This document shows positions 1-64,000 of a stretch of DNA of 64,000 bases, one piece after another. The notes below the pieces were generated by a model. That model worked only from the letters and a program-made list of their open reading frames with translations. It did no database searches and was not told the origin of the DNA. The stretch spans positions 234,834-298,833 of the IMG/VR virus record IMGVR_UViG_3300042350_004528; one strand, given 5' to 3'. The translations under genes and the position numbers were made by a program. How positions within the stretch are numbered: position 1 is the stretch's first letter; every line of letters starts with the position of its first letter.

Positions 1-984
1 TTTATACTCACCAGGCGCATCGGATAATTGTTCTTCTCTACCACAAATAATATCAACTGGATCACCAGAGTCAGGACGAATTACTAACTTACCGTCACGA
101 GCCATGATAGCTTCTTTGTTTGCTGGTAAGTATTCAGTAATCAACTTCCACAAATCAAATGTGTCAGATACAATTGATAGGATTCCATTCGGAAAATCTA
201 CCAACCAATCGGCAATCATTTGTTGTTCACCAACAGTAAAGATTTTTGTTGTTGATACAGAGTGTTCAGATGCGTTAACCGAGTTAATGCACACTTCGTC
301 TTTTGGTTCATTATAGAAATAACGAGCCCCTGGAATACAGATGATTGTATCTGAACCACGGAACGATGTTGCATGTCCCATTCCACTAGTCAACATATCC
401 CATGGTGATAAACCACGTGCTGAAAAGTCATGACACATAAAAGGAATTAACCAAGCTGTTGATGGGTCGGTTTTCATAACCCACTCAACAACATTACGTT
501 TGTATTGCAATGCTATTGTTGCTGATGTGGATGGTTTCCAAGCCAACGAACTGATAATTGTTTCCAAATACAATGTCAACCACGCAAACCCATCGACAGT
601 ATTGATGAAAGTCATGTGTGGAACATTTGGGTTTGTTTCAATACCTTCAGGTAGTGCTTTAACACGAATAGGTAAGTAACCTAATCTGTGTAGTGCAACG
701 AAGTGTGATGCATCGTAATCCATTCCAAGATACAATGACATATCTTTTCCAAAGTTAACCGCAACTTCCTCGGGTAAACTGAAAAAGTTCTCTTGAAATT
801 CATCATGTAACCATTTAACAACCAATTGTTGTCCGAATGAAACGATTTTTGACACGCCTTTAGGTGCATACTTAACACTACGTGGAATCCATGTGCCGTA
901 CAAACGGGTGGTTCCAGGAGCTAACATTTTCTTGTGACCGATCTTATATCCGTCAGTGTAAAATAAACTTGTTGGTTTGAACAT
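1..984 (-). CDS. Nicotinamide phosphoribosyltransferase-like protein (NAMPT / NARP1 Namat-like), 3' end truncated by the window edge
   Basis: Hand translation from ATG at 984: MFKPTSLFYTDGYKIGH...HDFSARG...ASEHSV...SIVSDTFDLW...LVIRPDSGDPVDIICG; NAMPT motifs; frame open to position 1 (absent from ORF track). Confidence 0.9.
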   Translation of the reverse strand, partial: MFKPTSLFYTDGYKIGHKKMLAPGTTRLYGTWIPRSVKYAPKGVSKIVSFGQQLVVKWLHDEFQENFFSLPEEVAVNFGKDMSLYLGMDYDASHFVALHRLGYLPIRVKALPEGIETNPNVPHMTFINTVDGFAWLTLYLETIISSLAWKPSTSATIALQYKRNVVEWVMKTDPSTAWLIPFMCHDFSARGLSPWDMLTSGMGHATSFRGSDTIICIPGARYFYNEPKDEVCINSVNASEHSVSTTKIFTVGEQQMIADWLVDFPNGILSIVSDTFDLWKLITEYLPANKEAIMARDGKLVIRPDSGDPVDIICGREEQLSDAPGEYK

Positions 985-1003
985 AATAATTATTATTTTG
1001 GGG

Positions 1004-1975
1004 TTAAAATACGTTTAATTGTTTAACTAATGAGTGAATTGTTTTGTGCCTTGAAAGCGTGTCAACGATAGTTCCGTCTTGAACATCCTTCACACTATTT
1101 GTTGTGTAGATACCATCAAAATATTCACTTAGGAAATCAAACCCAGCGCTGAAGATGCCATGAGTAACTATCAAATAGTTTTTACCGTGGTGTTTTGGGT
1201 GAACAGTACTTGATATTTTTCTGGCATCATTGACAGCTTTAGCGATTTCAATGAATGTTCTACCACCATCGCAGATGTCATCAATAATGAAAATATCTTT
1301 GTCGGCATCGTTTACTGAAATTGGTACGTTAGTGTAATCAATCTTACCAGTTTCAATATTACGATGTTTTGATGCGATGATAACTTCATGTCTATATTTG
1401 AGTTGTTCAGCACAATGAAACACTTTTTTCAAAGCACCAGCATCGGGTGATACTAAACGTACACCATCGAAATTCATGGAGTCCCAAATTTCAAATCCTT
1501 TTGATAAAAAGTAATCTTTAAATGCGAAATAAAGTAAAACGGTATTGTCCCGTTTCTCAAAGTTATTGATGCATGCCTCAAGAACATCTGAGTGTGGGTC
1601 AAGGACTGTTACCTTTTCGTAACCCTGTGAGTTAATGATTGGTGCGATTACGTTCTTAACATAATTGATACCACCTTCCGTAAACTTACGGTCGCTTCTA
1701 GCACCCATACAATAAGGAATGTAAAGACGAATACGATTAACACCAACCTCTTTTAACGCTTGTGTTGCACAGATAATAATTTCCAAATCCTGGAATGTAT
1801 TTAAACGAGATTTGATTGTTATACCTTGCGAATTATCTTTAAGTGAACAAAAGGTATTGTATCCATTTTCAACCAATCTCAATGATTGTTGTCCATCGGG
1901 AAAACGACTAATCTCATATTTGAATGATAGCTTATCGTTATCGTTATGGTTAACTAAATTTAAAAGTTCCGCCAT
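1004..1975 (-). CDS. Ribose-phosphate pyrophosphokinase-like protein (PRS / NARP1 Adps-like)
   Basis: Motifs RFPDGQ, YIPYCMGARSDR, LDPHSD, VSPDAGA, IIDDICDGGRTF, VTHGIFS. Confidence 0.9.
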   Translation of the reverse strand: MAELLNLVNHNDNDKLSFKYEISRFPDGQQSLRLVENGYNTFCSLKDNSQGITIKSRLNTFQDLEIIICATQALKEVGVNRIRLYIPYCMGARSDRKFTEGGINYVKNVIAPIINSQGYEKVTVLDPHSDVLEACINNFEKRDNTVLLYFAFKDYFLSKGFEIWDSMNFDGVRLVSPDAGALKKVFHCAEQLKYRHEVIIASKHRNIETGKIDYTNVPISVNDADKDIFIIDDICDGGRTFIEIAKAVNDARKISSTVHPKHHGKNYLIVTHGIFSAGFDFLSEYFDGIYTTNSVKDVQDGTIVDTLSRHKTIHSLVKQLNVF

Positions 1976-2000
1976 TTTTTTATTTTCTTTAAATGTTGTA

Positions 2001-2008
2001 CAAAGATA
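2001..2008 (-). promoter_or_regulatory. Bacteroidota-type sigma-A -7 element TAnnTTTG (representative copy)
   Basis: TATCTTTG on the minus strand upstream of 1975. The motif recurs in intergenic gaps upstream of minus-strand genes, e.g. 5240-5247, 9383-9390, 28924-28931, 30975-30982, 40535-40542, 46195-46202, 46295-46302, 63870-63877. Confidence 0.8.
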
Positions 2009-2032
2009 AGTTAAAATTTTTAAACCACCAAA

Positions 2033-2542
2033 TTATTTAATTTTTCCAATGATATCCAACATTCTTTCGAGTTGTGGATTCTTGTGGGCTGTGGACTCAT
2101 TTAAATTTGAAGTGCCCTTGGAGATGTTAACTGGTGCTATGTTCGCACCGCTACTGAGTAAGTCTTGTAATTCACTATCCGATAATTTTTCAGCATCTAT
2201 TTCTACAAATGTACGTGGGTCATACCTTCTACCACGAAAAGATATTGGTCTATCGTAAGACTGTTGATATGCTGTACTTGCGAATGGCATCATGGACGTC
2301 CCATTATTACCAATAGTTTCAGATCTAACCATGGTTGTTGCCCCAGTTAAAATATCACCACTAGTGCCAGTTTTTTTACTTATGAACTCCTGTGACGCAG
2401 CGCTAGTTTGCTTTGGGTTATTGTTCTTTATTTTTATCGCAGATACAGTTTCGTGATTTATAGTTGCACTCGAACTCTTGGGTTCGCCAGTTTGATTTAT
2501 CAACTTGATAAATTTTGCAAGTAATCTAAAAAGAATATTCAT
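2033..2542 (-). CDS. Hypothetical protein
   Basis: 169-aa ORF, co-oriented. Confidence 0.6.
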   Translation of the reverse strand: MNILFRLLAKFIKLINQTGEPKSSSATINHETVSAIKIKNNNPKQTSAASQEFISKKTGTSGDILTGATTMVRSETIGNNGTSMMPFASTAYQQSYDRPISFRGRRYDPRTFVEIDAEKLSDSELQDLLSSGANIAPVNISKGTSNLNESTAHKNPQLERMLDIIGKIK

Positions 2543-2650
2543 TTAATCTCTATCAAAAAATGTTGTAAATACCGATAAAATAAAAATACAAACGACAATA
2601 CCAATAACTATTATCGCTGTGACTTGAGCTGCTGGGTGTAAACTTTCCAT
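2543..2650 (-). CDS. Small single-TM membrane protein (35 aa)
   Basis: Hand translation MESLHPAAQVTAIIVIGIVVCIFILSVFTTFFDRD*; fills the gap between neighbours. Confidence 0.55.
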   Translation of the reverse strand: MESLHPAAQVTAIIVIGIVVCIFILSVFTTFFDRD

Positions 2651-2662
2651 ATTATTAATTTT

Positions 2663-3217
2663 TTAATTATCAAACCAAACTATCATTCTAGAAACATAAC
2701 CATTTTCCTCAAAGGTTTTCATGGCCGATAGCAAAACCACATACTCAATAGGTGCACCAAAATCATACTCAGATGATGAGCAATATTTAGTGTAGCGATT
2801 GATTGCGGTTTCAAATTCTTTTGTGGTTAACCAAGTGTGTGAGTGCCAATCAGGATGTTCGACCCAACAAGGTTTATCATTTCTGTCCTTGATTATTTTA
2901 AGACGACCACTCTCAGCCCATCTCATCGCAGTTTCTAATGTAACGCTATTCTCAGATGGCGAATCACTTATGTAACAAACAGAATCGTTCCTCGAATAGT
3001 AACCAAGTTCCTCAAATGGTGGTAATCCTTTAGGTAATAATCCATTTTTATGATTGGATCTAACACCCTGTGAGATAAAGCCAAACATATCATAGTTTCT
3101 ACCTGGATTAATGGCACCAGCAAAATCACGCCAATATGCTGGTTTACCAGTTTTTTTAGCTTCTTTTAATTCTTCTTTTGTGGTGTACTCAAGGTACATA
3201 TGAATATCACATCCCAT
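2663..3217 (-). CDS. Conserved phage hypothetical protein (MGCDIH...HSHTWLT family)
   Basis: MGCDIH start, RNYDMFG, GLP, HSHTWLT, C-terminal VWFDN; pattern typical of phage proteins. Confidence 0.7.
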   Translation of the reverse strand: MGCDIHMYLEYTTKEELKEAKKTGKPAYWRDFAGAINPGRNYDMFGFISQGVRSNHKNGLLPKGLPPFEELGYYSRNDSVCYISDSPSENSVTLETAMRWAESGRLKIIKDRNDKPCWVEHPDWHSHTWLTTKEFETAINRYTKYCSSSEYDFGAPIEYVVLLSAMKTFEENGYVSRMIVWFDN

Positions 3218-3232
3218 ATTATTTTCTATTAG

Positions 3233-3306
3233 TGGGCCCTGCTGGGTTCGAACCAGCGACCACCTGATTATGAGTCAGACGCTCTAACCGACTGAGCTAA
3301 GGGCCC
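3233..3306 (-). tRNA. tRNA CAT, Ile2-like (lysidine type)
   Basis: GGGCCCT acceptor, TCTGA-CTCATAA-TCAGG anticodon arm, body resembles bacterial ileX; no encoded CCA. Confidence 0.85.
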
Positions 3307-3336
3307 TAATTTTATACAAAGATAGTAATTAATTTT

Positions 3337-3840
3337 TTATTTTCCAAATCCAGTATCGGTAAAAAATCTGAGCGTCTCGGCCATAAATGTATTTGTATCA
3401 AAATTTGGGTCGAATGTTAAATTATCATCCACAATAATATTATCATCCTCATCAACTTTATATTGGTACATTTCAAAACTGTTTGGGGTAGTTTTTATAG
3501 GATCAACTTTAATAATATCACCCTCAAATTGAACCCCACATAGTTCACAAAAATGTACAACTTTATAACTATTCGTATCAGGCATTGGGATTAGAATGTC
3601 TTTATGTGTTAAACTCATCGCCTTTGAACCATCTTCATTTGTGTGATTGCAACTCAATTTTATCTCATAAATTTGTTTTTCATACGAAGTTATGTGATTA
3701 TTTTTCGATTCGATTAAAATATCAACTTTTTTCTTGAGCTCTCGTTCAATGGAGTTTAGATCTCGAGTAACCTTTTCTTTATTAATCTCAAGTTCGATTA
3801 TTTTTTTACGGCCCTCTATAAACGGATTCTTTGATTCCAT
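3337..3840 (-). CDS. Hypothetical protein (coiled coil + CxH...CxxC)
   Basis: 167-aa ORF. Confidence 0.6.
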   Translation of the reverse strand: MESKNPFIEGRKKIIELEINKEKVTRDLNSIERELKKKVDILIESKNNHITSYEKQIYEIKLSCNHTNEDGSKAMSLTHKDILIPMPDTNSYKVVHFCELCGVQFEGDIIKVDPIKTTPNSFEMYQYKVDEDDNIIVDDNLTFDPNFDTNTFMAETLRFFTDTGFGK

Positions 3841-3845
3841 AAAGA

Positions 3846-4280
3846 TTAACCATTTGTATTTTTTAATTCTAATTCATAATATTTTACCATCAGAGATGCG
3901 CTGGCATAATTGGTGGCAAGTGGTATGTTATGTACATTACATATCCTCAAAAGCATGCTCACATCCACCTGATGTGGGTGGGCTTCAAGTGGGTCGATGA
4001 AAAAAACAACACCGTCAATTTTACCGTTAACAATCATAGATGCTATCTCCGCATCACCACCGTAAGGCCCAGAGTTTAACTTGGTTACATTCGTCAAACC
4101 AGCGTGTTCAACGTGTTTACCTGTGGTTCCAGTAGCATATATGTTTACGTTGTTTTTAAAGAAATCGAGACGTTTCATAATGAATGAGACCATATCCGCT
4201 TTCTTACCATCATGTGCGATAATAGCAACATTAAGTTTTTTCCGATTCTCTTTGTCAGCTAAAAATTTATTCAACAACAT
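3846..4280 (-). CDS. mgsA: Methylglyoxal synthase
   Basis: IAHDGKK, ATGTTG, SGPYGGD, FFIDPL, HPHQVDV, PLATN motifs. Confidence 0.95.
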   Translation of the reverse strand: MLLNKFLADKENRKKLNVAIIAHDGKKADMVSFIMKRLDFFKNNVNIYATGTTGKHVEHAGLTNVTKLNSGPYGGDAEIASMIVNGKIDGVVFFIDPLEAHPHQVDVSMLLRICNVHNIPLATNYASASLMVKYYELELKNTNG

Positions 4281-4282
4281 AA

Positions 4283-4804
4283 TTAAAATTTAATTCTAAG
4301 ACCCATTTTTTGCATAGCCAATAATGCCTCGGCGTTACCCATAGCATCATCAACGGGATTGTGAGTATGTTTTGTTTTTCTATACAAACGTTTCCACTCC
4401 TGGTTCTTACTAGCATCCTTAACCAAACCACAATACAAATCACCGATACGTCTGCCAGAAAACCCGAATGGGTTTCTACCGCAGTACTTATGCATGTACC
4501 AGTTAATCCACTGCCAATCAAAGGCTAAGTTATCGCTGATAAAGGTTGGTTTACCTTCGGAATTTTTAACTAACCATTTTTCGAACTCGCTCATAACCTC
4601 ATATGGTTCCCCAAACTGTTCATGCTCAGACCTTGAAAACCCACTGACAGCTAACGCATCTGGTTTGTATTGATCAGTTAATGGTCTGATCTTACCATAA
4701 AACGTTTTTGATGTGTCGGACACTTTAACAACACCGAAACATACAATTGAATGTGTACCAACTAATTCACCATCAGCCTCAACATCCACTACAAAATAAC
4801 TCAT
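4283..4804 (-). CDS. DEDDh 3'-5' exonuclease (RNase AS/Rv2179c-like)
   Basis: VDVEADG, SDNLAFDW, HTHNPVDDA. Confidence 0.8.
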   Translation of the reverse strand: MSYFVVDVEADGELVGTHSIVCFGVVKVSDTSKTFYGKIRPLTDQYKPDALAVSGFSRSEHEQFGEPYEVMSEFEKWLVKNSEGKPTFISDNLAFDWQWINWYMHKYCGRNPFGFSGRRIGDLYCGLVKDASKNQEWKRLYRKTKHTHNPVDDAMGNAEALLAMQKMGLRIKF

Positions 4805-5235
4805 ATCTTTACTAATTTTTTAATTTCTCTGTCAATATCGCGCTTTTTAATTGTCTCGCGTTTATCGTAATTCTTTTTACCCCTAGCAATAGCGATTCTA
4901 CATTTTATCTTACCAGAACCATTCAAGTAAAACCAAAACGGAACGATTGTTAAACCTTTTGTCAAACTGTTCTGAATCTTTCGGATTTCTGTTCTGTGTA
5001 AAAGTAATTTTTTATCACGATTCTCATCATGACCAAAAAATTCGCTATTTGTGGTTATTTTAAAATTTTTGATGAACATTTCGTCATCCTTGATATAGCA
5101 AAACGCATCAACTATGCTAATTTTACCATCCTTAATTGCTTTAACTTCAGAGCCAAAAAGAATAATACCAGCCTCATACTCTTGAAGGTATTCATAATCA
5201 AATTTTGCTTTTCTATTTGTAACTAAAGTTTTCAC
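4801..5235 (-). CDS. smpB: SsrA-binding protein SmpB
   Basis: NRKAKFDY, EAGIILFGSEVK, RDKKLLLH, GKKNYDKRETIKKRD. Confidence 0.95.
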   Translation of the reverse strand: MKTLVTNRKAKFDYEYLQEYEAGIILFGSEVKAIKDGKISIVDAFCYIKDDEMFIKNFKITTNSEFFGHDENRDKKLLLHRTEIRKIQNSLTKGLTIVPFWFYLNGSGKIKCRIAIARGKKNYDKRETIKKRDIDREIKKLVKI

Positions 5236-5321
5236 AATACAAATATAGTAAATGATTTGAATAAAAACAAAAAAACCCCGTAATTTTTTACGGGGTTTAG
5301 TTTATTCGATGATACGCTCGA

Positions 5322-5957
5322 TTAAAAGTAAGTTTGTTCGAAATACAATACTTCAAATTTGTTCTCTTCGTTAATTAATTCAATTGCATTAATTAAATCA
5401 TTATATTCAACGACAGATTCTTTTTGACCAGTTCTATAAGTTTGTAAGAAATCAAATGTAGTTAAGTCATTCCCGAATAGTTTTGAAGATGTTGTGTTGT
5501 ACTTCATCATCAAACCTAACTCTAACTTATAAGCTTCTCTAACTATCTCACATAATCCAGAGAAAGTTCTCTTAGTATCAACTGATGGTATAGTTGGGAT
5601 AATATTAAATCCAACCATATACTCTTGTAACCCTTTAGCGTGTACTAATTCGGTATCAGCCTCAGCGTCAAAGAAAGCGCCAGCTTTTTTATAGTTTCTA
5701 TCGTGACACCAGTTAGCGGCGTTTCTATAAAAATAATGGGCTTCATATTCATCGGCAATTCTACTAGTCAATTCAGCGACAGTTTCGCCAGGTAAGTTAT
5801 ACAACATTTGGCCCTCATCTTCCATCGGTTCAACGGAAACAGCAACGGGGGTGACATCTTCAGCATCTGGTGTCATTGTAACCTCAGCCTCAGGTAATTT
5901 ATTATCCCTTGCAATGTTCATAATCTTACTTTTCATTTCTTCTTTTGTAACATTCAT
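5322..5957 (-). CDS. ftnA: Ferritin with acidic N-terminal extension
   Basis: EYEAHYFY, FFDAEADTELVHA, EAYKLE, Q...E ferroxidase-type pattern. Confidence 0.8.
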   Translation of the reverse strand: MNVTKEEMKSKIMNIARDNKLPEAEVTMTPDAEDVTPVAVSVEPMEDEGQMLYNLPGETVAELTSRIADEYEAHYFYRNAANWCHDRNYKKAGAFFDAEADTELVHAKGLQEYMVGFNIIPTIPSVDTKRTFSGLCEIVREAYKLELGLMMKYNTTSSKLFGNDLTTFDFLQTYRTGQKESVVEYNDLINAIELINEENKFEVLYFEQTYF

Positions 5958-6002
5958 GATTAAATCTTTTACATAAATAGTTTGATTTTATAATAAATCC
6001 CC

Positions 6003-6770
6003 TTACAAATCATTAAATAACTTGATCATATCCGAGATATCAACAACACCCTTTTTCTGAATCACATGAGTTGCACATTCGTTTGCAAAGAAAATGCTAG
6101 TCTCAACATGCCTTGTTTTAATTAACGCAGCGGTGAACGCGGCGATAAAAGTATCACCAGCCCCAGCCACATCCCTAACATCAACCTTTTTTGTTGGATA
6201 GTTATTGCCATTAAGGTCACAACCATCACCACCTTTAGTGATTAATAATTTATTACTTATCTTATTGATAACGTTATTATTATGCGCTGGGTTCTTACTT
6301 TCTGAATGATTAACTTTGATATATGTTGCATTAGTTATCCACGACCCGAAAGGTTTCTTAGTGTCAACTGTCGATATGTTGCTATTCGCTATGATATACT
6401 CAATCATCTCTGTCGTTAAAAATCCCTTGTCGTAATCGGATATAATAACAGCATCATAGTTAGCAAACTCAACGCTTGATATTTTACTGAAAACCAGCGG
6501 TTCAACAACATCACCATCATCAACTCTCAATAAAATGTAATTGGATTTCTCATCTACATAACGAGTCTTAACCATGTTTGTTTCTTGGTAAATAAAATCA
6601 ACATCAATACCCAATGATTTTAAATTAGCAACAACATTACCAGCCATACCTGGATTAGTTTTGGTATCGATTGGTTTAAATACTGGTGTGGGGGCTTCTG
6701 GGTTTAACCTGGAACACTCTCCATAGATAAATTTATCTATACAAATTTCACCGATAACTAAAATTTTCAT
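6003..6770 (-). CDS. PfkB-family kinase, RfaE/HldE-like heptose-7-phosphate kinase domain
   Basis: RLNPEAPTPV, GMAGNV, ISDYDKG, DVAGAGDTF; start placed at MKILV. Confidence 0.85.
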   Translation of the reverse strand: MKILVIGEICIDKFIYGECSRLNPEAPTPVFKPIDTKTNPGMAGNVVANLKSLGIDVDFIYQETNMVKTRYVDEKSNYILLRVDDGDVVEPLVFSKISSVEFANYDAVIISDYDKGFLTTEMIEYIIANSNISTVDTKKPFGSWITNATYIKVNHSESKNPAHNNNVINKISNKLLITKGGDGCDLNGNNYPTKKVDVRDVAGAGDTFIAAFTAALIKTRHVETSIFFANECATHVIQKKGVVDISDMIKLFNDL

Positions 6771-6952
6771 ATTAAATAACAAAATTGCGATTCTTTTTCT
6801 GAAGACCTAACCTGATGAATTATACCTCGGTCTGTCCTCACAACTAATTTATTTTCTTTTGGTAGCACTTCTAAAACTACACCTGTTTTATGTTCACCGA
6901 GGAACGAGAAATTAACTGGATCCCCAACTTTATAGTCCGAAATCTTTTTCAT
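6767..6952 (-). CDS. Small SH3/KOW-like hypothetical protein
   Basis: YKVGDPV...GVV pattern, 61 aa. Confidence 0.5.
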   Translation of the reverse strand: MKKISDYKVGDPVNFSFLGEHKTGVVLEVLPKENKLVVRTDRGIIHQVRSSEKESQFCYLI

Positions 6953-7597
6953 TTAATCCCACCAACCTCTAATGTCTCTGTTTAATAACTTGAACAAAAT
7001 ATCCTGAGCCCTTTTTTCGTTGTAGTGACTAAGATTCATCGCCAATCTTCTTTTATATTCATCTTTGGTTAATTCAAAAATTTGATGTTTTTTATTGGCC
7101 AAAACTTTCCTAACAGCAGCTTTATGTTGATTAAAATACTCGTCATATCTCTCAGAGACCTCAACAATTTCTAGTTCCTTGTAATCAGGTTTATCATCCA
7201 TATCCAACCAATTGTAATTTGATTCGTGATAATCCATGTATTCCATTGAATAATATTCTTCTTGAATTTTATCAATAAGCCTAACACATAACATCATTCT
7301 TTGAGCATCGTATTTGGCTGATGTATGGATATCCCTATCACCAATATATTTGGATTGATTTTTAAGTTTAAACTTTAATATCTCCCAGATAAAATGATCA
7401 TCCCAATCCCTATCTTTCCAGATAACTGGGAACCATCTGACTAAATTTTTAATGTTACGCGAAAATTCCCTGAATCTCCACCCCAGGTTTTTCCAATAAT
7501 AATCGTAAGTTTTATCCCATAAAACTTTTAATTTATTGGGTTCCTTAACATTTTCATCAGTATCAAAATCAATATTTAGTTTATGGCTATTTCTCAT
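6953..7597 (-). CDS. Conserved phage hypothetical protein
   Basis: WFPVIWKDRDWD and C-terminal GWWD motifs. Confidence 0.7.
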   Translation of the reverse strand: MRNSHKLNIDFDTDENVKEPNKLKVLWDKTYDYYWKNLGWRFREFSRNIKNLVRWFPVIWKDRDWDDHFIWEILKFKLKNQSKYIGDRDIHTSAKYDAQRMMLCVRLIDKIQEEYYSMEYMDYHESNYNWLDMDDKPDYKELEIVEVSERYDEYFNQHKAAVRKVLANKKHQIFELTKDEYKRRLAMNLSHYNEKRAQDILFKLLNRDIRGWWD

Positions 7598-7978
7598 TCA
7601 GTTAAATAATTTAAGTTTTGTGTGTTTAAATGTTTTCTTTGTGTAAATACTTACTCGGCGTTTAAAACAACGGAATCTAATTTTCAACTCATCAATACCA
7701 TCAACACCAGCACAAACTGTTTTGTGAAACTTTAGTAGTTCTCTGATCATTTGTGGCCTCTTCTTAGCTGACTTTAAAAAGACATCGTTAAACTTACCAA
7801 AGTGCTTAATTTCGTACTTGCAACCATCAAAGTCAGCCACATTGTATGTGATGGAAAATTGATGGTCTGTGACCATAATTGATGTGGTGTCAGGTACATT
7901 TGACGTAATCCAAACGGTTAACCCATCTTCCGTATGAAAGATAGATTTGGAAACTTTTTGATTTACATTACTTTCCAT
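7598..7978 (-). CDS. Hypothetical protein
   Basis: 126-aa ORF. Confidence 0.55.
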   Translation of the reverse strand: MESNVNQKVSKSIFHTEDGLTVWITSNVPDTTSIMVTDHQFSITYNVADFDGCKYEIKHFGKFNDVFLKSAKKRPQMIRELLKFHKTVCAGVDGIDELKIRFRCFKRRVSIYTKKTFKHTKLKLFN

Positions 7979-7986
7979 TTTTATAT

Positions 7987-8595
7987 TTATATTAGATGTT
8001 TCAATATTTTTTCTTTAATACCAGATTGTTTTATACCCTCGAAATCTCTAGGCGTCCAGACAAAATTTTCTAAACCCCAATCGCGATCAAATGGGCCATA
8101 TGAACTATTCTCAACATGTATACCCATGTGTAAATCATCAACAGCGACCCAATGAGTAACTTCTGGATGATCTCTTAACCAACGAAGGATTTCAAAATGT
8201 CTTTCTTGCTCCCTATCAGAGGTTCGAGTCCACGGAAAATCGTTATGGTCAGGGACAAACCCTTCCTCTAACCAATTTGTAAAATGAAACACCTCTGTTC
8301 CATCAATTGGTCTTTTAATAATACCTTTAGATTCATAGTAGTCACCTAATTCTTCAATTGTCGCGTGTAATCGCCAATCGGAACTAACAACAATTTCAGC
8401 GCCAGTTTCTTCAAGTATTTCATTGAGCACTTTAACAGCTTTATCGTCAAAATTATCGAACCTATATTCAACAGGAATCTCTTTCGAGGTCATGGACAAC
8501 TTTCTACCACCCCACTTTTCTTGTTTTTTGTATCGACTACCCCAATTGTTTGACAAACAAATGACCCCGTCATTATCTAAAAATATAACTTTCAT
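7987..8595 (-). CDS. HAD domain protein, Swiss-Army-Knife RNA repair type (HAD_SAK_2-like)
   Basis: FLDNDGV, IVVSSDWR, WVAVDD. Confidence 0.8.
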   Translation of the reverse strand: MKVIFLDNDGVICLSNNWGSRYKKQEKWGGRKLSMTSKEIPVEYRFDNFDDKAVKVLNEILEETGAEIVVSSDWRLHATIEELGDYYESKGIIKRPIDGTEVFHFTNWLEEGFVPDHNDFPWTRTSDREQERHFEILRWLRDHPEVTHWVAVDDLHMGIHVENSSYGPFDRDWGLENFVWTPRDFEGIKQSGIKEKILKHLI

Positions 8596-8596
8596 C

Positions 8597-9169
8597 TTAA
8601 TAATTTAAATCAATGATATCTTTTTCCAACATTGCTTTTGCAATTTCATAGTAATGTTGGTTAAACCCATCTTTATTTCTTGGTGATGGTAATACATGCA
8701 CAAAATGATTACGTTGCCCGTAAAGCATATCAGAATCATCATCTATGATGATATAGTTTTCAACACCAGACTTATCCATGTACTCTTGCTGTACAACTTC
8801 ATCCCAATTAATATGGTGGAATTGTAGATCGTTATTTAGGTAATACTCTATCTCCATTCCTCGCGGAATTGAATAACCTTTGGCTCTCATACTAGGCGTG
8901 ATGCCAATGATTTTACCTGCCATCTCTTCCATCTCCCAAACCTTTCTCATAAAGTCTATACCACCGTGTCTCCAGGTTGAACTAACGACAATTTCGGCGC
9001 CAGTTTCAAGAATTAATTTGTTCATTAACTCTTTACTCCAAGAGCAAAATGTTTGATAATGATCTTTGCGGCCATCTTCCCAAACCCATTCTTTGTATTG
9101 ACACTCACCACTTCGATAAGCATTCTCGCAGTTCAACACACCGTCTATGTCAAGGAATATTACTTTCAT
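8597..9169 (-). CDS. HAD domain protein (HAD_SAK_2-like), tandem paralog
   Basis: FLDIDGVLN, IVVSSTWR, RGMEI, YIIIDDDSDML. Confidence 0.85.
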   Translation of the reverse strand: MKVIFLDIDGVLNCENAYRSGECQYKEWVWEDGRKDHYQTFCSWSKELMNKLILETGAEIVVSSTWRHGGIDFMRKVWEMEEMAGKIIGITPSMRAKGYSIPRGMEIEYYLNNDLQFHHINWDEVVQQEYMDKSGVENYIIIDDDSDMLYGQRNHFVHVLPSPRNKDGFNQHYYEIAKAMLEKDIIDLNY

Positions 9170-9378
9170 TTTTTATCATTTGATGAGAGTGAAGAATAAC
9201 CGAGCAAACCAATTAATACTTTGATACCAAGAGCTTGCCAAAACCCAATCTTTACTAAGATAGTGGGCATAGCTGGAACCAAACAAAAGTTCCATAACCA
9301 CATTATAGGTAACGCCAAGATAACCGCTAAAAGAAGCAGTAATCCGATCACAATCAAGAACGCTAATAATTTTTCCAT
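9166..9378 (-). CDS. Small membrane protein
   Basis: Two hydrophobic segments, MWLWN...IGFWQALG. Confidence 0.65.
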   Translation of the reverse strand: MEKLLAFLIVIGLLLLLAVILALPIMWLWNFCLVPAMPTILVKIGFWQALGIKVLIGLLGYSSLSSNDKK

Positions 9379-9421
9379 GTTACAAATATAATATTTTTTT
9401 ATTTAACAACAAAATTTATTT

Positions 9422-9751
9422 TTATTTTATAGTTACTTTTATGCTAACACCAATCGTATCTATTTGATAATCCGAATATATCTTGATTGTTTTTTCATTA
9501 TCTTCGTAGGTACCAGCATCACCATTAAAAAACAAAATAAACTTTTCACCAAAATAAACCTCGTTAGATTTATAATTTGTATCTTTATTGATTATCTCGT
9601 ACTTATATTCTAGTTTGTCTTTTTTATGATGGTTGTATAATAAAAAAGAAAATCCTATCAATATATGCACTGATAGGAACACACTTAAAATGAGTTTAAA
9701 ATTTTCTTTGAAAAATTCTAAGATTCGATTAGTTTTCGTCTCCTGGTTCAT
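9422..9751 (-). CDS. Hypothetical membrane-anchored protein
   Basis: N-terminal TM segment. Confidence 0.55.
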   Translation of the reverse strand: MNQETKTNRILEFFKENFKLILSVFLSVHILIGFSFLLYNHHKKDKLEYKYEIINKDTNYKSNEVYFGEKFILFFNGDAGTYEDNEKTIKIYSDYQIDTIGVSIKVTIK

Positions 9752-10274
9752 AATTCAATTGTTTAAGTATTATATAGTCGTTCGTTTGAATGTATAAGTT
9801 GTTTTTACGCATCAGGGTAATAAATGAGTCTAACGGACTTGTTAATGGGAAATATTCGATGACATCGGATGGTATCCCATAATTTATATAATTAAACCCA
9901 GATAATCTGCGATATTTCTTCTCTCTACCCATTTGTTTATAAGGTCGACCAGAATCATCAATAAAATTAAACTCTTCCCAGCCATCTGGATCGCGTTTAG
10001 GTATATCCCAAGTTTCCTCGTATTTTGGTAACTTTTCAATAACCTCATTCAATAATTCTGGGTTTTCACCACATTGTGTGACAGTACCCATTAGTTTGTA
10101 ATTTTTCGATTCCCCTGGATTAAATTCAAACAAGATGTTACCATCGCTGGTGATTTTGCCCCATGCGTGATCCATTGTGATGTTTTCTCTAGGTGAATCA
10201 ATCTCTATCAACAATAATTTGTTCTTTATTGTGTATACTTCAATTGGATTCCATATCGCTTTTAAGTCTTGCAT
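9729..10274 (-). CDS. Hypothetical protein
   Basis: 181-aa ORF. Confidence 0.55.
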   Translation of the reverse strand: MQDLKAIWNPIEVYTIKNKLLLIEIDSPRENITMDHAWGKITSDGNILFEFNPGESKNYKLMGTVTQCGENPELLNEVIEKLPKYEETWDIPKRDPDGWEEFNFIDDSGRPYKQMGREKKYRRLSGFNYINYGIPSDVIEYFPLTSPLDSFITLMRKNNLYIQTNDYIILKQLNYEPGDEN

Positions 10275-10275
10275 A

Positions 10276-10737
10276 TTAACTATTCTTTAATGTACTATCC
10301 CAAGCTACATAACAAACTAGATCGTAATTAACTTTACTGGCATCATTGTTCAATATATATGGTTCACTTGGTTTAAATTTAACGTATTCGAGTATATCCT
10401 CAGCGGGTAATAACTCACTAAGTTGTACTAATTGTTTTAAACTTAATGACTTAAAAACCAATTTACTCAACATCAAATTCTCTGGATGGAGTCTACTTGA
10501 GAAGTGATAAAAGATATTGTCTTTAGTTACTAAGTGTTCGTTTAAACAATAGTCAACCAAATACATGAACCTCAGATCTTTGAACCATTTCGGTATTGCC
10601 TGATCATTCACATCAATACCATGGACAATCTTAAATTGAATCTGGTCAATATAAACACCACGCTCAAATTTACCAGCAGTCAAGCCGTTAAATGATGGGT
10701 TTTTGGGATTCGTGGTTATGTAATTGTTTAAATCCAT
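10276..10737 (-). CDS. Hypothetical protein
   Basis: 153-aa ORF downstream of a TAnnTTTG element. Confidence 0.55.
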   Translation of the reverse strand: MDLNNYITTNPKNPSFNGLTAGKFERGVYIDQIQFKIVHGIDVNDQAIPKWFKDLRFMYLVDYCLNEHLVTKDNIFYHFSSRLHPENLMLSKLVFKSLSLKQLVQLSELLPAEDILEYVKFKPSEPYILNNDASKVNYDLVCYVAWDSTLKNS

Positions 10738-10764
10738 ACCACAAATATAATCAAAATTTTTTAA

Positions 10765-11388
10765 TTACAAAACTTTAATGACATTTTCTGGACTAATTGC
10801 ATGATAATTAGTGCCAACCGTTATTATCTTAATCCCATCAATCTCCATAATAATAGGTTTTGGGGCATCGTTTGATAAAATCATTAACTCGGAATCATGG
10901 GTGTAGCCACACTCAACCAAAGCGGTTGTTAGCCTATGAATAATATAAACGCTGAGGTAATAATCTAAAACTTTCATATGGTAATTATAATCAAGCTCCT
11001 TTTTACCCGTCATACTACCCTGTCCGCTACCATCACATTCTTTACAATCAACAATACTCTCGCAACATTCGCACTCAATCTTACCATCACCATCACATGC
11101 ATAACAATCATCGTATTCATCAATCATTGGAACCGTGTTCAACTTAGTAATTAAATCACCTAATTTTACTGGTACATTATTATCCAGTTTCTGGTTCTTT
11201 AATACAAATGAAAAATCTGGCATACCATCGGTTTTAATTGTGATCTCATCATCTGGTATTTGCTCTTTTGGTACCATAATTAAAAGTCGAGAGTCTGTTG
11301 CGCAATAATAATCTTCGTACTCAAAATACGCATTTAGTTTGTCCGCTGCAAACATTTTAGCTGCATCTAGTAATTTAATCTTACTCAT
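10765..11388 (-). CDS. Hypothetical protein with DnaJ-type Cys-rich zinc finger
   Basis: CYACDGDG...CECC...CKECDGSG; start placed at MSKIK. Confidence 0.65.
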   Translation of the reverse strand: MSKIKLLDAAKMFAADKLNAYFEYEDYYCATDSRLLIMVPKEQIPDDEITIKTDGMPDFSFVLKNQKLDNNVPVKLGDLITKLNTVPMIDEYDDCYACDGDGKIECECCESIVDCKECDGSGQGSMTGKKELDYNYHMKVLDYYLSVYIIHRLTTALVECGYTHDSELMILSNDAPKPIIMEIDGIKIITVGTNYHAISPENVIKVL

Positions 11389-11671
11389 GTTGTCTTTTAT
11401 TTTTAAATTCTTCAAGTTGTTTTTCCACAATTCTATTCCAATCCATTTCATCGTACTTTGAGCCAATGGTTCCAAAATCTTTCTTATACTCGAATATTTC
11501 TTTAACCATTAAATCTTTATCAATTGGTGTAAACTTGTCCCAGTTTGTTAATATCATATCAACCGTTCGGCTAACAATAGGGGTTCTTCTCCCTAATGCA
11601 TATCTAAAAGCTGATATCATTATAACAGAGTCGACTCTAAATATTTTTCTAAATCTCGGATCTTTCGTCAT
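11381..11671 (-). CDS. Conserved phage hypothetical protein
   Basis: SAFRYALGR motif. Confidence 0.6.
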   Translation of the reverse strand: MTKDPRFRKIFRVDSVIMISAFRYALGRRTPIVSRTVDMILTNWDKFTPIDKDLMVKEIFEYKKDFGTIGSKYDEMDWNRIVEKQLEEFKNKRQHE

Positions 11672-11672
11672 G

Positions 11673-12074
11673 TTATTCTCTATAATAATCGTTTTTTATA
11701 TGAATATGGCCATTATATATTGGTGAAAACCCATCGAAAGATTCAGCAGGTTCTTCCAATGCAAATCCCAGTAAAACCAATTTGACATCAAATTTATCGT
11801 TCACCGATGAGTAAACCAATTCTTTACCACAAAAAAATAAACAATTTTCTAAAAAATCTGGTATTATTTTTTTAAAATCGTAAGAAGCATCAAATGCTTC
11901 AATCACATCAATACCCACCCTATCAACAATATAATCAATTTTAACACCGAAATAATTTTTTCTAATCGATGTTAATGACTTAAGTGATAAAACATAAGCA
12001 CCCAGTTTACCTGTGAGTTTGTTTAATGGATCGTCTATATTAAAATTAGTATCAAGATAATGAAAAATATTCAT
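11673..12074 (-). CDS. Hypothetical protein
   Basis: 133-aa ORF. Confidence 0.5.
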   Translation of the reverse strand: MNIFHYLDTNFNIDDPLNKLTGKLGAYVLSLKSLTSIRKNYFGVKIDYIVDRVGIDVIEAFDASYDFKKIIPDFLENCLFFCGKELVYSSVNDKFDVKLVLLGFALEEPAESFDGFSPIYNGHIHIKNDYYRE

Positions 12075-12372
12075 GGTTTTTTATTACAATGTAATTTATA
12101 ATCTTATGTTTCAACACCAAATCGACAATATTTTTTTTCAAAACAAGTTTTTTAACTTTAGATTTGGATCCATCATATATGTGAAAATAAAAATCAAAGA
12201 TTTCTTTATCATAGTAATGGTAGGGCCCGATTAAATCCACCAACCCAGCTTTTTTTAGCGCCAGATAGTATTCCTCGATTTTTTCATAGTCACTTTCAGA
12301 TAACGGATTCTTTATGTTATCTAACAAAATTTTGTTGACAGAAACTTCTCTTTCTATTTCTAATACATCCAT
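12052..12372 (-). CDS. Hypothetical protein
   Basis: 106-aa ORF. Confidence 0.5.
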   Translation of the reverse strand: MDVLEIEREVSVNKILLDNIKNPLSESDYEKIEEYYLALKKAGLVDLIGPYHYYDKEIFDFYFHIYDGSKSKVKKLVLKKNIVDLVLKHKIINYIVIKNHEYFSLS

Positions 12373-12373
12373 A

Positions 12374-12970
12374 TTAAATTATTTGATCGATAACACCATT
12401 TTTCAAAGCTTCTTCTGCCGAAAAATACCAATCTTTTTTAAGATTTTTGATTTGGTCAAGTTGTTTCTGTTTCAGACGAGTACAATCAATTAAATGTGCG
12501 TCATAAACCATCATAATCCTTTTGGTTTCTTCAAGATTTTCCTTCAATATACTAAGTTTATCGTATGGCATTTGATCCAAACACTCATGATACATGTATG
12601 TCGATAACTTGTGTCCGTATCTTTTATCCCCAGATACTAATACAAGTAGAGCCATCGACATAGCAGAACCAAAACAATAAGTATAGACCTCGGTATTCGA
12701 ACTCTCTATTGCCGCGATTAAAGCAAAGCCATCATATACCGATCCCCCAAAGCTATTCACAATCAATTTTATTGGCTTACGTTCATAATCAACCAAATTC
12801 TCTTGGTTCTCGTCATCATACTCATTAATCTCAGCAATATATTGGATTATATCGCCTACGGAAGATTCATCTATCTCGCTACTTAGTGTGATCGTCCTTG
12901 ATGGATTTTCCCTATCAAAAGAAAAATACCTATTCTTCTTTTTGTTCTGGTTTTTTAATTTCATATTCAT
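12374..12970 (-). CDS. clpP: ClpP-like protease subunit (divergent copy)
   Basis: VNSFGGSVYDG, GSAMSMA (catalytic Ser), MYHE, FSAEEALKNGVID. Confidence 0.85.
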   Translation of the reverse strand: MNMKLKNQNKKKNRYFSFDRENPSRTITLSSEIDESSVGDIIQYIAEINEYDDENQENLVDYERKPIKLIVNSFGGSVYDGFALIAAIESSNTEVYTYCFGSAMSMALLVLVSGDKRYGHKLSTYMYHECLDQMPYDKLSILKENLEETKRIMMVYDAHLIDCTRLKQKQLDQIKNLKKDWYFSAEEALKNGVIDQII

Positions 12971-13268
12971 ATGTCAACCATGGTTTTTTTTGTTGGGTGT
13001 TTAGTGCCTCAACTATCTTATTATAATTTTCTTCATAAAATCTTTCACCGTCTTCCGAATTTGCCCAAAATAGAAATCCTGGTTCAGTCTGCGTCCTCCC
13101 CAGGATTTCTTTTGTTGCTCTTCTATCTTTTTTAAGAAATGAAATACTAACATAGTTCAGTATAAACTTCCCATCAGTCTTTGACCAATACGCCAGTTGG
13201 CCAAATTTTTGTTTGTTCTTTACTCTGGCATTTTCAATAATCTCTATTAAAAATTTAACATTTCCCAT
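12930..13268 (-). CDS. Hypothetical protein
   Basis: 112-aa ORF. Confidence 0.5.
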   Translation of the reverse strand: MGNVKFLIEIIENARVKNKQKFGQLAYWSKTDGKFILNYVSISFLKKDRRATKEILGRTQTEPGFLFWANSEDGERFYEENYNKIVEALNTQQKKPWLTYEYEIKKPEQKEE

Positions 13269-14650
13269 TAACTAGATTCTTCCATATCAACCACACCCGA
13301 GTCTTTAACTATACCCTCAAGAACCTTAAACTCAAAAGATTTGTGTTTGTAAATTCTAGGTACCAGACCAGATTCTAATCTGACACATACACCCTCACGG
13401 ATATGGGTATCATCGAGCATTGATTTACCTTTAGAATAAATATCAACAAGTTCAGTAATCTTGTCATTAAAATCCCTATCACCGTTTATACTTGGATAGG
13501 TTAATTCCATTTCAATTCTTCTGAAACGTGTTATCTCTGGAACATGTTTTACACCTATCTCATTACATCTTTTAACAACATCATCCCAAGTGTAATCAAC
13601 TGATTGGCCATCTGGGTTGGTCATTGTCATACGGTACACATAAAAGTCTTGTTGGGCTGTCGAACAACCATATGAGTAAACCATGTGCTTTTTATCGCCC
13701 ATGTTGGAATACTGTTTCGTGAATTCCTTATCACCCATTTTACTTGTATCAACAGATGGCATGATTGGCGTATTCTCATTCTCATAACCAACAATCTCAA
13801 GATAAACAGTCTCACCTTTTCTTAGATTACCTTTGAAAAGAGCGAAAGCTTTATCTCTTATGGTTGGATCATGGAATTGGGTTGCATTTGATTTAGCCTC
13901 CTCCAAAACAACTCTGCGTGTACCAGTTAAATAAGCCCATTCAGTCTCGTTTATCTTGATACCAAGCTTAATCAATAATCTTTCAAACCAATTTAAATCA
14001 CGGTCAACCAACACATGCCCAACTCTATGAGAAGTTCCGTGTAGTTTTTCTGTGATGACAACCAAATCCTCACGATTTATTTGATGTACATTCTTACCAA
14101 AATGTTCGGTATCAATATGTTCCTTGAACATAACCGAAGTTTTTGCCACTCTGGTTTTTTTACCTTGGTTTTGTTGAGCGGCTTTTATTGTGTTCGGGTT
14201 GATGTACTTATTACAAATTGGTACACCACCCCATTCATCAATCTCAAGACCCTCATCAACCAGACCAGTCACATAAATGAAACCAAAACTGTGTAATGGT
14301 GTCCAGAAACCATCTGAGATTTCCCCACGAAATCTCTGGGCCCTAACCCTACGGTTATCATCAAACATACCAGCTTTATCATCTGGGAATTTGTTCTTTG
14401 TTTTATCTCGATATAAGTTATTCGCATGGCAAAACTCATGAGATAACTGACCATCACATGGGAAGTATACCCCCCAATGATCTTCTTTGCAATCTAAACC
14501 AACCACCACTTGATTACCGTGGCATGTCGCTAATTGCACCTTATCCGCATTAGGATGCGGTCTAACGTTTTTAAGTTTTGTTACTATTCCTTTATACATA
14601 TTTTTTACTTTGATTCTACCATTACGTAAGTACCCTCTACCATACCCCAT
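13268..14650 (-). CDS. ATP-dependent RNA ligase with N-terminal OB/tRNA-binding-like domain (DRB0094/Rnl5-like)
   Basis: N-terminal HPNADKVQ...FPCDGQL, motif I TEKLHGTS, REGVCVR, YKHKSFEF. Confidence 0.8.
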   Translation of the reverse strand: MGYGRGYLRNGRIKVKNMYKGIVTKLKNVRPHPNADKVQLATCHGNQVVVGLDCKEDHWGVYFPCDGQLSHEFCHANNLYRDKTKNKFPDDKAGMFDDNRRVRAQRFRGEISDGFWTPLHSFGFIYVTGLVDEGLEIDEWGGVPICNKYINPNTIKAAQQNQGKKTRVAKTSVMFKEHIDTEHFGKNVHQINREDLVVITEKLHGTSHRVGHVLVDRDLNWFERLLIKLGIKINETEWAYLTGTRRVVLEEAKSNATQFHDPTIRDKAFALFKGNLRKGETVYLEIVGYENENTPIMPSVDTSKMGDKEFTKQYSNMGDKKHMVYSYGCSTAQQDFYVYRMTMTNPDGQSVDYTWDDVVKRCNEIGVKHVPEITRFRRIEMELTYPSINGDRDFNDKITELVDIYSKGKSMLDDTHIREGVCVRLESGLVPRIYKHKSFEFKVLEGIVKDSGVVDMEESS

Positions 14651-14886
14651 GAAGATTCTTCATGAAAGTAATATGTTTCTGGTACGTCTTTGTCTGTCAT
14701 AGGTCTTGTCAGATACCATAATTGTGACCCTTTCCAAGTGACATTTAACAATTTTTGACCTTTTGGTAAATGCAATGTGGCCTCACCGCCCCAGTTTTTA
14801 ACCCGAGAGTTATCAGTACAGGATGTAAATAAACAAACTGAAATAATGGCCGCCCAAATAGATGCGATGATAATAATTTTTCTCAT
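14605..14886 (-). CDS. Lipoprotein, hypothetical
   Basis: Signal peptide ending FTSC; start placed at MRKII. Confidence 0.65.
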   Translation of the reverse strand: MRKIIIIASIWAAIISVCLFTSCTDNSRVKNWGGEATLHLPKGQKLLNVTWKGSQLWYLTRPMTDKDVPETYYFHEESSWGMVEGTYVMVESK

Positions 14887-14985
14887 ATTATTTTTATTAA
14901 GGTACAAAGATAGTGATTATTTTTTTAATTCGCAAATAAAAAAACCCCACAGAGGGGGTTTTTTAAAAAAAAATTCATATTAAAT

Positions 14986-15312
14986 TTAAATAGAGAATAT
15001 TTCTGCGAGTTGATCTATGAATTTATTCTTTGGTACATAACCGCTTTTAGTAGCGATTTTTGCCCCATTCTTGTAATATAAAAGGGTTGGAATTCCTCTT
15101 ACATTATTTTTTGCAGCTAACTCTGGACAATTATCCACGTTAACTTTGCATATTTTAACGATACCAATTTGATCCGCAGTTTCTTCTAGAACTGGGGCTA
15201 AAGATTTACAAGGGCCGCACCATTCAGCGTAGAAATCAACCACTACCTTATCTTGACTTGAGATTATTTTTTCGAAATCGCTTTCATTTTCAATTGAAAT
15301 TACATTTGACAT
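14986..15312 (-). CDS. trxA: Thioredoxin
   Basis: DFYAEWCGPCK, VRGIPTL. Confidence 0.95.
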   Translation of the reverse strand: MSNVISIENESDFEKIISSQDKVVVDFYAEWCGPCKSLAPVLEETADQIGIVKICKVNVDNCPELAAKNNVRGIPTLLYYKNGAKIATKSGYVPKNKFIDQLAEIFSI

Positions 15313-15367
15313 ATTAATTTTATTAATTTTTTATTATTTTATACAACTATAAATATACAAATTTTGT

Positions 15368-16159
15368 TTATAATGATAAATCGTTTAATGAATAAATTCT
15401 TTTATAGCCAACATTATATCTTCGGTTATGTTCGCAATCCATAAGAAATGTGCATATACCAGCGTTGTTCAATTCAACAAAATTTTCATATCTATCATCA
15501 ACAAACCAATCGATACCAGATTTTTTTGCTACCTCAACTTTTGATTGGTCAAACCCGATACTATAAACTGGAACCGCTGGGAAATTCCACTTTTTTAACC
15601 ACTCTTCAGTCCATTCCCTGGGAATTGATCTTGATGTGATATAACAATGTGGCTCAAATGGTAGGTCTTTTGGGGTCACTTTGGGCTCAATGTTGAGCCA
15701 GAAATCCTTATCATCTCGCATTAATTCGAATTTTTCCTTAATATTTCTATCAAAATTCCAAAATAACACTGGTTCAATGATACCATGTCTTTTTGTCCAA
15801 GCGCCTAACCAATCAGCTAAAACTTCATCAATATCCAACCCTATCTTTGGTGGGTTAAGGTACCGATGTCGTCTATCATCACCTTGTGGGTGTATCTTAT
15901 AGAACTCGGTTAAAAAAGCTGCGTTTGTTAATACATGTGAAATATGTAACAATCCACTTTCAGGATCATGGTCTTCACCGTTCTTAAAAGCATTCAAGTG
16001 CCTCTCAAGTGATGCTATTACCTCAGACCATTGTAGGCCGTTCTCCCAATCCCTTTCGCCGTATATCTCAGCACCCTTCATAAGTGCTGTCGCTAACTGG
16101 TTATACGCAAATGGGGGAACCAGGTCATAGCGAGGTTTATCTTTTTTTTCTCTATTCAT
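15368..16159 (-). CDS. Fusion: dATP/dGTP diphosphohydrolase-like domain (DUF5664-like) + HAD 5'-nucleotidase-like domain
   Basis: N-terminal KPRYDLVP...GAEIYGERDW...DPESGLLHISH; C-terminal LDIDEVLADW...ITSR...FVDD. Confidence 0.75.
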   Translation of the reverse strand: MNREKKDKPRYDLVPPFAYNQLATALMKGAEIYGERDWENGLQWSEVIASLERHLNAFKNGEDHDPESGLLHISHVLTNAAFLTEFYKIHPQGDDRRHRYLNPPKIGLDIDEVLADWLGAWTKRHGIIEPVLFWNFDRNIKEKFELMRDDKDFWLNIEPKVTPKDLPFEPHCYITSRSIPREWTEEWLKKWNFPAVPVYSIGFDQSKVEVAKKSGIDWFVDDRYENFVELNNAGICTFLMDCEHNRRYNVGYKRIYSLNDLSL

Positions 16160-16161
16160 AG

Positions 16162-16743
16162 TTATTGATTAATGTTGAAGGCTCGATCATATGCCCCATC
16201 TAGTATAATCTTTTTATGGAGTTTCATTGTTATTTCAGCATCATATAAAGCATTATGTTGACCACCATTCTTATCCAAGCCAAGTATTAGGTGCCTATTT
16301 TTTTTAGGATCGTGATACCAAATCTTTAAAACTGTTGCCATATCATATGGTTGATATCCGTTAAAATTATTTGGTAATTTTCTGGACGGTTCTCCCATAA
16401 AATATAAATCCATGAATAAAACCCAATCAAAAGCTAAAGTATCACCCCAAAACTCAATATCCTTAAATTGTTTTAACCAAGTAACTAAAGCATCTGATAT
16501 TGTTTGTTTATCTTGTTTTATGGTGAAGGATTTATTCTCCTCGTCATTTTCAAAAAAATGAACGTATTCGGAATATGTGAGCTTGGGTATAACATTATCT
16601 TTAATCCATTGGTCACATTGTGATTCATCGTAGTCATTAAATTCAGCGTAAAATTTATGACCATTTTCTGTTATCATCCCTAAAGAAATGGGTGTGGTTG
16701 CTTTATGCAAACCAGTAAATTCAAAATCAAAAAATATTCTCAT
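16162..16743 (-). CDS. DEDDh 3'-5' exoribonuclease (Rv2179c-like), second copy
   Basis: FDFEFTG, WGDTLAFDW, QHNALYDA. Confidence 0.8.
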   Translation of the reverse strand: MRIFFDFEFTGLHKATTPISLGMITENGHKFYAEFNDYDESQCDQWIKDNVIPKLTYSEYVHFFENDEENKSFTIKQDKQTISDALVTWLKQFKDIEFWGDTLAFDWVLFMDLYFMGEPSRKLPNNFNGYQPYDMATVLKIWYHDPKKNRHLILGLDKNGGQHNALYDAEITMKLHKKIILDGAYDRAFNINQ

Positions 16744-16767
16744 GGTACAAATATAGGTTATTTATTT

Positions 16768-17184
16768 TTATTTAGCAACTTTATTTAATTTTAATACAAA
16801 TTCAGTTAAATCAGTCGTATTGTAATTAGCCATTTTCTCATCAATCGAACCATTAATAGAATCTTTAATTAAATTGTAATTTTCTTCTTTTAAAAATTTC
16901 AAAGACTCATCATCAGACCATATTTTATCGCCCCAGGGATGTATAAAAAATTGTTTCAAAGTCATATTGATTGTTGGTACTGGTTGTTTATGACCAGCAA
17001 CAATTTCAGGTATTCCTATTTCTTCGGTTAAGTAAAAAAATAGAATCGCTTTACGCTCACTAAGAATGGTGATTAATTCTTCCATCTTTGGAAGAGCTAA
17101 ACGATCGTGTATATTGCGATGATGATTAATCGTTCTATGTAAATCGTTTAGCTTTTCTACAACCTGTTCGTTTGTATAAAACAT
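16768..17184 (-). CDS. Hypothetical protein
   Basis: 138-aa ORF. Confidence 0.5.
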   Translation of the reverse strand: MFYTNEQVVEKLNDLHRTINHHRNIHDRLALPKMEELITILSERKAILFFYLTEEIGIPEIVAGHKQPVPTINMTLKQFFIHPWGDKIWSDDESLKFLKEENYNLIKDSINGSIDEKMANYNTTDLTEFVLKLNKVAK

Positions 17185-17185
17185 G

Positions 17186-17629
17186 TTAATCGATTATAGT
17201 TTCAATTGTATGGGGCACTACCCATCTAGCGCAGTCTTGGGGTAAGCGATGGATATGTTTATAGTTATTTATATAACCCATCATGTTTGCTGAACCGACA
17301 GCATTAGCTGAATGAACCATTACCTTACAAACAGGCGCACCATTCAACCACTGTTCAACTAACCATTTAGTGCAGTCCATACCAGTTTTTTCGGTGATGT
17401 TATCATAGTTCAATTGATAATTGTGATAAACATTTGTGTGCCATTCTTTCATCGCACTATCACCAAGATCATGATCAAGTGATATTAAATCAATATTCTC
17501 TAAACCAATTTCGGTTATTTTGGAAACAAACTCATCGTAGTCTCTGACAACAGTCCACTCGATTGTCATGTGTGTTGACGGGTTAGGTAAAGGCGTCCTA
17601 AGATCGTCTAAGTATATATTATATCTCAT
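17186..17629 (-). CDS. Cyclic-phosphate-processing receiver-like domain protein (cREC-like)
   Basis: YLDDLRTP, ISLDHDLG, TGMDCTKWL, VHSAN. Confidence 0.8.
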   Translation of the reverse strand: MRYNIYLDDLRTPLPNPSTHMTIEWTVVRDYDEFVSKITEIGLENIDLISLDHDLGDSAMKEWHTNVYHNYQLNYDNITEKTGMDCTKWLVEQWLNGAPVCKVMVHSANAVGSANMMGYINNYKHIHRLPQDCARWVVPHTIETIID

Positions 17630-18024
17630 AATTTTATCTCAAATCTATTTTTCATTATTTCTAATTTATCTTCTGGTACACCGTGTATGTTTTTACCACC
17701 ATGCCTATTTTCTACGATTAAAGATGTTACTTTGTAATCGTAGTATTTAGCTTTTTCGTAGTAGAAATCCATTTCCCATTCTTGGGTAAATGTGTTAGAT
17801 ACTATGATTATCGATGTATCGTTAGCCATAGCTTTTTCCGTTTGGATCATACACCAGTTGTGTGCCATTTTAATATCGGCTGGGTTAAACTTGTATTCTC
17901 CGTCCTTCATGAAATACATGTCAGCTTCAAAGTGAGCATATCCAGCACCCTTTGCACCGATTAAATCAGCGACTGTTGACTTACCACTTCCAGGCAATCC
18001 GCGTAATAATATTAAATCTTTCAT
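17626..18024 (-). CDS. P-loop kinase (AAA_33 / polynucleotide-kinase-like)
   Basis: RGLPGSGKST, EAD, VSNTFTQEWE, HGVPED. Confidence 0.85.
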   Translation of the reverse strand: MKDLILLRGLPGSGKSTVADLIGAKGAGYAHFEADMYFMKDGEYKFNPADIKMAHNWCMIQTEKAMANDTSIIIVSNTFTQEWEMDFYYEKAKYYDYKVTSLIVENRHGGKNIHGVPEDKLEIMKNRFEIKL

Positions 18025-18482
18025 TTTTTTACTTCTTTTGTTTTTATTTCTCTTAAATCTTCTGTTGGTACAATTGTTAAAACATCATACCTACCTCGTC
18101 TGCGATACATTTTATACGGTTCGGGTTCATCTGTAACAACCATCATTAATTTATCCTCAACCATCTTAATTAAATTGTCTCGTTTAACAACCAACCAAGA
18201 ATCATCAGTTTCGAATGAAATGTAATCAGCCATACCATATAACCAACCAGGTTTACCGTGAACATTTTCGATCTCAACCCAATGTATAGCTGGGTCAACA
18301 CTTGCATCCGAACGGCTAATTTTTTTCAAACCCTTTATATCAAACTTAATATTATCTATTTGAACATCCCAATGTTCATTAATATCTTGTTCGGTTGTTG
18401 GGTAAACAAGTTCGTGACCAGGTTTACTAACCAAATCAACAAACTCTTTTTCTTTTAATTTACCATCAGACAAAAACCCCAT
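18021..18482 (-). CDS. Hypothetical protein, possible PD-(D/E)XK nuclease fold
   Basis: HWD...FDIK and GWLYG patterns. Confidence 0.5.
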   Translation of the reverse strand: MGFLSDGKLKEKEFVDLVSKPGHELVYPTTEQDINEHWDVQIDNIKFDIKGLKKISRSDASVDPAIHWVEIENVHGKPGWLYGMADYISFETDDSWLVVKRDNLIKMVEDKLMMVVTDEPEPYKMYRRRGRYDVLTIVPTEDLREIKTKEVKK

Positions 18483-18961
18483 TACGCCAATCTAAACTGA
18501 TTTATAAATGTTCTAATTTTATAGTTAGTTTCACCACCAATAGCTTCAATAAACAAATCAATCTCTTCGTTAGTTGCGAATGGTTGCGGTTCTGGGTATT
18601 TTGTTTTATTAAAGATTCGTTCATCGATAATAAAAACAATCGCCGTTAACTGGTCACCCAAATCTGGTTCATAAAATGCCGCATGTGGAATACCCAGGTC
18701 TAATAAAGCCATCAAGTGTCTATTCATAGAACCAAACGGTAGGCCATCGTCAGTACTCATATTGGTATTTGTTGTACCACCATTCAGAATAATGAATGTC
18801 TTCCAATTATCAGCCCAATCTTTATAGATAGCTTCCATGTTTTTCACACCATCACAATTTCTACTATACTCAACAACAGCGTGTCCAAATTGGATGCCTT
18901 GTTGAATTGGTGATATATTATACGGAACCAACCCGTACATTCTAAGTTCTAATCTTTCCAT
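18482..18961 (-). CDS. Peptidyl-tRNA hydrolase 2-like protein
   Basis: QQGIQFGHA, ILNGG, EPDLGDQLTAI. Confidence 0.7.
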   Translation of the reverse strand: MERLELRMYGLVPYNISPIQQGIQFGHAVVEYSRNCDGVKNMEAIYKDWADNWKTFIILNGGTTNTNMSTDDGLPFGSMNRHLMALLDLGIPHAAFYEPDLGDQLTAIVFIIDERIFNKTKYPEPQPFATNEEIDLFIEAIGGETNYKIRTFINQFRLA

Positions 18962-19266
18962 TAAAAATCTAATTCAAGTTGTTTAAGTTCGGTATCAATT
19001 TCATTTAACACCAATTTATTGTATGATTTGGTTACATCGCGATCATTCAAATCAATAATAGTTGGCCCATCCTTTGATTTACCATGTGCCGCAGAAATCA
19101 ATTCATTATTCTTGTAAACGAAAACAATAGGTTGATACATCTCAAAATATTTTTGAGATTGCTCTGGTTGAGCTGGGTTACAAATATCCCAAAGGACTTT
19201 GGCGTTAGCTAATCTAACTAATTCAATCGCGTGAGCAGCATTTTTCGGTTTTCTGTATGTGTACAT
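18961..19266 (-). CDS. Hypothetical protein
   Basis: ORF; start placed at MYTY. Confidence 0.5.
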   Translation of the reverse strand: MYTYRKPKNAAHAIELVRLANAKVLWDICNPAQPEQSQKYFEMYQPIVFVYKNNELISAAHGKSKDGPTIIDLNDRDVTKSYNKLVLNEIDTELKQLELDF

Positions 19267-19310
19267 AATTTTTTTTACAAAGATAAGAATAAAATTTTTA
19301 ATATGCAAAT

Positions 19311-19826
19311 TTATGAAAAAGTTAAAATTATATCCTTAACGGTATCATCGTTTGTGTGTGTCCTGGCCGTTAATAACTTATACTTCTCAAAAAATGGGTC
19401 GTACTCTGATGAAAAATATTGATATTTATTCAACTCGTCTATATTTTTCGCAAAATATTCATTGACCATAATTCTTTCACTTGATGTGGTCTGCATAAGC
19501 ATTATGTAAACCAAGAAACCATCATCAGTTGTTAAAAAAACAACGTTATTTTTAAAATTGATTGATATGAAATTTAAAAAATCGTCATTAATCATACCCG
19601 AATATTTGAATGGGCATAATTTATACAGAACACCCATCTGGCCAATCAATATCGGTTGTATTTCTTGATTAAAAGAATTGGTGATAAATATATTATCACC
19701 ATTTTCTTCAAGGATTTTTGCAAAAAAAATATCCTTGAACACATTCTTATTTAAGTCAATATAATACTTTATGATTTTGTTAAAAGCCTCATCAAAAAAT
19801 TTTGGATCTTTCATTTTAACCATCAA
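19311..19826 (-). CDS. Hypothetical protein
   Basis: 171-aa ORF. Confidence 0.5.
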   Translation of the reverse strand: MMVKMKDPKFFDEAFNKIIKYYIDLNKNVFKDIFFAKILEENGDNIFITNSFNQEIQPILIGQMGVLYKLCPFKYSGMINDDFLNFISINFKNNVVFLTTDDGFLVYIMLMQTTSSERIMVNEYFAKNIDELNKYQYFSSEYDPFFEKYKLLTARTHTNDDTVKDIILTFS

Positions 19827-20917
19827 CTTATCGCATATATTCTTTTTCTAAAACGAATTAACAAGTCGTCAACAAATTTTCTATCAACAGAATTAGGTAG
19901 ATCTGATTTTGCGTAAAGGTCATCCAAAAGTGTGATTTTTGATTCCGCTTCGGCAAGAAGATCCTCATATTCAGCATCACCATTTCTTATTTTAAGTAAT
20001 TCCTCAGCATCTGGTCTTTTGACGATCACTTGTTTAAGTTCGGCAATCTCGGTTGCCATACGTATCAACCTAATACAGTGCATCATATTTTTTGAATCAT
20101 AACCCTTACCATGTTCTTGGTTTGTGTTATATCGATCGTCATTACGCTTTTCAACCCAATCCCAGTATTCCTTATAATCTTTACAGTAAGAAGTATAACC
20201 ATCCTTGTTATAGATAATTGTCGCAACTGGCTTTTCGCCAAATGGAATGGAACTTAATCTAACCTCATTCGATGTGTCATCATCATTGACGATGCCACGA
20301 TAACCGAGCCTAGAATTTTCTTTACTGGCGTAATGATCATAAAACATGGCGTATACATCTCTGGCATGTGGTACATTAACCAAACCACATTTGTTCTGTA
20401 CATAACCACTATTGTCCAAAAATGCTTTGAGTGGGATCGATTTATAACCATCGACAACATAGCAAAAATCCAATATAGATTTGCGCTCTTTGTCAACTGG
20501 GTTTACAATTTTTTTGTTTAACCCGCGAGCTTTTTTAATTTGTGCGACAGCGTACCCACCAAATGAATCGCGGCAAACTTTACTGATGAACTTATCCTTA
20601 TGTTGTAGAATCATATCAAACATTGGGTGTTTGTAAAGTATATTCTCTTCGGGCATATTGAATAACTCAATTATGTTTGGGTTTTGCGATTGTAATAATT
20701 GCAAGAACCTACCAATCTCATAGTAGACAGCATCATTTGTGGCATCCGAAACTTGTTCAATATAGTCATATCCCAGTACGTTATCAAGCGGTAAGTAGTA
20801 AACTCCACGATAATCGGTATCGGATGTTGGTTTGTGTGTACCATACGCCCTTGATCCAGATATTGTTTCAAACAATAAAAGTCCATTCGTTCTTAAATAA
20901 TCTATCGTTAATCGCAT
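19823..20917 (-). CDS. Pol-beta superfamily nucleotidyltransferase (RlaP/YcgL-like)
   Basis: SGSRAYG...SDTDYRGVY, NPNIIE, YDSKNMMHCIRL. Confidence 0.85.
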   Translation of the reverse strand: MRLTIDYLRTNGLLLFETISGSRAYGTHKPTSDTDYRGVYYLPLDNVLGYDYIEQVSDATNDAVYYEIGRFLQLLQSQNPNIIELFNMPEENILYKHPMFDMILQHKDKFISKVCRDSFGGYAVAQIKKARGLNKKIVNPVDKERKSILDFCYVVDGYKSIPLKAFLDNSGYVQNKCGLVNVPHARDVYAMFYDHYASKENSRLGYRGIVNDDDTSNEVRLSSIPFGEKPVATIIYNKDGYTSYCKDYKEYWDWVEKRNDDRYNTNQEHGKGYDSKNMMHCIRLIRMATEIAELKQVIVKRPDAEELLKIRNGDAEYEDLLAEAESKITLLDDLYAKSDLPNSVDRKFVDDLLIRFRKRIYAIS

Positions 20918-21393
20918 ATCATTTCTAATTTAAACCATTCGGGTATTTCTCTTTTTGTCCACTTAGCGAAATCGGCTTTAGCACCTATGTAATAATTTCG
21001 GTACGATTGAACCACCGAATAACCAACTTTATATTCGTCAGGCATAGCCATCGGTGGTGTTGTTGCACCAACATCCCTGGGTAACATTGGTACGTTCTTA
21101 GCGCACCATTCAATGATCGCTTCAGATTTATGTACCTTACCGTATCGGTATGTATATTCTTCACACAACGCTAAACCAATTTCACAAAGATACTCATAAT
21201 TCTCATCACTTTCTCTGACCCATTTTGCGCAGGGGTGGTTTTTGTGGCTAAGTTTGTATGGCGCTTCTGAACCAACCATCCAGCAAGCTCCACATAATAA
21301 TTGTGCTGTTTCAAGAATCATCTTCACAACATGCTTATCACAATGATATTCAGCAATTTTACGTGGGTTAGTGTCTAAAAAGAATATATTCAT
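20908..21393 (-). CDS. Pyrimidine-dimer DNA glycosylase-like protein
   Basis: MNIFFLD...HCDKHVVKMILETAQLL, HKNHPC, PPMAMPD, YRNYY. Confidence 0.7.
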   Translation of the reverse strand: MNIFFLDTNPRKIAEYHCDKHVVKMILETAQLLCGACWMVGSEAPYKLSHKNHPCAKWVRESDENYEYLCEIGLALCEEYTYRYGKVHKSEAIIEWCAKNVPMLPRDVGATTPPMAMPDEYKVGYSVVQSYRNYYIGAKADFAKWTKREIPEWFKLEMICD

Positions 21394-21557
21394 ACCTTAT
21401 TTTTCAACAAAGATACGCAAATATTTTTAATTCGCAAATTTTTTTGTAAAATTAGGGTATTTATGATTAAAAAGCGGTGACAGTTTGTCAGTAAGCATAA
21501 AATTAAATCTAACACATATGGACAGTGAGAGTTATAGGAGTGAAAAAAAGAGTGACA

Positions 21558-21770
21558 ATGGAGACCGTTGTGTTGATGCTGGCGACATTTTTCAACCCAC
21601 TTGGGTTCGATGCCCTATTCGCGTATGTAATGAAATTGACAGGTTCTTACTGGATTACGGATTTAATTTTTTACCTTATATCAGTTTCGTTATTTATATT
21701 ATACTTTTTCTTAAAGAAACGTTCTGATCATTCTTCTTCGTCAGTTTCGAAAAATCCATCTTTATCGTAG
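21558..21770 (+). CDS. Small two-TM membrane protein
   Basis: METVVLMLATFFNPLGFDAL...; preceded by a TATTTAT motif. Confidence 0.55.
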   Translation: METVVLMLATFFNPLGFDALFAYVMKLTGSYWITDLIFYLISVSLFILYFFLKKRSDHSSSSVSKNPSLS

Positions 21771-22093
21771 TCGTATTCAACACAAGGGTATGGCCTACCT
21801 CGTTCATCTAAGTATTGCCAAACACCGTCATCCTTTGTAATTTTTCCCATATATTCATCCCCTGGATGTTCAACCCATCTCCAATCTTTATTCTCAATAC
21901 CTTCAGGTAACTCTGGATTATCTATTGGTGGATCATATGCATTTACATTCGTGTGATGCCAATTACATGAGCATCCAATATCATCTGAGGAAGATATACA
22001 ATCATCACAAAAATAAGGGTTTGCACCACCAGAAAAACCTGGCATATAAACATATACGGCCATTTTACCGCAATCACATTTAGCTTTACTCAT
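21728..22093 (-). CDS. Cys-rich hypothetical protein
   Basis: CDC...CDDC...CSC...PC. Confidence 0.6.
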   Translation of the reverse strand: MSKAKCDCGKMAVYVYMPGFSGGANPYFCDDCISSSDDIGCSCNWHHTNVNAYDPPIDNPELPEGIENKDWRWVEHPGDEYMGKITKDDGVWQYLDERGRPYPCVEYDYDKDGFFETDEEE

Positions 22094-22482
22094 AAATGTA
22101 TCAAAACTTTTGATTGGTGAAATAAAGGTACAAATGCAACGTTTGTTAATGGATCAAAATCCTCAATTAATTCTGTATTAATATCATCAATTTCAATCCT
22201 ACAAACACCATCATTTGATTTGATTGTCTCTAAGTGATGTTTATTAAGTAGAGTGAGTCTGAATAAACCATTTTCATCCGCACCTTCATTTACCCAACCA
22301 ATGTTTTTAGGTTCCACCAATACAGGTTTAGCCCATTGAATTTGTTCACCTAATAGCTCATCAAAATTAGCAACAACTAAATTATCATTGATACAAAAAA
22401 CAAATAATTGATTATTAGAATCCTCTGATAATATATAATTCTCATCGTTAATCGTAACTAATTGTACTTCTTTTAATTTCAT
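22090..22482 (-). CDS. Hypothetical protein
   Basis: 130-aa ORF. Confidence 0.55.
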   Translation of the reverse strand: MKLKEVQLVTINDENYILSEDSNNQLFVFCINDNLVVANFDELLGEQIQWAKPVLVEPKNIGWVNEGADENGLFRLTLLNKHHLETIKSNDGVCRIEIDDINTELIEDFDPLTNVAFVPLFHQSKVLIHL

Positions 22483-22620
22483 TTACCGTATTCTTGCTTT
22501 AACATTTGTCTTACAAAGTGTTGTGTGGCTATCCTTTCAACATAACCACATAACAAATCAATTTCTTCATCAGTTAATTTTGTATCACATAAAAAATTAG
22601 ATAACTCCTCAATCACCTCA

Positions 22621-23073
22621 TTACTGATGTTGAGTTGGCGTAACCTGCTTAGGTTTTTTACCTCTATATTTCTTTTTTGTCGTGTTAGTTTTTTTAGCAA
22701 CGACTTCAGTTTTTGGTGAATCATTTGGTTCAGTTTTTTTATGTGTTTTATTAACAACTTTTTTTGGTACTGGGGTGAGAGTTACTTCCGTTGTTTGTGT
22801 TTTTGGTTTTTTCTTATAATACCTTTTTTTCTTTGGTTTTTCATCGGTAACCACAGGCCTATCATCAAAAACGTTCATTTTTAGTGTTATTTGATTTAAA
22901 TCATCCGATTTAAACTCACCCCTTAATACATTCTCGAACTCATTTTTAATATCAACACCGTGATATTTTTCCAATGTATCAACTGTTGATTGATTGATGT
23001 TTACTGTAACAGTTTTTTTAGGTTTCATACCTAAAATACGTCTAATAAAATTAGTTATATTATTCATAATCAT
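22621..23073 (-). CDS. Hypothetical protein with Lys-rich C-terminus
   Basis: 150-aa ORF with KKKRYYKKK and KKKYRGKK. Confidence 0.55.
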   Translation of the reverse strand: MIMNNITNFIRRILGMKPKKTVTVNINQSTVDTLEKYHGVDIKNEFENVLRGEFKSDDLNQITLKMNVFDDRPVVTDEKPKKKRYYKKKPKTQTTEVTLTPVPKKVVNKTHKKTEPNDSPKTEVVAKKTNTTKKKYRGKKPKQVTPTQHQ

Positions 23074-23115
23074 GTTTTTTTTGTAAATTTAAGAAAAAAA
23101 AATCAGAAAGTCAAG

Positions 23116-23565
23116 TCACTGAATGGTAAACATGGTGACCGATTGGTCTGGTTGATGCTTATCTAGTAAAACATCCAACCCACTTTCAATAAATTTAGAC
23201 ATTATTTTTTTTCTAACGAATATACCCAATTTCTTATGTGGGTAGAGATAAATCATCTTATTTGGTGTGAAGAATCTTTTATCTTGGCTAATATGTCCAC
23301 AAAAAATTAATTTATTCTTATGTAAAGACAGTTCGTTAAAAAAATCATCATCCAATTTATGACATATGGTATTCTGTTCTTTGGTTTGTGATAAAAGTAT
23401 ATTAAAATTATAGTAATTTAGATATGTTGAGATACCGCCACTTTCAAAACCTTTTAAAAATACGATAGATAATTGTTTTATTGGTTGATGTTGATACAAA
23501 TCTTCATTGAATAATAAATCATACAATTTCGGATCTATCTCAAAGTAATTTTTAGCAAGGATCAT
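23116..23565 (-). CDS. Hypothetical protein
   Basis: 149-aa ORF. Confidence 0.5.
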   Translation of the reverse strand: MILAKNYFEIDPKLYDLLFNEDLYQHQPIKQLSIVFLKGFESGGISTYLNYYNFNILLSQTKEQNTICHKLDDDFFNELSLHKNKLIFCGHISQDKRFFTPNKMIYLYPHKKLGIFVRKKIMSKFIESGLDVLLDKHQPDQSVTMFTIQ

Positions 23566-23906
23566 TAAAATTTAAAATTGAACTTATTTTCGAAATCTTT
23601 CTTTGTGACTGTATTAATACTCGAAACAATTTCATTTGGGATAACCACAATTATACCGTATGAACGGGAGAATTTTTCACAATACCCCATATATTTGTTG
23701 GTAATTTTTCGCCCCTCGATTAAATCAAAATATACTTTACCATTGATAATAAACTCTGGTTTCATCAAAACCGTTTCGGTAATAAAAAACACCTCGTTAT
23801 TTGGTTGTATCGTTAAACCATTGTCAACACACCACTGGTTTAATATGTGGTAATTACCCATCTGGCCTCGTTTAACACCCGTAAAAACTTTAAGTTTTTC
23901 TGACAT
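23565..23906 (-). CDS. Hypothetical protein
   Basis: ORF; start placed at MSEKL. Confidence 0.5.
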   Translation of the reverse strand: MSEKLKVFTGVKRGQMGNYHILNQWCVDNGLTIQPNNEVFFITETVLMKPEFIINGKVYFDLIEGRKITNKYMGYCEKFSRSYGIIVVIPNEIVSSINTVTKKDFENKFNFKF

Positions 23907-23978
23907 AGTGAATATTTTTTTTACAAATATAAATATAATCCAAAAAAATTCCATACCTTTGCGTGATATTTATGTAAA

Positions 23979-26063
23979 ATGGCACAAAAAGTATCATATA
24001 CAGGGGTTTTCTTGGACAAGGATTCAAGAGCCGTATTAGAAAAAGAGTTCAAATCGCAGGTTCCTGATGGATGGGAGTGGATTGCGCATCATATGACCAT
24101 AACTTTAGGGGAAATGGTTGATAAATCGGAATTGGGTAAACAAGTTGCCCTTAATATAGTTTCATTTGGTAAAGATGATAAAGTCATGGCAATTGGTGTC
24201 AAGGGTTACCCTAGTAAAAATGAAAAACCGCACATTACTTTAGCCGTTAATCGCGCTGAGGGTGGTAAACCTTATATGAGTAATTTAATTAAGGAATGGG
24301 TACCATACTCGATCGGTGCCATATTAACTGGTGTTGTCAGTGAATACCCGCCACAATCTAAAGAAACACTTAATGAAGCTTATGATATTAAATCATTACC
24401 GTTCTATAACGATGTTATCAATAAAAACGGTAAAATATATCAGGTTGGTGGGGCTGTTAGAGATTTGTATCTGGGTAAACAATCTAAAGACCTTGACATC
24501 GTTATTAGTGGAATACCAGCTAAGGAACTCGAAGATGTGTTGAAAAAATATGGTAAAGTTGATATGGTTGGTGCGTCATTTGGTGTTATTAAGTTCACAC
24601 CACCAGATGGTGAAGAAATTGATATTGCAATACCAAGAACTGAAAAGAAGAGTGGTGTTGGTTATCAGGGTTTTGATGTGTCGGCTGATCACACTCTCCC
24701 TATCGAAAAGGATCTTGAGAGAAGAGATTTCACAATAAATTCAATCGCTAAAGATAGTGATGGGAATGTTATTGATCCATTCGGTGGGTTAAAGGATCTT
24801 GATTCGAAGGTTATCAAATTAACAAACCCTAAGGCTTTTTCAGATGACCCATTAAGGATGTTAAGGGCGATTCAATTTGCGTCTAGGTTTGGTTTTAAAA
24901 TAGATGAGGAAACGTTTGATGCTATTAAAAAGAATGCGATGACTATTGACGAAATATCAAAAGAGAGAATATTGATAGAGTTTGATAAAATCGTAAACAA
25001 AGGTAATCCCAGAGTCGGAGCTGAGTTATTAGTTTCAAGTGGATTGTACAGGGGCATATTCGGTACCGAGTTTGATGGTGATTTTGAACCGTTTGACCAA
25101 GTAACTAGGAACAGTGAGTTCGCTTACTGGTTGATCCAATCGTTCACCGAACAACCAGACCAATACTATAAGAATATAATGAAAGGTGACATCGATACGG
25201 CTAGAGAGATATCAGCTTTGGCTTATATGTATAACAACTTACCTGGTAACGACAAAGCAAAACAAAGATTTGTTTATTTTAATATAAATAAGATATCACC
25301 ACAGATGTTTAATAGTAATTTCGTGAGAAGTATATTGAGTGATGTTATCAATGACTTTGATTCTCAAAAATACCCAGCTGGTTATTCGGATTTAAAAGTC
25401 AATGGTAATGATTTAATGGCAATGGGTTTAAAAGGTAAAGCTGTTGGTGATATGTTAAATAAATTAATCTCTGCAATATATTCTGATAAAATTGAAAATA
25501 CAAAGAATGGTTTGTTGGGTTTTGTTGAGAGGAATAAGGATATGTTAAATGAATCTGTTGGTGGTACAAATAAGAATAGAGTTGTGTTTTATGATTTTGA
25601 TGGTACTTTAATGGATAGTCCACTTCCTGACACAGGTAAACAAATCTATAAAGAAAAAACTGGTAATGTATACCCACATCAAGGTTGGTGGGGTCGTGCT
25701 GAGAGTTTGGATTTAAATGTCTTCGACATAAAAACAAATCCAGATGTTGAGGCTAAATTTAGAGCTGACTCATCGGATCCAAATACGCATGTTGTTTTAT
25801 TAACCAATAGGTTGTCAAAACTTGAGGAACCAATTAAAAAAGTTCTTGACAAACATAATATGGTATTCGATTTTTATTCTTTTAAAAATGATGGTCGTGA
25901 AAAGGGTGAACGTGTTTTGGATATTTTAGCCAAAGTATATCCGAATACGAATGAAATTGAATTTTATGATGACGATGAGCGACACATTCAAAATGTAAGA
26001 GATAATTTAATCGACACCGATTACGATTTCAAGGTGAATCAAGTTATTGATGGTAGATTATAA
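23979..26063 (+). CDS. Three-domain RNA end-repair protein: 2H phosphoesterase + CCA-adding/poly(A)-pol-type nucleotidyltransferase + HAD phosphatase
   Basis: HHMT and PHIT (2H); VGGAVRD...DLDIV, RRDFTINS, DDPLRMLRA (class II NTase); FYDFDGTL...LLTNR...FYDD (HAD). Confidence 0.85.
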   Translation: MAQKVSYTGVFLDKDSRAVLEKEFKSQVPDGWEWIAHHMTITLGEMVDKSELGKQVALNIVSFGKDDKVMAIGVKGYPSKNEKPHITLAVNRAEGGKPYMSNLIKEWVPYSIGAILTGVVSEYPPQSKETLNEAYDIKSLPFYNDVINKNGKIYQVGGAVRDLYLGKQSKDLDIVISGIPAKELEDVLKKYGKVDMVGASFGVIKFTPPDGEEIDIAIPRTEKKSGVGYQGFDVSADHTLPIEKDLERRDFTINSIAKDSDGNVIDPFGGLKDLDSKVIKLTNPKAFSDDPLRMLRAIQFASRFGFKIDEETFDAIKKNAMTIDEISKERILIEFDKIVNKGNPRVGAELLVSSGLYRGIFGTEFDGDFEPFDQVTRNSEFAYWLIQSFTEQPDQYYKNIMKGDIDTAREISALAYMYNNLPGNDKAKQRFVYFNINKISPQMFNSNFVRSILSDVINDFDSQKYPAGYSDLKVNGNDLMAMGLKGKAVGDMLNKLISAIYSDKIENTKNGLLGFVERNKDMLNESVGGTNKNRVVFYDFDGTLMDSPLPDTGKQIYKEKTGNVYPHQGWWGRAESLDLNVFDIKTNPDVEAKFRADSSDPNTHVVLLTNRLSKLEEPIKKVLDKHNMVFDFYSFKNDGREKGERVLDILAKVYPNTNEIEFYDDDERHIQNVRDNLIDTDYDFKVNQVIDGRL

Positions 26064-26120
26064 AAAAAGCCGAGAATATTCTCGGCTCTTTATTTTTAGA
26101 TCTGAATCTATCTATCGAAA

Positions 26121-26729
26121 TTAAACTATATCTGTTGATTCTAGCAAAGTGTAACTAAATTTGTTACCGTGTATTTTTGATGCTTTTCTACATATCTGCA
26201 TAAAAATATCGAAATCAATAACTCTTTTAAAAACCTGACACCCCTCAGACCAATTTTCAACCCAAGTTGAATCTCGACCAGCTTTGTGTATATTGATACC
26301 AAACATACCAGTATCTGTTACTGTTTCTTGAAAAGTTAAATCTCTATTAGCATCTCTGTAAACCGTAACATTGCCATTTCTTTGGCATAATGCGGAATAC
26401 TTTCCTTGATGTAAATCGATAGACCAAACACTTCTATATTGGCCTGGAACTAATCTAGCAACCCCTTTGTTATTGTGAAATTCCATAACGCCCTTCTTAC
26501 CAGGATCAGTTGTTGCATTCCAGCAGTAGAATTTCCAAGTGCCAGTTTCGTCTTTGTATGATATTGTCAAACAATCATCAAACACATTTGTTACTTTGTC
26601 AGCAACAGATGGTGTGTTTAACCTAACACCAACTATGTTGACATCATACGTTTTATTTTTATCATCGTTAAACCAAACATAATTTTTTGATTTAACAGCC
26701 CTCTCAATTTGTTCTCTCGTATAACACAT
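26121..26729 (-). CDS. Putative cell-wall enzyme (YkuD/L,D-transpeptidase-like His...Cys motif)
   Basis: GINIHKAG...WSEGCQV; lies next to lysis genes. Confidence 0.5.
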   Translation of the reverse strand: MCYTREQIERAVKSKNYVWFNDDKNKTYDVNIVGVRLNTPSVADKVTNVFDDCLTISYKDETGTWKFYCWNATTDPGKKGVMEFHNNKGVARLVPGQYRSVWSIDLHQGKYSALCQRNGNVTVYRDANRDLTFQETVTDTGMFGINIHKAGRDSTWVENWSEGCQVFKRVIDFDIFMQICRKASKIHGNKFSYTLLESTDIV

Positions 26730-26731
26730 AT

Positions 26732-27022
26732 TTAATCTCTAGTTGGGAAAATACCCTGAAGGGCGATGCATGTTTCCATGTACGGTTTACCTTGGTAAAT
26801 ATCACCAATATTTAACTGAACCAAATTACCGTGTTCATCTTTTGGTCTTAAATCTGGTAACGCAAATGTCGTAACACCATCGCCACCATAATATGTACCC
26901 AATAGAGCAAATAATGCTGTGTTTTGTGAAATTGATAATAATTGTCCGTGGCAGAAAGCCCAACCACGTGGTGCAAATGGGAATCCAAATTGTTGAATTT
27001 GCCCTAAAAATTGTTCATCCAT
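26732..27022 (-). CDS. Stand-alone tail-collar domain protein
   Basis: LGQIQQFGFPFAPRGWAFCHGQLLSI...LLGTYYGGDG...FALPDLR. Confidence 0.85.
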   Translation of the reverse strand: MDEQFLGQIQQFGFPFAPRGWAFCHGQLLSISQNTALFALLGTYYGGDGVTTFALPDLRPKDEHGNLVQLNIGDIYQGKPYMETCIALQGIFPTRD

Positions 27023-27053
27023 ATTTAATTTTTTTTATTTAATTTTATTTATT

Positions 27054-27344
27054 TTAAAATTTAGCATCTGCGATAAGTTTTTTTCGGTATAATGGTGTGG
27101 TTAACTTACTCTCATTAACATATTCACCGATTATTGCTATGTAATAAAGTGGTAACCCCATTGCCATAGCTTGGCTATTAAAGTCTGGTAAAGAAAAATT
27201 TTGCGCACTATCACCACCATAAGTATTTCCAATCACAGCGTACAACGCTTTACTTGATGGTTCCGCACGTGAACCATCACACGGGGCCCAGATCATTGGG
27301 TTTGGGGTGTAAGCAAACTGTCTTATTTCTCCAATTGTTATCAT
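27054..27344 (-). CDS. Stand-alone tail-collar domain protein (paralog)
   Basis: IGEIRQF...WAPCDG...LYAVIGNTYGGD...FSLPD. Confidence 0.75.
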   Translation of the reverse strand: MITIGEIRQFAYTPNPMIWAPCDGSRAEPSSKALYAVIGNTYGGDSAQNFSLPDFNSQAMAMGLPLYYIAIIGEYVNESKLTTPLYRKKLIADAKF

Positions 27345-28078
27345 TGTAATAAGTTATTAAATTTTTTGAAATATTTTAGTCTATCATCTAAACCATTTGT
27401 TCCACCATTAACTCTTTTTGTTACTGAAATAACAGTTGCATCGTCAGCTCCTCTATCACAGATAGTCCATAGTTTATTGCTATTAAAAAAATATGCCGCA
27501 GACATCATTGGGTATTTTGTTGCAACCAAATCTGGATTGGCGACACAATCTTCACCGCAGAACTTAGAAAATTTACCATAATTTGCCCTACCAGTTAATT
27601 GTATATAACCTCTTCCTTTAAATCTTACACCATCACCTGGTTGTGTGTTACCAAGATCTTTTCTACCCTCATATGCAGCACCTGACGCAAATTCAACAAC
27701 CCATTTAAAGTTACCAGATTCGTGTGCACATTGCGCTAAAAAGTGAGCTAATCTTAAATTAGTTGTTATATTAAATTTTGCGGCTGTATCTGGTATCTGA
27801 GCTAAAACGTTATCTGGTATTTGTCCTTTTAATTTATCAAGATTTAAACCAGAGTTGTTTGAAATAACTGTTTCAGTTTTTTTAGGTTCTGGAAACATTT
27901 TACCCCAGGTTATATCACCCACAATACCATCATCAAGTAATCCATTGGCTTTCTGCCATGCTTTCACAGCGGCCTCAGTTTTTGGGCCAAAAGTCCCAAG
28001 TGCTTTACCAGCATCTACACCCAAAAAGTTCTGTAATTTTTTTACATCTTCACCTTTTGATCCAATCTTTAACAACAT
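27341..28078 (-). CDS. Endolysin: peptidoglycan-binding domain + GH19
   Basis: LKIGSKGEDVKKLQ...DGIVG; HFLAQCAHES, FKGRGYIQLTG, VTKRVNGG. Confidence 0.9.
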   Translation of the reverse strand: MLLKIGSKGEDVKKLQNFLGVDAGKALGTFGPKTEAAVKAWQKANGLLDDGIVGDITWGKMFPEPKKTETVISNNSGLNLDKLKGQIPDNVLAQIPDTAAKFNITTNLRLAHFLAQCAHESGNFKWVVEFASGAAYEGRKDLGNTQPGDGVRFKGRGYIQLTGRANYGKFSKFCGEDCVANPDLVATKYPMMSAAYFFNSNKLWTICDRGADDATVISVTKRVNGGTNGLDDRLKYFKKFNNLLQ

Positions 28079-28138
28079 ACTTCTTTATTTTATTATAAAT
28101 AGTATGAGATAAATAAAAGTAATAAAAAATTAGATTTG

Positions 28139-28209
28139 AGCTGGTAGTTGGAATCGAACCAATCTCTATAAGTTTTGCAGACTTATTGCACTCCATGTAC
28201 ATTACCAGC
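28139..28209 (-). tRNA. tRNA-Cys(GCA)
   Basis: TAAGT-CTGCAAA-ACTTA, U73. Confidence 0.85.
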
Positions 28210-28216
28210 ATATTAG

Positions 28217-28287
28217 CACGGGTGGAAGGATTCGAACCTCCATCGCTGGTTTTGGAGACCAGCATTCTACCATTGAAATACACCCGT
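28217..28287 (-). tRNA. tRNA-Trp(CCA)
   Basis: CTGGT-CTCCAAA-ACCAG. Confidence 0.9.
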
Positions 28288-28293
28288 ATATTG

Positions 28294-28363
28294 TGGACAC
28301 AGTGGGAATCGAACCCAAACGATCTCCTTGCAAGGGAGTCGACCTGCCTTCGGTATCTGGCCC
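28294..28363 (-). tRNA. tRNA-Ala(TGC), atypical
   Basis: CTCC-CTTGCAA-GGAG, G3:U70 kept, irregular acceptor and D arm. Confidence 0.7.
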
Positions 28364-28366
28364 ATA

Positions 28367-28453
28367 TGGCGGAGAGCGGAGTACTCGAAACTCATACCCG
28401 AAAGTACCACTCGCTTAGCAGGCGGTGACAGCACCCTGGCTGTGTCACTCTCC
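28367..28453 (-). tRNA. tRNA-Ser(GCT), atypical, CCA encoded
   Basis: CGC-CTGCTAA-GCG, long variable arm, G73, 5-bp D-stem. Confidence 0.75.
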
Positions 28454-28458
28454 ATTTG

Positions 28459-28534
28459 TCGGGAAAGCTGGATTCGAACCAGCGATCTCTCGCGTCCAAG
28501 GCGAGCGAGGATGACCTGACTCCTCCATTTCCCG
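28459..28534 (-). tRNA. tRNA-Pro(TGG)
   Basis: CTCGC-CTTGGAC-GCGAG, C1-G72, A73. Confidence 0.9.
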
Positions 28535-28539
28535 TTTTG

Positions 28540-28612
28540 TAGGGTAGACAGGGTTCGAACCTGCGACCCCGTGCTCCCAAAGCACGTGCGCTACCAACTG
28601 CGCTACTACCCT
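28540..28612 (-). tRNA. tRNA-Pro(TGG), second copy
   Basis: CGTGC-TTTGGGA-GCACG, A1-U72. Confidence 0.9.
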
Positions 28613-28619
28613 ATGTTTG

Positions 28620-28705
28620 TCGGAGTGGAGGGATTCGAACCCCCTGAGTTTCCAATGTGCCAGATTTACAGTCTGGTGCCCATCCGCCGTCTGAGCAGCA
28701 CTCCG
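28620..28705 (-). tRNA. tRNA-Tyr(GTA)
   Basis: CCAGA-CTGTAAA-TCTGG, long variable arm, C1-G72. Confidence 0.9.
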
Positions 28706-28720
28706 AAATGATATAAAACA

Positions 28721-28752
28721 AAAAACCCTGAGATTTTGTCCCAGGGCTTCTA
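28721..28752 (-). terminator. Intrinsic terminator of attenuator A
   Basis: CCCTGGGA-CAAAA-TCTCAGGG followed by a U tract; its 5' arm (TAGAAGCCCTG) is complementary to 28801-28811 in the leader ORF. Confidence 0.85.
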
Positions 28753-28785
28753 CTATTTTATATAATTAGTTTCCAAAAAAAATCG

Positions 28786-28884
28786 TTAACTAAAAGACAA
28801 TAGAAGCCCTGTTCCAGCTGGATATGCTGGAGCTGCTGGACAACTATACGGCCATGCCACGATATTTTTGTTCAAATTTTTCAT
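28786..28884 (-). CDS. Leader peptide A (32 aa) MKNLNKNIVAWPYSCPAAPAYPAGTGLLLSFS
   Basis: Hand translated; codons 10-23 are all Ala/Trp/Pro/Tyr/Ser(AGT)/Cys, the species in the downstream array. Confidence 0.8.
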   Translation of the reverse strand: MKNLNKNIVAWPYSCPAAPAYPAGTGLLLSFS

Positions 28885-28985
28885 TTTGTCTTTATAAATA
28901 GTGTGTTCTTTTAAAAAGTGATACAAATATAAGCACAGTTTTTTAAATAAGCAAGTTTTTTTAAAAATTAATCATAAATTTCTGT

Positions 28986-29029
28986 TATATCGGTCATGTG
29001 ATACAAATATATCGGTCATGTGATACAAA
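28986..29029. repeat. 22-bp tandem duplication
   Basis: TATATCGGTCATGTGATACAAA x2. Confidence 0.9.
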
Positions 29030-29051
29030 CCAGGCGCTTACCACTCACAAT

Positions 29052-29129
29052 TGGGGCGAACGATGAGGTTCGAACTCACGACCTCCTGAACCACAATCAG
29101 GCGCTCTAACCAACTGAGCTACGTCCGCC
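29052..29129 (-). tRNA. tRNA-His(GTG) with encoded G-1, C73 and CCA
   Basis: CCTGA-TTGTGGT-TCAGG. Confidence 0.92.
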
Positions 29130-29139
29130 ATGTAATCCC

Positions 29140-29982
29140 CTACCTGTTGGTGGGGATTAAGTTATTTAAATATTCTCTATTTTGAGTAAAGATTGGTGTT
29201 TCGACATCCAATTCCCAAGCGCTTCTGGTGTAAACATCCTTTGGATCAATCACAACCGTATCACGATTGACTTCCGCATTGGCACTTTTACGAACAAACG
29301 TCTTTTCAATTTTTCTGATTATACCACCACGTTTTTCTCTTGGTGAGTAATCATTCCAATTTGTACCAGCCTGAAATATCAATTCTTGCATACCATCGGT
29401 CTTAACCCCATGTAATTGTTTTGGTGAGTATAAACTCTGAGCGACCGATGAAATTGAATTTCTGGTCGCATCTTGTTGTCTCCAGATGAAATAATTCTCA
29501 ACCTCAACTTTTTGTGGGATTTGAAATACCCTGGCATCAAACATAGCCAATTTAGGTTCGCTGGCGTATCTTTTATCCGTCACAGACTTTCTCTCGATAA
29601 CATGTAGATTCTTAATATAACGATCCATTCTCAATTTATTAAAGATGGCTGTTGCCATTGAGGCTGAAACGCTCGCCATTTTCTGTAAGTTATTATCGAA
29701 CCAAGCTTGTGTGCCCTCATCTTCAAAATCGGTGATCAAAATTGAAATCTCATCTGATTGCACATACGCAAACTTAGCACCCATAATGTTTTTACATAGA
29801 TATGCCGCTGTCTCATCCATATCATCAATCAAATCCAAATCAAATGGCCTTCTCAAACCTTTTGTATAGGTGTGAAAAGCCTTACCATCAATTCTGATAA
29901 TGGTGTAACCTCTTCTTGGTAATGAAATACGAGTTCTATCCTCATAGTTCGATTTCATTCTGTCTCCTAATGCGTCTTTCAT
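29140..29982 (-). CDS. thg1: Thg1-like tRNA(His) guanylyltransferase / 3'-5' polymerase
   Basis: RIDGKAFHTYT, YVQSDEIS, FDARVF, WRQQDATRNSIS. Confidence 0.92.
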   Translation of the reverse strand: MKDALGDRMKSNYEDRTRISLPRRGYTIIRIDGKAFHTYTKGLRRPFDLDLIDDMDETAAYLCKNIMGAKFAYVQSDEISILITDFEDEGTQAWFDNNLQKMASVSASMATAIFNKLRMDRYIKNLHVIERKSVTDKRYASEPKLAMFDARVFQIPQKVEVENYFIWRQQDATRNSISSVAQSLYSPKQLHGVKTDGMQELIFQAGTNWNDYSPREKRGGIIRKIEKTFVRKSANAEVNRDTVVIDPKDVYTRSAWELDVETPIFTQNREYLNNLIPTNR

Positions 29983-30413
29983 TTTATTTCTTGGTTAATT
30001 TTATATTCTTCTTCTGTTGCTATTCTAATTGGTACGAACAGCGCATACCCATCATCATCCTCAAAATGGTTACAATCGTCTTCATAAGTCATATTAAACT
30101 TAGTTCGATTGTAGATGAACTTGTTTTGTTTGACATCCCATTTTGCTATGGTGGCTCTCCTATGATCACCCGCATAAAACTGACCGTCAACCAAATTTTT
30201 TTTCTGAATAGCCCCAGCGCCAATTAATTTTGGTACATAAAAGTTATTCCACTCATCAGTTTCAACTCGTGGTAATTCGGGTATATCATTAACACCAGCG
30301 AATGGTTTTAATGTCTCCCAATATTCACGAATACGTTGTTCCCTTTCAGCTTTTTCAATTTCTCGTTTAGCTTTCAGTTCAGCGAATATCATATCTTTAT
30401 CAATCTGTTCCAT
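29979..30413 (-). CDS. Hypothetical protein
   Basis: 144-aa ORF. Confidence 0.6.
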
Positions 30414-30427
30414 AACAAATCATTTTG

Positions 30428-30512
30428 CGGAGAGGGAGGGATTCGAACCCCCGTTACCTTTCGGTAAAACGGTTTTCAAGACCGCCGCGATCAACCGCTC
30501 TGCCACCTCTCC
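30428..30512 (-). tRNA. tRNA-Ser(TGA)
   Basis: GCGGT-CTTGAAA-ACCGT, long variable arm, G73. Confidence 0.92.
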
Positions 30513-30561
30513 AATATTTCACAAATATAAGAATAAAAATGTTAATTAACAAGTTTATTTT

Positions 30562-30638
30562 TGGTAGGCATGGTAGGACTCGAACCTACGACCTTCTGCG
30601 TATCAGACAGACGCTCTAACCAACTGAGCTACATGCCT
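30562..30638 (-). tRNA. tRNA-Ile(GAT), CCA encoded
   Basis: TCTGT-CTGATAC-GCAGA. Confidence 0.92.
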
Positions 30639-30645
30639 ATATTTG

Positions 30646-30719
30646 TACACCCTGATGGATTCGAACCACCGACCCCCTGCATGTAAGGCAGGTGCTCTAA
30701 CCAACTGAGCTAAGGATGC
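30646..30719 (-). tRNA. tRNA-Val(TAC)
   Basis: CCTGC-CTTACAT-GCAGG. Confidence 0.92.
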
Positions 30720-30725
30720 AAATTG

Positions 30726-30799
30726 TGACCCCATCGGGACTCGAACCCGAAACCTTCGCATTAAAAGTGCGAAGCTCTAACCAATTGAGCTACGAGGTC
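30726..30799 (-). tRNA. tRNA-Lys(TTT)
   Basis: TCGCA-CTTTTAA-TGCGA. Confidence 0.92.
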
Positions 30800-30808
30800 A
30801 TATAAAAC

Positions 30809-30837
30809 AAAAAACCCAGGTGGTTTACCTGGGTTTT
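30809..30837 (-). terminator. Intrinsic terminator of attenuator B
   Basis: AAAACCCAGGT-AAACC-ACCTGGGTTTT + U tract; AACCCAG is complementary to CTGGGTT in leader B (30885-30891). Confidence 0.85.
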
Positions 30838-30862
30838 CTTTTCTAACTCTATGTTCTTTAGT

Positions 30863-30949
30863 TTAACATAAATTAGGCAATACTAACCCAGCCCAGTTTT
30901 TCACCGAGATATGTTTAATTGACTTAATAATGTTAACCATTGTGTTCAT
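30863..30949 (-). CDS. Leader peptide B (28 aa) MNTMVNIIKSIKHISVKNWAGLVLPNLC
   Basis: Codons 5-17 dominated by Val/Ile/Lys/Ser(TCN)/His, matching downstream tRNAs. Confidence 0.75.
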   Translation of the reverse strand: MNTMVNIIKSIKHISVKNWAGLVLPNLC

Positions 30950-31022
30950 TTTACTGATTTTTAAATATATAGTGCAAAAGTAAGCAAAGTTTTTTAAATA
31001 TGCAAGTTTTTTCAAAAAAAAA

Positions 31023-31415
31023 TTAAAAAATTTCTCTTTTACCTCTAGATACTGGCTCCAAACCTTTATTTCTGTCAATATAGATCCAGTCATATTCAAC
31101 CAAACCGAACTCATTGAGATGGTCTAATACGGTCTCAATACTATATTCTTTACATGAATAAATGTCAAATTGAACCAAACTTGGTGTATTTGCATCCCAA
31201 ATATGAATCGCAGCATGTGAGGTTGCAAGGGTTATTGTCCCAGTAATACCCTCATTACCTGGCTCGTCAACATAAATGGACGTTGGGCCAGCAACGACAA
31301 CCATACCAACTTTATTTACCAACGAGGTTAACCATGCGTCTAAAACCTCTTCCTTCTTTGGTGGATTTAAAACGTATCCACGGACGATTAAATGCAAGTG
31401 ATTTGGATTGAACAT
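31023..31415 (-). CDS. speD: S-adenosylmethionine decarboxylase proenzyme-like
   Basis: HLHLI, GITG...LATSHAAIHIW, DIYSC. Confidence 0.8.
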   Translation of the reverse strand: MFNPNHLHLIVRGYVLNPPKKEEVLDAWLTSLVNKVGMVVVAGPTSIYVDEPGNEGITGTITLATSHAAIHIWDANTPSLVQFDIYSCKEYSIETVLDHLNEFGLVEYDWIYIDRNKGLEPVSRGKREIF

Positions 31416-31479
31416 TTTCTATAATATTTACTGAAATAAATATTAAGAATTAGCGTTAAAAACAAAAAAACCGAATTAT

Positions 31480-31863
31480 TTATTCGGTTTTTGCGTTATT
31501 TTTGAATTTTGGTTTTAATGATTTTTTATCAATTTCCATTGTAAAATGGTATCGTAATAAATCATCATCCGTATAATCACCTGACGATGAAAAATTTAAA
31601 GACTTAATGTCAAAACTAAAACCACCGATGATTTCACCAGTGGGGTCAAGGTATTCTAATTCAATTCTCGATAAATTAAATAAATCGGTTGGAATAATAT
31701 GGTCATTAACTGTTTCATAACAAGATGTTTCAAACATTAATCTATCACCATCATTATATAGTTTATATTTTGAAAATAAGTAGGGGTGAATCTCAACACC
31801 AACCGTTTTAATTAACCAGCGATTTGTTTTTTTCGGTTCAATTGGGAATTTTTCGATATTCAT
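31480..31863 (-). CDS. Hypothetical protein, possible short tail-tube (gp19-like) paralog
   Basis: EPKKTNRW and LEYLDPTG resemble tail-tube motifs recalled from related phages. Confidence 0.4.
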   Translation of the reverse strand: MNIEKFPIEPKKTNRWLIKTVGVEIHPYLFSKYKLYNDGDRLMFETSCYETVNDHIIPTDLFNLSRIELEYLDPTGEIIGGFSFDIKSLNFSSSGDYTDDDLLRYHFTMEIDKKSLKPKFKNNAKTE

Positions 31864-31884
31864 GATTAAATTTTATTTTTTTTA

Positions 31885-33537
31885 TTATAAACTGTAAATT
31901 CCAAAAGGCGTAATTAAATAATCAATGATTTTATTTTTTAAATGAGTCATAGCTTCTTCGGGACGATTTACTATTGGCTCGTTATGAACATTAAATGAAG
32001 TATTTACCAAACAACCAAAACCTGTTTGATTTTTATAAGATTTCAAAATATGATAAAATAATGGATTTGAATTTTTAGTTACAATTTGAATACGTGCCGT
32101 TTTGTCCACAGGATGGACAACAGTTGGTAACTTATCTTTCCATTCATCTCGTGTTTCAAAACATAATGTCATAAACTCAGCGGCATATCTAGATTTATTC
32201 ACTATAAACAATCGATTAGCATCCTCATCTATTACTGCTGGCGCAAAAGGCATAAAATCGTTACGTTGTAACTTATCATTAATTAATTTATAAGTTTCGG
32301 GGTGAGTGGCGTCACAAATAATACTTCTATTACCTAAAGCTCTAGGGCCGTGTTCAAATTTGCCCTGAAATAATCCTAATATTTTTTTATTAAGTAATAA
32401 AACAGTAATAAAATCTATATTAAAAGGAATATAATTATATGTTCCTAAAATATTTTTTGCCGCTTCATCTACGTGTTCTTTATCATACTCATTCCCAAAA
32501 AACACATTATTTAATCTAAAAGGTTTAAAATCAGGATGAAGTTGTTTAATCGTTCCTAAAACACACCCTAAAGCTAACCCCTCATCACCCATTGGGGGGG
32601 CTATAAATACTTCATCCACCCATTCTAGTTCATTAATTAATTTATTCATTTTTACATTAGCAAAAATACCTCCAGCCATTGCCACTTTTTTAACATGAGG
32701 ATATTTTTGATGTAAATTATTAAGTATTTTTAAGATTTTTTCCTCAAATACTTTCTGTCCAGTATAAGCAATGTTTTTAATAGTTTCATGATTCTTCCAA
32801 TATCGAGAACCCATTGATTTAAAAAAGTTTTGATAAGTTTTTAAAAAAACATTTCCCCCAGCTAAATCACTATCATCAGAAAAAGGTGAAATTTCTGTTT
32901 GAAGACCATCAATTTTAATAACTTCGTTAAAAGCATCATATATTTCAGGTATTAGTCCTCCATGCCCAGCCATACCCACTACTTTACCTTCATCTTTTAA
33001 TCTTTTAAATCCTATTAATTCTGTAATAGCGGCATAAAATAGTCCTAAAGAATCTCTATTTAATAAAATCCCATCGATATACTCTAAATTACCATTTTTA
33101 CCTAAATAATACTTAGCTGAATGATTTTCTCCTGAACCATCAATAGCCACAACTAATGTATCTTCTTGAAAGTTAGATAAGTAATATGCTGTATTAATAT
33201 GAGAATCGTGGTGTTCGATTTTAATATATTTTTCTTTTTCTAAATTAAAATTAATGGTCATTTTAAAAATATCTCTGATTATTTCGTAATCGTAAAAACT
33301 AGTGAAATAATTTACTTTTCCTAAATCTACATCATGTTTAACTATTAATTCAGTAAGAGAAGCTAAAGGATATCTAAAATAATTATTTTCAAAATCTTTA
33401 TAAGGTTTAATCCTATTTAATCTTTCTTCCTCTAAGACTACTTTTAAATCGCCATTTTCAAAATAAGCTAACCCACAGCTGTGAGAACCACCAATAATTC
33501 CTAATATTCGATAGGAAGAATTTTCGTACAATTTCAT
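31885..33537 (-). CDS. Carbamoyltransferase (NodU/CmcH family)
   Basis: EEERLNRIK, EHHDSH, DGSGE, EGKVVGMAG, GGIFANVK, GDEGLALG, EHGPRALGNRSI, FMPFAP, NTSFNVHNEPIV. Confidence 0.92.
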   Translation of the reverse strand: MKLYENSSYRILGIIGGSHSCGLAYFENGDLKVVLEEERLNRIKPYKDFENNYFRYPLASLTELIVKHDVDLGKVNYFTSFYDYEIIRDIFKMTINFNLEKEKYIKIEHHDSHINTAYYLSNFQEDTLVVAIDGSGENHSAKYYLGKNGNLEYIDGILLNRDSLGLFYAAITELIGFKRLKDEGKVVGMAGHGGLIPEIYDAFNEVIKIDGLQTEISPFSDDSDLAGGNVFLKTYQNFFKSMGSRYWKNHETIKNIAYTGQKVFEEKILKILNNLHQKYPHVKKVAMAGGIFANVKMNKLINELEWVDEVFIAPPMGDEGLALGCVLGTIKQLHPDFKPFRLNNVFFGNEYDKEHVDEAAKNILGTYNYIPFNIDFITVLLLNKKILGLFQGKFEHGPRALGNRSIICDATHPETYKLINDKLQRNDFMPFAPAVIDEDANRLFIVNKSRYAAEFMTLCFETRDEWKDKLPTVVHPVDKTARIQIVTKNSNPLFYHILKSYKNQTGFGCLVNTSFNVHNEPIVNRPEEAMTHLKNKIIDYLITPFGIYSL

Positions 33538-33539
33538 AA

Positions 33540-34220
33540 TTAATCTAATTCTTTTATAATTTCTTTTTTATTAAAATCATATTTCCACCAAGAATTTTCA
33601 CCAGGTGTAGAAATGTATGACACATGAGTCATGTGCGCTTTTTTTACACACATTTGTTTATATTTATTTTGGTTTGTAATTCTGTTAGACCATTGAGCGT
33701 CAGTTGACGCGAGATATTGGGTGATGCCTTGAATATCGTTAGCGGCAATAGTGTGATAAGGGTGTTCTAACCAAATGTGTCTCCTAATTCCAGTAAAAAA
33801 CCAACCAGTAAACGACACTTCAAATTCATCTGGTAGGGCATCCATTTCATATGTTTTAAAAAATTTATTATATTTTTCCATCAAAGGAAGTTGCCCTCCC
33901 TGACAATGTATCCATTGTTTGCCTTGAGAATGAATTGTTGCTAAATAACTATTTTGCCTAACACACGACCACCCTGTAACTATTTCGTGTCTATGTAACG
34001 CTTCTTCTAAATAGGCAAAATTTTCAGGACTAATAATAACATCATCAGAAACAATAAAATAATTATCATAATTTGTTTCTTCAATGAAGGAAGGAATATG
34101 TGTATTGAGTTCATATTCCCTAAACCCCTTAAACCAAACTTTAGGGACTTTTAATTTTGAGATGGCGTGTTTTATGATTTCTTCATCTCTAACACTCATT
34201 ATCATTAAACAATTTTTCAT
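33540..34220 (-). CDS. Putative glycosyltransferase (GT-A-like)
   Basis: SDD motif, position in the sugar island. Confidence 0.5.
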   Translation of the reverse strand: MKNCLMIMSVRDEEIIKHAISKLKVPKVWFKGFREYELNTHIPSFIEETNYDNYFIVSDDVIISPENFAYLEEALHRHEIVTGWSCVRQNSYLATIHSQGKQWIHCQGGQLPLMEKYNKFFKTYEMDALPDEFEVSFTGWFFTGIRRHIWLEHPYHTIAANDIQGITQYLASTDAQWSNRITNQNKYKQMCVKKAHMTHVSYISTPGENSWWKYDFNKKEIIKELD

Positions 34221-34900
34221 AATTTATTCGAAAAAAATCCTAAAATATCTTCAATAATTTCTAAAGAATTTTTATTAACAATTCCATCTGGGTTATAAAA
34301 ATAATCGGGAACGCTCTCCGTACCAAATTTTCCCACATTATACCCAGCATAAAATTGATTGAAATCACTACCCCAAGGTAAATAAGCTGTAACCCAATCA
34401 TATTTTTTTGTTTCGTGCAGATAACCATTAATGATAGAAATGTTACAATTATGTTCTTTTCTAAATCTATCTATTACGCACATCCAAACGTGAAGCTCTT
34501 CTGGGTTTTCACTGTGTAACGTAAAATTAACTAATTTATATCTTAAATCTAGCTTGTCTTCAAGTAAGATCTCTCTAGTATGTGGATTAAGAATTTTAAC
34601 CTCATAAGGGACAAATCCTTTATAAAACCACCTTAAATACGAATGATTTGGTATATTGGCGGCTTCCCAAAGAATTTTAAAATCTTCTGAATTTATTATT
34701 TCCTCTTCAATTGACTTTGAACCTGAGGCGTTGTAATTGTACTTTAATTTTTTTACAACTTTGGTTTTTTCAATAGATATTTCTACACGAAATTCATTAA
34801 GTTTATTATCATCATCGTGTACATGAACACATAAACCATCTCGGTAATCTACCATAAATCTATAATTCATATTTTTGTTTTTAAAATTTATTTTATCCAA
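34217..34900 (-). CDS. Hypothetical protein (sugar island)
   Basis: 227-aa ORF. Confidence 0.55.
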   Translation of the reverse strand: MDKINFKNKNMNYRFMVDYRDGLCVHVHDDDNKLNEFRVEISIEKTKVVKKLKYNYNASGSKSIEEEIINSEDFKILWEAANIPNHSYLRWFYKGFVPYEVKILNPHTREILLEDKLDLRYKLVNFTLHSENPEELHVWMCVIDRFRKEHNCNISIINGYLHETKKYDWVTAYLPWGSDFNQFYAGYNVGKFGTESVPDYFYNPDGIVNKNSLEIIEDILGFFSNKL

Positions 34901-35618
34901 AGCAACTCATTGTGCTATAATTTTTCATTTCAAATATATAATTAACCCTAATATCCGAAGGATCCATTTCAATAGTCCTGTTCGTATTACAAGCCATGGC
35001 AATAGCGGACGTTGCTGTTAAATTACCTAAAAAATGGTCACAAGAAGCTATTGCTGTTGTCATATCTTTTAATAAAGGTAAATATAGCATAGGTATTTTA
35101 TTAAAAAAAGGAGAAGTTGTATATTGTTCGATATATGAACAAACAAAGTAAGCTTTATCTTTCCAATATTCAATGTAATTTAAATAATATTGAATAGTAT
35201 CTAAATGCGGTAAAGGTTTAAAATTTCTATTTATTAATAATAAGTCTTTGAATGCGCTGTCTTTTTTAACCTCTAACCAAGAATAATTAAAAGGTATTTC
35301 AATGTTTGGGTTAATATAATTGCGGAGGTACAATTCATTCCACGATGCTGTGAACAAATTTGGGTCGGTTCTAAATCTGGTGAGATCAATATCTATTTCT
35401 TGGTTCGCCCAAATTTCAAAGTTATTAACATAAGATTGATTTGATACTATGGGGGATAATTCATTAAAACTATTTTCTACCCCCGAAGCAAATACTTCAT
35501 GGTCGTGATTACAAATATATATGTTAAATTTTTCCCCTGTGGTTTCAAAAAGATATTTGGGTAAAATTAAAGCGTGAATAAAATCACCTAGTTTTCCACC
35601 AATTAATATATTTCTCAT
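34893..35618 (-). CDS. Putative GT9/heptosyltransferase-like protein
   Basis: GGKLGDFIH, IASCDHFLGNLT. Confidence 0.55.
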   Translation of the reverse strand: MRNILIGGKLGDFIHALILPKYLFETTGEKFNIYICNHDHEVFASGVENSFNELSPIVSNQSYVNNFEIWANQEIDIDLTRFRTDPNLFTASWNELYLRNYINPNIEIPFNYSWLEVKKDSAFKDLLLINRNFKPLPHLDTIQYYLNYIEYWKDKAYFVCSYIEQYTTSPFFNKIPMLYLPLLKDMTTAIASCDHFLGNLTATSAIAMACNTNRTIEMDPSDIRVNYIFEMKNYSTMSCFG

Positions 35619-35869
35619 TTTTTACCGTACATTTTAGTTGCACCTTGTTTATATAATTTTTGTTGTTTTCCAGTTGCCACCATTTCATTAATACTTTCAT
35701 CAATTTCTTGTATTAAATCTGTTCGATATGTGTTAGCAACATTTGTAACTCGAGTAGCATCTGCTATTTGTTTATCGGAGGCATTGGGATCACGTTTAAT
35801 GTCTTCGGCCATCCAAATACGAATATTAGCTATTGTAAGTTTGTCAATTAAATTTCCTATTGTTTCCAT
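35615..35869 (-). CDS. Small helical protein (DUF4254-like)
   Basis: TIGNLIDKLTI...R...IQEID. Confidence 0.6.
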   Translation of the reverse strand: METIGNLIDKLTIANIRIWMAEDIKRDPNASDKQIADATRVTNVANTYRTDLIQEIDESINEMVATGKQQKLYKQGATKMYGKK

Positions 35870-35872
35870 AGT

Positions 35873-36496
35873 TTATTTTTTAATGTAAATATAATTATAT
35901 TCTACAGTTTTATCCAATTTATAACCAATTAAATCCATATAATCATTATAAGATTCTAAATATATATAATTTTCAAGTATAACAACTTTAGGATTATATT
36001 TAGTATGATTAAATCCTTTCATTACTTCTAATTCCCAGCCTTCTGTATCAATAATTAGAATATCTATTTCTTGTTCTAATTTAGCTTCTTCTAAAACTAA
36101 ATCTAAAGTAGTAATATTAACATTAATATTCTGAATAAAACCAGGATCTCCTTCTTTATCTATATATTCTTGTTTTATGTTAATTGATGAAAAAGATTCA
36201 TAAGTTAAATCTCCATCTTCAGGATATCTCCATTTTGTTATTTGAAAGTTAGCGTTTTCTTCAATGTAATCAGCACAAGCATAAGGATATATTTCATTTC
36301 CTACTTTTTTATGAAATTCTACAAAATATGGGTTTGGTTCAACACTAATACATCTCCATCCATCTTCCCTAAATATTTTTGAAAAACTAAGTATTTCAGG
36401 GTGTGCTGCTCCTACTTCAACTAATATTCCTTTAGATTTAAAAAATCTACTATATTGATCTTTTACAATATCATCTATATCAAATTCAGCGTACAT
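35873..36496 (-). CDS. FkbM-family methyltransferase
   Basis: VEVGA, VEPNP, IDTEGWELEVMKG. Confidence 0.85.
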   Translation of the reverse strand: MYAEFDIDDIVKDQYSRFFKSKGILVEVGAAHPEILSFSKIFREDGWRCISVEPNPYFVEFHKKVGNEIYPYACADYIEENANFQITKWRYPEDGDLTYESFSSINIKQEYIDKEGDPGFIQNINVNITTLDLVLEEAKLEQEIDILIIDTEGWELEVMKGFNHTKYNPKVVILENYIYLESYNDYMDLIGYKLDKTVEYNYIYIKK

Positions 36497-36497
36497 A

Positions 36498-37721
36498 TTA
36501 TTTTCCTCCTATAATTTCAAAACGTGGGCAAGGTACAATAAATTGCCCACCATTATTTAAATAATCTTGTTCACGAGAAACAAACTCATTAATAAAATGC
36601 CAAGGTAATACTAACATATAATCTGGTGGTGACTGTCTCATTTCTTCTTCTGAAATAATTGGAATGTTGGTTCCAATGGTTTTTAATCCAAATTTATAAG
36701 GACTGCGTTCAACCATAGCGGAGATTAAACTGCTATCTAAACCAAAATATTGAAGTAATGTATTTCCTTTAGTAGAGGCGCCATAGCCATAAACTGTTTT
36801 TCCTTTAGCCACCTCTTCTTTAATAAACGCTACCGTTTGTTCTTTTAAAGCATCAATATCTTTCTGAAATTGTTCCCACACTTCAGGAGACTCGACATCA
36901 AATTTTTCTTCTAACGATAAGATAGATTCCATTCTAAATTGGCAAACATCTCTTAAAGGAGAAGTTCCAAATGAAGTGATGGGGGCGTTATCTTTTTGAA
37001 CATAAACTCTAAAACTACCTCCGTTTACATCATTTAGTTCACAATCCACCACTTTTAAATTATGTTTAGCGAATAAATTTTTAATTGTTTTTAAAGAATA
37101 GTAATATCTATGCTCGTGGCATATATTATCAAACGCTAACTGTTTTACCATTAATGGTGTATAACTTAATTGAAGTACCCAAACACCATCATCCGCCAAA
37201 ATTTCATTTATATCGTTAATAAATGGATGTGGGTCGGATAAATCATAAAACATAGCAATAGTTGTAATTACTTTAGCTTTTTTATCACCATATCCTGTTT
37301 TTTGATAGGCGTCATAACTAAAATAATCTTGAATTACTGTGCCATATTTACTAGATTCATTATAAAAAGTATCATCACAAGGATCGATCCCTAATTTAAT
37401 AAATTCGTTAGGAATTTGTCTCATCATCGTTCCATCATTACAGGCAATATCTAACCACACATCATCTTTTTTATATTTAATTCTAGAACATATTTCATTA
37501 ACAATATTACCAAGTTCTTTGGTCATAGTTGCGTTGATACCAGAACGATACCAATATTTACCCCACATTGTTTCATTTGGGGCATCCTCAATTAATCTAA
37601 CAGCTCCCGTCACCTCTTCTATTTGAAGGTCAAGACTGTATTTATTTTTACCATCATAATCGGTATCTGATTTAATAAAATCAGAGACATAATGGGAACC
37701 AATTTCTAATATTTTTTTCAT
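36498..37721 (-). CDS. NDP-sugar C-methyltransferase-like class I SAM-dependent methyltransferase
   Basis: YWYRSG, LDIACNDG, FDNICHEH, YGASTKGNTLLQ, VLPWHF. Confidence 0.88.
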   Translation of the reverse strand: MKKILEIGSHYVSDFIKSDTDYDGKNKYSLDLQIEEVTGAVRLIEDAPNETMWGKYWYRSGINATMTKELGNIVNEICSRIKYKKDDVWLDIACNDGTMMRQIPNEFIKLGIDPCDDTFYNESSKYGTVIQDYFSYDAYQKTGYGDKKAKVITTIAMFYDLSDPHPFINDINEILADDGVWVLQLSYTPLMVKQLAFDNICHEHRYYYSLKTIKNLFAKHNLKVVDCELNDVNGGSFRVYVQKDNAPITSFGTSPLRDVCQFRMESILSLEEKFDVESPEVWEQFQKDIDALKEQTVAFIKEEVAKGKTVYGYGASTKGNTLLQYFGLDSSLISAMVERSPYKFGLKTIGTNIPIISEEEMRQSPPDYMLVLPWHFINEFVSREQDYLNNGGQFIVPCPRFEIIGGK

Positions 37722-37780
37722 TTTTTTTATAAATTTTGTATAACTTAAAATTAAGTTAAAATAATTGATAAGTAAAGTAT

Positions 37781-38248
37781 TTAATACAATTTTTTATATT
37801 TAATTATAGAATCACTACAAACACCATAACAACCAGAAACGTCATCGTTATTTAATTCTGGTAAAACCGCAACGCTTTTTTTAATTGGTTGTTTACCAGG
37901 GTAAGCCCAAATATAACCTTTACTTGTTATGGTCAGTGTATCATGTTCATGCCAAAAATAATGTAGATATGCCCCTCTCGAGTCCAACTCATTAAATCTT
38001 TCAATTACAACTATATCTTTACAGTGTAACCATAATTTGCTGTGATGCTTCTCCAACCAATCAATATCTAATTGGTATTGTGGTTGATCGTGACCCAAAA
38101 AAAGTTTGTTGTTATGTAATCTAACATCAATTTTACAATCAAATCCCAAATTGATTGCGTTTTCTATATATGAGGGGTTATTCTCATATTCCTTTTGTAC
38201 GCCATCTAAATTACCTCTGTGGGATATAAGTTTCACAATTTTAACCAC
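37781..38248 (-). CDS. GDPD/PI-PLC-like phosphodiesterase
   Basis: ISHRGN, EN, LGHD, WLHCK. Confidence 0.7.
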   Translation of the reverse strand: MVKIVKLISHRGNLDGVQKEYENNPSYIENAINLGFDCKIDVRLHNNKLFLGHDQPQYQLDIDWLEKHHSKLWLHCKDIVVIERFNELDSRGAYLHYFWHEHDTLTITSKGYIWAYPGKQPIKKSVAVLPELNNDDVSGCYGVCSDSIIKYKKLY

Positions 38249-38251
38249 ATT

Positions 38252-38701
38252 CTATTTTAGGGCCTCAAATTCCATTTCTTCTGGAGTTAATAAACCCTTA
38301 TTATATTTCTGAACTCGATCGAAATACCTTTGTTTTACTTTACTAGATATTGGTATCGGGTTACCTTCTTCGTCAATTCTAACAAATTTAATATTTGTGT
38401 ATGTCACAATTTCTTGTGTGCCCGTGTGAACATTGTGTTTTCTAACTTCAATATATAGGGATAACGATGTTTTACCAAACTCTAAAACTTTACCATAAAT
38501 TTTAAGCAAATTATTAACCTTAACTGGTTTTTTAAAAACCAGTTGATCAATCATAATAGTAACAACTCTTGGGGTATCACAAATCTGAGCGGCGTAAGCT
38601 GCTGATGCGTCATCTATTAATGACACCAAAGTACCCCCGAACATATTATCATGGACTCCAATGTCGCCTTTTTTACAGATATACGTTGTGATTAATTCCA
38701 T
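38252..38701 (-). CDS. Acyl-CoA thioesterase (HotDog fold)
   Basis: NMFGGTLVSLIDDA, FKKPVK, FVRIDEEG; start placed at MELIT. Confidence 0.85.
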   Translation of the reverse strand: MELITTYICKKGDIGVHDNMFGGTLVSLIDDASAAYAAQICDTPRVVTIMIDQLVFKKPVKVNNLLKIYGKVLEFGKTSLSLYIEVRKHNVHTGTQEIVTYTNIKFVRIDEEGNPIPISSKVKQRYFDRVQKYNKGLLTPEEMEFEALK

Positions 38702-38776
38702 GCGACAATAGTAATAAAAAATGTGGATAAAACAAATAAAAAAAGGGTAAAATATTTTACCCTTTTTAAATTTCTG

Positions 38777-39152
38777 TGGAGTCGGAGGGATTCGAACCCT
38801 CGTCTCGTTTAGCCATTCAATAATTCTCATTCACATGCTTAGTTCATTTTTCTAAACAAACAAAATATTTGTCTTCACTAACCCAGAAGTTCAATAAAAC
38901 TGGAATACCTTTTTTGGAGTTCCCACCTCCCACCTGGCATCTAAGGGTTTTTGCAGTTTTAACTGACAGTTGTTGGCTTACGCCAATTCGTAGTCTGCAA
39001 ACTCAACTGGCTGACCGTTCAACACGATGTTGCCTTCAGCGTCAATGTAGCTTTCGCCATCTGAAATTGTGTATAGGTTATTTAAGTGTTTCCGATACTA
39101 ACACCACATGCAAATTAAAGAACGAATCTACCGATCGATTCCAGTCGACCCC
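38777..39152 (-). ncRNA. ssrA: tmRNA; tag ORF 39058-38978 = GESYIDAEGNIVLNGQPVEFADYELA*
   Basis: 5' GGGGTCGACTGGAATCGA; 3' T-arm GAGGGTTCGAATCCCTC + CGACTCCA with G3:U70. Confidence 0.92.
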
Positions 39153-39183
39153 ATATGTATAAATACCGTAATATTTTACTTTG

Positions 39184-39267
39184 TACCGAGGATGGGAGTC
39201 GAACCCACACGGCCTTTTGGGCCAAGGGATTTTAAGTCCCTCATGTCTACCATTCCATCACCTCGGC
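39184..39267 (-). tRNA. tRNA-Leu(TAA)
   Basis: AGGGA-CTTAAAA-TCCCT, long variable arm. Confidence 0.92.
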
Positions 39268-39318
39268 ATTACGATGATTTACACCACAATATTACGAAAT
39301 TATTTTTAAAAAACAAAA

Positions 39319-39891
39319 TTATTTTCTAAATAGAAACGCATTTTTTATTCCAGGTATCATTGATTCAGAATAAAATGAAATATTTTCTTTTAAACCGTAA
39401 TATGTTTTAAAATTAATCACGTTATCTTCATTATCTTTTTTTATTGAAAATAAAAATGGTGCGTGTGTTTCAAATTCTTTTATTTCATATGTTAAATTAT
39501 ATTTTTTGATTAAATCGTTAACAGCGGTTACCGATCCAGTAAAATAATAATCAACATCAAAACCTAATGATGTTATATCATAACCAATTATTACAAAATT
39601 TAAATTATCATCATTATTGAGATAATCAGCGTAAATTTTTATACCCACAATATTTTCATGTTCATCTGTTTTAATCGCATATTGTTTAAATACTGGTTTA
39701 TCTAATATATTAAACATAGCATTAATATCATGAACTCTACTTTGTAAGTCATCAATATTGTCTATCAAATAATATTGGCTGTTAAGTTTTTCAGTTGTGG
39801 TTAAAAACTTAGCAAAGTTATTATCCCCAGTTGATGCCTTTACATCACCATTCAGATCAATGTAAAAATCTTTGAAGTCTGTTATTTCCAT
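39319..39891 (-). CDS. Hypothetical protein
   Basis: 190-aa ORF. Confidence 0.55.
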   Translation of the reverse strand: MEITDFKDFYIDLNGDVKASTGDNNFAKFLTTTEKLNSQYYLIDNIDDLQSRVHDINAMFNILDKPVFKQYAIKTDEHENIVGIKIYADYLNNDDNLNFVIIGYDITSLGFDVDYYFTGSVTAVNDLIKKYNLTYEIKEFETHAPFLFSIKKDNEDNVINFKTYYGLKENISFYSESMIPGIKNAFLFRK

Positions 39892-39928
39892 AAAACAAAT
39901 ATAAACAATTTTTTTTAAAAAACAAATG

Positions 39929-39999
39929 TTGTCGGGGGTGGATTCGAACCACCGTAAACTCCTTCAAAGGGAGTTGTCCTGCCGCTAGACGACCCGACA
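39929..39999 (-). tRNA. tRNA-Gln(TTG)
   Basis: ACTCC-CTTTGAA-GGAGT, U1-A72. Confidence 0.9.
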
Positions 40000-40005
40000 A
40001 TTTAG

Positions 40006-40091
40006 TACCTGGAGAGGGATTCGAACCCTCACGCCCCTTTCAGAGCACTGGATTTTAAGTCCAGCGTGACTACCAGTTCCACCATCCAGGC
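40006..40091 (-). tRNA. tRNA-Leu(TAA)
   Basis: CTGGA-CTTAAAA-TCCAG. Confidence 0.92.
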
Positions 40092-40096
40092 ATTTG

Positions 40097-40177
40097 TACC
40101 CTCGGTCGGATTCGAACCGACACGCCTCGCGACACTGGTTTCTAAGACCAGCGGGTCTACCGTTCCCCCACGAGGGC
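40097..40177 (-). tRNA. tRNA-Leu(TAG)
   Basis: CTGGT-CTTAGAA-ACCAG. Confidence 0.92.
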
Positions 40178-40182
40178 ATTTG

Positions 40183-40255
40183 TGGCTTTAACAGGATTCG
40201 AACCCATACTTTATCGTCCGTAGCGATAAGTGCTATCCAGTTACACCATAAAGCC
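40183..40255 (-). tRNA. tRNA-Arg(ACG)
   Basis: TATCG-CTACGGA-CGATA. Confidence 0.9.
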
Positions 40256-40262
40256 ATAAAAT

Positions 40263-40295
40263 AAAAAACCCTGAGTTGCTTAGCACCCCAGGGTT
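40263..40295 (-). terminator. Intrinsic terminator of attenuator C
   Basis: AACCCTGGG...CTCAGGGTT + U tract immediately upstream of tRNA-Arg. Confidence 0.8.
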
Positions 40296-40320
40296 GATTT
40301 TTCATAGTTAAAATCTTTGT

Positions 40321-40401
40321 TTACATATGAACATAGCTTACCCCAGGCTCTTTTGTCAAGAGTTGTAATTGTAACTGGCGTTGTAAGCTTAGTGTTCTCA
40401 T
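40321..40401 (-). CDS. Leader peptide C (26 aa) MRTLSLQRQLQLQLLTKEPGVSYVHM
   Basis: 11 of codons 4-15 are Leu/Gln/Arg(CGC), matching downstream Leu(TAA,TAG), Gln, Arg(ACG). Confidence 0.8.
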   Translation of the reverse strand: MRTLSLQRQLQLQLLTKEPGVSYVHM

Positions 40402-40442
40402 GTCTATATAAATATGTTCGTTTTTAAAAAAGTGCAACTATC

Positions 40443-40524
40443 GGACTAACCTTTACAAACTTTCCGAAGAAAGCTTTTGGGGTTGAACCAAATTTAACCA
40501 GAGTTAGTTGCTGAATTTAGTCCC
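40443..40524 (-). ncRNA. Stem + TTCAGCAA motif small RNA candidate
   Basis: GGACTAA/TTAGTCC closing stem, TTCAGCAA after the 5' arm, starts just after a TAnnTTTG promoter. Confidence 0.55.
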
Positions 40525-40580
40525 AATTGCGATACAAAGATAAGAAATGTTTTTTTAATAAACAAGTATTTTTGAAAATT

Positions 40581-41621
40581 TTATTTATTATATCTGTTGA
40601 ATGAGTTTTGCGATATTTCAATACACTCTGGCTTACCCACAAACTCATTCAAGTTAAGCGCATCGGTATAGCTCATAGCAGATTTAAGATAGTGTGAAAA
40701 ATTTTCAACCCAACCTGGTATTGTATATTCAACTTTTTGTTTTTTGACAATACCCTCGGATGTTTTAATGTCACTCTTACCCCAATCTCTTTGAACCTCT
40801 TTGGTTGACATACCTCTGAATGATTTATACAACGGTATATCGCAATCCAAATAATTTCTGGCTATTTGCGAATATTGATCAATAATTTCACCACTATCAT
40901 TTGTAGTTGTCCCAGAACTTTCCAAAGCCTTATTGAAAATAGAACCCAACATGACGTAATCCGCACCGAGTGCCAATGCTTTGATAACATCCGAATATTT
41001 TTTAAAGCCGCCGTCAGCAACAATTTTGGCTGGTTCCATTAATGTACACGATTCAGAATATACTTCTCGAATCAGGGATGCCATAGGGAAACCGATACCA
41101 GTTTGTACGGTTGTTAAACAACCACCACCGTTACCAATACCAATTCTAACATAGTCAGCGCCAGCAATGGACAAATCAACATATGTTTGTGGGTTAGCAA
41201 CATTTCCAGCCATTATAACTAGTTCGGAGCGGTATTTGTTTTTCGCTTCATTTACAGCATCTATCAAAGCTGGCATGTGCCCATTTGCCACATCAATCAA
41301 AGCATACATTGTTGCACCACGATTATAACTATCGGGTGTGTTTTGTAAAAAAATTTGTTTAAACTCAGTCAATCCATATGACCTCCAACAAACTGGTGAT
41401 GTTGATATATCATCACTATAACTATGTGGTTTCCTAGGTAGGATTACCCTGATATGATTATTAATAAAGAAATCAGCATTTTCATCACTAACCACAGTAT
41501 CCATTGGTGCGGTAAAAATTGGCAACATATCCATATTGTCCAAAATCTCGATTTCGGATCTGGTGTTGATTCTTGTTCTAACCGCAGGTTTAATCAGGAT
41601 GTCATCAAAGTCAATTTTCAT
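40581..41621 (-). CDS. IMP dehydrogenase / GMP reductase family protein
   Basis: FDDILIKP, TAPMDTV, IDVANGH, GNVAN, IGIGNGGGCLT, IVADGG, VMLGS, FRGMST, SAMSY. Confidence 0.9.
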   Translation of the reverse strand: MKIDFDDILIKPAVRTRINTRSEIEILDNMDMLPIFTAPMDTVVSDENADFFINNHIRVILPRKPHSYSDDISTSPVCWRSYGLTEFKQIFLQNTPDSYNRGATMYALIDVANGHMPALIDAVNEAKNKYRSELVIMAGNVANPQTYVDLSIAGADYVRIGIGNGGGCLTTVQTGIGFPMASLIREVYSESCTLMEPAKIVADGGFKKYSDVIKALALGADYVMLGSIFNKALESSGTTTNDSGEIIDQYSQIARNYLDCDIPLYKSFRGMSTKEVQRDWGKSDIKTSEGIVKKQKVEYTIPGWVENFSHYLKSAMSYTDALNLNEFVGKPECIEISQNSFNRYNK

Positions 41622-41648
41622 TCTTTTTCGTGTTTAATAAAAAATAAT

Positions 41649-42257
41649 TTATAAAATATAAAAGTCGTTTACTTCGTGCCTTCTAATTTTACGGTAACCA
41701 AATGAAGTTAAGTATTCTTCAATTTCGGGATCGTTAAAATTGTTTTCAATGCAAAACAATCTGACATTCCATTTTGCGATATCAAAACCCTTTAAAACAT
41801 TTAATTCCGTACCCTCGGTATCAATTGATATAAAATCGATACGATTTATCCAATTAAAATCAGAAATTATATTATCTAAAGTGCGTTCGGGTACTTTAAT
41901 TACATTTATTTGCGGATTATAAATAGCATGAGATAAAATTAATCTTTCATCAATTTCCAACCCACTTATCGCCGTTTGGTTACCACCATCTAGAGTAACT
42001 ACATTAAATTCTACTTCTTTATTATTATGTAACCCAACCGCACAATGAACTGTATTTGCACGATTTTGTTGAAGTAATGGAATCATTTTTGGATTGGCTT
42101 CCACACAAATACATTTCCAACCATTTTGTTCAAAATGATAAGTATTAGACAAATCTATACCATCGGTAGCACCAATGTCTATACAAATACCTTTATATGT
42201 TGGGTCAAAATATTTAGCGATAAAAACATCTTCGCCAAATTGTGAATAAGAGTGCAT
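41649..42257 (-). CDS. FkbM-family methyltransferase
   Basis: YSQFGED, IDIGATDG, VEANP, IDTEGTELNVLKG. Confidence 0.9.
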   Translation of the reverse strand: MHSYSQFGEDVFIAKYFDPTYKGICIDIGATDGIDLSNTYHFEQNGWKCICVEANPKMIPLLQQNRANTVHCAVGLHNNKEVEFNVVTLDGGNQTAISGLEIDERLILSHAIYNPQINVIKVPERTLDNIISDFNWINRIDFISIDTEGTELNVLKGFDIAKWNVRLFCIENNFNDPEIEEYLTSFGYRKIRRHEVNDFYIL

Positions 42258-42324
42258 ATTTTTAGTGATTTTTTTTAATTAAAAATTATAAAACCCCCAA
42301 GCTATTAACCTGGGGGTTTTGAAC

Positions 42325-42675
42325 TTAGATACCGTAACGTTCCATCAATCGGCCAACGGTTCTTGCCGATACACCCAAGGCTTCTCCTGTTCTTGTTTTA
42401 ACATAATCGTTTTGTTTCAAGATACGAGAAAAAGTTTTCTTGTTGATAGACGAGATGTATTGTGCACGATTGTACATATTTGTTGGCACAACACGTTCAA
42501 TAACGACTTCACCCTTTCGGTTTTTGGTTACATTATATTCGTAACCAGAGTTGTTATTGGTAATTGCGTTAACGGTGTTAACGACTTCGTTGCGATTGGC
42601 TCCAGAGAGTTTCATCGACTCACCAGCGACCATCGACTTGATGGCGGCTGACAAGGTTTTGTTGGTGTTAGACAT
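42325..42675 (-). CDS. Small protein with C-terminal Fis-type HTH
   Basis: TRTGEALGVSARTVGRLMERYGI. Confidence 0.6.
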   Translation of the reverse strand: MSNTNKTLSAAIKSMVAGESMKLSGANRNEVVNTVNAITNNNSGYEYNVTKNRKGEVVIERVVPTNMYNRAQYISSINKKTFSRILKQNDYVKTRTGEALGVSARTVGRLMERYGI

Positions 42676-42742
42676 AAATAATGATTTTATAAGACAATAA
42701 TAAGAAAGAAAGTTTGAAATACCAAATATTGGTGAAAAAAAG

Positions 42743-42816
42743 TTGGCGGGATGGGACTTGAACCCATGACCTTGACCTTATAAGAGTCCTGCGCTAACCA
42801 ACTGCGCCACCCGCCA
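42743..42816 (-). tRNA. tRNA-Ile(TAT)
   Basis: GGACT-CTTATAA-GGTCA, A73. Confidence 0.85.
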
Positions 42817-42823
42817 GTCGAAT

Positions 42824-42898
42824 TGGAGCGGTAAGACAGAATCGAACTGTCGTCCTCAGCTTGGAAGGCTGATGTAATAGCCACTATACGACTACCGC
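42824..42898 (-). tRNA. tRNA-Gly(TCC), CCA encoded
   Basis: TCAGC-CTTCCAA-GCTGA, U73. Confidence 0.92.
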
Positions 42899-43175
42899 AA
42901 GATGCCTCATTCTGGGGTTTGATTGAGGTCTAGTTACATCGGTTTCTTTCGCTGTTTCAAGAACCTGCCGCACTTCTGCTGGTAAAACCCGTCAACACTA
43001 CTCGGCGGAGATGTGTCGCTCTCCGTTACTCCGACCCCCAGCATTTTAACTATAAAGGCTCATTACCACCCTATGAGCGGATGATTGCTCTCCAGTACAG
43101 TTTTCGGTTACCATCTGGGTATTAACCGTGATCCTTTAGTGAGATCCAAACACTCTGAGTACCCCTTACTCGTTG

Positions 43176-43248
43176 AGCGGTAGACAGGATTCGAACCTGC
43201 GACCCTCACCTTGGCAAGGTGATGCTCTACCAACTGAGCTACTACCGC
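43176..43248 (-). tRNA. tRNA-Gly(GCC)
   Basis: TCACC-TTGCCAA-GGTGA. Confidence 0.92.
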
Positions 43249-43362
43249 TTAAAAGACAGCCCACAACGTCCACATTATACCGTTGGTGGGGAATGACGAC
43301 CAGTCAAGTTGTGGTTCTTACTTTATGTCGCCTGCAACAGGTGCCACCCACTTCTGTCTTAG

Positions 43363-43452
43363 CACTCGACATGGGAATCGAACCCACCACCCTTAGCGCA
43401 CCACTGTTATGGTGATTCGAACACCGCTACTAAGGGCTGACCCCAATCGAGT
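43363..43452 (-). ncRNA. tRNA-like RNA with two T-loop hairpins and no D arm or anticodon
   Basis: ACTCGAT/GTCGAGT acceptor; GGTG-TTCGAAT-CACC and GTGGG-TTCGATT-CCCAT. Confidence 0.6.
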
Positions 43453-43665
43453 AAGTTGGGGAACCTATTTACAAGCTTTTGGTTCCCCGATTGATCAAGT
43501 TATTTAATTATTTTAACCTCAAATAAGGCATTCACATCGCCAATAAAGGGGATCGGCTTTAAGGTTTAACCGCCATAACTCTCAGATACGCTCGTCATGT
43601 GACTCTTTCTCCGTTTATTTTAAGATGCACGGATCCCTCTCTGATGGGAGTACAAAACATCTGCT

Positions 43666-43743
43666 TGGTTGCGGGAACGGGATTCGAACCCGTGTAATTC
43701 GGCTTATGAGACCGAGCTGGAACCAACTCCAGTCCACCCCGCA
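43666..43743 (-). tRNA. tRNA-Met(CAT), atypical, CCA encoded
   Basis: TCGGT-CTCATAA-GCCGA; fMet-like 5' end, extended D-stem. Confidence 0.85.
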
Positions 43744-44285
43744 GTAATGAAAGGCTCTGAATCGTCCCTGCGCCATTCTCAGGAGAGCCTTTCGGTTTTA
43801 AATAGATTCGGCGATCGATTATTCCCACTGATATACCTAAGATTCGTTAGATCATAGTAACCATCCACAATGGGCCTATACTCTTACACTCCGTCCGTAT
43901 TTACTCACCTAATCAAATGCGTCATAGGTATTTCAGATACAGCGTTCAGTGCTACCCTCAGGACTTCTTCACCCTACCCCCATAGTTACGTGGCAGATCT
44001 CGCTCGGAAGAAAAGAGCGTGTATCGTAGAATTGTCCAGTATTTCTACGACTTGTGGATTACAACACGACCAATTAAGGCCCCTTACCCTCTCAATCCAT
44101 AATGAGGGACTCGGTCATACTCGTTCCCAACGTATCCGACTGAACTTCCCCATGTCGGTAAACCCCGTTTATTAGAGGTTATACGAATTTCACTTCTTGT
44201 GTGACCTTCCCCATAGCCTTGGAGCCTTCTAGCCAGGTTCACACACCATAACGGATGAGTACGTCCGTTAATCGTGGGGTCTTTT

Positions 44286-44377
44286 GCTGATTAAAGGGAA
44301 TTGAACCCAATCCTCCAGCCCTGTCCACTTCTATCCTGAAGCAACTAGGGCCAGTGTGCCCATTACACTATAACCAA
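44286..44377 (-). ncRNA. tRNA-like RNA with a 24-nt insert replacing the anticodon loop
   Basis: TTGGTTA/TAATCAG acceptor, GTGT/ACAC D-stem, GGCCCT/AGGGCT stem, GGG-TTCAATT-CCC T-arm. Confidence 0.6.
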
Positions 44378-44426
44378 TCGAGAGTTTCGAACCTCTCAGA
44401 CTCAAGTTAATTACTCTTGAGTTTTG

Positions 44427-44498
44427 TAGCGGGGGTGGGAATCGAACCCACGACCTCCAGGTTATGAGCCTGGCGAGCTACCTCTGCTCTACCCCGCA
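44427..44498 (-). tRNA. tRNA-fMet(CAT)
   Basis: U1xU72 mismatch, A11-U24, CCAGG-CTCATAA-CCTGG. Confidence 0.88.
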
Positions 44499-44504
44499 AT
44501 GTTG

Positions 44505-44576
44505 TACTCCCTACGGGAATCGAACCCGTCTTTTCAGGATGAAAACCTGATGTCCTAACCGATAGACGAAAGGAGC
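44505..44576 (-). tRNA. tRNA-Glu(TTC)
   Basis: TCAGG-TTTTCAT-CCTGA. Confidence 0.92.
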
Positions 44577-44953
44577 GTAAATTGATGATTCGACCACATT
44601 TCTTACCAGAGCGGAACTAAGGGGTCTATTGGTACCGTACCCTCATGCACTCGATTGGGATTGCAGCCCCGTGAGTCTCCCGATGCGCCAGATTGTCTTT
44701 CCTATACTTTCGCTAACCTATCTGTTATTGGGTTCTGGCAGTGTCCCAGTTAGCATACTCCCATAGTACTTTTTCCTCATCAATTCTTTTTTTTTGCCTT
44801 TACCTTTCAAAGACTAAGTAGGTTTAGTTGCGGACTTTCACGTCTTATGCGTCCATAAGACTCCTTCCTCTGAGTGCTTCTCTTTTTACAGTCTTTAAAC
44901 TATCAAGGTACGTTATCTCAGTTTTCAACACAAAACCACTGTGTTAGCAATCG

Positions 44954-45027
44954 CGATCCCGATAGGATTCGAACCTATGACCTACTGCTTAGAAGGCAGT
45001 TGCTCTATCCAGCTGAGCTACGGGATC
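44954..45027 (-). tRNA. tRNA-Arg(TCT)
   Basis: ACTGC-CTTCTAA-GCAGT. Confidence 0.92.
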
Positions 45028-45036
45028 GTAAATTTC

Positions 45037-45098
45037 GGGTTGATCTTTTTAGTCGGATTTACAAGTCTGATTTTTTAAGATTTGCTGAACTCAACCCC
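45037..45098 (-). ncRNA. Stem + TTCAGCAA motif small RNA candidate
   Basis: GGGTTGA/TCAACCC closing stem, TTCAGCAAA, internal CAGACTTGTAAATCC resembling the Tyr anticodon arm with one extra nt. Confidence 0.55.
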
Positions 45099-45116
45099 AA
45101 TAAGTAAATAAAACAC

Positions 45117-45235
45117 AGGATGCGTTTATACGTGCTCTAACCAACTGAGCTATCGACCTCATACGAAGCCGAGTGGGACTCGAACCCACGACCCCGAGGT
45201 TGACATCCTAAAGTTTAATTTGCGGAATGCATCCT
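45117..45235 (-). ncRNA. Circularly permuted tRNA-like RNA (YrlA/Y-RNA-like)
   Basis: AGGATGC/GCATCCT terminal stem + TTCCGCAAA; T-arm precedes D-arm; acceptor stem closed by a GTAT loop. Confidence 0.75.
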
Positions 45236-45249
45236 CTTTGTTTTATTTG

Positions 45250-45321
45250 CGGTCTATGCGGGAATCGAACCCGCCTCACCGCCGTGACAGGGCGGCATCC
45301 TAGCCGATGAACGAATAGACC
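45250..45321 (-). tRNA. tRNA-Asp(GTC)
   Basis: CCGCC-CTGTCAC-GGCGG, G73. Confidence 0.92.
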
Positions 45322-45327
45322 GTTTAG

Positions 45328-45449
45328 AGCCCAGAGCTGGATTCGAACCAGCGCCTTTTTTTTCCATAAAAAATTGTTAGATAGTGATTTGCTGAAATCA
45401 TCCACACTGGATGACTCTTTTTTTAATGCTACCGCTACACCATCTGGGC
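45328..45449 (-). ncRNA. tRNA-like RNA with anticodon arm replaced by a hairpin + TTCAGCAA module
   Basis: GCCCAGA/TCTGGGC acceptor, D-loop-like segment, TCATCCA-GTG-TGGATGA hairpin + TTTCAGCAAA, GCTGG-TTCGAAT-CCAGC. Confidence 0.7.
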
Positions 45450-45453
45450 TTTG

Positions 45454-45527
45454 CTCCCCCGTCAGGGCTCGAACCTGAGACCTACTGATTAACAGTCAGT
45501 TGCTCTAACCAGCTGAGCTACAGAGGA
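45454..45527 (-). tRNA. tRNA-Asn(GTT)
   Basis: ACTGA-CTGTTAA-TCAGT. Confidence 0.92.
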
Positions 45528-45710
45528 ATATTTGATGGTGTCACAACTATATACCATCAGCTACGGAACCCTTCTGTTAATAAGTAAGTAGGAGATTTAA
45601 AAATCTCGTCCGTATCAAATCCACGCCATTGGTTACGTTGTCTCACGACAAGAGGCTTTACCAAGGCAAAGTTTTAATTTTTTCACCAATATGTCAAAGA
45701 ACAATCTTTG

Positions 45711-45783
45711 AGCCACATGACGGGATCGAACCGCCGACCTACTGATTACAAATCAGTTGCTCTACCAGCTGAGCTAATGTGGC
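45711..45783 (-). tRNA. tRNA-Thr(TGT)
   Basis: ACTGA-TTTGTAA-TCAGT. Confidence 0.92.
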
Positions 45784-45788
45784 ATCTG

Positions 45789-45861
45789 TGGTGCGGGGAG
45801 GAATCGAACCTCCGACACAGGGATTTTCAGTCCCTTGCTCTACCAACTGAGCTACCGCACC
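45789..45861 (-). tRNA. tRNA-Phe(GAA)
   Basis: AGGGA-CTGAAAA-TCCCT. Confidence 0.92.
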
Positions 45862-46001
45862 AAGTAAAGATAATGGTTGGATTCCCGTTACACCCAACTC
45901 TGTACTGCTTCTTGAGTTTTACAAGCGCTTGGCAGAGGGAGCTGATTTCTTCGGCCCAAACTCGCTTGTCGACAGCTTATTTGGAGAAACCCATTATCTT
46001 C

Positions 46002-46100
46002 GTAGCGTATGTGGGATTCGAACCTAAACCAACTATTCATGCTTCGTTGGCCACCTGTACACGGGCTCATGACTGCGCCGTGCTCTCCAAGAGTACGCTA
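46002..46100 (-). ncRNA. tRNA-like RNA (acceptor + T-loop, non-canonical core)
   Basis: TAGCGTA/TACGCTA acceptor, GG-TTCGAAT-CC T-loop, internal TCATG/CATGA stem; no 7-nt anticodon loop found. Confidence 0.5.
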
Positions 46101-46334
46101 TGTATTTTAAAAGTTACAATTCATCGGAATGTGTTTGTTTTCCATTAAAAGTAGAGTTTGTATTATTTGCCGAATACATTCCCGAATTGTGGTACAAAAG
46201 TAAGAACAAAATTTTTAACCTGCAAATACTTTTGAAACTTTTTTCATTTTTTTTCAAAGAACTTATTTTAACGCTTGCTCTCGCAATTGTGGTACAAATG
46301 TAAGAACGAAACTTCAAACTCGCAAACTTTCAAC

Positions 46335-46369
46335 AAAAAAAAACCCGAACTTTTGGTTCGGGCTTTCTA
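46335..46369 (-). terminator. Intrinsic terminator of attenuator D
   Basis: GCCCGAAC-CAAAA-GTTCGGGT + long U tract; TAGAAAGCCCG is perfectly complementary to 46401-46411 in leader D. Confidence 0.88.
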
Positions 46370-46391
46370 CTATGGTTTACACAATGAATAA

Positions 46392-46469
46392 TTACACCAA
46401 TAGAAAGCCCGTAGATGAGTCCTCGCCTCTTCCAAAGAATCTATTCGTTGTATTTATCACTCTTTTCAT
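46392..46469 (-). CDS. Leader peptide D (25 aa) MKRVINTTNRFFGRGEDSSTGFLLV
   Basis: 14 of codons 3-17 are read by tRNAs in the 42743-45861 array. Confidence 0.8.
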   Translation of the reverse strand: MKRVINTTNRFFGRGEDSSTGFLLV

Positions 46470-46604
46470 TGAATGTTTTATAAGTTTTGTATAAATATAG
46501 GTAACTTTATAAAAAAGTCAAGTTTTTGAAAAAAAATATTTTTATCTACGATAAATACTTTATTATTGGTTGATATAACTTATATTTAAGTTATATTTTT
46601 TTTA

Positions 46605-47591
46605 ATGAAAAAAGCTTTAATTACTGGAATTACTGGTCAAGACGGGTCTTACTTGGCAGAATTTTTATTATCTAAAAACTATGAAGTACATGGTACTATA
46701 AAAAGAAACTCAATTAATGAAAATAATTTTGAGCGAATAATTCATATTAAAGATAATATTATACTACACTATGCGGATTTAACTGATTTATCTTCATTAT
46801 TATTAGTTTTACAAAAAGTAAAACCAGATGAGGTTTATAATTTAGCGGCACAATCGGACGTTAGAGTATCTTTTGATCAACCAATTTACACAATCCAAGC
46901 AACTGGTGTTGGGACGATTAATTTGTTAGAAGCTATTAGGCAATTAAACATATCGCCAAAAATTTATCAAGCATCTTCATCAGAAATGTTTGGTAATTCG
47001 ATTGATTCTGATGGGTATCAGAGAGAAACGACACCCATGCATCCCGTTTCACCTTATGGGTGTGCTAAAGTATTATCTTATAATATATGTAGAAATTATA
47101 GAAATGCTTATCATATGCATATATCAAATGGTATTCTTTTTAATCACGAGTCTCCTAGAAGAGGTACTAATTTTGTTACAAATAAAGTATGTAAGGAAGC
47201 CGTCAAGATTTATTTAGGGTTATCTAAAGAATTAAGATTAGGTAATTTAAATGCGACAAGGGATTGGGGCCACGCTAAGGATTATGTTAAAGCTATGTGG
47301 TTAATCTTACAACAAGACAAACCAGATGATTTTGTTTGCTCAACAGGTATATCACATTCGGTTAAAGATTTAGTTGAATATGTTTTTAGTAAATTGGGGT
47401 TAGATTGGACTCAATATGTTAAAGAAGATGCTGAGTTTTTACGAACAGAAGAGTTAAACAATTTAAAAGGTGATTGTACAAAATTAAAAATAAAAACTGA
47501 GTGGGCGCCAACATATTCTTTTGAAAAAATGTTAGATGAAATGATTAATTATTGGTTGGTGAGGTACAACAACGTAATCGATACAAAATAA
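46605..47591 (+). CDS. gmd: GDP-mannose 4,6-dehydratase
   Basis: ITGITGQDGSYLA, YNLAAQSDV, YQASSSEMFG, SPYGCAK, FNHESPRR, RDWGHAKDYV. Confidence 0.96.
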   Translation: MKKALITGITGQDGSYLAEFLLSKNYEVHGTIKRNSINENNFERIIHIKDNIILHYADLTDLSSLLLVLQKVKPDEVYNLAAQSDVRVSFDQPIYTIQATGVGTINLLEAIRQLNISPKIYQASSSEMFGNSIDSDGYQRETTPMHPVSPYGCAKVLSYNICRNYRNAYHMHISNGILFNHESPRRGTNFVTNKVCKEAVKIYLGLSKELRLGNLNATRDWGHAKDYVKAMWLILQQDKPDDFVCSTGISHSVKDLVEYVFSKLGLDWTQYVKEDAEFLRTEELNNLKGDCTKLKIKTEWAPTYSFEKMLDEMINYWLVRYNNVIDTK

Positions 47592-47614
47592 CATTTTTAT
47601 AAAATTTTATACAC

Positions 47615-48415
47615 ATGAATTTAGTTGTTGGAAATACTAGTCAATTATTCCCATATTTTAAAGAATATGATCCAAATATACTTGGTGTGTCTTCACGTAA
47701 TTTTAATTACGATGATTTAAAAAAATATAATTTTGATAAAGCGTTTTTGGTATTTGCCGAACAACAAATTCACTTAAACGAATCTGTTGATTTTTTTAGT
47801 AAGACTAATGTTGATTATACATTAGAAGTTATTAATAAATTAAAACAAAATACAAACACAATAATCATTTATTTATCATCCGATATGTGGGATTTATGTG
47901 AAGGTGGTATTACATTAAACACGCCGTTTAAAAACAGAAAAACTTCATATATTATTTCAAAAGAAATGTTAAAAAAAGAAGTTGAGGAGTTAAGGTTAAA
48001 AGAAGGTTTAGATATAAGAATCGTATACCCATTTAATTTTAATTCGCCATACAGAAGGCCAAATTTTGTTTTTTATAAATTTATGGATATAATAATAAAT
48101 AAAAATAAAATCCAAGTTGGTGACTTAGATTTTGAACGCGATATCGTACACCCAAAAATTATTGTGGACAGAAGTTTTAATTGTATTGGTGATGAAATAG
48201 TAGGTTCTGGAGTTTTAACACATGTCAAAACATTTTATTCTGAAATACTTAAACATTTTGGGTTTGATTATAATGAGTATGTTACAGAACATTTTGATAA
48301 TTTTCCAAATGTGAGGAAAACTTTTTACTACGAAACTCAAAATAAATACCTAAATTTATTGGATGATACGATCAAGGATATTGAAAAATACATACACATT
48401 AATACAAAAATATAA
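47615..48415 (+). CDS. NAD-dependent epimerase/dehydratase-like (extended SDR)
   Basis: YxxxK (YIISK), YPFNFNS, RDIVH; follows gmd. Confidence 0.65.
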   Translation: MNLVVGNTSQLFPYFKEYDPNILGVSSRNFNYDDLKKYNFDKAFLVFAEQQIHLNESVDFFSKTNVDYTLEVINKLKQNTNTIIIYLSSDMWDLCEGGITLNTPFKNRKTSYIISKEMLKKEVEELRLKEGLDIRIVYPFNFNSPYRRPNFVFYKFMDIIINKNKIQVGDLDFERDIVHPKIIVDRSFNCIGDEIVGSGVLTHVKTFYSEILKHFGFDYNEYVTEHFDNFPNVRKTFYYETQNKYLNLLDDTIKDIEKYIHINTKI

Positions 48416-48446
48416 AAATTCAAAGGGTTAGTTAAATAAAATATTT

Positions 48447-48914
48447 TTATCTACAATAATTATCTGCTGCGCATGACGCCGCCCAGGCATGTGGTTTACC
48501 AACCGCATCGTAACCCATAGACTTAGCATATCCAATACCAGCTTCGTATAGTTGGTTTGATTTTTCATTCTGTTTTGAATTGTAATCAACATGGACTGTT
48601 ATCTTTTTATCGATACCTTTAAGTTGATCCGCAACCTCAACCGATTTCACAACCTCGTTCCACAATTTGGGTTGCATGTTTGCAATTGGGTTATGATTCC
48701 TGGCTCTGGGTTCAGATTCTTTTTTATAGATAACGTGTACACCATGACCAATCTCATATAAACAAACCGTTGTGACATAGTTAATCTTAGCCCCAACTTC
48801 TTGTGAATCGCAGCCAATGTATATTTCACTCTTTGGGTATCTCTCAACCCAATTCTTTACATACTCAAATAAGTTTTCAATAGTTTTACCGTCTGTTTGT
48901 TTAAAATTTTTCAT
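48447..48914 (-). CDS. RNase H-like YkuK (DUF458) family protein
   Basis: YIGCDSQ, EVVKS, VHVDYN, KPHAWAASCAAD. Confidence 0.85.
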   Translation of the reverse strand: MKNFKQTDGKTIENLFEYVKNWVERYPKSEIYIGCDSQEVGAKINYVTTVCLYEIGHGVHVIYKKESEPRARNHNPIANMQPKLWNEVVKSVEVADQLKGIDKKITVHVDYNSKQNEKSNQLYEAGIGYAKSMGYDAVGKPHAWAASCAADNYCR

Positions 48915-48927
48915 AAAATATTAACCT

Positions 48928-50523
48928 TTAATACTCAAAGGTCGTGAATCCCATCATTCCCTCCGAATCTTTTACAAAATTAATGTGTTGCGCTTTACCA
49001 TCCTTATGGATAATAACGTGTGATTGTAACCAAGAACTTGGGCCATTATTATAACCAACCCTTAACTTTGTTGATGTTCCAACAGCCAAAGCACCATCTT
49101 TTCTACCTGGTGAATGGTAATGCCCGATTACAATCTTTGTGTTTAAATTTCGATACTGTTGCAACGAACCTCTGGATCCGTTTGACCCAATATCACCATG
49201 TTGCCCTAATTCCCAGTTTTTTACCCTGTATGAGTCGTTTCTACCTAAAGTTTTATACTTGGGGTACTTCTCATTTATCAAAGCTGGGATTACACCCTTA
49301 ACAGCATGTGGGTTCTCAGCATATTGGCCCAAGAGTATATCTGAGAGTTGCATATACAATCTTGAATTTTTCGGTGTTGGTTGTTTTTTCCAATCCTCAT
49401 TCTTCAACCAACGATCCAAAAAATCATCGTGATTACTTCTCACAACAACCACATTATTATACTTTTCAAAGTCTTTTAACCCATCCATCATCATATCAAG
49501 TTCTCTCTTTAAATCGTTGGTTCCGTTTATTTCTTTACCATATTGTATAAACGGATCTTTCATTTGATGATGACTTATTGAATCGCCATCAAAAACATCA
49601 TGTAAAATCACATGGTTTGGTGTCAATTTATTCATAAAATCATGCGTGACAGATAAAACATTATGATCATGGCTACCATAGTGTAGGTCACCCAAAATAA
49701 TCGCTTCAATAGTATCTATTTTTTCAACATCACCAGATTTAACAGAATAACATAAATCTGTGAAATCACCAGTCTTATCATCGGCTGTGACTTGTCTAAC
49801 ATAAAAAGTATCTTTATCCTTTATCTCAACAATCGCAAAACCGTAAGTATGATGAAACTCACCTTTTTTACCTGACTTAGAGTCCGTGTAATTCATTTTG
49901 GTTACAGCACCAGTTGTTAACATCATTTTAGGTTTATTACCCTCTAAAACTGGAATCATTTCCATTTGAACTTTTGGTGCGCCAAAAACACAAGAATTAA
50001 TACCACTCATGCCCTGCAATCCGCTCATTGGATTTGTTGCTGTGGGTTGAATTTTGATATCAGACATAATCGCCAAATATTTGTGTAGGTTATGTCTATT
50101 CGCATCCAGATACGGTAATACAGCATCATCCCAAGTATCAAAATCTCTGTCTGTAAATACGGATGTTGGATTTTTGTATCTACCAGCAATCACGTGAATG
50201 TCGGCATTTAAAAATTCAGCATAGGCTTTTATATTTTTTAATAAACCATTGTGTACTGGGGTGTCATTTTGCGCCCAAGTTATAATAAACTTATTCTGTT
50301 CTTTGTTTAACTGTTTTTGTTTTGCCAATTCATATTGCTCAGAAACAACATCAACTTTTTCTTTAAAGTTTAATTTTTCAGAGCACCATTTTCTAACCGT
50401 TCTTTCAGACTTACCAAAAAGTTCCATTAAAGCTTTCATTCTATCATCCCAGGCTAACTCTTTGTTAACGTAAATGTTTTTAGCTTTTTCTATTTGTTCT
50501 TCTGTTAATTCATTAAATTTCAT
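48928..50523 (-). CDS. Phage protein with N-terminal HTH and metallophosphoesterase-like C-terminal domain
   Basis: GKSERTVRKW; GDLHYG, HDVFDG, RSNHDDFL, HGDIG, GHYHSP. Confidence 0.7.
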   Translation of the reverse strand: MKFNELTEEQIEKAKNIYVNKELAWDDRMKALMELFGKSERTVRKWCSEKLNFKEKVDVVSEQYELAKQKQLNKEQNKFIITWAQNDTPVHNGLLKNIKAYAEFLNADIHVIAGRYKNPTSVFTDRDFDTWDDAVLPYLDANRHNLHKYLAIMSDIKIQPTATNPMSGLQGMSGINSCVFGAPKVQMEMIPVLEGNKPKMMLTTGAVTKMNYTDSKSGKKGEFHHTYGFAIVEIKDKDTFYVRQVTADDKTGDFTDLCYSVKSGDVEKIDTIEAIILGDLHYGSHDHNVLSVTHDFMNKLTPNHVILHDVFDGDSISHHQMKDPFIQYGKEINGTNDLKRELDMMMDGLKDFEKYNNVVVVRSNHDDFLDRWLKNEDWKKQPTPKNSRLYMQLSDILLGQYAENPHAVKGVIPALINEKYPKYKTLGRNDSYRVKNWELGQHGDIGSNGSRGSLQQYRNLNTKIVIGHYHSPGRKDGALAVGTSTKLRVGYNNGPSSWLQSHVIIHKDGKAQHINFVKDSEGMMGFTTFEY

Positions 50524-50526
50524 ATT

Positions 50527-50907
50527 TTATCTTTTTAAATTCTCAATTCTAATATAAGTATCTTCAAATTCTTTTATGAGCGTTTGATGCTCGTCTATTA
50601 ATCCGTTTATATCATTTAGTTTATCAAACCATAATTTAGTTATAGTACCTCTACCCCACCCTTCTTTACTTTCACTAAGAGCACCGAATAATGTTGGCTC
50701 AATCATAGCTAATAAATCTCTTTGGTTGTCTATGATTTCGGCACGTTTTATTGATAACGCACCTTGTAAATTTATTAATTGGTTTGATACCACTTCCAAT
50801 TCAACCTCTTTTTTTGTTTTTGGGTTTAGCTTTGTAATATCAACACCACGTGCTTTTAATATTCTCAAGAACCATTCGGTCATCGCAAATAATAGTTTTG
50901 TAGTCAT
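50527..50907 (-). CDS. Hypothetical protein
   Basis: 126-aa ORF. Confidence 0.55.
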   Translation of the reverse strand: MTTKLLFAMTEWFLRILKARGVDITKLNPKTKKEVELEVVSNQLINLQGALSIKRAEIIDNQRDLLAMIEPTLFGALSESKEGWGRGTITKLWFDKLNDINGLIDEHQTLIKEFEDTYIRIENLKR

Positions 50908-50957
50908 TGTATAAAGTTAGTTTTTTGTTGTTTAATGTATCGCAATCCACCAAATTT

Positions 50958-51365
50958 TTAATCAGTTAAAAGTTCTGCTGATTGGCTTGGTTGTTCTTGA
51001 TTTATTCTAGGTAACTTTCGATAAACGTTATCAAAACGCTTATCTAATTGTTTTTCGAATTCTCGCATGACATCATCAATCCTATCATGAATATGTTTTG
51101 ATTCCTGATGAATTTGATTATGTATGTGATCGAATTCTCTTGTCATGTCATTTCTGACATCTTTTATTATTTCATTGTTTTTACGATCATAGTTCTCAAA
51201 TTCGCGATAAACAACATCGAATCGAGTACCAACATCCGCACGAAAACCCTCTAGCTCAGAGACCTTTCGCTTTAAACTAACAATCGCCCAGATGCCCGCA
51301 CCTAAGCCGATTACCGCAACCGTAGATAAAACGGTCACTAAGATTGTAGCTATTATTGTATCCAT
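50958..51365 (-). CDS. Membrane-anchored coiled-coil protein
   Basis: N-terminal TM followed by heptad-like region. Confidence 0.6.
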   Translation of the reverse strand: MDTIIATILVTVLSTVAVIGLGAGIWAIVSLKRKVSELEGFRADVGTRFDVVYREFENYDRKNNEIIKDVRNDMTREFDHIHNQIHQESKHIHDRIDDVMREFEKQLDKRFDNVYRKLPRINQEQPSQSAELLTD

Positions 51366-51520
51366 ATAATTTCTGTTTTTAAAAATATTTTATTTTATAT
51401 GGTAGATCGCGATACATTTCACAACACAAACAATATTAAACAATATTTTGAAATAAAACAACATTCGGGCAAAAAAAAATCCGACTCTATGGTCGGATTT
51501 TTAATTAAAGTCTATTTTTA

Positions 51521-51787
51521 TTATTCTGTCGGTGTATCACCACTCGTCTCATTTTTGTTCTTTTTAAATGAAAACTTGTCAAGAGTATCACTACCCATAC
51601 CAATTGCTGTAATCACCAATACAGCATCCACTAAAGTGTCTGATGGTGAAAATCCAGAATGTGATAATGAATTTACTACCATGGAAACACAAAGAAAAAC
51701 CGCTCCCATAAATGCAATAACTGGTTTCACTGATGTTGATCCTCTCTCGTCTTTAAATAAATCGATAACCCATTTTTTAAATGTCAT
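51521..51787 (-). CDS. Two-TM small membrane protein (holin-like candidate)
   Basis: DERGSTSVKP followed by two hydrophobic helices. Confidence 0.55.
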   Translation of the reverse strand: MTFKKWVIDLFKDERGSTSVKPVIAFMGAVFLCVSMVVNSLSHSGFSPSDTLVDAVLVITAIGMGSDTLDKFSFKKNKNETSGDTPTE

Positions 51788-51863
51788 AATTGTATTGTTT
51801 TTGTTTGTTTATTTTACCCATATATAAATATTTTCATAAACTGGTAAAACACAAAAAATACAA

Positions 51864-52124
51864 TTATTCTTTTTCAGGTACAATCACATCTTTAATCTTT
51901 CTAAGTGTGATTGAAATAGCTTCAGATTCCTCGACAGAAAAAACACCAGATGCTTGGGCATACCTCAAAGCTGAGTGTATTGTAATCAATACATCGTGTA
52001 CCGATTTAGCATTTAATCTTTCGATATATTGCTCAAATTCTTCTTCGTTATTATATGCTAACACACCAAACAAAACACCCATTGGTTTTTGCTCTTCTGT
52101 GATATTTTCATTTTCCTTACTCAT
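51864..52124 (-). CDS. Hypothetical protein
   Basis: 86-aa ORF. Confidence 0.6.
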   Translation of the reverse strand: MSKENENITEEQKPMGVLFGVLAYNNEEEFEQYIERLNAKSVHDVLITIHSALRYAQASGVFSVEESEAISITLRKIKDVIVPEKE

Positions 52125-52797
52125 ATGTTGTAAAAAAGTTTACGCCTAAAACATGAAACATCGTATCTTCATATCTTTCAGACCTGGTTGTATGAAAGTG
52201 TCCATAAAACCAATGTTTTATTTTATTGTTTTCGTTTAAAATATTATACATTTCATTGAAACGATTCCTCTCATCGGTTAAATCTTGTATGAGTTTAGAA
52301 TCATAACTGGCGAATGATAGAACGAGGCTATTAAAAGTTTGTGGAAAAACAAAATGTGGCGCACTGTGCGTTATCACCGTATCAATGTCCCTAAACTCCG
52401 ATAATTTTTCGGAATCAAAATTAAAAACCTCGTCTTTCCACCAGCTCACATTTTCAGTTCGTTGTAATCTATCAATTGATATCGCACCGCCAACCAATAG
52501 TATTCTTTTACCCTCAATTTCTAATACGGTATAATCTGGAAGTAATTTAATATTACTCCAATTATAATCTCCATTAAAAAATTTTGGATCATCGTGATTA
52601 CCTCTTATTGCATATAGAGTAACATTATTGTATGCTAATTCGGTATTGAGATATTCCATATCATCTATAAAAGATGATCTAAACCCAGCGCCAAAATCAC
52701 CAACCTGTATAAGATTGATGGGCTCCTGTGTTTCATTTCTTTTGGAGAAATAATAAATCTCTTGGAAGTCTCCATGTATATCACCTAATAGTACCAT
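52117..52797 (-). CDS. Calcineurin-like metallophosphoesterase
   Basis: GDIHG, VGDFG, RGNHD, THSAP, YGHFH. Confidence 0.9.
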   Translation of the reverse strand: MVLLGDIHGDFQEIYYFSKRNETQEPINLIQVGDFGAGFRSSFIDDMEYLNTELAYNNVTLYAIRGNHDDPKFFNGDYNWSNIKLLPDYTVLEIEGKRILLVGGAISIDRLQRTENVSWWKDEVFNFDSEKLSEFRDIDTVITHSAPHFVFPQTFNSLVLSFASYDSKLIQDLTDERNRFNEMYNILNENNKIKHWFYGHFHTTRSERYEDTMFHVLGVNFFTTYE

Positions 52798-52817
52798 GGG
52801 ACAAATATAGATATTGT

Positions 52818-53078
52818 TTAAGAAATAAACAACTCTTTTTTCTTTGTTTTTTTGTGAACCTTATCGGCGTAACTTTTCATTGGTACCGATCTCTTAAAAA
52901 GACTTTCAGATTTTTTATAACGTATTTCCATCACACTAATATATAAAGATGGTAAATAAACTAAGTAGAATATCGCAACAAATTTTTCAACACCATGGTC
53001 AAGCAAAAGTACAAACGGTGAGAATATGATCATCAGATCAAGTATGCATTTAATAGTCTCAAAATTCTTTTTTATCAT
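52818..53078 (-). CDS. Small membrane protein
   Basis: Two hydrophobic segments. Confidence 0.5.
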   Translation of the reverse strand: MIKKNFETIKCILDLMIIFSPFVLLLDHGVEKFVAIFYLVYLPSLYISVMEIRYKKSESLFKRSVPMKSYADKVHKKTKKKELFIS

Positions 53079-54238
53079 GCTGAAACAACTCTTCTAACTT
53101 TACCTTCAAGAAAGGCTTTATAATTAGGGCCTCTAAGAATAAGAATCTCGTTACCCTCTCGTTTAAAACGGAAAATCCCAGCAGCTTCTGCTGAGTCCAA
53201 TAAAGTTTGTAGATAACCTTGTTTATGTTTTAAGTTATTTGCTTCAAAGAAGTCGTCCAGGATCGGTTTTTTAGCTGTGCTAATGAAACTAATTAAGTCT
53301 AAGATAATTTTGTTTTTGTTTGGTGTACTGAATGAATATGAGAAGTTTGGATTATCTGTTTTCCAAAATACAAAGTTTTTGTTAAAAGGGTCTATTTGTA
53401 TAACACTGGTATCAATATATTTTTTTAATAACGAAAATACTGTTTTTCTAAAAAATTTCTCGGCGATAACTTCATGCGTTGGGATTCGGTAAATTTCAAA
53501 AAAAGTGTTTAATAAAACCTCACCCTTTCTATTTTTAACATCGACAATAATTTTATTACTATCGTTCGGAAAAACCAAACATTCGATGTATATTGATGGC
53601 TCTTTAACACTTTCCCAGGTTATTAATAATTTACCATCTTTACTCAAAGATTTAATCGCTTTCCAACCACCAATATCAGTTTTCATCTCATAATTTAAAA
53701 ACTTATCATCAAATACATTTTTAATTATCAAATCAACCCTTTTCGGGTTTTGTGTTTTTTCTACTTTTGCTGCAATTGGGATGTTTGGTGTTTGCCTTTG
53801 TGTCGGTTCTTTTGTAATAGGGATATTTGAAGCCTTATTTGGTGTGTTTGATTTAGGTTGTTGTGAGTTTAATTGACCATCTATCTCATCAAACAACTCA
53901 ATAATTGGGTTGTAATTTTCTTTAATTAAAGGGAGGTTAAGTTCATACCCATCATAATAATTTGTTGATGTGAGGTCAAGTTCGGATTCGTTTATACTAA
54001 AACCAAACTCACCTAAAACCCCACCGATTCTTTCACCAACTAATTCATCCAAAAATTCAATGACGGAGCTGTGCGTTGTAAAGTTTTCTGTGATATTTTC
54101 TATCTCATCCAAAGTTATAACCTCGGAATAAGTTCCATATCTACCACTTAAGGTCAAATTAAGACGATTATTGTCCTGTCTACCCTCAGTTAAAATCTTA
54201 TTAATTAAATTCTTTCTATACAGATCAGCTCTTTTCAT
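53075..54238 (-). CDS. Hypothetical protein
   Basis: 387-aa ORF preceded by a TATTTAT motif. Confidence 0.65.
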   Translation of the reverse strand: MKRADLYRKNLINKILTEGRQDNNRLNLTLSGRYGTYSEVITLDEIENITENFTTHSSVIEFLDELVGERIGGVLGEFGFSINESELDLTSTNYYDGYELNLPLIKENYNPIIELFDEIDGQLNSQQPKSNTPNKASNIPITKEPTQRQTPNIPIAAKVEKTQNPKRVDLIIKNVFDDKFLNYEMKTDIGGWKAIKSLSKDGKLLITWESVKEPSIYIECLVFPNDSNKIIVDVKNRKGEVLLNTFFEIYRIPTHEVIAEKFFRKTVFSLLKKYIDTSVIQIDPFNKNFVFWKTDNPNFSYSFSTPNKNKIILDLISFISTAKKPILDDFFEANNLKHKQGYLQTLLDSAEAAGIFRFKREGNEILILRGPNYKAFLEGKVRRVVSA

Positions 54239-54314
54239 TAAAAATGAATTTACTTATAAATAGTTTAAAAAATCCATTTATACTCTCAAAATTTTTTTTT
54301 ATTATTGTTTCTAT

Positions 54315-54524
54315 ATGAGAATAATAATCAAAGAATTACCAAAGATAAATCACATATATCTATTTGATCAAACAATGCGCCCACTCTTTATGGACATTGT
54401 AAGTAAAAGGAATACAAAATCTTATATAAAAAAAATGATAAAAAAGTACGATATTATTGATTTTGATTTTGTTTCTGCGATAGATTTATCAAATACTACC
54501 GATAGTTTTAGGGGCCATATTTGA
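54315..54524 (+). CDS. Hypothetical protein
   Basis: 69-aa ORF diverging from 54238. Confidence 0.4.
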   Translation: MRIIIKELPKINHIYLFDQTMRPLFMDIVSKRNTKSYIKKMIKKYDIIDFDFVSAIDLSNTTDSFRGHI

Positions 54525-56181
54525 TAATAGAAACAGTACCATTGCTGTTATTTTCCATAATTTGCTTGGTTTCTTGGCTGATTTTTGTGTCATCAATACA
54601 GATTGCGACAATATGAGGTAATTTACTCAATCCAACTGGTATTTTATCCAACTTAAGGTTCATATGAACATCCACGAGAAACAAATCATTACAGTTTGTT
54701 ATATCCTCTTTTATTTCCCTTAAATCGCAACTCGATGCGGTTAATCTAACTAGTTTTTTAAGTTTACCGATGTTAGCGGGTAGTTGTTTGAGTTTTTGGT
54801 TATTATCCAAAACCAACTCAGTCAATTTTTCACATTCACCAAGATCGCCAATTTCTCTGATATCACATCCAGCACAATCAAGATACTCCAAAGATTTTAA
54901 CTCGGAGAACCACTCAGGTACTGAGGTAATTTTCTTGTTGTTTCTAAATTTAATCTTTTTTAGGTTTTTCAAGTCTTTAATCGACTCTGGTAAAAAAGTT
55001 ATACCACAGTCACTTAAATCAAGACTTTTTATACTAGTAATCTCACCTATTTTTTCAAGATATTCCGATTCAATTTTATGACCAGAAAAATCAACGGTTT
55101 CTGGTTTAGATTCCTTGAATATTTTGATGATCTCATCTCCAAAGCCAAGATTCAATAAATATTTAATATCATCAACCTGTTTGTTGTTTTTCTTTTGGCG
55201 ATACGCTAAGACACGCTTAATGATGTAGTTTCTAAAATACAATTTAATATCTTTATTGTTGAAAAGAAATTCATTGATGTTTATACTTTTATCGTTCGCA
55301 TCCATATATTGATTATCCTCAAAATGGAATTGTAGGCGATATTCGGGGTGTTTTGATATGGCTTTTTTGGAACCATACCCTTTCTTAATTAAAACGAATA
55401 ATTCACCTCGGCTATGATAACTATCAAACATATTACCATAACGAGTACCAGCAGTGCACCAGGTTGTGTATTTACCAAACTCAATATTTGCTTGGCGATC
55501 ATGGGTGATTACTATAACCCATTCACTATTTTCAAAAACAAGTTCAGCTTTACCCTCGACTTTCTTATTATCGACAAAATTTTGGATACAGGTTATTTCT
55601 TTATGGTCTAAAGTATGAATCGAATCATCGCCAGTATCGGTACTCATATATGGTTTAACCATATTAACAAATTCATTGATGTCTTTAAATCGATTAATAT
55701 CGCGATTCTCAACAGAAAGTACATTTGTTTTCTTTAAGAATGAAAATACCTCTAGTGCTTCAATAACTTTAGATTGCAAATCCTCAAAAAAGTTTTGGTA
55801 TTCTGGTCTTATCTCAGCGACCGAATTTTCTTTGCTTGCTAGATAAGCATCATCAATTCTATCTCTAATGATATTTTTATACAAGTTAATAAACCAACTA
55901 ACGTATTCTTTATTATGGCTTGGGTCACACTCAACAAAAAAGTTAAATAATAACTCCATTGGGGTTTTACCTTCCAAATATGTACCGTTTCTTTGATATT
56001 GGTTGCGATAAAACTCCATAAATAAATTATCACCGTCATACATTTTAACAGAGTCAACAACAAACTCTTTATCTGGGACTACATGTTTACCATAGATATT
56101 TTTATCAACGGCCTTTTTATGATATTTCTTAAAGATATCAAAAACGTACTCTAATCGTGTTTTCTTGTCCTGTTCAGTCAT
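54508..56181 (-). CDS. Protein with central TTWCTA-type phage domain and C-terminal leucine-rich repeats
   Basis: LDLSDCGITFLPESIKDLKNL, LDCAGCDI, LVLDNNQKLKQLPANIGKLKKL repeats. Confidence 0.8.
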   Translation of the reverse strand: MTEQDKKTRLEYVFDIFKKYHKKAVDKNIYGKHVVPDKEFVVDSVKMYDGDNLFMEFYRNQYQRNGTYLEGKTPMELLFNFFVECDPSHNKEYVSWFINLYKNIIRDRIDDAYLASKENSVAEIRPEYQNFFEDLQSKVIEALEVFSFLKKTNVLSVENRDINRFKDINEFVNMVKPYMSTDTGDDSIHTLDHKEITCIQNFVDNKKVEGKAELVFENSEWVIVITHDRQANIEFGKYTTWCTAGTRYGNMFDSYHSRGELFVLIKKGYGSKKAISKHPEYRLQFHFEDNQYMDANDKSININEFLFNNKDIKLYFRNYIIKRVLAYRQKKNNKQVDDIKYLLNLGFGDEIIKIFKESKPETVDFSGHKIESEYLEKIGEITSIKSLDLSDCGITFLPESIKDLKNLKKIKFRNNKKITSVPEWFSELKSLEYLDCAGCDIREIGDLGECEKLTELVLDNNQKLKQLPANIGKLKKLVRLTASSCDLREIKEDITNCNDLFLVDVHMNLKLDKIPVGLSKLPHIVAICIDDTKISQETKQIMENNSNGTVSIIKYGP

Positions 56182-56260
56182 ATTGTTCTATTTTGGATAC
56201 AAATGTAGGGTAAAAATGTTTAATAAGCAAATTTTCTTTAAAAAAAATGTATTTATCTAT

Positions 56261-56455
56261 ATGATAATTATTGATGTCAAAAAAACGGGTGGATTAGACC
56301 GAGCCCTTAAAAAGTACAAATATAAAGTTGCTAAGATAAAAATGATTGATGATTTGCGTGAAAAACAAGATTTTACAAAAAAATCTGTAAAAAGACGTGA
56401 TGAAATTAAAAAAGCAACATACATCCAAAAGAAAAAACAAGAAGAATTAGGTTAA
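56261..56455 (+). CDS. rpsU: Ribosomal protein bS21
   Basis: MIIIDVKK...LDRALKKYK...LREKQDFTKKSVKRR; start placed at ATG 56261. Confidence 0.85.
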   Translation: MIIIDVKKTGGLDRALKKYKYKVAKIKMIDDLREKQDFTKKSVKRRDEIKKATYIQKKKQEELG

Positions 56456-56887
56456 TTTACCCTCGAAAAGGTTTTTACCCATCTCATCTTGTTTAATGAA
56501 TGTCTTAACCAGGGAACCTGCTCTTGCATTAGCCTCATCTTCAATCTCACCCCCAATGTCTTGTACTGGATATTCAATTCTACCTTCTTGGTGCTGTAAT
56601 TGATGTACAAGTTCGTGTGCAATACTTCTTAAAATATCACCCAACATTCTGTTTTTACCGTACACAACAACCAACTTATCATCATCTCTATAATATGCTG
56701 TTGTTTTAACCCCATTTGATTCGCGATCAAAAACTATTTTACATGTAAACTTATCAGCTAACCCTAGTTCATTACAACAAAAATTGAGAAATTTATTTGT
56801 CGTGGCTATTTTCTTATCATCAAATGATAGGTCTTCATCCACCAATAACTCAAATTTTTCTTTTAATAAAGTTTCAAATAATTTCAT
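56447..56887 (-). CDS. Hypothetical protein with HExxH metallopeptidase-like motif
   Basis: AHELVHQLQ...EDEAN; start placed at MKLF (TAATG overlap with upstream gene). Confidence 0.65.
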   Translation of the reverse strand: MKLFETLLKEKFELLVDEDLSFDDKKIATTNKFLNFCCNELGLADKFTCKIVFDRESNGVKTTAYYRDDDKLVVVYGKNRMLGDILRSIAHELVHQLQHQEGRIEYPVQDIGGEIEDEANARAGSLVKTFIKQDEMGKNLFEGKLT

Positions 56888-57762
56888 TATAATAGATTGT
56901 TTATATTTCGTTCGATGTAACATGTATCAAATAACGGATCGACATTATTATCTAATTCAATAAAGTTTTTAGCATTCAGCGCAACATAACCTTGTTTGAC
57001 CATGTTGGTAACTAAATAATCATATCCATCCCAAATTATTTCAACACTCTCCATAGTTTCGAGAGGCAAGAAATAACTATCATTATATTTGGTTTTAATA
57101 TTAGTTGCTATTATTCTTTCAATAGGGCTGAACACCATTAAATATTTATCTAAATTAGTGTTATCATTACTTTTTGCTATTATTTTATATATTATACCAG
57201 CATCATTAACGGTTAAACCAGTTGGTAAAAAAACTAAATGATGATAATCTTCGGATGTATTTAAATCTATAACCACAATGTTCTGCTTTGCCGCTTGAGT
57301 TAGGTCACCAAAAATTACATCATAAGTATTATATGTATCGCCACTAATAACTTCTTGTGTCCAACCACTTGTTATCAATTGATAGCTATGGTTAGATACA
57401 CCTATTGAATATTGCGGGCCATTTAATTCAACATCATTTATATCAATATTAAATGAGCCACCATCCCCCATGCCAATTGTGGCGATTGTACCATTTAGTG
57501 TGTAACCAGTTATTGCCGCACCCTCAGCTAATTTATACCAGTTGCTTAAAGTTGTTGCTGGTAATGTTTTTAACAACCAAACTCCATTTTGATCTGGGTC
57601 TGGATCACTTGTTACAGCAACGGTCATACCCAAATAAGGGTAAGGTAAAGAGTTGTTTGTTAGCTCAGATAATGTTACTACCGTAGCTCTCGCATCTAAC
57701 GGCCCCGCAATTAACGCTTCAAAGTTAGCAGAAAAATTAAAAACACCAGGTACTCTAGCCAT
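56887..57762 (-). CDS. Putative virion structural protein
   Basis: GPLDAR...YLGMTV N-terminal pattern; Thr/Gly/Asn-rich. Confidence 0.5.
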   Translation of the reverse strand: MARVPGVFNFSANFEALIAGPLDARATVVTLSELTNNSLPYPYLGMTVAVTSDPDPDQNGVWLLKTLPATTLSNWYKLAEGAAITGYTLNGTIATIGMGDGGSFNIDINDVELNGPQYSIGVSNHSYQLITSGWTQEVISGDTYNTYDVIFGDLTQAAKQNIVVIDLNTSEDYHHLVFLPTGLTVNDAGIIYKIIAKSNDNTNLDKYLMVFSPIERIIATNIKTKYNDSYFLPLETMESVEIIWDGYDYLVTNMVKQGYVALNAKNFIELDNNVDPLFDTCYIERNINNLL

Positions 57763-57764
57763 AA

Positions 57765-59159
57765 TTAAAATACTAATCTAATTCTTCTAGCACCAGCGGC
57801 TAACCCAGTGTGTGTGTACCTAGTGTAATTAACACTATTACCTTGAATAGTATTTGTTACAGCACTTGTGCTAAATTCACTTATTTTATTTGCCGAATCA
57901 AATTGGTTTGAAACCACGTTAAAATAATTAACCGCAACCAAAGGTCTAGCAGTTGTCCAAGCAACTGGTATCTCAAATTTATGCTTAACAGAATTATCTT
58001 CTGGTTCCGCAACAAAAAGAATCTCAATATTATTACTGTACAACATTGACACTAAAGTTTGTTTTGTCAACGTGTTAATGTTAACTGTTGTTCCAAACAA
58101 AGGATAAACACCCTCAAATAAAGCGTTTGCGTTAACCGTACCAGCATTTGTAAAATTAGTATCGATAAAGTTTGATCCGTCATCATAAACTGGTTGTTGA
58201 CCAACATTATAATCGACAGCAAGTTGCCATTGATTTAGACCTTGAACAACTACATAATTATTTATTGTGGTGCTGTCAGTTAATGAGCTACTAACATTAG
58301 TAATCGTACCAACAATACCTTGACCCGTATAATTGTAATCAATTGGGTTACCCATGTATTTAACTGGTTGGCCTGTCACTGTCGATTGGCCTCTGGTATA
58401 TCCAGCGTTAAGTGTTAAATTATTTGTGTAGCCAATTTCGATTAGAGAAGCGTTAAACGGCGCCCCTTCACTTAAAGATGCTGAGCTATAAAATATCGTT
58501 GGTGCTATTGCTGGATAAAATATTTCTTGTATAATTTCGTGTATCGTCTTACCACCAACAAACGGGCTCGAATTTATCGTTATACCACCGACCGTTTTTT
58601 TAACTGGGTTTGGGTTTTCAAAAGTAAACGCTGGAGCCAAATCGATTACAATCGTGCCACCACCAGCTTGTTCTAAAATTTCTGTAATATTTGTAGTTCC
58701 ACCTGTTGTTGCATTTGTGGTACCACCTGTTATTTCAGTATCGCCACCAGATGCGTTTATGGTTACAATTGTTTTGCCACTGATAGGATCGTCTGTTACT
58801 GTAACATTATCACCAACAAAATTTAATACAGTTCGCTCTACTAATGGTATACCTTCGTCTTCAATTGTAACATAACCGCCAGGTACTCCAGTTCCAATTT
58901 GTCTCCAAACTGTATATGTGGTTGGGCCTTCTGTATAAGATGTGATAAAATTACCAGAACCATACTGATTATACACATATTCAGTATGTGTCATTTCGCA
59001 GTAGTAAATTATACCAACCGCGTCAATTTTTCTCAACACATATTGACCCTCTAAATAACCTTTTTTAGTCCACTCCGCGATATTAAGGTAGACTAAGTTA
59101 CCATCTAATTCGGTGTGACTTAAAGGCCTGGGTAAATTGTTTCTTAAAATTAATGACAT
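57765..59159 (-). CDS. Putative virion structural/fibre protein
   Basis: RPLSHTELDGNL start, T/G/N-rich beta-type composition. Confidence 0.55.
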   Translation of the reverse strand: MSLILRNNLPRPLSHTELDGNLVYLNIAEWTKKGYLEGQYVLRKIDAVGIIYYCEMTHTEYVYNQYGSGNFITSYTEGPTTYTVWRQIGTGVPGGYVTIEDEGIPLVERTVLNFVGDNVTVTDDPISGKTIVTINASGGDTEITGGTTNATTGGTTNITEILEQAGGGTIVIDLAPAFTFENPNPVKKTVGGITINSSPFVGGKTIHEIIQEIFYPAIAPTIFYSSASLSEGAPFNASLIEIGYTNNLTLNAGYTRGQSTVTGQPVKYMGNPIDYNYTGQGIVGTITNVSSSLTDSTTINNYVVVQGLNQWQLAVDYNVGQQPVYDDGSNFIDTNFTNAGTVNANALFEGVYPLFGTTVNINTLTKQTLVSMLYSNNIEILFVAEPEDNSVKHKFEIPVAWTTARPLVAVNYFNVVSNQFDSANKISEFSTSAVTNTIQGNSVNYTRYTHTGLAAGARRIRLVF

Positions 59160-59244
59160 TTATCGTGTATGCTTGGATATTCTTAAATTATTATCTATCC
59201 ATAAATAGTTCGATACACGATAAATGTCACCACAAATTCATATC

Positions 59245-59910
59245 TTATTTTTTCTTTCTTTCAAGAATCGAGTCAATCATACCATATTCTTTAGCTTCTG
59301 GTGATCTCATCCAATAATCCCTCTCAGAATCTTTATATACTTTGTCATAATCCTGGCCAGTATGTTTAGATATGATCTCATAAAGTTCGGTTTTTAACTT
59401 ACCAATTTCCTTTGCTGTGATTTCAATATCAGTGGCTTGACCCTCAGCGCCCCCCAAAGGTTGGTGGATCATTATTCTTGAGTGGGGTAAGGCATATCTT
59501 TTACCCTTTGCCCCAGCACAAAGTAACACAGCGGCCATAGATGCGGCTAAACCCGTACATATTGTTGATATTTCTGGTTTAATATACTGCATTGTATCGT
59601 AAATACCCAAACCAGCATAAACAGAACCACCAGGTGAGTTTACATAGATCTGAATTGGGGCTTCTTTGTCAATTGATTCCAGGTATAATAACTGAGCTTC
59701 TATAATATTGGAAACTCGATCATCAATCGCCGTACCCAAAAATATAACTCTTTCCATCATTAATCTGGAAAACACGTCAATTTGAGCGACATTTAATTCG
59801 CGTTCTTCCATAATGTATGGAGTAACCGAACTCCTGTAATCACTTAATGTGATACTTGAAATACCCATATGCTTCGTTGCATAGTTTTTAAAATCGTTAC
59901 CAATATTCAT
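59245..59910 (-). CDS. clpP: ATP-dependent Clp protease proteolytic subunit
   Basis: DVFSRLM, YVNSPGGSV, GLAASMA, MIHQPLGG, ERDYWM. Confidence 0.96.
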   Translation of the reverse strand: MNIGNDFKNYATKHMGISSITLSDYRSSVTPYIMEERELNVAQIDVFSRLMMERVIFLGTAIDDRVSNIIEAQLLYLESIDKEAPIQIYVNSPGGSVYAGLGIYDTMQYIKPEISTICTGLAASMAAVLLCAGAKGKRYALPHSRIMIHQPLGGAEGQATDIEITAKEIGKLKTELYEIISKHTGQDYDKVYKDSERDYWMRSPEAKEYGMIDSILERKKK

Positions 59911-59937
59911 ATTTGTTTTTTTATAAATTTAATTAAT

Positions 59938-61614
59938 TTAGTTTAAATAATCAACCCACATTTTATGATTTACACCCATTTTTTCACAAAAAGATTCAAA
60001 AGTTTTTTTCGAATAAACAAATCTAAAATTAACACTAGAGGCTAAGTTATTATTGTTATTCTGAAAAGCTTGTGTGAAATTACTATGTGTGTATTTCATT
60101 TTGAGATTATTATCGTTAGTTATTCTAACCCTTTCGTATGCTGACATAGTGATTGGATTAAAGTATATTGTTGATATTACGTTTTTGTTTTTAACAATGT
60201 TAAAAGATAATTTAATACTATCAAAATTAAAAACGCCGTGTCTAATAAAATTAAAATCTTCTTCTGGTATTTTATTAATGTTTCTTAAAGAATAATTAAC
60301 ACTTATCTTTTCGTCTTTTTTAAAATATCTACCAAACCTTTTTAGTGTTTTATCATCAATTTTATAAGTACCAATGGCTACCGCTTCGAATAAACAATTT
60401 GCAATTTTTTTAAGTATTACTTCACAGTTTTTATAAGTCCATGTTGTGAGAAGAGTATTCTCATGATTGTTTATTTTTATTTTTATACCAAAAAATTCAA
60501 ATATTTTAAGCACCTTAAATATGTGGCCATCACCAGAATCTTTAAAACGTGAAATATCATAATAGTTTAGATTGTACATTTTAGAGTATTTTTCCATTAA
60601 ATCATACTCAGCGATTTCATTATTACTTGTAAAAAGTGTTGGTTTAAACACATTTTGATTTAACTTACCGCCATTAAATTCATAAGCTAGTCTTAATTCG
60701 GTATAATCAATCCCATTTAACGCATGTGCATAACTTGTGGGATAACCAGCGCCATTTGGTTTTAAAAGGAATTCGTTTTCCTGGTTAACAATCAAACGCT
60801 TATACTTAAAAAGCAAACTGAAAAGTAATTCTTTGTCTTTGATTTTATAATAATCACTCATGTAATCGACTATACCCAGTCCACGATATTTAGCTTTGTT
60901 TCTATTAAAAATATGTTGAAAATAGTATATAAAATTATATGAGATAATATCTATACTGTTTACCTTAAGATAATTTAAAAATGGGAACAACTCTAAAGCG
61001 GATGTATTTGGTGGGGTATATATAGGTTCCTCATCAAAAAAAGTTTTAACAATTGCTTTATAATCATTTGTTAGATTATGATAACCCAATTTACCATAAA
61101 ACAACCTTATTGCCGTGTCCATATTCAAGTTATTTCTACTATCACTGATCATGCAATTTAGTATTCGAGATGTCTCCATATTTGAGACATTTTTACGAAT
61201 AAAGGTAGAATACCTTTTACCCATTTTTGATTTCCTATAAACACTGTAATCACCAGTTGTTTTATTAATTGTTAAGATCCTGGATGTTTTGGTTGTGATT
61301 TTAAATCTTTTGTATTTCAACTTTTTAACTGGCACCAATGTTTTGGCGAAAAGATATTGTTTTAACGATATCGTGTTGTTGGTTAAATTTTCTGAAACAA
61401 CAAAAGTTTCCCGATAAACGGTAACCTCACCATTGTTAGCCATTTCTTTTTTAAACTCATCCGAATCGACCTCAATGTGTTTTTGTCGCTCAAACGTGTG
61501 CTCAGATCCCCCCTCATCTTCCGAAAAAATTGCCTGAATGGTTGATACCACTGTTTCGGTTACTGATTTTGTAAGCTTCTCATCAACAAATTTGTAATGA
61601 ATGATTTCTTCCAT
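59938..61614 (-). CDS. Hypothetical protein
   Basis: 558-aa ORF. Confidence 0.6.
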   Translation of the reverse strand: MEEIIHYKFVDEKLTKSVTETVVSTIQAIFSEDEGGSEHTFERQKHIEVDSDEFKKEMANNGEVTVYRETFVVSENLTNNTISLKQYLFAKTLVPVKKLKYKRFKITTKTSRILTINKTTGDYSVYRKSKMGKRYSTFIRKNVSNMETSRILNCMISDSRNNLNMDTAIRLFYGKLGYHNLTNDYKAIVKTFFDEEPIYTPPNTSALELFPFLNYLKVNSIDIISYNFIYYFQHIFNRNKAKYRGLGIVDYMSDYYKIKDKELLFSLLFKYKRLIVNQENEFLLKPNGAGYPTSYAHALNGIDYTELRLAYEFNGGKLNQNVFKPTLFTSNNEIAEYDLMEKYSKMYNLNYYDISRFKDSGDGHIFKVLKIFEFFGIKIKINNHENTLLTTWTYKNCEVILKKIANCLFEAVAIGTYKIDDKTLKRFGRYFKKDEKISVNYSLRNINKIPEEDFNFIRHGVFNFDSIKLSFNIVKNKNVISTIYFNPITMSAYERVRITNDNNLKMKYTHSNFTQAFQNNNNNLASSVNFRFVYSKKTFESFCEKMGVNHKMWVDYLN

Positions 61615-61686
61615 ACTTTGATTTATTTCAGCAAATATAAGGAAGAATTTTTAATAAACAAAAAAAAATGGGGGAAATTTCCCCCA

Positions 61687-62070
61687 TTATTTAATCTCGA
61701 CAGTCACACTTTTTGTTTCTTCTTTTTTTCTCAATGGTACTTTGATTTTAAGTAACCCATTTTCCATTTTAGCTTCAGTTTTACTCAGATCGTGTGAGCT
61801 TGATAAGTAGTAACTGTATGAATTATCAACATAGCGCTTAACAAAACCTTCAGCGTTTTTAATATTAGTTTTAACAATTAATGTCCTACCAGAAACCTCA
61901 ATTGATAAATGTTCTTTATCCAATCCTGGTAAAGGTAATTCCGTTAAAAACTCCTTGTCGCTTGGAATGTCATAAGATGTTCTAAAATCCTCATTGAAGA
62001 TGTTAAATAATTCATCAAAGCTTTGCCATAAATTCTTTTGGCTTCTCATGTTTGTTCTTAGTGTGTTCAT
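61687..62070 (-). CDS. Small heat-shock protein (Hsp20)
   Basis: LPGLDKEHLSIEV, AKMENGLLKIKVP. Confidence 0.85.
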   Translation of the reverse strand: MNTLRTNMRSQKNLWQSFDELFNIFNEDFRTSYDIPSDKEFLTELPLPGLDKEHLSIEVSGRTLIVKTNIKNAEGFVKRYVDNSYSYYLSSSHDLSKTEAKMENGLLKIKVPLRKKEETKSVTVEIK

Positions 62071-62171
62071 ATTTTTTTATTTTTAAATTTTTATTATACT
62101 GAAAATAAATTTACCAATTAAATGCCAAATTAATTTAAAAGACATTTTGTCTTAATTTGGTTAATTTAAAT

Positions 62172-62200
62172 AAAAAAGGACTGACAAAATGCCAGTCCTT
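62172..62200 (-). terminator. Intrinsic terminator closing the TROVE-like transcript
   Basis: AAGGACTGGC-ATTTT-GTCAGTCCTT + U tract. Confidence 0.8.
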
Positions 62201-62206
62201 AATTTC

Positions 62207-62266
62207 TGAGTGGGGGTCTATTGTATTTGGCTTTTCAATTTAAATAACAATTGCTGTAACCACTCA
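62207..62266 (-). ncRNA. Stem + TACAGCAA motif small RNA candidate
   Basis: TGAGTGG/CCACTCA closing stem, TTACAGCAA after the 5' arm. Confidence 0.6.
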
Positions 62267-62276
62267 CATTAAATTC

Positions 62277-62440
62277 GAGGTACTATCGGAATCGTTTGAA
62301 TCTTAAAGTGATCCGTCCTAGCTGGGTAAAACTTCCTTAGCTAAGGGAAGAGTTGGTTATGGCATCCGAAGATCCATAAACCTTTCTGTATAGCATAATT
62401 AATATTTAGTTAATTTTGCTGCAATTATTCCCAATACCTC
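62277..62440 (-). ncRNA. Stem + TGCAGCAA motif RNA candidate
   Basis: GAGGTA..GGAAT / ATTCC..TACCTC terminal helix with internal hairpins; starts a few nt after the stop of the TROVE-like gene. Confidence 0.6.
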
Positions 62441-62446
62441 AATATT

Positions 62447-63847
62447 TTAAGCTGTAATAGGCTCGTAACGTGCACTATGTACAGTTTTATTCATGATGCT
62501 GATTGGTGACATATCCTCACCAGTCAACAATGATTTTAAAATTGCTGGAGAAAACCCACTCACCAATGCAGTACCGTTGTCGGTAGTCTGAACTGGGTAG
62601 TTTCCACCATTTCTGCTTTGAATGTTCCAGAATACCAATTTTGGCATTGTGTAACCAGCGGACTCGTATTGTTCACGAATCATATCCAAAGCGCTGTTTT
62701 TATAACGAGTTGCTGAATTGAACTCCATATCTGACATAATCAGAATAGTTGTTGGCATCTCAGACTCTGGTAAGCTGAATTTTTTAGCTTGATTCAAGAT
62801 CAAATTAAAAACCGCTTCCAAATTTGTACTCATACCCCAGTCAGCTCTCGCCAATTGCATGTGGCGATCACTTAAGTTACCGTTAAGGTATTGCAATTGT
62901 GGGTTTTCACTAAAAGTTATGAAAGCGTCTTTAAACTTACCTTCATTTCTTTCTGAAATGTAAAGACCCAAAGAGATACAAACATCCATACATGTAACGT
63001 TAGCGTTACCACCAGCTGGTGAACTCATTGATCCAGATACATCGCATACTGGTAAAACTCGCTCATTGTTACCTTCCATGTAATTAGGGAGTGAAGCCCA
63101 TTGCTTCATAGCCATGGTTTTGTCCCCTCTAACTAATGTTTTCAACACATCATATGGATATACCGCAGATGCGTTTACCTTAGTATCGCCAGTTTTGTAG
63201 GCTGTAAAACGTTCAGCATCGTGTTTACCAAATGCTTTAGTATAACGAGCCATAGCAACAGATGGTACGTGTTCATATGTAACAACACCCCATTGATTTG
63301 AGCACATAAGTTGTTCAACCACCTTGGTTTTTTCAACCAACATCTTACGATATTGTTTAGGTGATAGCTTCATATAACGCTCCAATGCGATTGCTTCTTT
63401 ACCTTTACGAGGCATCCATTTAGCGCAAAGACCATTATTTTCGTTAAGAGCATTAACGATAAGGTTTTTTGCCTGGGTATCCAATGAGGTGCCAAATAAC
63501 ACTAAAAGATCGTCCCAACGTCCATATTCTGGAACGTATGATAGGTTTTTAGCCAAAGCCTCGTTATGGTTTTCAACCAAATAAAGCATTAAATCCTTGA
63601 AAATTTGACGCTCACCCGCACCACCACGAACGTCACGAGCCCAGAACATAGTTCTAAGAGCGGTTAATGGACTTTCGTTGAAAGCTTTTGAAAAGTTAGC
63701 GATTAATCTTCCCTTATCTTGACCACGCATCGCACCGATGGTGAAAAATAAATCAACACAAGCGTTCAATGATGAACTGTTAGTAACCATTCCGTTTTCG
63801 GTTACATTGTCTCTTGTTCTAAGAGCATTTACTAATGAGTTTGCCAT
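62447..63847 (-). CDS. DUF2828-type TROVE/Ro60-like protein with C-terminal vWA domain
   Basis: FWARDVRGGAGER, YGRWDDLL, AKWMPR; MIDAS DVSGS, SDMEFN, VFWNI, VSGFSP. Confidence 0.8.
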   Translation of the reverse strand: MANSLVNALRTRDNVTENGMVTNSSSLNACVDLFFTIGAMRGQDKGRLIANFSKAFNESPLTALRTMFWARDVRGGAGERQIFKDLMLYLVENHNEALAKNLSYVPEYGRWDDLLVLFGTSLDTQAKNLIVNALNENNGLCAKWMPRKGKEAIALERYMKLSPKQYRKMLVEKTKVVEQLMCSNQWGVVTYEHVPSVAMARYTKAFGKHDAERFTAYKTGDTKVNASAVYPYDVLKTLVRGDKTMAMKQWASLPNYMEGNNERVLPVCDVSGSMSSPAGGNANVTCMDVCISLGLYISERNEGKFKDAFITFSENPQLQYLNGNLSDRHMQLARADWGMSTNLEAVFNLILNQAKKFSLPESEMPTTILIMSDMEFNSATRYKNSALDMIREQYESAGYTMPKLVFWNIQSRNGGNYPVQTTDNGTALVSGFSPAILKSLLTGEDMSPISIMNKTVHSARYEPITA

Positions 63848-63981
63848 ACAATAGGTTTTAATTAGGGTACAAAAGTAATAAAGATTTTTTAAATAGTCAA
63901 GTTTTTGGGCGTTTTTTTTTCAATTTTTTTTCAAACGCTACTTTAACCTCCTCATTTATAGAGTATAAGAGTCCACCATCT

Positions 63982-64000
63982 AATGATACGGCGACCACCG
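63982..64000 (+). other. Illumina P5 adapter sequence (assembly artefact)
   Basis: Exact AATGATACGGCGACCACCG at the window end. Confidence 0.92.

What the first reader, a model, noticed from the sequence alone, without database searches (positions are those of the whole stretch)
1..1975. PRS-like gene directly upstream of a NAMPT-like gene: NARP1-type NAD+ reconstitution pair
Established: NARP1 (Adps + Namat) rebuilds NAD+ from ADPR and nicotinamide to defeat NAD-depleting defences (Thoeris, DSR, SIR2-HerA), and its genes are annotated as PRS and NAMPT in this order. Here they are adjacent (19-bp gap) behind one promoter. The alternative is a classical PRPP/NMN salvage pair.
Basis: partly seen in the sequence, partly recalled or inferred. 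Interest (0 to 1): 0.6.

Follow-up and report, generated by a model that had tools for sequence, protein, structure and literature searches.

The report
Phage NARP1 NAD-rebuilding gene pair
Two neighbouring genes in an uncultivated 299-kb lake-water phage match, on every sequence test I could run, the known Adps-Namat pair that rebuilds NAD+ from the pieces left by bacterial NAD+-destroying defences, so this is a new member of a known system and not a new kind of system.

Summary
On the minus strand, a 323-aa PRS-like gene (1004-1975) lies 19 bp upstream of a NAMPT-like gene that starts at 984. The window edge cuts that second gene; the full protein is 509 aa.

The NARP1 reading is supported.
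- **PRS-like protein:** it falls below the curated cut-offs for true Prs. It sits in the Adps clade with the validated ICP1 Adps, split from housekeeping Prs at 100/99 support. It carries the Adps donor loop DDICDGGRTF and the catalytic Lys.
- **NAMPT-like protein:** it matches the solved SpbetaL1 Namat structure at E 3.7e-113, against 1e-43 to 1e-37 for true Nampt. It sits in the Namat clade and carries the Namat clamp motif.
- **One deviation:** Met replaces the usual aromatic at clamp position 7. This Met is fixed in all 120 closest homologs.
- **Other pathways:** the 299-kb genome has no Nmnat, PnuC or Macro gene, so NARP2, NARP3 and NARP1-AP are not encoded.
- **Transcription:** a Bacteroidetes-type promoter motif lies just upstream of the pair and none lies between the genes.

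The lineage nests inside chromosomal nrtR-prs-nadV clusters of Bacteroidota. No enzyme activity was tested. Verdict: new member of a known kind, of modest interest.

The parts
1004..1975 (-). Adps-like gene (annotated type: ribose-phosphate pyrophosphokinase), 323 aa, P0001
   Evidence: ORF and translation. PRPS fold: AF2 model with pLDDT 87, TM 0.72 to E. coli PRPS at 20% identity. Below the curated Prs cut-offs. In the Adps clade at 100/99 support. Profile scores: 168 bits against phage Adps, 216 against Bacteroidota Adps-like, 48 against housekeeping Prs. PP loop DDICDGGRTF at residues 232-241. The equivalents of ICP1 K185, R87, F92, F18, H121, D161, D212, D213 and D216 are K203, R93, F98, F25, H128, D178, D232, D233 and D236.
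1..984 (-). Namat-like gene (annotated type: nicotinamide phosphoribosyltransferase). The first 328 of 509 codons are in the window; the gene continues 546 bp beyond the left edge (L001:9455-10984, minus strand).
   Evidence: Match to SpbetaL1 Namat 9W5X/9W5W at E 3.7e-113, against Xcc Nampt at 1e-43 and human NAMPT at 1e-37. In the Namat clade at 100/99. Clamp helix motif GSFTYQMNTRD and clamp loop PRSVKYAPKG, with the catalytic core conserved. The clamp helix motif itself is encoded outside the window.
985..1003 (-). 19-bp intergenic gap with no promoter or terminator motif and no Shine-Dalgarno sequence
   Evidence: Sequence read; scans.
2001..2032 (-). Bacteroidetes-type promoter-like motif (TTTG, 20-nt spacer, TATCTTTG) ending 25 nt before the Adps-like start codon
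   Evidence: 16 matches in the window against 6.2 +/- 2.6 expected, with 0 of 100 shuffles reaching 16, and 14 of the 16 on the coding strand; a near-identical 32-mer recurs at L001:9154-9185(-), after the 84-aa ORF that follows the Namat-like gene. This is a motif match only; function is inferred.

Best explanation
The two genes are a NARP1 module.

Inferred mechanism: when a host defence (a TIR, SIR2 or SEFIR type effector) cleaves NAD+ into ADP-ribose and nicotinamide, the first enzyme (Adps-like, PRPS fold) uses ATP to pyrophosphorylate the terminal ribose of ADP-ribose, giving ADPR-PP. The second enzyme (Namat-like, Nampt fold) then swaps the pyrophosphate for nicotinamide and returns NAD+ directly. 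No NMN intermediate and no adenylyltransferase are needed.

The genes are probably co-transcribed from a Bacteroidetes-type promoter just upstream, together with an 84-aa membrane-anchored ORF that follows them.

Shown here: gene structure, homology, clade membership, diagnostic motifs, conserved linkage, and absence of the partner genes of the other pathways. Inferred: substrates, products, the counter-defence role and a Bacteroidota host.
For: Adps side:
- Rooted on housekeeping Prs, a 43-row clade (100/99) holds ICP1 Adps (biochemically validated, PMC13586617), Felixounavirus (the genus of Bas63), Kayvirus and Bacillus, mycobacterial and Pseudomonas phage Adps, Bacteroidota paralogues and the window protein.
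- Validated members lie on both sides of the basal split, so Adps activity is the parsimonious ancestral state of the clade.
- The donor loop is DDICDGGRTF, identical to Felixounavirus. ICP1 has DDICDGAASF and housekeeping Prs have DD-x-x-DT[GA]GT. DPHSD, SPDAGA and THGIFS also follow the Adps pattern.
- The catalytic Lys and the ADPR contacts are conserved.
- The model has no long C-terminal helices, consistent with the alpha11-alpha12 loss reported for Adps.
- Profile scores are 168 and 216 bits against Adps profiles and 48 against housekeeping Prs. TIGR01251 is below its cut-off.

Namat side:
- E 3.7e-113 to SpbetaL1 Namat (9W5X, identity confirmed), against 1e-43 or weaker to true Nampt.
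- A 32-row Namat clade (100/99) excludes KVP40-like, T4-like and cyanobacterial NadV.
- The clamp helix has Namat spacing and residues, and HDFS-RG and IYGDSIT are Namat-type where Nampt has HDFG-RG and IQGDG. The clamp loop has Lys followed by Tyr, as in ICP1 and the Kayvirus phage.

Context:
- The Adps-then-Namat order recurs in seven reference phages, and the linkage is kept in relatives.
- The genome has no Nmnat, NatV, PnuC or Macro gene.
Against: - No enzyme assay, and no host or defence system is known for this phage.
- Clamp position 7, the equivalent of SpbetaL1 Tyr396 that stacks on adenine, is Met. It is Met in all 120 closest homologs.
- The immediate sister group, the Bacteroidota chromosomal paralogues next to nrtR, has never been assayed. 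It was historically read as a dedicated Prs plus NadV (PMC2330246).
- Namat enzymes still make NMN from PRPP in vitro (PMC12774641).
- Two bacterial loci (L075, L085) pair an Adps-like gene with a NadV that lacks the Namat motif, so the pairing alone is not diagnostic.
- The trees use few outgroup sequences, and several phage branches are long.
- RNA evidence is negligible.
Confidence: 0.78

Rival explanations
1. Classical nicotinamide salvage. The first enzyme is a dedicated PRPP synthetase and the second a Nampt making NMN. A host adenylyltransferase, or NMN deamidase plus the Preiss-Handler route, finishes NAD+.
For: - Both folds and catalytic cores are shared with Prs and Nampt.
- Namat keeps PRPP-to-NMN activity in vitro (PMC12774641).
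- Met replaces the adenine-stacking aromatic at clamp position 7.
- The sister bacterial clusters were interpreted this way in 2008.
Against: - P0001 fails the curated Prs thresholds, lacks the DT[GA]GT ribose-5-phosphate loop, and groups with enzymes shown not to act as Prs.
- The second protein groups away from every Nampt tested and from KVP40-type NadV.
- The phage has no Nmnat. In published surveys 94% of phages with true Nampt do have one.
- The bacteria with the sister cluster already keep a separate housekeeping Prs.
Confidence: 0.08
2. Same NARP1 chemistry, but used mainly as an auxiliary metabolic module captured from a Bacteroidota host. It would recycle ADP-ribose from any NAD+-consuming reaction during a long jumbo-phage infection, and would not be a dedicated counter-defence.
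For: - The phage lineage nests inside chromosomal nrtR-linked clusters of Bacteroidota (96/90 and 97/93 support; NrtR domains).
- The genome is rich in other metabolic and RNA-repair genes.
- Published work raises housekeeping roles for bacterial NARP1.
Against: - In every phage tested so far, the module's phenotype is escape from NAD+-depleting defences.
- ADP-ribose is scarce without such defences.
- The phage did not take the nrtR regulator with the pair.
Confidence: 0.12

Closest known systems
NARP1 of phages SpbetaL1, Bas63 and Fado (Osterman et al. 2024, 10.1101/2024.02.11.579819); Namat structure 9W5X/9W5W (PMC12774641)
   Same: Two-gene Adps-then-Namat operon. The Namat-like protein matches 9W5X at E 3.7e-113 over the full length. 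It has the same clamp-helix spacing and nearly the same residues, and the same catalytic core. The Adps-like PP loop is identical to that of a Felixounavirus (the genus of Bas63).
   Different: The Adps-like protein is only about 27-36% identical to the reference phage Adps. At 323 aa against about 280, it is longer and has several insertions. Clamp position 7 is Met, not Tyr. The clamp loop uses Lys-Tyr where SpbetaL1 has Arg. The host is probably a freshwater Bacteroidota, not Bacillus or E. coli.
Vibrio phage ICP1 Adps (structures and kinetics, PMC13586617) and its Namat
   Same: It is the sister lineage in the Adps tree. The two share 35% (Adps) and 44% (Namat) identity, the same gene order, the DDICDG donor loop and the catalytic Lys, and the same Lys-Tyr clamp loop.
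   Different: ICP1 has Ala-Ala-Ser where the window has Gly-Arg-Thr in the PP loop. ICP1 Adps has a shorter C-terminal tail.
Bacterial nrtR-prs-nadV operons (Cytophaga hutchinsonii, Shewanella oneidensis, Acinetobacter ADP1; Rodionov et al. 2008, PMC2330246) and the bacterial NARP1 of Paenibacillus foliorum (PMC12774641)
   Same: The window pair nests phylogenetically within the Bacteroidota version of this cluster, at 35-43% and 43-48% identity. The PP loop and the clamp-helix motif are the same.
   Different: The phage has no nrtR. The bacterial proteins are about 278 and 485 aa and carry Tyr at clamp position 7. Their chemistry in Bacteroidota is untested.
NARP2 of Vibrio phage KVP40 (NadV plus NatV)
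   Same: Same Nampt fold and the same overall goal, NAD+ supply during infection.
   Different: It belongs to a different clade, with 26-31% identity and GMGGG-LLQ in place of the Namat motif. It needs an Nmnat/Nudix partner, which this genome lacks, and it uses PRPP.

Membership tests
NARP1: Adps | Falls in the Adps clade, separate from cellular Prs (Osterman 2024 criterion) | tested here: met
   IQ-TREE with 50 rows: a 100/99 split between 7 housekeeping Prs and a 43-row clade that holds ICP1 Adps, six other NARP1-context phage Adps, Bacteroidota paralogues and the window protein. Profile scores are 168 and 216 bits against 48.
NARP1: Adps | Namat homolog within ten genes | tested here: met
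   It is the next gene downstream, across a 19-bp gap.
NARP1: Adps | Remodelled PP (donor) loop conserved among Adps homologs (ICP1 Cys215-Ser220) | tested here: met
   The window has DDICDGGRTF, ICP1 has DDICDGAASF, Felixounavirus is identical to the window, and housekeeping Prs have DD-x-x-DT[GA]GT.
NARP1: Adps | Catalytic Lys185 and ADPR contacts (F18, R87, F92, H121, D161, D212, D213, D216 of ICP1) | tested here: met
   All are conserved at aligned positions: K203, F25, R93, F98, H128, D178, D232, D233, D236 (alignment A1). Most are also shared with Prs, so this feature is necessary but does not discriminate.
NARP1: Adps | Loss of the C-terminal alpha11-alpha12 regulatory and filament module of PRPS | tested here: met
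   After the last core strand, the AF2 model (pLDDT 87) has only short strands and one 4-residue helix. The tail is 34 aa, against 42-47 aa in housekeeping Prs. This rests on prediction only.
NARP1: Adps | Makes ADPR-PP from ADP-ribose and ATP, and not PRPP from ribose-5-phosphate | not testable with these tools
   Needs purified protein and LC-MS.
NARP1: Namat | Falls in the Namat clade, distinct from the Nampt of NARP2 phages and cells | tested here: met
   A 32-row clade at 100/99 excludes KVP40-like, T4-like, Serratia BF and cyanobacterial NadV. PDB matches: Namat at E 3.7e-113, Nampt at 1e-43 or weaker.
NARP1: Namat | Clamp helix consensus GS-X-phi-X-phi-X-phi-TRD (PMC12774641) | tested here: met
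   GSFTYQMNTRD has the correct spacing: 6 residues between GS and TRD. Thr, Gln and Asn occupy the three phi positions, and Phe is at position 3.
NARP1: Namat | Aromatic residue at clamp-helix position 7 (SpbetaL1 Tyr396, stacks on adenine) | tested here: inconclusive
   The residue is Met here and in 120 of 120 closest homologs. The paper says 'most often aromatic'. Other Namats next to an Adps gene have Cys (Pseudomonas K8), His (mycobacteriophage Calm) or Phe (Kayvirus). The Y396K single mutant lost only 1.3-1.7-fold activity.
NARP1: Namat | Clamp loop with Arg, or Lys/Tyr followed by a stacking residue | tested here: met
   The loop is PRSVKYAPKG: Lys at the Arg40 position, followed by Tyr. 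ICP1, the Kayvirus phage and Bacillus phage SageFayge also have K-Y there.
NARP1: Namat | Nampt-like catalytic core (F189, R192, D215, catalytic His, R306, D308, G360-D361 of SpbetaL1) | tested here: met
   All are conserved in the HMMER alignment to 9W5X.
NARP1: Namat | Prefers ADPR-PP over PRPP and gives NAD+ directly | not testable with these tools
   Needs a competition assay.
NARP2 (Nampt + Nmnat) | KVP40-type Nampt plus an Nmnat or NatV in the same genome | tested here: not met
   The second protein is in the wrong clade. The only cytidylyltransferase-like gene is a 140-aa heptose-1-phosphate adenylyltransferase-like protein. There is no NatV homolog. The record is rated 100% complete by CheckV.
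NARP3 (PnuC + NadR) and NARP1-AP (Macro phosphatase Adpp) | PnuC transporter with NadR; or a Macro-domain gene in the operon | tested here: not met
   The genome has no PF04973 and no PF01661 match.
Canonical ribose-phosphate pyrophosphokinase (Prs) | Reaches the curated family thresholds and has the DT[GA]GT ribose-5-phosphate loop | tested here: not met
   TIGR01251 scores 91.5 bits against a cut-off of 113, and every equivalog model is far below its cut-off. Pfam matches are below gathering. The loop reads DGGRT.

The most novel reading that the evidence does not exclude
The pair belongs to a very large lineage of environmental phages. That lineage would have been captured from the chromosomal nrtR-adps-namat cluster of Bacteroidota and then fixed a Met in place of the adenine-stacking Tyr.

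If so, NARP1 chemistry is not a phage invention. It would be an ADP-ribose-induced housekeeping NAD+ recycling route of a whole bacterial phylum. NrtR is released from DNA by ADP-ribose, so the pathway would switch on when its substrate appears. This would also answer the question left open in 2008: why bacteria with prs-nadV operons keep a second prs paralog.

A rarer variant is that the Met clamp shifts donor preference to another ADP-ribose derivative.
Probability: 0.4. Interest if true: 0.55.

Novelty: new member of a known kind. Interest (0 to 1): 0.33.

Why it matters
NARP1 lets a phage neutralise many unrelated NAD+-depleting defences at once (Thoeris, DSR1/2, SIR2-HerA, SEFIR).

- **Wider range:** finding it in a widespread freshwater jumbo phage, probably of Bacteroidota, extends the pathway beyond the Bacillus, enterobacterial, Vibrio and mycobacterial phages in which it was studied. 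It implies that NAD+ depletion is a relevant defence in lake Bacteroidota.
- **Re-annotation:** PRS and NAMPT genes of this lineage can be re-annotated using the DDICDGG-x-TF loop and the GS[FY]TYQ-x-NTRD motif.
- **Clamp variant:** the fixed Met at a clamp position is a natural variant on which to test the published clamp model.
- **Origin of NARP1:** the link to NrtR-controlled bacterial clusters bears on where the pathway came from.

Tried and rejected
- **Megablast of 1-6000 against phage records:** found only a 340-nt, 75% match to Tenacibaculum phages PTm1 and PTm5. There is no close cultured relative.
- **Sigma-70 promoter and terminator scans:** no better than shuffles, so I did not use them.
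- **The genome search 'relatives' and 'of' with a locus:** I reached bacterial genomes through loci instead.
- **Bas63 accession:** my guess was wrong (MZ501111 is Bas51). A Felixounavirus typing phage served as a proxy. SpbetaL1 Adps could not be fetched, so Bacillus phage SageFayge and a Kayvirus stand in for Firmicutes phages.
- **ICP1 Adps structure:** not in the PDB copies searched. The fold search therefore only confirms a PRPS fold.
- **The single PF01467 hit:** I considered it as a possible Nmnat and rejected it, because it is heptose-1-phosphate adenylyltransferase-like.
- **The only Nudix domain:** it lies in a 618-aa ParB_N fusion and is not NatV or NrtR.
- **RNA evidence:** metatranscriptome contigs gave one identical 151-nt piece inside the Namat-like gene and two pieces upstream. 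That is too little to claim transcription.
- **The 84-aa ORF after the Namat-like gene:** no family match and no homolog in related loci.
- **Not run:** the Adps-Namat complex prediction, because published pull-downs show no stable complex and I make no binding claim. The large profile search (search of protein representatives) was not needed.
Full report
**What is there**

The window is the last 64 kb of a single 298,833-bp virus record, which CheckV rates 100% complete. Nearly all genes run on the minus strand.
- The PRS-like ORF is 1004-1975(-) and encodes 323 aa (P0001).
- The NAMPT-like ORF starts at 984(-), 19 bp downstream, and is cut by the window edge.
- Read from the whole genome, the second gene encodes 509 aa (L001:9455-10984, minus strand).

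An independent lake-water DNA run holds a contig identical over 446-1774, across the junction. Eighteen freshwater or lake runs hold the stretch almost word for word.

**The first protein**

It has a PRPS fold. The AF2 model has pLDDT 87, and its best structural matches are E. coli, human and Thermus PRPS at TM about 0.7 and 16-21% identity. It does not qualify as a Prs by any curated model:
- Pfam Pribosyltran and Pribosyltran_N are below gathering.
- TIGR01251 scores 91.5 bits against a cut-off of 113, and all equivalog models are far below theirs.

Homologs occur in more than 1,000 phage records, among them ICP1. The ICP1 enzyme has been shown to make ADPR-PP, and its structure is solved (PMC13586617).

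The alignment with ICP1 gives these results:
- The catalytic Lys185 and the ADP-ribose contacts are conserved.
- The donor (PP) loop is the feature that paper offers as an annotation rule. It reads DDICDGGRTF here, DDICDGAASF in ICP1, and is identical to the window in a Felixounavirus. Housekeeping Prs have DD-x-x-DT[GA]GT.
- Three further short motifs (DPHSD, SPDAGA, THGIFS) also follow the Adps pattern.

In a maximum-likelihood tree rooted on housekeeping Prs, a 100/99 branch separates those from a clade holding three groups: every NARP1-context phage Adps I fetched, a large set of Bacteroidota paralogues, and the window protein with its metagenomic relatives.

I built profiles without the window's own lineage. 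They score the window protein at 168 bits (phage Adps), 216 bits (Bacteroidota Adps-like) and 48 bits (housekeeping Prs).

**The second protein**

Against all PDB sequences, its best matches are 9W5X and 9W5W at E 3.7e-113. These are SpbetaL1 Namat. Xanthomonas Nampt scores 1e-43 and human NAMPT 1e-37.

In the tree, it lies in a 100/99 clade with the Namats of ICP1, Felixounavirus, Kayvirus, Bacillus, mycobacterial and Pseudomonas phages. KVP40-like, T4-like, Serratia BF and cyanobacterial NadV lie outside.

The published Namat signature is the clamp helix GS-X-phi-X-phi-X-phi-TRD.
- The window protein has GSFTYQMNTRD. Nampt-type proteins have GMGGG-LLQ-x-x-RD.
- The clamp loop has Lys followed by Tyr, one of the two described arrangements.
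- The one departure is Met at position 7, where SpbetaL1 Tyr396 stacks on adenine.
- This Met is not an accident of one genome. All 120 closest homologs (75-100% identity) have it.
- Other Namats next to an Adps gene carry Cys, His or Phe at that position.

**Context**

- **Gene order:** Adps then Namat, with a short gap, is the arrangement in ICP1, Kayvirus, Bacillus, Felixounavirus, mycobacterial, Pseudomonas and Shewanella phages.
- **Conserved linkage:** of 14 IMG/VR relatives, 12 have the Namat-like gene downstream within 4 kb. One, a 434.5-kb phage, has it 9 kb away. One contig is too short to tell.
- **No partner genes for other pathways:** the genome has no Nmnat. The single cytidylyltransferase-like hit is heptose-1-phosphate adenylyltransferase-like. 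There is also no NatV, PnuC or Macro gene. NARP2, NARP3 and NARP1-AP are therefore not encoded.
- **Promoter:** the motif TTTG-N16-22-TAnnTTTG, typical of Bacteroidetes promoters (from my own knowledge), occurs 16 times against 6.2 expected, 14 of them on the coding strand. One copy ends 25 nt before the Adps-like start. A nearly identical 32-mer lies after the 84-aa ORF that follows the Namat-like gene.
- **Ribosome binding:** neither gene has a Shine-Dalgarno sequence.
- Co-transcription of the pair is thus plausible but inferred.

**Origin**

A scan of species-representative genomes with the PP-loop pattern gave at least 584 confirmed hits. The best 80 are almost all Bacteroidota chromosomes.
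- The Adps-like gene there is usually preceded by NrtR, which has NUDIX plus NrtR winged-helix domains.
- It is followed by a Namat-type gene with the full Tyr-containing motif.
- Five such genomes each also keep a separate housekeeping Prs, at 345-405 bits against 127-153 bits for the paralogue.
- This is the nrtR-prs-nadV operon noted in 2008, when the purpose of the second prs paralog was left open.
- The window lineage, together with Leptolyngbya phage Lbo-JY46, nests inside this bacterial group in the Adps tree (96/90 and 97/93).

Together with the promoter type and the similarity to a Tenacibaculum phage, this points to a Bacteroidota host and an exchange of the module between host and phage. 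The direction of that exchange is not settled.

**Verdict**

The pair is best read as NARP1 (confidence 0.78).
- Classical PRPP/NMN salvage remains possible (0.08), because nothing was assayed and Namat enzymes retain PRPP activity.
- A housekeeping use of the same chemistry, as opposed to counter-defence, is a second rival (0.12).
- The finding is a new member of a known kind. Its points of interest are the fixed Met in the clamp, the enlarged Adps, and the tie to NrtR-linked bacterial clusters.

**Limits**

- The outgroups are small.
- Several phage branches are long.
- Residue equivalences rest on alignments and one predicted model.
- SpbetaL1 and Bas63 Adps themselves could not be included.

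Noticed in passing
L033-L112 (bacterial loci), L113-L123: Bacteroidota chromosomes (Pedobacter, Tenacibaculum, Flavobacterium, Aquimarina, Saprospiraceae and others) carry nrtR, Adps-like and Namat-like clusters, plus a separate housekeeping Prs. Of the 80 loci, 55 have the NrtR-like ORF and 49 have a Namat-like gene within 4 kb. With ADP-ribose as the NrtR effector, this looks like substrate-induced NARP1 chemistry in bacteria.
   Followed up: partly
L001:9455-10984 (clamp helix, encoded just outside the window) and P0123-P0242: Met replaces the adenine-stacking aromatic at clamp-helix position 7 in all 120 closest homologs (GS[FY]TYQMNTRD). It is a fixed lineage-specific variant of the Namat clamp.
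   Followed up: partly
L019:4968-5402, L021:5252-5695, L022:4982-5458 and 5518-5961, L023:7301-7750, L028:4270-4758: Relatives carry extra genes between the Adps-like and Namat-like genes: a conserved ~147-aa HAD-like protein (phrog_1238), a 158-aa phosphatase (phrog_335), a nucleoside 2-deoxyribosyltransferase-like protein, and a GIY-YIG endonuclease. A gene annotated 'phosphoheptose isomerase', the name PHROGs gives phrog_1238, also follows Namat in Bacillus phage SageFayge, though I did not compare it with the ~147-aa insert. These may be accessory enzymes like the published Macro phosphatase or RyDEP. None is present in this genome.
   Followed up: partly
L013 (Tenacibaculum phage PTm1, AP019524.1): PTm1 has a Namat-like gene (66% identity, with a deviant motif GSFTLGYQTRD) but no Adps-like gene anywhere in its 224,680 bp. 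Tenacibaculum chromosomes do carry an Adps-like gene, so the phage enzyme may rely on the host one.
   Followed up: partly
L027 / G086:C1:69493-70392 and 79668-81329: A 434.5-kb phage with direct terminal repeats has the same pair about 9 kb apart. Its Namat-like ORF is 568 aa, and the match to it falls in two pieces.
   Followed up: no
L075, L085, L129: A third NadV type (GVGGI-LRNH-SRD, HDFGYRG) sits next to Adps-like genes in a Pedobacter and a Sericytochromatia genome. It branches between the Namat and Nampt clades and may be an intermediate or a differently specific partner.
   Followed up: no
window 2001-2032, 3317-3348, 5240-5271, 10742-10771, 14905-14936, 21408-21438, 39896-39926, 56200-56231, 61632-61662 (minus strand): A Bacteroidetes-type promoter motif with an A-rich spacer recurs upstream of gene starts: 16 found against 6.2 expected. 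It suggests a Bacteroidota host and marks the transcription units.
   Followed up: partly
window 3232-3306 and 28138-45861: There are 27 tRNA genes on the minus strand. Alongside them are an RNA ligase (13268-14650), a CCA-adding enzyme fused to a HAD RNA-repair domain (23979-26063, plus strand) and a carbamoyltransferase (31885-33537). This is a large tRNA supply and repair region.
   Followed up: no
window 54508-56181 and 62447-63847: A leucine-rich-repeat protein (557 aa) and a DUF2828/DUF7788 protein (466 aa). Their functions are unknown.
   Followed up: no
L003:100-1956 (G000:C1:181451-183307): A 618-aa fusion of a ParB N-terminal-like domain with a Nudix hydrolase domain. It holds the only Nudix domain in the genome.
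   Followed up: no
L001:5752-6777, L001:7267-9129 and L001:9199-9453: Just beyond the window, downstream of the pair, lie an 84-aa ORF with an N-terminal hydrophobic segment (no homologs found), a 620-aa SPFH/Band 7 protein and an adenylosuccinate synthetase-like gene of 341 aa.
   Followed up: no
window 698-848: A riverine metatranscriptome holds a 151-nt contig identical to part of the Namat-like gene. This is a hint of expression at most, since DNA carry-over is not excluded.
   Followed up: no

What the first reader, a model, noticed from the sequence alone, without database searches (positions are those of the whole stretch)
7987..20917. Dispersed RNA healing/sealing toolkit
Within 13 kb: two tandem HAD_SAK_2-like phosphatases, an Rnl5-like ligase, a cREC-like protein adjacent to a P-loop kinase, a PTH2-like hydrolase, an RlaP-like nucleotidyltransferase and a DEDDh exonuclease (a second lies at 4283). 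These families are established members of RNA-repair neighbourhoods. With Thg1, the CCA fusion and the TROVE-like protein, this implies heavy pressure from RNA-cleaving host defence and fits the attenuator model.
Basis: partly seen in the sequence, partly recalled or inferred. Interest (0 to 1): 0.6.

Follow-up and report, generated by a model that had tools for sequence, protein, structure and literature searches.

The report
Jumbo phage RNA end-repair gene set
A 299-kb freshwater jumbo phage carries, within 13 kb, a near-complete set of enzymes for mending broken RNA ends (kinase, phosphatases, ligase, nucleotide-adder); this toolkit is real, but its kind has already been described in jumbo phages.

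Summary
Profile searches confirm two tandem HAD_SAK_2 phosphatases, an Rnl5-type RNA ligase, a cREC protein overlapping a small P-loop kinase, an RlaP nucleotidyltransferase and a DEDDh exonuclease, all at the stated coordinates with catalytic motifs intact. The "PTH2-like hydrolase" (18482-18961) fails the Pfam PTH2 model and is supported only by fold. The second exonuclease (4283) scores below Pfam's cut-off but keeps its motifs.

The genes are not one operon. About two thirds of the 25 ORFs in the span are unrelated (ClpP, thioredoxin, a MazZ-like nucleotide enzyme, a DenV-like enzyme) or unknown. Gene order is identical in the closest relative (a 307-kb contig) but shuffled in more distant ones. 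There, cREC, the small kinase and an RNA ligase still co-occur, and the kinase usually sits within 2 kb of a ligase.

The genome has one ligase, one such kinase, no RtcB and no 2H phosphoesterase. The likely pathway is therefore cREC, then HAD phosphatase plus kinase, then optionally RlaP, then the ligase.

This toolkit is described for jumbo phages in Iyer et al. 2021, so this is a new member of a known kind. Nothing here shows pressure from host defence. 23 of the 27 phage tRNA genes lack an encoded CCA, so part of the wider set probably serves tRNA maturation.

The parts
7987..8595 (-). HAD_SAK_2 phosphatase, copy 1 (202 aa); predicted RNA 3'(2')-phosphate phosphatase
   Evidence: Pfam PF18143 E 1.5e-21, 77.7 bits against a 27.5-bit cut-off. 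The DxDG motif, the SS motif and a C-terminal DD are readable in the translation.
8597..9169 (-). HAD_SAK_2 phosphatase, copy 2 (190 aa); an old tandem paralogue of copy 1
   Evidence: Pfam PF18143 E 4.2e-20. It is 34-37% identical to copy 1 over 80-100 residues. HAD motifs are intact.
13268..14599 (-). Rnl5-type ATP-dependent RNA ligase: N-terminal OB domain plus nucleotidyltransferase domain. The ORF is open to 14650, but homologues start at Met18, giving 443 aa.
   Evidence: Pfam RNA_ligase plus PHA02142 OB. PHROG 968 at 3e-65. TIGR02306, the DraRnl family, at E 4e-13 but below its cut-off. A family profile finds only NgrRnl in the PDB, E 4e-16. Motif I Lys and motifs III, IV and V are invariant in alignment A2. 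Homologues are 443 aa.
16162..16743 (-). DEDDh 3'-5' exonuclease, RNase AS / Rv2179c-like (193 aa)
   Evidence: Pfam PF16473 6e-11. NCBIfam RNase_AS 1.3e-12, below its cut-off. The DxE, D and H-x4-D motifs are visible. A TATATTTG motif lies at 16748-16755, just upstream.
17186..17629 (-). cREC (cyclic-phosphate-processing receiver-like) protein (147 aa); predicted 2',3'-cyclic phosphodiesterase
   Evidence: Pfam PF20274 5e-22. D8, D9, D52 and D54 are conserved across 22 homologues (A3). No 2H phosphoesterase match (PF13563) in the genome.
17626..18024 (-). Small P-loop kinase (132 aa); predicted polynucleotide 5'-kinase
   Evidence: Pfam AAA_33 7e-8. PHROG 2071 at 4e-39 and PHROG 505 'polynucleotide kinase' at 8e-9. 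Best PDB match is T4 Pnk, weak, E 0.014 over the P-loop region. The P-loop, Asp35 and Arg107/127 are invariant (A4). It is the only AAA_33 match in the genome. In relatives it lies within 2 kb of an RNA ligase in 12 of the 15 records with both matches over the Pfam cut-off.
18021..18482 (-). PD-(D/E)xK-fold protein (153 aa), translationally coupled between the PTH2-like gene and the kinase gene.
   Evidence: AlphaFold2 model with pLDDT 96. VIA-align Z 8.8 to I-Ssp6803I, 8.5 to NhoI, 7.7 to Hjc and PvuII; ranks 1-12 and 14-18 of the list are restriction, homing or Holliday-junction nucleases or MepB. E11, D39, D48, K50 and E70 are conserved in 65 sequences.
18482..18961 (-). PTH2-fold protein (159 aa); possible peptidyl-tRNA hydrolase
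   Evidence: No Pfam PTH2 match. Ten of the 11 best Foldseek hits are Pth2 structures (rank 10 is an uncharacterised protein), E 2e-3 to 0.1. VIA Z is at most 4.0. The ESM Atlas's own model aligns to a PF01981 cluster at TM 0.63/0.56, and to a viral cluster with 11% PF01981 members at TM 0.82. The family is strongly conserved (A1).
19823..20917 (-). RlaP nucleotidyltransferase (364 aa); adds 1-2 nucleotides to RNA 3'-OH ends
   Evidence: Pfam PF10127 3e-20. PHROG 388 at 4e-53. The GS...DxD motif is visible. Only copy in the genome. Family biochemistry is in bioRxiv 10.64898/2025.12.29.696909.
4283..4804 (-). Second DEDDh exonuclease (173 aa); overlaps the SmpB gene by 4 nt
   Evidence: Pfam RNase_T E 9e-4, 20.3 bits, below the cut-off. 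DEDDh motifs are visible.
4801..5235 (-). SmpB, the tmRNA-binding ribosome-rescue protein (outside the finding's span but on the same theme)
   Evidence: Pfam PF01668 E 6e-48.
23979..26063 (+). CCA-adding enzyme fused to a C-terminal HAD_SAK_1 phosphatase (694 aa)
   Evidence: Pfam PolyA_pol 1e-24, PolyA_pol_RNAbd 3e-15, HAD_SAK_1 1e-7, above its cut-off.
29140..29982 (-). Thg1-family 3'-5' nucleotidyltransferase (280 aa)
   Evidence: Pfam PF04446 E 1.7e-26.
28138..45861 (-). Arrays holding 26 of the genome's 27 tRNA genes (the 27th is at 3232-3306), plus a tmRNA gene at 38774-39152
   Evidence: ARAGORN. Rfam tmRNA RF00023 at 78.8 bits, E 6e-29. 23 of 27 tRNA genes lack an encoded CCA.
15368..16159 (-). 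Not part of the toolkit: MazZ-like dATP/dGTP diphosphohydrolase fused to an NT5C-like HAD domain (DNA-precursor metabolism)
   Evidence: Pfam PF18909 7e-28; NT5C 7e-4. A short PurA/PurZ-like gene lies 3.3 kb before the window.
12374..12970 (-). Not part of the toolkit: ClpP-like protease. Thioredoxin (14986-15312) and a DenV-like Pyr_excise protein (20908-21393) also lie within or beside the span.
   Evidence: Pfam CLP_protease 5e-23 and Thioredoxin 3e-29; Pyr_excise 3e-7.

Best explanation
This is the RNA end-healing and sealing part of a larger tRNA and translation-support island in a freshwater jumbo phage, probably one infecting Flavobacteriia. The proposed pathway for an RNA (most plausibly a tRNA) cut to 2',3'-cyclic-phosphate and 5'-OH ends is:
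1. cREC opens the cyclic phosphate (inferred; this domain appears never to have been assayed).
2. One or both HAD_SAK_2 phosphatases remove the remaining 3'/2' phosphate (inferred from the family).
3. The 132-aa P-loop kinase phosphorylates the 5'-OH (inferred from the family and its linkage to ligases).
4. If a nucleotide was lost, RlaP adds one or two back to the 3'-OH (activity shown for bacterial family members).
5. The Rnl5-type ligase seals 3'-OH to 5'-phosphate (activity shown for NgrRnl and DraRnl on nicked duplexes).

The T4 Pnkp/Rnl1 logic is thus spread over at least five separate small proteins. The DEDDh exonucleases, CCA::HAD_SAK_1, Thg1, the PTH2-fold protein, SmpB and tmRNA extend this to 3'/5'-end restoration and ribosome rescue. 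They probably also serve routine maturation of the phage's own 27 tRNAs.

The genes are dispersed among unrelated accessory genes rather than forming one operon.
For: **Families and motifs.** All family calls are above curated cut-offs, except PTH2 and the second exonuclease, and catalytic motifs are intact.

**Ligase.** A profile of the ligase family matches only the Rnl5 exemplar NgrRnl in the PDB, E 4e-16, from the OB domain through motif III.

**Genome logic.** The genome has one PF09414 ligase, one AAA_33 kinase and one RlaP. Its only HAD_SAK domains are the tandem pair and a weak match in the CCA enzyme. It has no RtcB match and no 2H phosphoesterase match (PF13563). A 5'-phosphate ligase therefore needs exactly the healing steps these neighbours could supply.

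**Gene order.** The PTH2-like, PD-(D/E)xK, kinase and cREC genes overlap by 1-4 nt. The order is identical in the nearest relative, a 307-kb contig.

**Wider relatives.**
- Of 19 large cREC-bearing relatives, 16 have a PF09414 ligase and 18 have the small kinase. The kinase lies within 2 kb of a ligase in 12 of the 15 records with both matches over the Pfam cut-off.
- In 80 cREC loci, 46 have a kinase, a HAD_SAK_2 or calcineurin-type phosphatase, or an Rnl5- or Rnl1-type ligase within 4 kb, and 26 have a ligase.

**Placement.** Chance placement is unlikely.

**Literature.** The same inference is published for jumbo phages (PMC7824862). RlaP biochemistry is in 10.64898/2025.12.29.696909. Rnl5 biochemistry is in PMC4408790 and PMC5397189 (abstracts).
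Against: - No activity or expression data exist. No RNA sequencing run holds the locus.
- cREC and HAD_SAK_2 functions are predictions only.
- Characterised Rnl5 ligases seal nicks in duplexes, and their physiological role is called 'uncharted' (PMC5397189 abstract). Sealing an anticodon-loop break is not established for this family.
- Only about a third of the genes in the span belong to the set. MazZ-like, thioredoxin, DenV-like and ClpP genes are interspersed.
- RlaP occurs in only 1 of 19 relatives and HAD_SAK_2 in 9 of 19, so the full set is not a conserved unit.
- No host nuclease is identified.
Confidence: 0.65

Rival explanations
1. The set mainly serves routine tRNA biogenesis and translation support, not repair of defence damage. 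It would mature and maintain the phage's own 27 tRNAs and tmRNA: 3'-trailer trimming by the DEDDh exonucleases, CCA completion, 5'-end proofreading by Thg1, and recycling of peptidyl-tRNA. The ligase, kinase and phosphatases would handle occasional processing breaks.
For: - 23 of 27 phage tRNA genes encode only N73-C74 followed by A/T, with no CCA. CCA addition and 3' trimming are therefore needed whether or not the host attacks.
- All tRNAs, the tmRNA, SmpB, Thg1 and the CCA enzyme lie in the same arm of the genome and, except for the + strand CCA enzyme gene, on the same strand.
- The exonuclease at 4283 overlaps the SmpB gene.
Against: - Maturation of bacterial-type tRNAs needs no kinase, cyclic phosphodiesterase or ligase, and ARAGORN reported no tRNA introns.
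- tRNA-His already has an encoded G-1 opposite C73, so Thg1 is not obviously required for maturation.
- Linkage of the kinase to ligases across relatives points to break repair.
Confidence: 0.2
2. The set belongs to nucleotide and DNA metabolism. The HAD phosphatases and the small kinase would act on free (deoxy)nucleotides to reshape pools, perhaps for a modified genome. The ligase would seal RNA-ended nicks in DNA:RNA hybrids during replication or repair, so the 'RNA repair' reading would come from family names alone.
For: - Interspersed genes are of this type: a MazZ-like dNTP diphosphohydrolase fused to an NT5C-like HAD, thioredoxin and a DenV-like enzyme. A short PurA/PurZ-like gene lies just upstream of the window.
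- Thymidylate synthase is a frequent cREC neighbour in relatives, in 16 of 80 loci.
- Rnl5 enzymes accept nicks whose 3'-OH strand is RNA (abstracts).
- The kinase's PDB similarity is limited to the P-loop region.
Against: - The HADs match the RNA-repair-associated HAD_SAK_2 model, not nucleotidase models.
- RlaP acts on RNA.
- cREC, kinase, ligase and phosphatase co-occur and lie near one another in many shuffled relatives.
- The third HAD_SAK domain is fused to a tRNA CCA-adding enzyme.
Confidence: 0.1
3. The co-location is chance. Accessory genes that function independently happen to sit in one gene-dense accessory arm.
For: - Two thirds of the ORFs in the span are unrelated or unknown.
- Neighbourhoods are heavily shuffled in relatives, and homing endonucleases are present.
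Against: - P is about 6e-7 genome-wide, or about 5e-4 within the 76-kb arm, for six loci in 11.8 kb.
- The same families recur beside cREC in independent arrangements.
Confidence: 0.05

Closest known systems
Jumbo-phage RNA repair / ribosome-rescue gene sets described by Iyer, Anantharaman, Krishnan, Burroughs & Aravind 2021 (Viruses 13:63, PMC7824862, section 3.4.9)
   Same: The same component list appears there: ATP-dependent RNA ligases, polynucleotide kinases, 'Swiss-army-knife' HAD phosphatases, cREC, RlaP, CCA-adding enzyme, Thg1 and PTH2, alongside many phage tRNAs. That paper also reports operonic linkage of cREC to RNA ligases.
   Different: - That paper names Rnl1 and Rnl2 as the main phage ATP-dependent ligase families. 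Here the ligase is closest to the Rnl5 exemplar.
- No TROVE, RtcB or 2H match was found.
- This genome also has SmpB and a tmRNA.
- I could not check whether this metagenomic phage lineage was in their set of 224 genomes.
Phage T4 Pnkp + Rnl1 tRNA repair pathway, which counters the PrrC anticodon nuclease (established knowledge; cited in PMC7824862)
   Same: The chemistry is the same: heal 2',3'-cyclic-phosphate and 5'-OH ends, then seal with an ATP-dependent ligase. T4 also has an RlaP homologue, NrdC.11.
   Different: - T4 fuses the kinase and a HAD phosphatase in one protein. Here the kinase, the candidate cyclic phosphodiesterase (cREC) and the phosphatases (HAD_SAK_2) are separate proteins.
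- The ligase is Rnl5-type with an N-terminal OB domain, not Rnl1. tblastn with an Rnl1-type protein from a relative found none in this genome.
- The kinase resembles T4 Pnk only over the P-loop region, E 0.014.
Rnl5 nick-sealing RNA ligases NgrRnl (Naegleria gruberi) and DraRnl (Deinococcus radiodurans) (PMC4408790, PMC5397189, PMC7261155)
   Same: Both have an N-terminal OB domain followed by the nucleotidyltransferase domain, with no C-terminal domain. NgrRnl is the only PDB family matched by the profile, E 4e-16. TIGR02306 matches at E 4e-13.
   Different: - This ligase is 443 aa against about 340, with insertions in the nucleotidyltransferase domain.
- Its TIGR02306 score of 49 bits is far below the 151-bit equivalog cut-off, and only the N-terminal half aligns well.
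- Its substrate preference is unknown.
Archaeo-eukaryotic peptidyl-tRNA hydrolase Pth2 (PF01981; e.g. PDB 1xty, 1q7s, 2zv3)
   Same: The fold matches. Pth2 structures fill 10 of the 11 best Foldseek ranks, and the Atlas model aligns to a PF01981 cluster at TM 0.63. A Q-x-x-H-A stretch and a D-x-G...T stretch are invariant in the phage family and recall Pth2 motifs (the comparison is from my memory of Pth2).
   Different: - There is no Pfam or PDB sequence match.
- The protein is 159 aa against about 115, with an insertion and a C-terminal extension.
- Whether the catalytic residues correspond was not established.

Membership tests
HAD_SAK_2 (PF18143) | Score above Pfam's gathering cut-off | tested here: met
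   77.7 and 73.0 bits against a 27.5-bit cut-off.
HAD_SAK_2 (PF18143) | HAD catalytic motif I (DxD) and motifs II and IV present | tested here: met
   Both translations show DxDG near residue 7-10, an SS(D/T)W stretch and a C-terminal DD.
HAD_SAK_2 (PF18143) | Phosphatase activity on RNA 3'/2'-phosphate ends | not testable with these tools
   This needs an enzyme assay. The role is a published prediction only (PMC7824862).
Rnl5 RNA ligase (NgrRnl/DraRnl; TIGR02306) | N-terminal OB domain followed by a nucleotidyltransferase domain, with no C-terminal domain | tested here: met
   PHA02142 OB at residues 23-119 and RNA_ligase at 197-429 of 460. The profile aligns to NgrRnl from residue 8 through motif III.
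Rnl5 RNA ligase (NgrRnl/DraRnl; TIGR02306) | Covalent nucleotidyltransferase motifs I, III, IV and V with the motif I lysine | tested here: met
   K185, E268/G271, E402/G403 and K420/K425 (443-aa numbering) are invariant in 21 sequences. Motif I aligns with the KxDG of NgrRnl.
Rnl5 RNA ligase (NgrRnl/DraRnl; TIGR02306) | Score above the NCBIfam equivalog cut-off | tested here: not met
   48.9 bits against 151.15, with only profile positions 5-177 of 341 matched. It is therefore 'Rnl5-type', a divergent branch, not an equivalog.
Rnl5 RNA ligase (NgrRnl/DraRnl; TIGR02306) | Seals 3'-OH(RNA)/5'-PO4 nicks in duplexes | not testable with these tools
   This needs biochemistry. The reference activity is in PMC4408790.
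cREC (PF20274) | Score above Pfam's cut-off and conserved receiver-type aspartates | tested here: met
   78.8 bits against 27. D8 and D9 are nearly invariant and D52 and D54 invariant in 22 sequences.
cREC (PF20274) | Genomic association with RNA ligases and end-processing enzymes | tested here: met
   In 80 cREC loci, 46 have a kinase, phosphatase or ligase within 4 kb, and 26 have a ligase. In the window, the kinase gene overlaps it and the ligase is 3 kb away.
cREC (PF20274) | 2',3'-cyclic phosphodiesterase activity | not testable with these tools
   This is a prediction in PMC7824862. My paper search found no biochemical study.
Polynucleotide 5'-kinase (T4 Pnk-like P-loop kinase) | P-loop, catalytic Asp after strand 2, and phosphate-binding arginines | tested here: met
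   The GxxGxGKS P-loop, D35, R107 and R127 are invariant in 16 sequences. AAA_33 scores 33.4 bits against 27.
Polynucleotide 5'-kinase (T4 Pnk-like P-loop kinase) | Specific similarity to characterised polynucleotide kinases rather than nucleotide kinases | tested here: inconclusive
   T4 Pnk is the best PDB hit, but at E 0.014 and over residues 1-39 only. PHROG 505 'polynucleotide kinase' scores 8e-9, while the best PHROG is an unnamed 'ATPase'. Support is contextual: it lies within 2 kb of a ligase in 12 of 15 relatives.
RlaP (PF10127) | Score above the cut-off and the Pol-beta GS...DxD motif | tested here: met
   73.3 bits against 23. GS and DxD are at residues 21-35 of the translation. I did not map the third conserved Asp described for PfRlaP.
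RlaP (PF10127) | Proximity to an RNA ligase gene | tested here: met
   It lies 5.2 kb from the only ligase, on the same strand. The order is the same in the 307-kb relative.
PTH2 peptidyl-tRNA hydrolase (PF01981) | Sequence match to the Pfam model | tested here: not met
   No match for the protein at E<=0.01 or anywhere in the genome at E<=1. A family profile finds no Pth2 in the PDB.
PTH2 peptidyl-tRNA hydrolase (PF01981) | Pth2 fold | tested here: met
   Ten of the 11 best Foldseek hits are Pth2 structures, probability up to 0.98 but E no better than 2e-3. VIA Z is 3.2-4.0 over 99-107 residues. The Atlas model (pLDDT 0.89) gives TM 0.63/0.56 to a cluster that is 100% PF01981. The support is moderate, not strong.
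PTH2 peptidyl-tRNA hydrolase (PF01981) | Catalytic residues and peptidyl-tRNA hydrolase activity | not tested
   My model is poor in its N-terminal half (pLDDT about 50), so no reliable residue-level superposition was made.
DEDDh exonuclease (Rv2179c-like / RNase AS) | Score above the Pfam cut-off and the DEDD plus H motifs | tested here: met
   16162-16743 scores 42.8 bits against 27 and its motifs are visible. NCBIfam RNase_AS is below its cut-off, 48 against 200 bits. The second copy, 4283-4804, is below the Pfam cut-off.
T4-type tRNA break-repair pathway | Restores function of anticodon-nicked tRNA and rescues the phage from an anticodon nuclease | not testable with these tools
   This needs reconstitution and infection experiments.

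The most novel reading that the evidence does not exclude
In this phage lineage the end-healing job of T4 Pnkp would be split among three free-standing proteins. The never-assayed cREC domain would be the sole 2',3'-cyclic phosphodiesterase. The two diverged HAD_SAK_2 paralogues would divide 3'- and 2'-phosphate removal. The PD-(D/E)xK protein encoded between the PTH2-like and kinase genes would be a previously unrecognised RNA-end-trimming component of the pathway. Together they would feed an Rnl5-type ligase whose natural substrate would then be identified as broken tRNA.
Probability: 0.2. Interest if true: 0.55.

Novelty: new member of a known kind. Interest (0 to 1): 0.3.

Why it matters
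The physiological substrates of Rnl5 ligases are described as uncharted. cREC and HAD_SAK_2 are known only from comparative genomics. RlaP was characterised only recently.

This genome is a clean test bed. It has exactly one ligase, one small kinase, one cREC, one RlaP and a tandem HAD pair, with no RtcB or 2H match to confound the result. Each predicted step can therefore be assigned to one small, easily expressed protein.

The same genome arm also holds 27 tRNAs, a tmRNA, SmpB, Thg1 and a CCA-phosphatase fusion. That makes this phage a compact example of how far a virus can go toward owning its own translation-maintenance machinery. Conceptually it adds little beyond what Iyer et al. 2021 already proposed.

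Tried and rejected
- **DNA match to sequenced phages.** megablast of the 13-kb span against 50,697 phage records found nothing.
- **Single-sequence PDB searches.** The ligase, RlaP and the PTH2-like protein gave nothing useful. A profile of the PTH2-like family also found no Pth2.
- **Conserved operon idea.** tblastn of all 38 regional proteins against 80 cREC loci showed that neither this window's ligase nor its RlaP lies within 10 kb of cREC in any of them, and that neighbours are shuffled. I therefore dropped 'conserved operon' in favour of 'co-occurring, loosely linked set'.
- **Kinase-cREC binding.** Complex prediction on the kinase and cREC returned no verdict, score 0.00. It is reported here only, and is not evidence either way.
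- **TROVE, RtcB and 2H.** No match in the genome.
- **Sigma-70 promoters.** These sites are not enriched, 83 found against 99 expected, so that scan gave no operon map.
- **Expression.** No RNA run holds the locus. Read laying was not used, because contigs cannot show transcripts.
- **Foundational paper.** Burroughs & Aravind 2016 (NAR 44:8525) is not held in the library. Family definitions were taken from Pfam descriptions and from Iyer et al. 2021.
- **Still unknown.** 16768-17184, 18961-19308, 19311-19826 and most of the 9.4-12.4 kb block have no Pfam match and no informative PHROG match.

Full report
**Setting**

The window is the last 64 kb of a single-contig, 298,833-bp virus record with 34% G+C. 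Near-identical sequence occurs in at least 20 lake or freshwater metagenome runs from 20 studies, and none is RNA. No sequenced phage matches at the DNA level. The best cultured relative of the cREC protein is Flavobacterium phage immuto, at 71% identity.

The octamer TATATTTG fits what I recall as the TAnnTTTG form of the Bacteroidota -7 promoter element. It occurs 21 times against 9 +/- 3.6 expected. Sixteen copies lie on the coding strand, several a few bases upstream of start codons. Sigma-70-type sites are not enriched. The host is therefore probably a member of the Flavobacteriia; this is an inference.

**Checking the observation**

All ORFs between 3.3 and 22.8 kb are on the minus strand. 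Pfam matches above the curated cut-offs:

| Coordinates | Family | E-value |
|---|---|---|
| 7987-8595 | HAD_SAK_2 | 1.5e-21 |
| 8597-9169 | HAD_SAK_2 | 4e-20 |
| 13268-14650 | RNA_ligase + N-terminal PHA02142 OB domain | 3e-9; 2e-6 |
| 16162-16743 | Rv2179c-like DEDDh exonuclease | 6e-11 |
| 17186-17629 | cREC_REC | 5e-22 |
| 17626-18024 | AAA_33 kinase | 7e-8 |
| 19823-20917 | RlaP | 3e-20 |

PHROGs agree: RNA ligase 3e-65, nucleotidyltransferase 4e-53, polynucleotide kinase 8e-9. The expected catalytic motifs can be read in the translations. They are invariant in alignments of homologues: ligase A2, cREC A3, kinase A4.

Homologues of the ligase begin at its Met18, so the real gene is probably 13268-14599, 443 aa. 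The two HADs are old paralogues, 34-37% identical.

**The ligase is Rnl5-type**

A single-sequence PDB search found nothing. A profile of 21 family members matched only Naegleria gruberi RNA ligase, the Rnl5 exemplar, at E 4e-16. The alignment runs from the N-terminal OB domain through motifs I and III. NCBIfam TIGR02306, the DraRnl family, matches at E 4e-13 but at 49 bits against a 151-bit cut-off. This is a divergent, longer branch of the Rnl5 architecture, not an equivalog.

**The PTH2-like claim is the weakest**

- The protein at 18482-18961 has no Pfam PTH2 match, and the whole genome has none at E<=1. A profile of its very conserved family (A1) finds no Pth2 in the PDB.
- My AlphaFold2 model was mediocre, pLDDT 70. 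Even so, 10 of its 11 best Foldseek hits are Pth2 structures (rank 10 is an uncharacterised protein), E 2e-3 to 0.1. VIA-align places five Pth2 entries on top, at Z of only 3.2-4.0.
- The ESM Atlas's own better model (pLDDT 0.89) aligns to a eukaryotic cluster that is 100% PF01981 at TM 0.63/0.56. It also aligns to a viral cluster with 11% PF01981 members at TM 0.82.

I accept 'PTH2 fold'. Activity and family membership remain open.

**What else is in the span**

Only 8 of the 25 ORFs belong to the claimed set. The others include:
- ClpP, thioredoxin, and a MazZ-like dATP/dGTP diphosphohydrolase fused to an NT5C-like HAD.
- A small membrane protein and several proteins with no informative match.
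- A DenV-like Pyr_excise gene, which abuts the RlaP end of the span at 20908-21393.

One unknown could be resolved. The 153-aa protein at 18021-18482 is translationally coupled between the PTH2-like and kinase genes.
- It folds with pLDDT 96.
- It matches I-Ssp6803I at Z 8.8, NhoI at 8.5, and Hjc and PvuII at 7.7. Seventeen of the top 18 hits are restriction, homing or Holliday-junction nucleases or MepB.
- E11, D39, D48-x-K50 and E70 are conserved in 65 homologues.

It has the PD-(D/E)xK fold. Whether it is a homing-type DNA nuclease or part of the RNA pathway is open.

**Is the grouping meaningful?**

*Within the genome.* These are the only copies of each family found by the searches run. 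There is one PF09414 ligase, one AAA_33 kinase, one RlaP, the two HAD_SAK_2 proteins and a weak HAD_SAK match in the CCA enzyme. tblastn with an Rnl1-type ligase and two calcineurin-type phosphoesterases from relatives found none in this genome. There is no RtcB match and no 2H phosphoesterase match. Six independent loci within 11.8 kb of 299 kb has P about 6e-7. Restricted to the 76-kb accessory arm, P is about 5e-4. Both values are post hoc.

*Nearest relative.* A 307-kb JGI contig, whose ligase is 90% identical, keeps the same order throughout: DenV-like, RlaP, two unknowns, PTH2-like, PD-(D/E)xK, kinase, cREC, unknown, exonuclease, MazZ-like, thioredoxin, ligase, ClpP, then further on the HAD pair, PfkB, ferritin-like, SmpB and the second exonuclease.

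*More distant relatives.* In 80 IMG/VR loci with cREC at 68-86% identity, the neighbourhood is thoroughly shuffled. The commonest neighbours are nonetheless repair-type:
- two calcineurin-type phosphoesterases;
- a 361-aa Rnl5-type ligase;
- the small kinase;
- a T4 Rnl1-type ligase;
- HAD_SAK_2.

Of the 80 loci, 46 have at least one of these within 4 kb, and 26 have a ligase. Thymidylate synthase and a GIY-YIG homing endonuclease are also frequent neighbours.

*Whole records.* In 19 large relatives, a PF09414 ligase is present in 16, the small kinase in 18, HAD_SAK_2 in 9 and RlaP in 1. The kinase lies within 2 kb of a ligase in 12 of the 15 records with both matches over the Pfam cut-off.

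The core of cREC, kinase and ligase is therefore a co-inherited, loosely linked functional set. The phosphatase is interchangeable between HAD and calcineurin types, and RlaP is an optional extra. The window's phage has one of the fuller versions.

**Mechanism**

The sole ligase is a 3'-OH/5'-phosphate enzyme, and no RtcB or 2H match was found. Repair of a metal-independent RNase cut (2',3'-cyclic phosphate plus 5'-OH) therefore needs a cyclic phosphodiesterase, a phosphomonoesterase and a 5'-kinase. The only candidates are cREC, the HAD_SAK_2 pair (plus the HAD_SAK_1 domain on the CCA enzyme) and the AAA_33 kinase.

What is shown elsewhere:
- RlaP adds one or two nucleotides to RNA 3'-OH ends, prefers damaged RNA, and is needed to restore aminoacylation of tRNA that has lost a nucleotide (10.64898/2025.12.29.696909).
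- Rnl5 enzymes seal nicks with an RNA 3'-OH strand (PMC4408790).

What is inferred: every step assigned to this phage's own proteins, the cREC and HAD activities in general, and the identity of the substrate.

**Wider island and the maturation alternative**

The same genome arm holds:
- all 27 tRNA genes of the genome;
- a tmRNA at 38774-39152 that ARAGORN missed (Rfam 78.8 bits, E 6e-29);
- SmpB, E 6e-48;
- Thg1 and a 694-aa CCA-adding enzyme with a C-terminal HAD_SAK_1 domain.

23 of the 27 tRNA genes carry only C74 after the discriminator and then A/T. Only four encode CCA (Rfam boundaries agree). CCA completion and 3' trimming are therefore routine needs of this phage, whether or not the host attacks. 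tRNA-His already has G at -1 opposite C73, so Thg1 is not obviously needed for maturation. I treat maturation as a complement for the peripheral enzymes and as a weaker rival for the kinase-cREC-HAD-ligase core.

**Comparison with what is known, and novelty**

It covers ligases with kinases and phosphoesterases, SAK-type HADs, cREC linked to ligases, RlaP, the CCA enzyme, Thg1, PTH2 and many tRNAs. They offer the same counter-defence rationale.

What differs here is detail:
- the ligase is Rnl5-type rather than Rnl1 or Rnl2;
- healing is fully split into separate small proteins, with cREC as the only cyclic-phosphate candidate;
- a PD-(D/E)xK protein sits inside the coupled gene run;
- SmpB and tmRNA are also present.

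This is a new member of a known kind. The claims of 'heavy pressure from host defence' and an 'attenuator model' have no support in the data I could obtain. The TROVE-like protein was not detected.

**Limits**

- No expression or activity data exist.
- Complex prediction on the kinase and cREC gave no verdict and is not used as evidence.
- The foundational Burroughs & Aravind 2016 paper is not held in the library.

Noticed in passing
window 38774-39152 (-) and 4801-5235 (-): The phage encodes both a full-length tmRNA (Rfam RF00023, 78.8 bits, E 6e-29; missed by ARAGORN) and SmpB (Pfam 6e-48). That is a complete trans-translation ribosome-rescue pair. The tmRNA overlaps the 5' end of the listed ORF 38252-38830 by about 57 nt.
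   Followed up: partly
genome C1:230729-231574 (-), about 3.3 kb before the window start; window 15368-16159 (-); window 40581-41621 (-): Three genes together hint at a PurZ/MazZ-type 2-aminoadenine (Z-base) DNA pathway or other purine-pool remodelling: a short (343-aa) adenylosuccinate-synthetase homologue (PF00709, E 3e-42), the MazZ-like dATP/dGTP diphosphohydrolase::NT5C-like fusion, and a GMP-reductase/IMPDH-like gene. DatZ and a dedicated polymerase were not searched for.
   Followed up: partly
window 18021-18482 (-): A 153-aa protein with a confident PD-(D/E)xK nuclease fold (pLDDT 96; Z 8.8 to homing endonuclease I-Ssp6803I) and conserved E/D/DxK/E residues. It overlaps both the PTH2-like gene and the kinase gene. 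Its family is large, 1266 clusters at 50% identity. One of the 65 aligned members also gave weak Macro-domain matches (E 0.004-0.006).
   Followed up: yes
window 3232-3306 and 28138-45861 (-): All 27 tRNA genes have C at position 74. 23 of them then continue with A/T rather than CA, so CCA is not encoded. Only tRNA-His, Ile(GAT), Gly(TCC) and one Met encode the full CCA. tRNA-His has an encoded G-1 and C73.
   Followed up: yes
window, e.g. 5240-5247, 9383-9390, 10742-10749, 16748-16755 (all -): TATATTTG occurs 21 times against 9 +/- 3.6 expected, mostly on the coding strand and often 5-12 nt upstream of start codons. It resembles what I recall as the Bacteroidota -7 promoter element TAnnTTTG. 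This suggests several internal promoters with very short leaders, and a Bacteroidota host.
   Followed up: partly
window 23979-26063 (+): The CCA-adding enzyme (PolyA_pol head plus RNA-binding domains) carries a C-terminal HAD_SAK_1 phosphatase domain (E 1e-7) and an unassigned N-terminal region of about 150 residues. It is one of the few plus-strand genes in this arm.
   Followed up: partly
window 12374-12970 (-) and about 59263-59772 (-): There are two ClpP-like protease paralogues, 29% identical (tblastn E 7e-11). One lies inside the finding's span, next to the ligase.
   Followed up: no
window 31885-33537, 36498-37721, 54508-56181, 3846-4280, 5322-5957, 6003-6782 (all -): Other accessory genes: a carbamoyltransferase (TobZ/NodU-like, with a Sua5/YrdC-like weak match), a C-methyltransferase, a leucine-rich-repeat protein (557 aa), an MGS-like domain protein, a ferritin-like protein and a PfkB sugar kinase.
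   Followed up: no
L082 7088-7456 against window 17186-17629: In the closest relative the called cREC gene is 122 aa and starts after the N-terminal DD motif. In a second contig it is 142 aa. This may be a gene-calling difference or a real N-terminal truncation in that relative.
   Followed up: no

What the first reader, a model, noticed from the sequence alone, without database searches (positions are those of the whole stretch)
23979..26063. 2H-phosphoesterase / CCA-adding / HAD-phosphatase triple fusion: a one-protein tRNA 3'-end rescue enzyme
Seen: two HxT motifs, a class II nucleotidyltransferase and a DxDxT HAD domain. Established: 2H enzymes open 2',3'-cyclic phosphates, HADs remove 3'-phosphates, and CCA enzymes need a 3'-OH; in E. 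coli, ANKZF1-type or RelE-like CCA-end cleavage is repaired by such sequential steps. Inference: it recycles tRNAs whose 3' ends were cut by host toxins and matures the 24 CCA-less phage tRNAs. It is one of few plus-strand genes and has a TATTTAT motif.
Basis: partly seen in the sequence, partly recalled or inferred. Interest (0 to 1): 0.78.

Follow-up and report, generated by a model that had tools for sequence, protein, structure and literature searches.

The report
Phage tRNA tail heal-and-rebuild enzyme
A giant freshwater phage encodes one protein that joins a cyclic-phosphate opener, a CCA-adding enzyme and a phosphatase, so it probably cleans and rebuilds damaged or unfinished tRNA 3' tails; the logic is known from E. 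coli, but this domain combination is not found in any cultured phage searched here.

Summary
Window 23979..26063 (+) is one 694-aa ORF with three domains.

- **Residues 1-130:** a compact 2H phosphoesterase (H38-M-T40, H85-I-T87). Its model is closest to CNPase and the cyclic-phosphodiesterase domain of fungal and plant tRNA ligase.
- **Residues 147-520:** a complete class II CCA-type nucleotidyltransferase with motifs A-E.
- **Residues 526-694:** a HAD phosphatase (D539-F-D541-G-T543, T609, K642, D664-D665). It passes the Pfam cut-off for HAD_SAK_1 and folds like the T4 Pnkp and Pnkp1 phosphatases.

The catalytic residues are near-invariant in every relative fetched. The three modules recur in metagenomic jumbo phages in many orders. 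In an 80%-identical relative, the 2H part is a separate gene 10 nt upstream.

The genome has 27 tRNA genes, and 23 lack an encoded CCA. The window also encodes an RNA ligase, a kinase, cREC, RlaP, Thg1 and an exoribonuclease.

The best reading is a tRNA 3'-end heal-and-rebuild enzyme, functionally like E. coli Cca (nucleotidyltransferase plus HD domain). No activity was tested.

- 2H enzymes of this branch leave a 2'-phosphate, not a 3'-phosphate.
- The ANKZF1 route is eukaryotic, not an E. coli pathway.
- TATTTAT is no more frequent than chance.

Verdict: new variant of a known kind, interest about 0.6.

The parts
23979..26063 (+). Whole ORF, 694 aa: 2H - CCA nucleotidyltransferase - HAD fusion (stop codon 26061-26063)
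23979..24374 (+). N-terminal compact 2H phosphoesterase domain (aa 1-132), CNPase / tRNA-ligase-CPD branch
   Evidence: AF2 pLDDT 90.2. VIA-align Z 12.1 to the CNPase catalytic domain, 10.1 to fungal Trl1 KIN-CPD, 7.4 to Acb1. Top AFDB Swiss-Prot hits are the CPD domains of S. pombe and Arabidopsis tRNA ligase. Pfam tRNA_lig_CPD reaches only 18 bits, below its cut-off of 23.
24090..24098 (+). First HxT motif: H38-M39-T40
   Evidence: H38 kept in 196 of 197 relatives
24231..24239 (+). Second HxT motif: H85-I86-T87
   Evidence: H85 kept in 197 of 197 relatives
24417..25538 (+). Class II CCA-type tRNA nucleotidyltransferase (aa 147-520): head, neck, body and tail. Motif A G157-G-A-V-R-D162 with D171-L-D173; motif B R248-R-D250; motif D D289-D-P-L-R293; motif E E329-R ... 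E334 ... K337.
25554..26060 (+). C-terminal HAD phosphatase domain (aa 526-694), HAD_SAK_1 family. Motif I D539-F-D541-G-T543 (nt 25593-25607), motif II T609, motif III K642, motif IV D664-D665.
   Evidence: Pfam 32.4 bits against a cut-off of 25.6. AF2 pLDDT 94.7. Foldseek hits: a pneumococcal HAD hydrolase first, then Pnkp1 (4xrp, 4xru) and the T4 Pnkp phosphatase (5uj0, 2ia5). Residue conservation.
26068..26097 (+). Terminator-like palindromic hairpin (8 pairs) followed by a T run, between the convergent stop codons at 26063 and 26121
23907..23978 (.). Divergent intergenic region upstream of the ORF, similar in relative L004 (5527-5600). A promoter function is not shown.
28138..45861 (-). 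26 of the phage's 27 tRNA genes (the 27th is at 3232-3306). 23 of the 27 carry C74 but no CCA; 16 read CAA at positions 74-76. These are the likely routine substrates.
13268..14650 (-). RNA ligase (PF09414 plus the PHA02142 OB domain), part of the same RNA-repair toolkit
17186..18024 (-). cREC (cyclic-phosphate-processing receiver domain, 17186-17629) and a P-loop AAA_33 kinase (17626-18024), overlapping genes
16162..16743 (-). Rv2179c-like 3'-5' exoribonuclease, a possible trimmer of tRNA 3' trailers (inference)
19823..20917 (-). RlaP, the RNA-ligase-associated Pol-beta nucleotidyltransferase
29140..29982 (-). Thg1-like 3'-5' nucleotidyltransferase. Its stop codon lies 10 nt before G-1 of tRNA-His (29052-29128).

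Best explanation
The gene encodes a trifunctional enzyme that heals and rebuilds tRNA 3' ends.

The central class II nucleotidyltransferase adds C75 and A76, or the whole CCA, to tRNAs that end at N73 or C74. This is needed routinely for 23 of the phage's 27 tRNAs, whose genes carry C74 but not CCA.

The two flanking domains prepare ends that the transferase cannot extend:
- The N-terminal CNPase/Trl1-CPD-like 2H domain opens a 2',3'-cyclic phosphate, left by a metal-independent RNase or by spontaneous transesterification, to give 3'-OH/2'-PO4.
- The C-terminal Pnkp-like HAD phosphatase removes the remaining 2'-phosphate, or a 3'-phosphate.

The product is a clean 2',3'-diol that the transferase can rebuild. 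The protein therefore does with 2H plus HAD what E. coli Cca does with its HD domain.

Shown here: domain identities, folds, conservation of catalytic residues, recurrent co-occurrence of the three modules, and the CCA-less tRNA genes.

Inferred: the substrate (tRNA tails), the order of steps, CCA specificity, and any role against host tRNA-tail nucleases.
For: - **Domains and motifs:**
- **Folds:** 2H model pLDDT 90, Z 12.1 to CNPase over 123 of 125 residues and 10.1 to the Trl1 CPD. HAD model pLDDT 94.7, with the Pnkp1 and T4 Pnkp phosphatases among the top five Foldseek hits.
- **Catalytic residues across the family:** H38 in 196 of 197, H85 in 197 of 197, nucleotidyltransferase D171 and D173 in every aligned sequence, HAD D539 and D541 in 67 of 67.
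- **Module shuffling among 255 fetched proteins:** 2H-CCA-HAD 35, CCA-2H 43, CCA-HAD 28, 2H-CCA 10, 2H-HAD 3, CCA-2H-HAD 2.
- **Split gene in a relative:** in L004 (80% identical) the 2H domain is a separate 129-aa gene ending 10 nt before the CCA-HAD gene. The pair sits in the same + strand island with the same neighbours.
- **CCA type rather than CC-adding or poly(A):** the loop between the RTE motif and motif B has the same length as in the Planococcus CCA-adding enzyme. CCA models score 182 bits against 110 for PcnB.
- **Substrates:** 23 of 27 tRNA genes lack CCA.
- **Toolkit in the same window:** RNA ligase, kinase, cREC, RlaP, Thg1 and an exoribonuclease.
- **Precedents:** the E. coli Cca HD domain removes 2',3'-cyclic phosphate (PMC6961547). 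The Trl1 CPD gives 3'-OH/2'-PO4 (PMC6379707 abstract). Cas12a3 cleaves tRNA CCA tails as anti-phage immunity (PMC12851939).
Against: - No activity has been measured.
- RNA-library contigs cover only the downstream gene (26103-26500), so transcription of this gene is not shown.
- The 2H domain misses the Pfam cut-off for tRNA_lig_CPD (18 bits against 23), and the nucleotidyltransferase misses the NCBIfam equivalog cut-off (182 against 290).
- About half of the fetched 2H-module relatives are stand-alone proteins. Others sit in giant polyvalent proteins beside Acb1-like 2H, GNAT and ART domains. The module may therefore have other substrates.
- The one documented immune nuclease that cuts tRNA tails, Cas12a3, uses a RuvC site. 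By my own inference such a site leaves a 3'-OH, and that end would need neither the 2H nor the HAD domain.
- The host's own CCA-adding enzyme might already mature the phage tRNAs.
- The inter-domain geometry was not modelled.
Confidence: 0.6

Rival explanations
1. The protein is polyvalent with independent jobs. The nucleotidyltransferase simply matures phage tRNAs. The 2H and HAD domains degrade small-molecule nucleotides, such as 2',3'-cNMPs or immune signalling nucleotides, rather than RNA ends.
For: - Relatives place the same CCA module in 1-2.3 kaa polyvalent proteins with Acb1-like 2H, GNAT and ART-PolyVal domains.
- About half of the fetched 2H-module relatives are stand-alone ~125-135 aa proteins.
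- Iyer et al. 2017 proposed that the 2H domains of polyvalent proteins counter nucleotide signalling (PMC5512222).
Against: - The target's 2H is structurally much nearer to CNPase and the Trl1 CPD (Z 12.1 and 10.1) than to Acb1 (Z 7.4). It gives no Pfam Acb1 hit.
- In relatives with two 2H domains, the Acb1-like one is a different module.
- The HAD is of the SAK/Pnkp RNA-end type.
- The CPD-like 2H, the CCA module and HAD_SAK_1 co-occur in every pairwise combination.
Confidence: 0.18
2. The 2H and HAD domains are the 3'-end healing arm of the phage's ligase pathway. They clean broken anticodon loops for the separately encoded kinase and RNA ligase. Fusion to the CCA enzyme reflects shared tRNA binding or co-regulation, not repair of tRNA tails. 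This reading does not exclude the best explanation.
For: - The phage's P-loop kinase (17626-18024) has no phosphatase domain of its own, unlike T4 Pnkp.
- The only HAD_SAK/Pnkp-like phosphatase in the genome is the one in this protein.
- An RNA ligase and RlaP are present.
- The 2H's nearest relatives are the CPD domains of tRNA ligases.
Against: - A cREC gene, predicted to process cyclic phosphates, overlaps the kinase gene and could serve that pathway (PMC7824862).
- In the fetched relatives, the 2H and HAD modules are fused to the CCA enzyme and not to ligase or kinase.
- Iyer et al. 2017 found that the 2H domains of polyvalent proteins and their solo counterparts never associate with RNA ligases (PMC5512222).
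Confidence: 0.17
3. The nucleotidyltransferase is not a CCA-adding enzyme. It would be a poly(A) polymerase or another tailing enzyme, for example one that marks host RNA for decay.
For: - The Pfam family is shared with bacterial poly(A) polymerases, and the PDB hits include poly(A) polymerases at about 1e-22.
- The NCBIfam CCA equivalog cut-off is not reached.
- From my own knowledge, sequence alone separates the two activities poorly.
Against: - CCA models score higher and cover the full length: PRK13299 at 182 bits over 17-394 of 396, against PcnB at 110 bits over the head and neck only.
- The best PDB hits are bona fide CCA-adding enzymes.
- After motif A the segment reads G-A-S-F-G-V-I-K-F. 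It lacks the two adjacent arginines that, from memory, mark the bacterial poly(A) polymerase signature.
- The genome encodes 23 tRNAs that need CCA.
Confidence: 0.05

Closest known systems
E. coli multifunctional CCA addition/repair protein (Cca: class II nucleotidyltransferase plus C-terminal HD domain)
   Same: One polypeptide joins CCA addition to the removal of 2',3'-cyclic phosphate and phosphate from tRNA 3' ends (PMC6961547, citing Yakunin et al. 2004). The head and neck are homologous (PRK10885, 1.7e-45 over positions 2-202).
   Different: There is no HD domain, and the E. coli-type model stops matching at position 202 of 409. Healing is assigned to two unrelated folds, 2H at the N terminus and HAD at the C terminus. 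The body and tail are of the Bacillus type (PRK13299).
Fungal and plant tRNA ligase Trl1 (ligase - kinase - CPD), and vertebrate CNPase
   Same: The N-terminal domain shares the fold and the two HxT motifs of the CPD/CNPase branch of the 2H superfamily (Z 10-12). That branch opens RNA 2',3'-cyclic phosphate to 3'-OH/2'-PO4.
   Different: The phage domain is a compact ~125-aa version, against ~200 aa. It misses the Pfam cut-off. It is fused to a CCA enzyme and a phosphatase, not to a kinase and ligase.
Phage T4 Pnkp and bacterial Pnkp1 (kinase plus HAD 3'-phosphatase)
   Same: The C-terminal domain has the DxDxT HAD fold and matches these RNA-end phosphatases structurally. It belongs to the related HAD_SAK_1 family.
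   Different: It is not fused to a kinase; the phage's kinase is a separate 132-aa gene next to cREC. The partner is a CCA-adding enzyme.
Eukaryotic ANKZF1/Vms1 - ELAC1 - TRNT1 tRNA recycling
   Same: The order of events is the same: a tRNA cut at the CCA end with a 2',3'-cyclic phosphate is de-phosphorylated and then given a new CCA (PMC10275265).
   Different: That pathway uses three separate eukaryotic proteins, and ELAC1 is a metallo-beta-lactamase RNase Z homologue.
Jumbo-phage RNA-repair components catalogued by Iyer et al. 2021 (PMC7824862)
   Same: That survey lists 2H phosphoesterases, Swiss-army-knife HAD phosphatases and CCA-adding enzymes in jumbo phages and assigns them these same roles.
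   Different: The text I read treats them as separate proteins and says the SAK HAD 'tends to occur as a standalone domain'. I did not find the fused architecture described there. Burroughs & Aravind 2016 could not be read.

Membership tests
Class II CCA-adding tRNA nucleotidyltransferase | Head domain with motif A (GGxVRD ... DxD carboxylates) | tested here: met
   PF01743 at 1.2e-24. G157-G-A-V-R-D162 and D171-L-D173 are invariant.
Class II CCA-adding tRNA nucleotidyltransferase | Motifs B-E (RRD; DPxxG; [ED]DxxR nucleotide template; ERxxxExxK) | tested here: met
   R248-R-D250, D266-P ... G270, D289-D-P-L-R293, E329-R ... E334 ... K337.
Class II CCA-adding tRNA nucleotidyltransferase | Full-length flexible loop between the RTE motif and motif B (deleted in CC-adding enzymes; this criterion is from my own knowledge) | tested here: met
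   Aligns to the Planococcus CCA-adding enzyme 6ibp with only a 2-residue difference in this segment.
Class II CCA-adding tRNA nucleotidyltransferase | Score above the curated NCBIfam equivalog cut-off | tested here: not met
   PRK13299 scores 182.1 bits against a cut-off of 290. This is a divergent member, not a strict equivalog.
Class II CCA-adding tRNA nucleotidyltransferase | Adds exactly C-C-A to tRNA | not testable with these tools
   Needs an enzyme assay.
2H phosphoesterase superfamily, CNPase / tRNA-ligase CPD branch | Two H-x-T/S motifs on the central strands of a two-lobed fold | tested here: met
   H38-M-T40 on strand 38-43 and H85-I-T87 on strand 85-90 of the model. Z 12.1 and rmsd 2.3 A to CNPase.
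2H phosphoesterase superfamily, CNPase / tRNA-ligase CPD branch | Pfam PF08302 gathering score | tested here: not met
   18 bits against a cut-off of 23. Membership rests on fold and motifs.
HAD phosphatase, HAD_SAK_1 (PF10307) | HAD motifs I-IV and the family gathering score | tested here: met
   DxDxT 539-543, T609, K642, D664-D665. 32.4 bits against a cut-off of 25.6. HAD fold at pLDDT 94.7.
E. coli-type Cca (nucleotidyltransferase plus HD) | C-terminal HD phosphohydrolase domain | tested here: not met
   No HD family among the Pfam hits at E up to 1. PRK10885 matches only positions 2-202 of 409.
Acb1 anti-CBASS 2H nuclease (PF23474) | Match to the Acb1 family model, with Acb1 as the nearest fold | tested here: not met
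   No PF23474 hit for the target. Acb1 reaches Z 7.4 against 12.1 for CNPase.
Bacterial poly(A) polymerase PcnB | Score above the PcnB model cut-off and above the CCA models | tested here: not met
   TIGR01942 scores 109.7 bits against a cut-off of 305.65, lower than the CCA models.
T4-type Pnkp | P-loop polynucleotide kinase fused to the HAD phosphatase | tested here: not met
   No kinase domain in the protein. The kinase is a separate gene at 17626-18024.
Swiss Army Knife (SAK) RNA-repair proteins (Burroughs & Aravind 2016) | SAK-type domains (HAD_SAK_1/2, 2H-SAK) in one multi-domain repair protein | tested here: inconclusive
   HAD_SAK_1 is met. 2H-SAK (PF22547) was not among the Pfam hits. 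The defining paper was not available.

The most novel reading that the evidence does not exclude
The 2H-CCA-HAD family, together with its shuffled relatives, is a dedicated phage counter-defence against immune systems that disable translation by cutting off tRNA 3' tails. Such systems include Cas12a3-type nucleases and as yet undescribed metal-independent tail RNases of Bacteroidota-like hosts. The family would be the 'yet unknown means of resistance' that the Cas12a3 paper asks for. The compact CPD-like 2H module, with more than 2,000 cluster representatives and no Pfam model that reaches its cut-off, would mark such systems.
Probability: 0.25. Interest if true: 0.8.

Novelty: new variant of a known kind. 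Interest (0 to 1): 0.6.

Why it matters
Phage tRNAs are now seen as a way round host nucleases that cut anticodon loops. An attack on the universal CCA tail cannot be escaped by variant tRNAs. [quoted passage not shown]

An enzyme that both cleans and rebuilds tRNA tails is an obvious candidate. It is directly testable in laboratory strains.

The family also shows that the E. coli solution, CCA-adding enzyme plus HD domain, has been reinvented with two unrelated healing folds. It further defines a large, compact 2H module that current family libraries barely recognise. As a reagent, a single enzyme that turns cyclic-phosphate, 2'-phosphate or 3'-phosphate tRNA ends into CCA-OH ends could be useful for tRNA sequencing.

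Tried and rejected
- **Megablast against GenBank phages:** no match. tblastn found no phage record covering more than 55% of the protein. The 2H part has only 2 weak hits, and the HAD part hits only 4 uncultured ~600-kb phages.
- **Sequence profiles of the 2H and HAD parts against PDB sequences:** nothing significant, with Pnkp1 at E 0.22. Fold comparison was needed.
- **Complex prediction of the protein with phage tRNA-Val:** the job was not folded by the tool, so it gives no evidence either way.
- **Reads from four RNA libraries:** three metatranscriptome libraries cover only 26103-26500, the downstream - strand gene. The fourth, probably DNA, covers 24634-25138. Transcription of the target is not shown.
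- **TATTTAT as a promoter signal:** rejected as evidence, 42 matches against 46.7 expected. Sigma-70-like sites are also at chance level.
- **Neighbouring genes as an operon context:** rejected. The flanks are small unknown ORFs, Collar-domain proteins and endolysins.
- **RtcB:** absent. The Rnl1 search was uninformative because its controls were silent.
- **Burroughs & Aravind 2016 (PMC5062991):** could not be read. I cannot exclude that the architecture is listed there.
- **Acb1-like reading of the target's 2H domain:** considered and rejected on fold ranking and family scores.
Full report
**1. Observation**

Window 23979..26063 (+) is a single 694-aa ORF that starts at the first ATG after a stop. 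It is the only long + strand ORF in a run of - strand genes. The other convincing + strand genes in the window are at 46605..48415. GC skew flips to +0.25 over the ORF.

The window is the last 64 kb of a 298,833-bp IMG/VR virus record that CheckV rates complete.

The ORF is real rather than an assembly artefact:
- The identical protein is recorded on 5 contigs.
- 16 lake or freshwater DNA runs hold at least 97% of its sampled words.
- 35 of the fetched proteins share the architecture. The 21 that I aligned are 43-78% identical to it.

**2. Domains**

Pfam gives these matches:

| Family | Residues | E-value or score |
|---|---|---|
| PolyA_pol head | 153-279 | 1.2e-24 |
| PolyA_pol_RNAbd | 305-361 | 2.5e-15 |
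| tRNA_NucTran2_2 | 470-516 | just under cut-off |
| HAD_SAK_1 | 566-681 | 32.4 bits, cut-off 25.6 |
| tRNA_lig_CPD | 27-108 | 18 bits, cut-off 23 |

The best NCBIfam model is the Bacillus-type CCA tRNA nucleotidyltransferase PRK13299. It matches at 1.7e-53 and covers positions 17-394 of 396. The E. coli-type model matches only the head and neck, and PcnB scores lower. The best PDB sequence hits are bona fide CCA-adding enzymes, 6ibp and 1miv.

In an alignment of 22 full-length proteins the following are invariant:
- H38-M-T40 and H85-x-T87.
- G157-G-x-V-R-D162, D171-L-D173, R248-R-D250, D290-P-L-R293, and E329-R ... E334 ... K337.
- D539-F-D541, T609, and D664-D665.

T543 and K642 are nearly invariant.

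- H38 in 196 of 197, and H85 in 197 of 197.
- Nucleotidyltransferase D171 and D173 in all aligned sequences.
- HAD D539 and D541 in 67 of 67.

**3. Folds**

The N-terminal 132 residues model at pLDDT 90.2.
- Foldseek returns 2H enzymes throughout its top 50, but at marginal E-values.
- VIA-align gives Z 12.1 and rmsd 2.3 A over 123 residues to the CNPase catalytic domain.
- It gives Z 10.1 to the CPD domain of fungal Trl1, 7.4 to Acb1 and 6.6 to LigT.
- In Swiss-Prot AlphaFold models, the top hits are the CPD domains of S. pombe and Arabidopsis tRNA ligase.

The domain is therefore a compact (~125 aa) member of the CNPase/CPD branch, not an Acb1-type enzyme.

The C-terminal 169 residues model at pLDDT 94.7. 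They match HAD phosphatases. The top hit is a pneumococcal HAD hydrolase, and Pnkp1 of the Pnkp1/Rnl/Hen1 repair complex and the T4 Pnkp 3'-phosphatase fill ranks 2 to 5.

**4. Family context**

A profile of the 2H module finds 2,209 cluster representatives at E up to 0.001, and 1,202 at 1e-10 or better. Many are stand-alone ~125-135-aa proteins. Many others sit at the C terminus of 1-2.3 kaa proteins. Those large proteins carry the same CCA module, a second Acb1/LigT-like 2H domain, and GNAT or ART-PolyVal domains.

I built HMMs for the three modules and scanned all 255 fetched proteins:

| Architecture | Count |
|---|---|
| 2H alone | 105 |
| CCA-2H | 43 |
| 2H-CCA-HAD | 35 |
| CCA-HAD | 28 |
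| CCA alone | 28 |
| 2H-CCA | 10 |
| 2H-HAD | 3 |
| CCA-2H-HAD | 2 |
| 2H-CCA-CCA-HAD | 1 |

This sample is biased by how the proteins were fetched. Even so, every pairwise combination of the three modules occurs, and in different orders. That is the classic signature of modules that work on the same substrate.

In relative L004, whose protein P0014 is 80% identical, the 2H domain is a separate 129-aa gene. It ends 10 nt before the ATG of a 565-aa CCA-HAD gene. The linker PPQSKETLNEA of the window protein is replaced there by a stop and a new start. The pair sits in the same + strand island with the same neighbours: RlaP upstream, and Collar and endolysin genes downstream. Another relative, L006, keeps the fused form.

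No cultured phage in GenBank carries the fusion. The HAD module hits only four uncultured ~600-kb phages, and the 2H module has only two weak hits.

**5. Substrates and toolkit**

All 27 tRNA genes of the genome lie in the window. I located the 7-bp acceptor stems and read positions 74-76:

| Positions 74-76 | Genes |
|---|---|
| CAA | 16 |
| CCA (His, Ile-GAU, Gly-UCC, one Met) | 4 |
| CTA | 3 |
| CAT, CTT, CGA, CAG | 1 each |

So 23 genes encode C74 but not CCA and need a CCA-adding activity. Eleven tRNAs are only 4-7 nt from the next tRNA.

The window also encodes the following, all on the - strand:
- RNA ligase, 13268-14650.
- Rv2179c-like 3'-5' exoribonuclease, 16162-16743.
- cREC, 17186-17629, overlapping a P-loop kinase, 17626-18024.
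- RlaP, 19823-20917.
- Thg1, 29140-29982, whose stop lies 10 nt before G-1 of tRNA-His.

RtcB is absent. The HAD of this protein is the only Pnkp/SAK-type phosphatase found in the genome.

**6. Mechanism**

The nucleotidyltransferase has every class II motif. Its loop before motif B has the same length as in a characterised CCA-adding enzyme. I therefore read it as CCA-adding with about 0.8 confidence.

Enzymes of the CNPase/Trl1-CPD branch open 2',3'-cyclic phosphate to 3'-OH/2'-PO4 (PMC6379707 and PMC10946426 abstracts; PMC9503650). The HAD must then remove a 2'-phosphate, and could also remove 3'-phosphates. I recall that the T4 Pnkp phosphatase can act on 2'-, 3'- and cyclic phosphates, but I did not check this.

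The net result is a clean diol that the transferase can extend. This is the combination of activities described for E. coli Cca and its HD domain (PMC6961547, citing Yakunin et al. 2004).

The eukaryotic ANKZF1 - ELAC1 - TRNT1 route follows the same order with separate proteins (PMC10275265).

A real immune attack on tRNA tails now exists. Cas12a3, with one orthologue from a Bacteroidetes bacterium, cuts off CCA tails. Its authors state that viruses would need unknown means of resistance (PMC12851939). Cas12a3 uses a RuvC site, and I infer that it leaves a 3'-OH. Against it the transferase alone would suffice. The 2H and HAD domains imply ends made by metal-independent RNases or by spontaneous cleavage.

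**7. Host and ecology (inference)**

The phage is common in lake and freshwater metagenomes. Its GC content is 34%. Only 2.8% of 215 long ORFs have a Shine-Dalgarno-like motif upstream, against a 4.1% background, and the leaders are A-rich. This pattern suggests a Bacteroidota-like host but does not prove one.

**8.
- The count of CCA-less tRNAs is 23, not 24.
- The step after the 2H reaction removes a 2'-phosphate, not only a 3'-phosphate.
- The E. coli ANKZF1/RelE precedent is not real.
- TATTTAT is at chance frequency.

A terminator-like palindrome at 26068-26087 follows the stop codon.

**9. Verdict**

The architecture is confirmed and the repair logic is well supported by comparative evidence. 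No activity, substrate or attacker has been shown.

In the literature I could read, the components are described separately for jumbo phages (PMC7824862) and the fusion is not mentioned. The key 2016 survey could not be read.

I rate it a new variant of a known kind, with interest 0.6.

Noticed in passing
window 3232-3306 and 28138-45861 (- strand): All 27 tRNA genes carry C at position 74. 16 read CAA at 74-76, one base away from CCA, and only 4 encode CCA. Eleven tRNAs are 4-7 nt from the next tRNA, so trailers of about 4-7 nt must be trimmed before CCA addition. The uniform C-A-A trailer may be a processing signal.
   Followed up: partly
window 13268-20917 and 29140-29982 (- strand): An RNA-repair toolkit is spread over about 17 kb: RNA ligase with a PHA02142 OB domain, an Rv2179c-like exoribonuclease, cREC overlapping a phosphatase-less P-loop kinase, RlaP and Thg1.
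   Followed up: partly
window 29052-29142 (- strand): The Thg1 stop codon lies 10 nt before G-1 of tRNA-His. G-1 is encoded in the genome and this tRNA also encodes CCA. The pair looks co-transcribed. Since G-1 is already encoded, Thg1 may serve repair rather than maturation.
   Followed up: partly
L004:5601-7698 (relative of the target): In an 80%-identical relative, the 2H domain is a separate 129-aa gene ending 10 nt before the CCA-HAD gene. This is a recent fusion or fission exactly at the inter-domain linker.
   Followed up: yes
proteins P0122-P0255 (relatives of window 23979-24374): The compact CPD-like 2H module has 2,209 cluster representatives at E up to 0.001, yet no Pfam model matched it above its cut-off. 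It often ends 1-2.3 kaa polyvalent proteins that also carry the CCA module, an Acb1-like 2H, GNAT and ART-PolyVal domains.
   Followed up: partly
window 15368-16159 (- strand): An ORF combines the dATP/dGTP diphosphohydrolase N-terminal domain (PF18909, 6.7e-28) with a weak NT5C-like HAD match. It may manipulate the dNTP pool, perhaps in connection with DNA base modification.
   Followed up: no
window 26103-26500 (gene 26121-26729, - strand): Contigs from three metatranscriptome libraries (estuary, freshwater, river) match this downstream phrog_3000/endolysin-like gene at 99% or more, and none matches the target gene. DNA carry-over in those libraries is not excluded.
   Followed up: no
whole genome G000: Shine-Dalgarno-like motifs are no more frequent upstream of long ORFs than in the genome background (2.8% against 4.1%), and the leaders are A-rich. 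GC content is 34%, and the phage recurs in many lake metagenomes. This suggests a Bacteroidota-like host.
   Followed up: partly
window 12374-12970 (- strand): A phage-encoded ClpP-family protease (4.9e-23) lies next to the RNA ligase gene.
   Followed up: no
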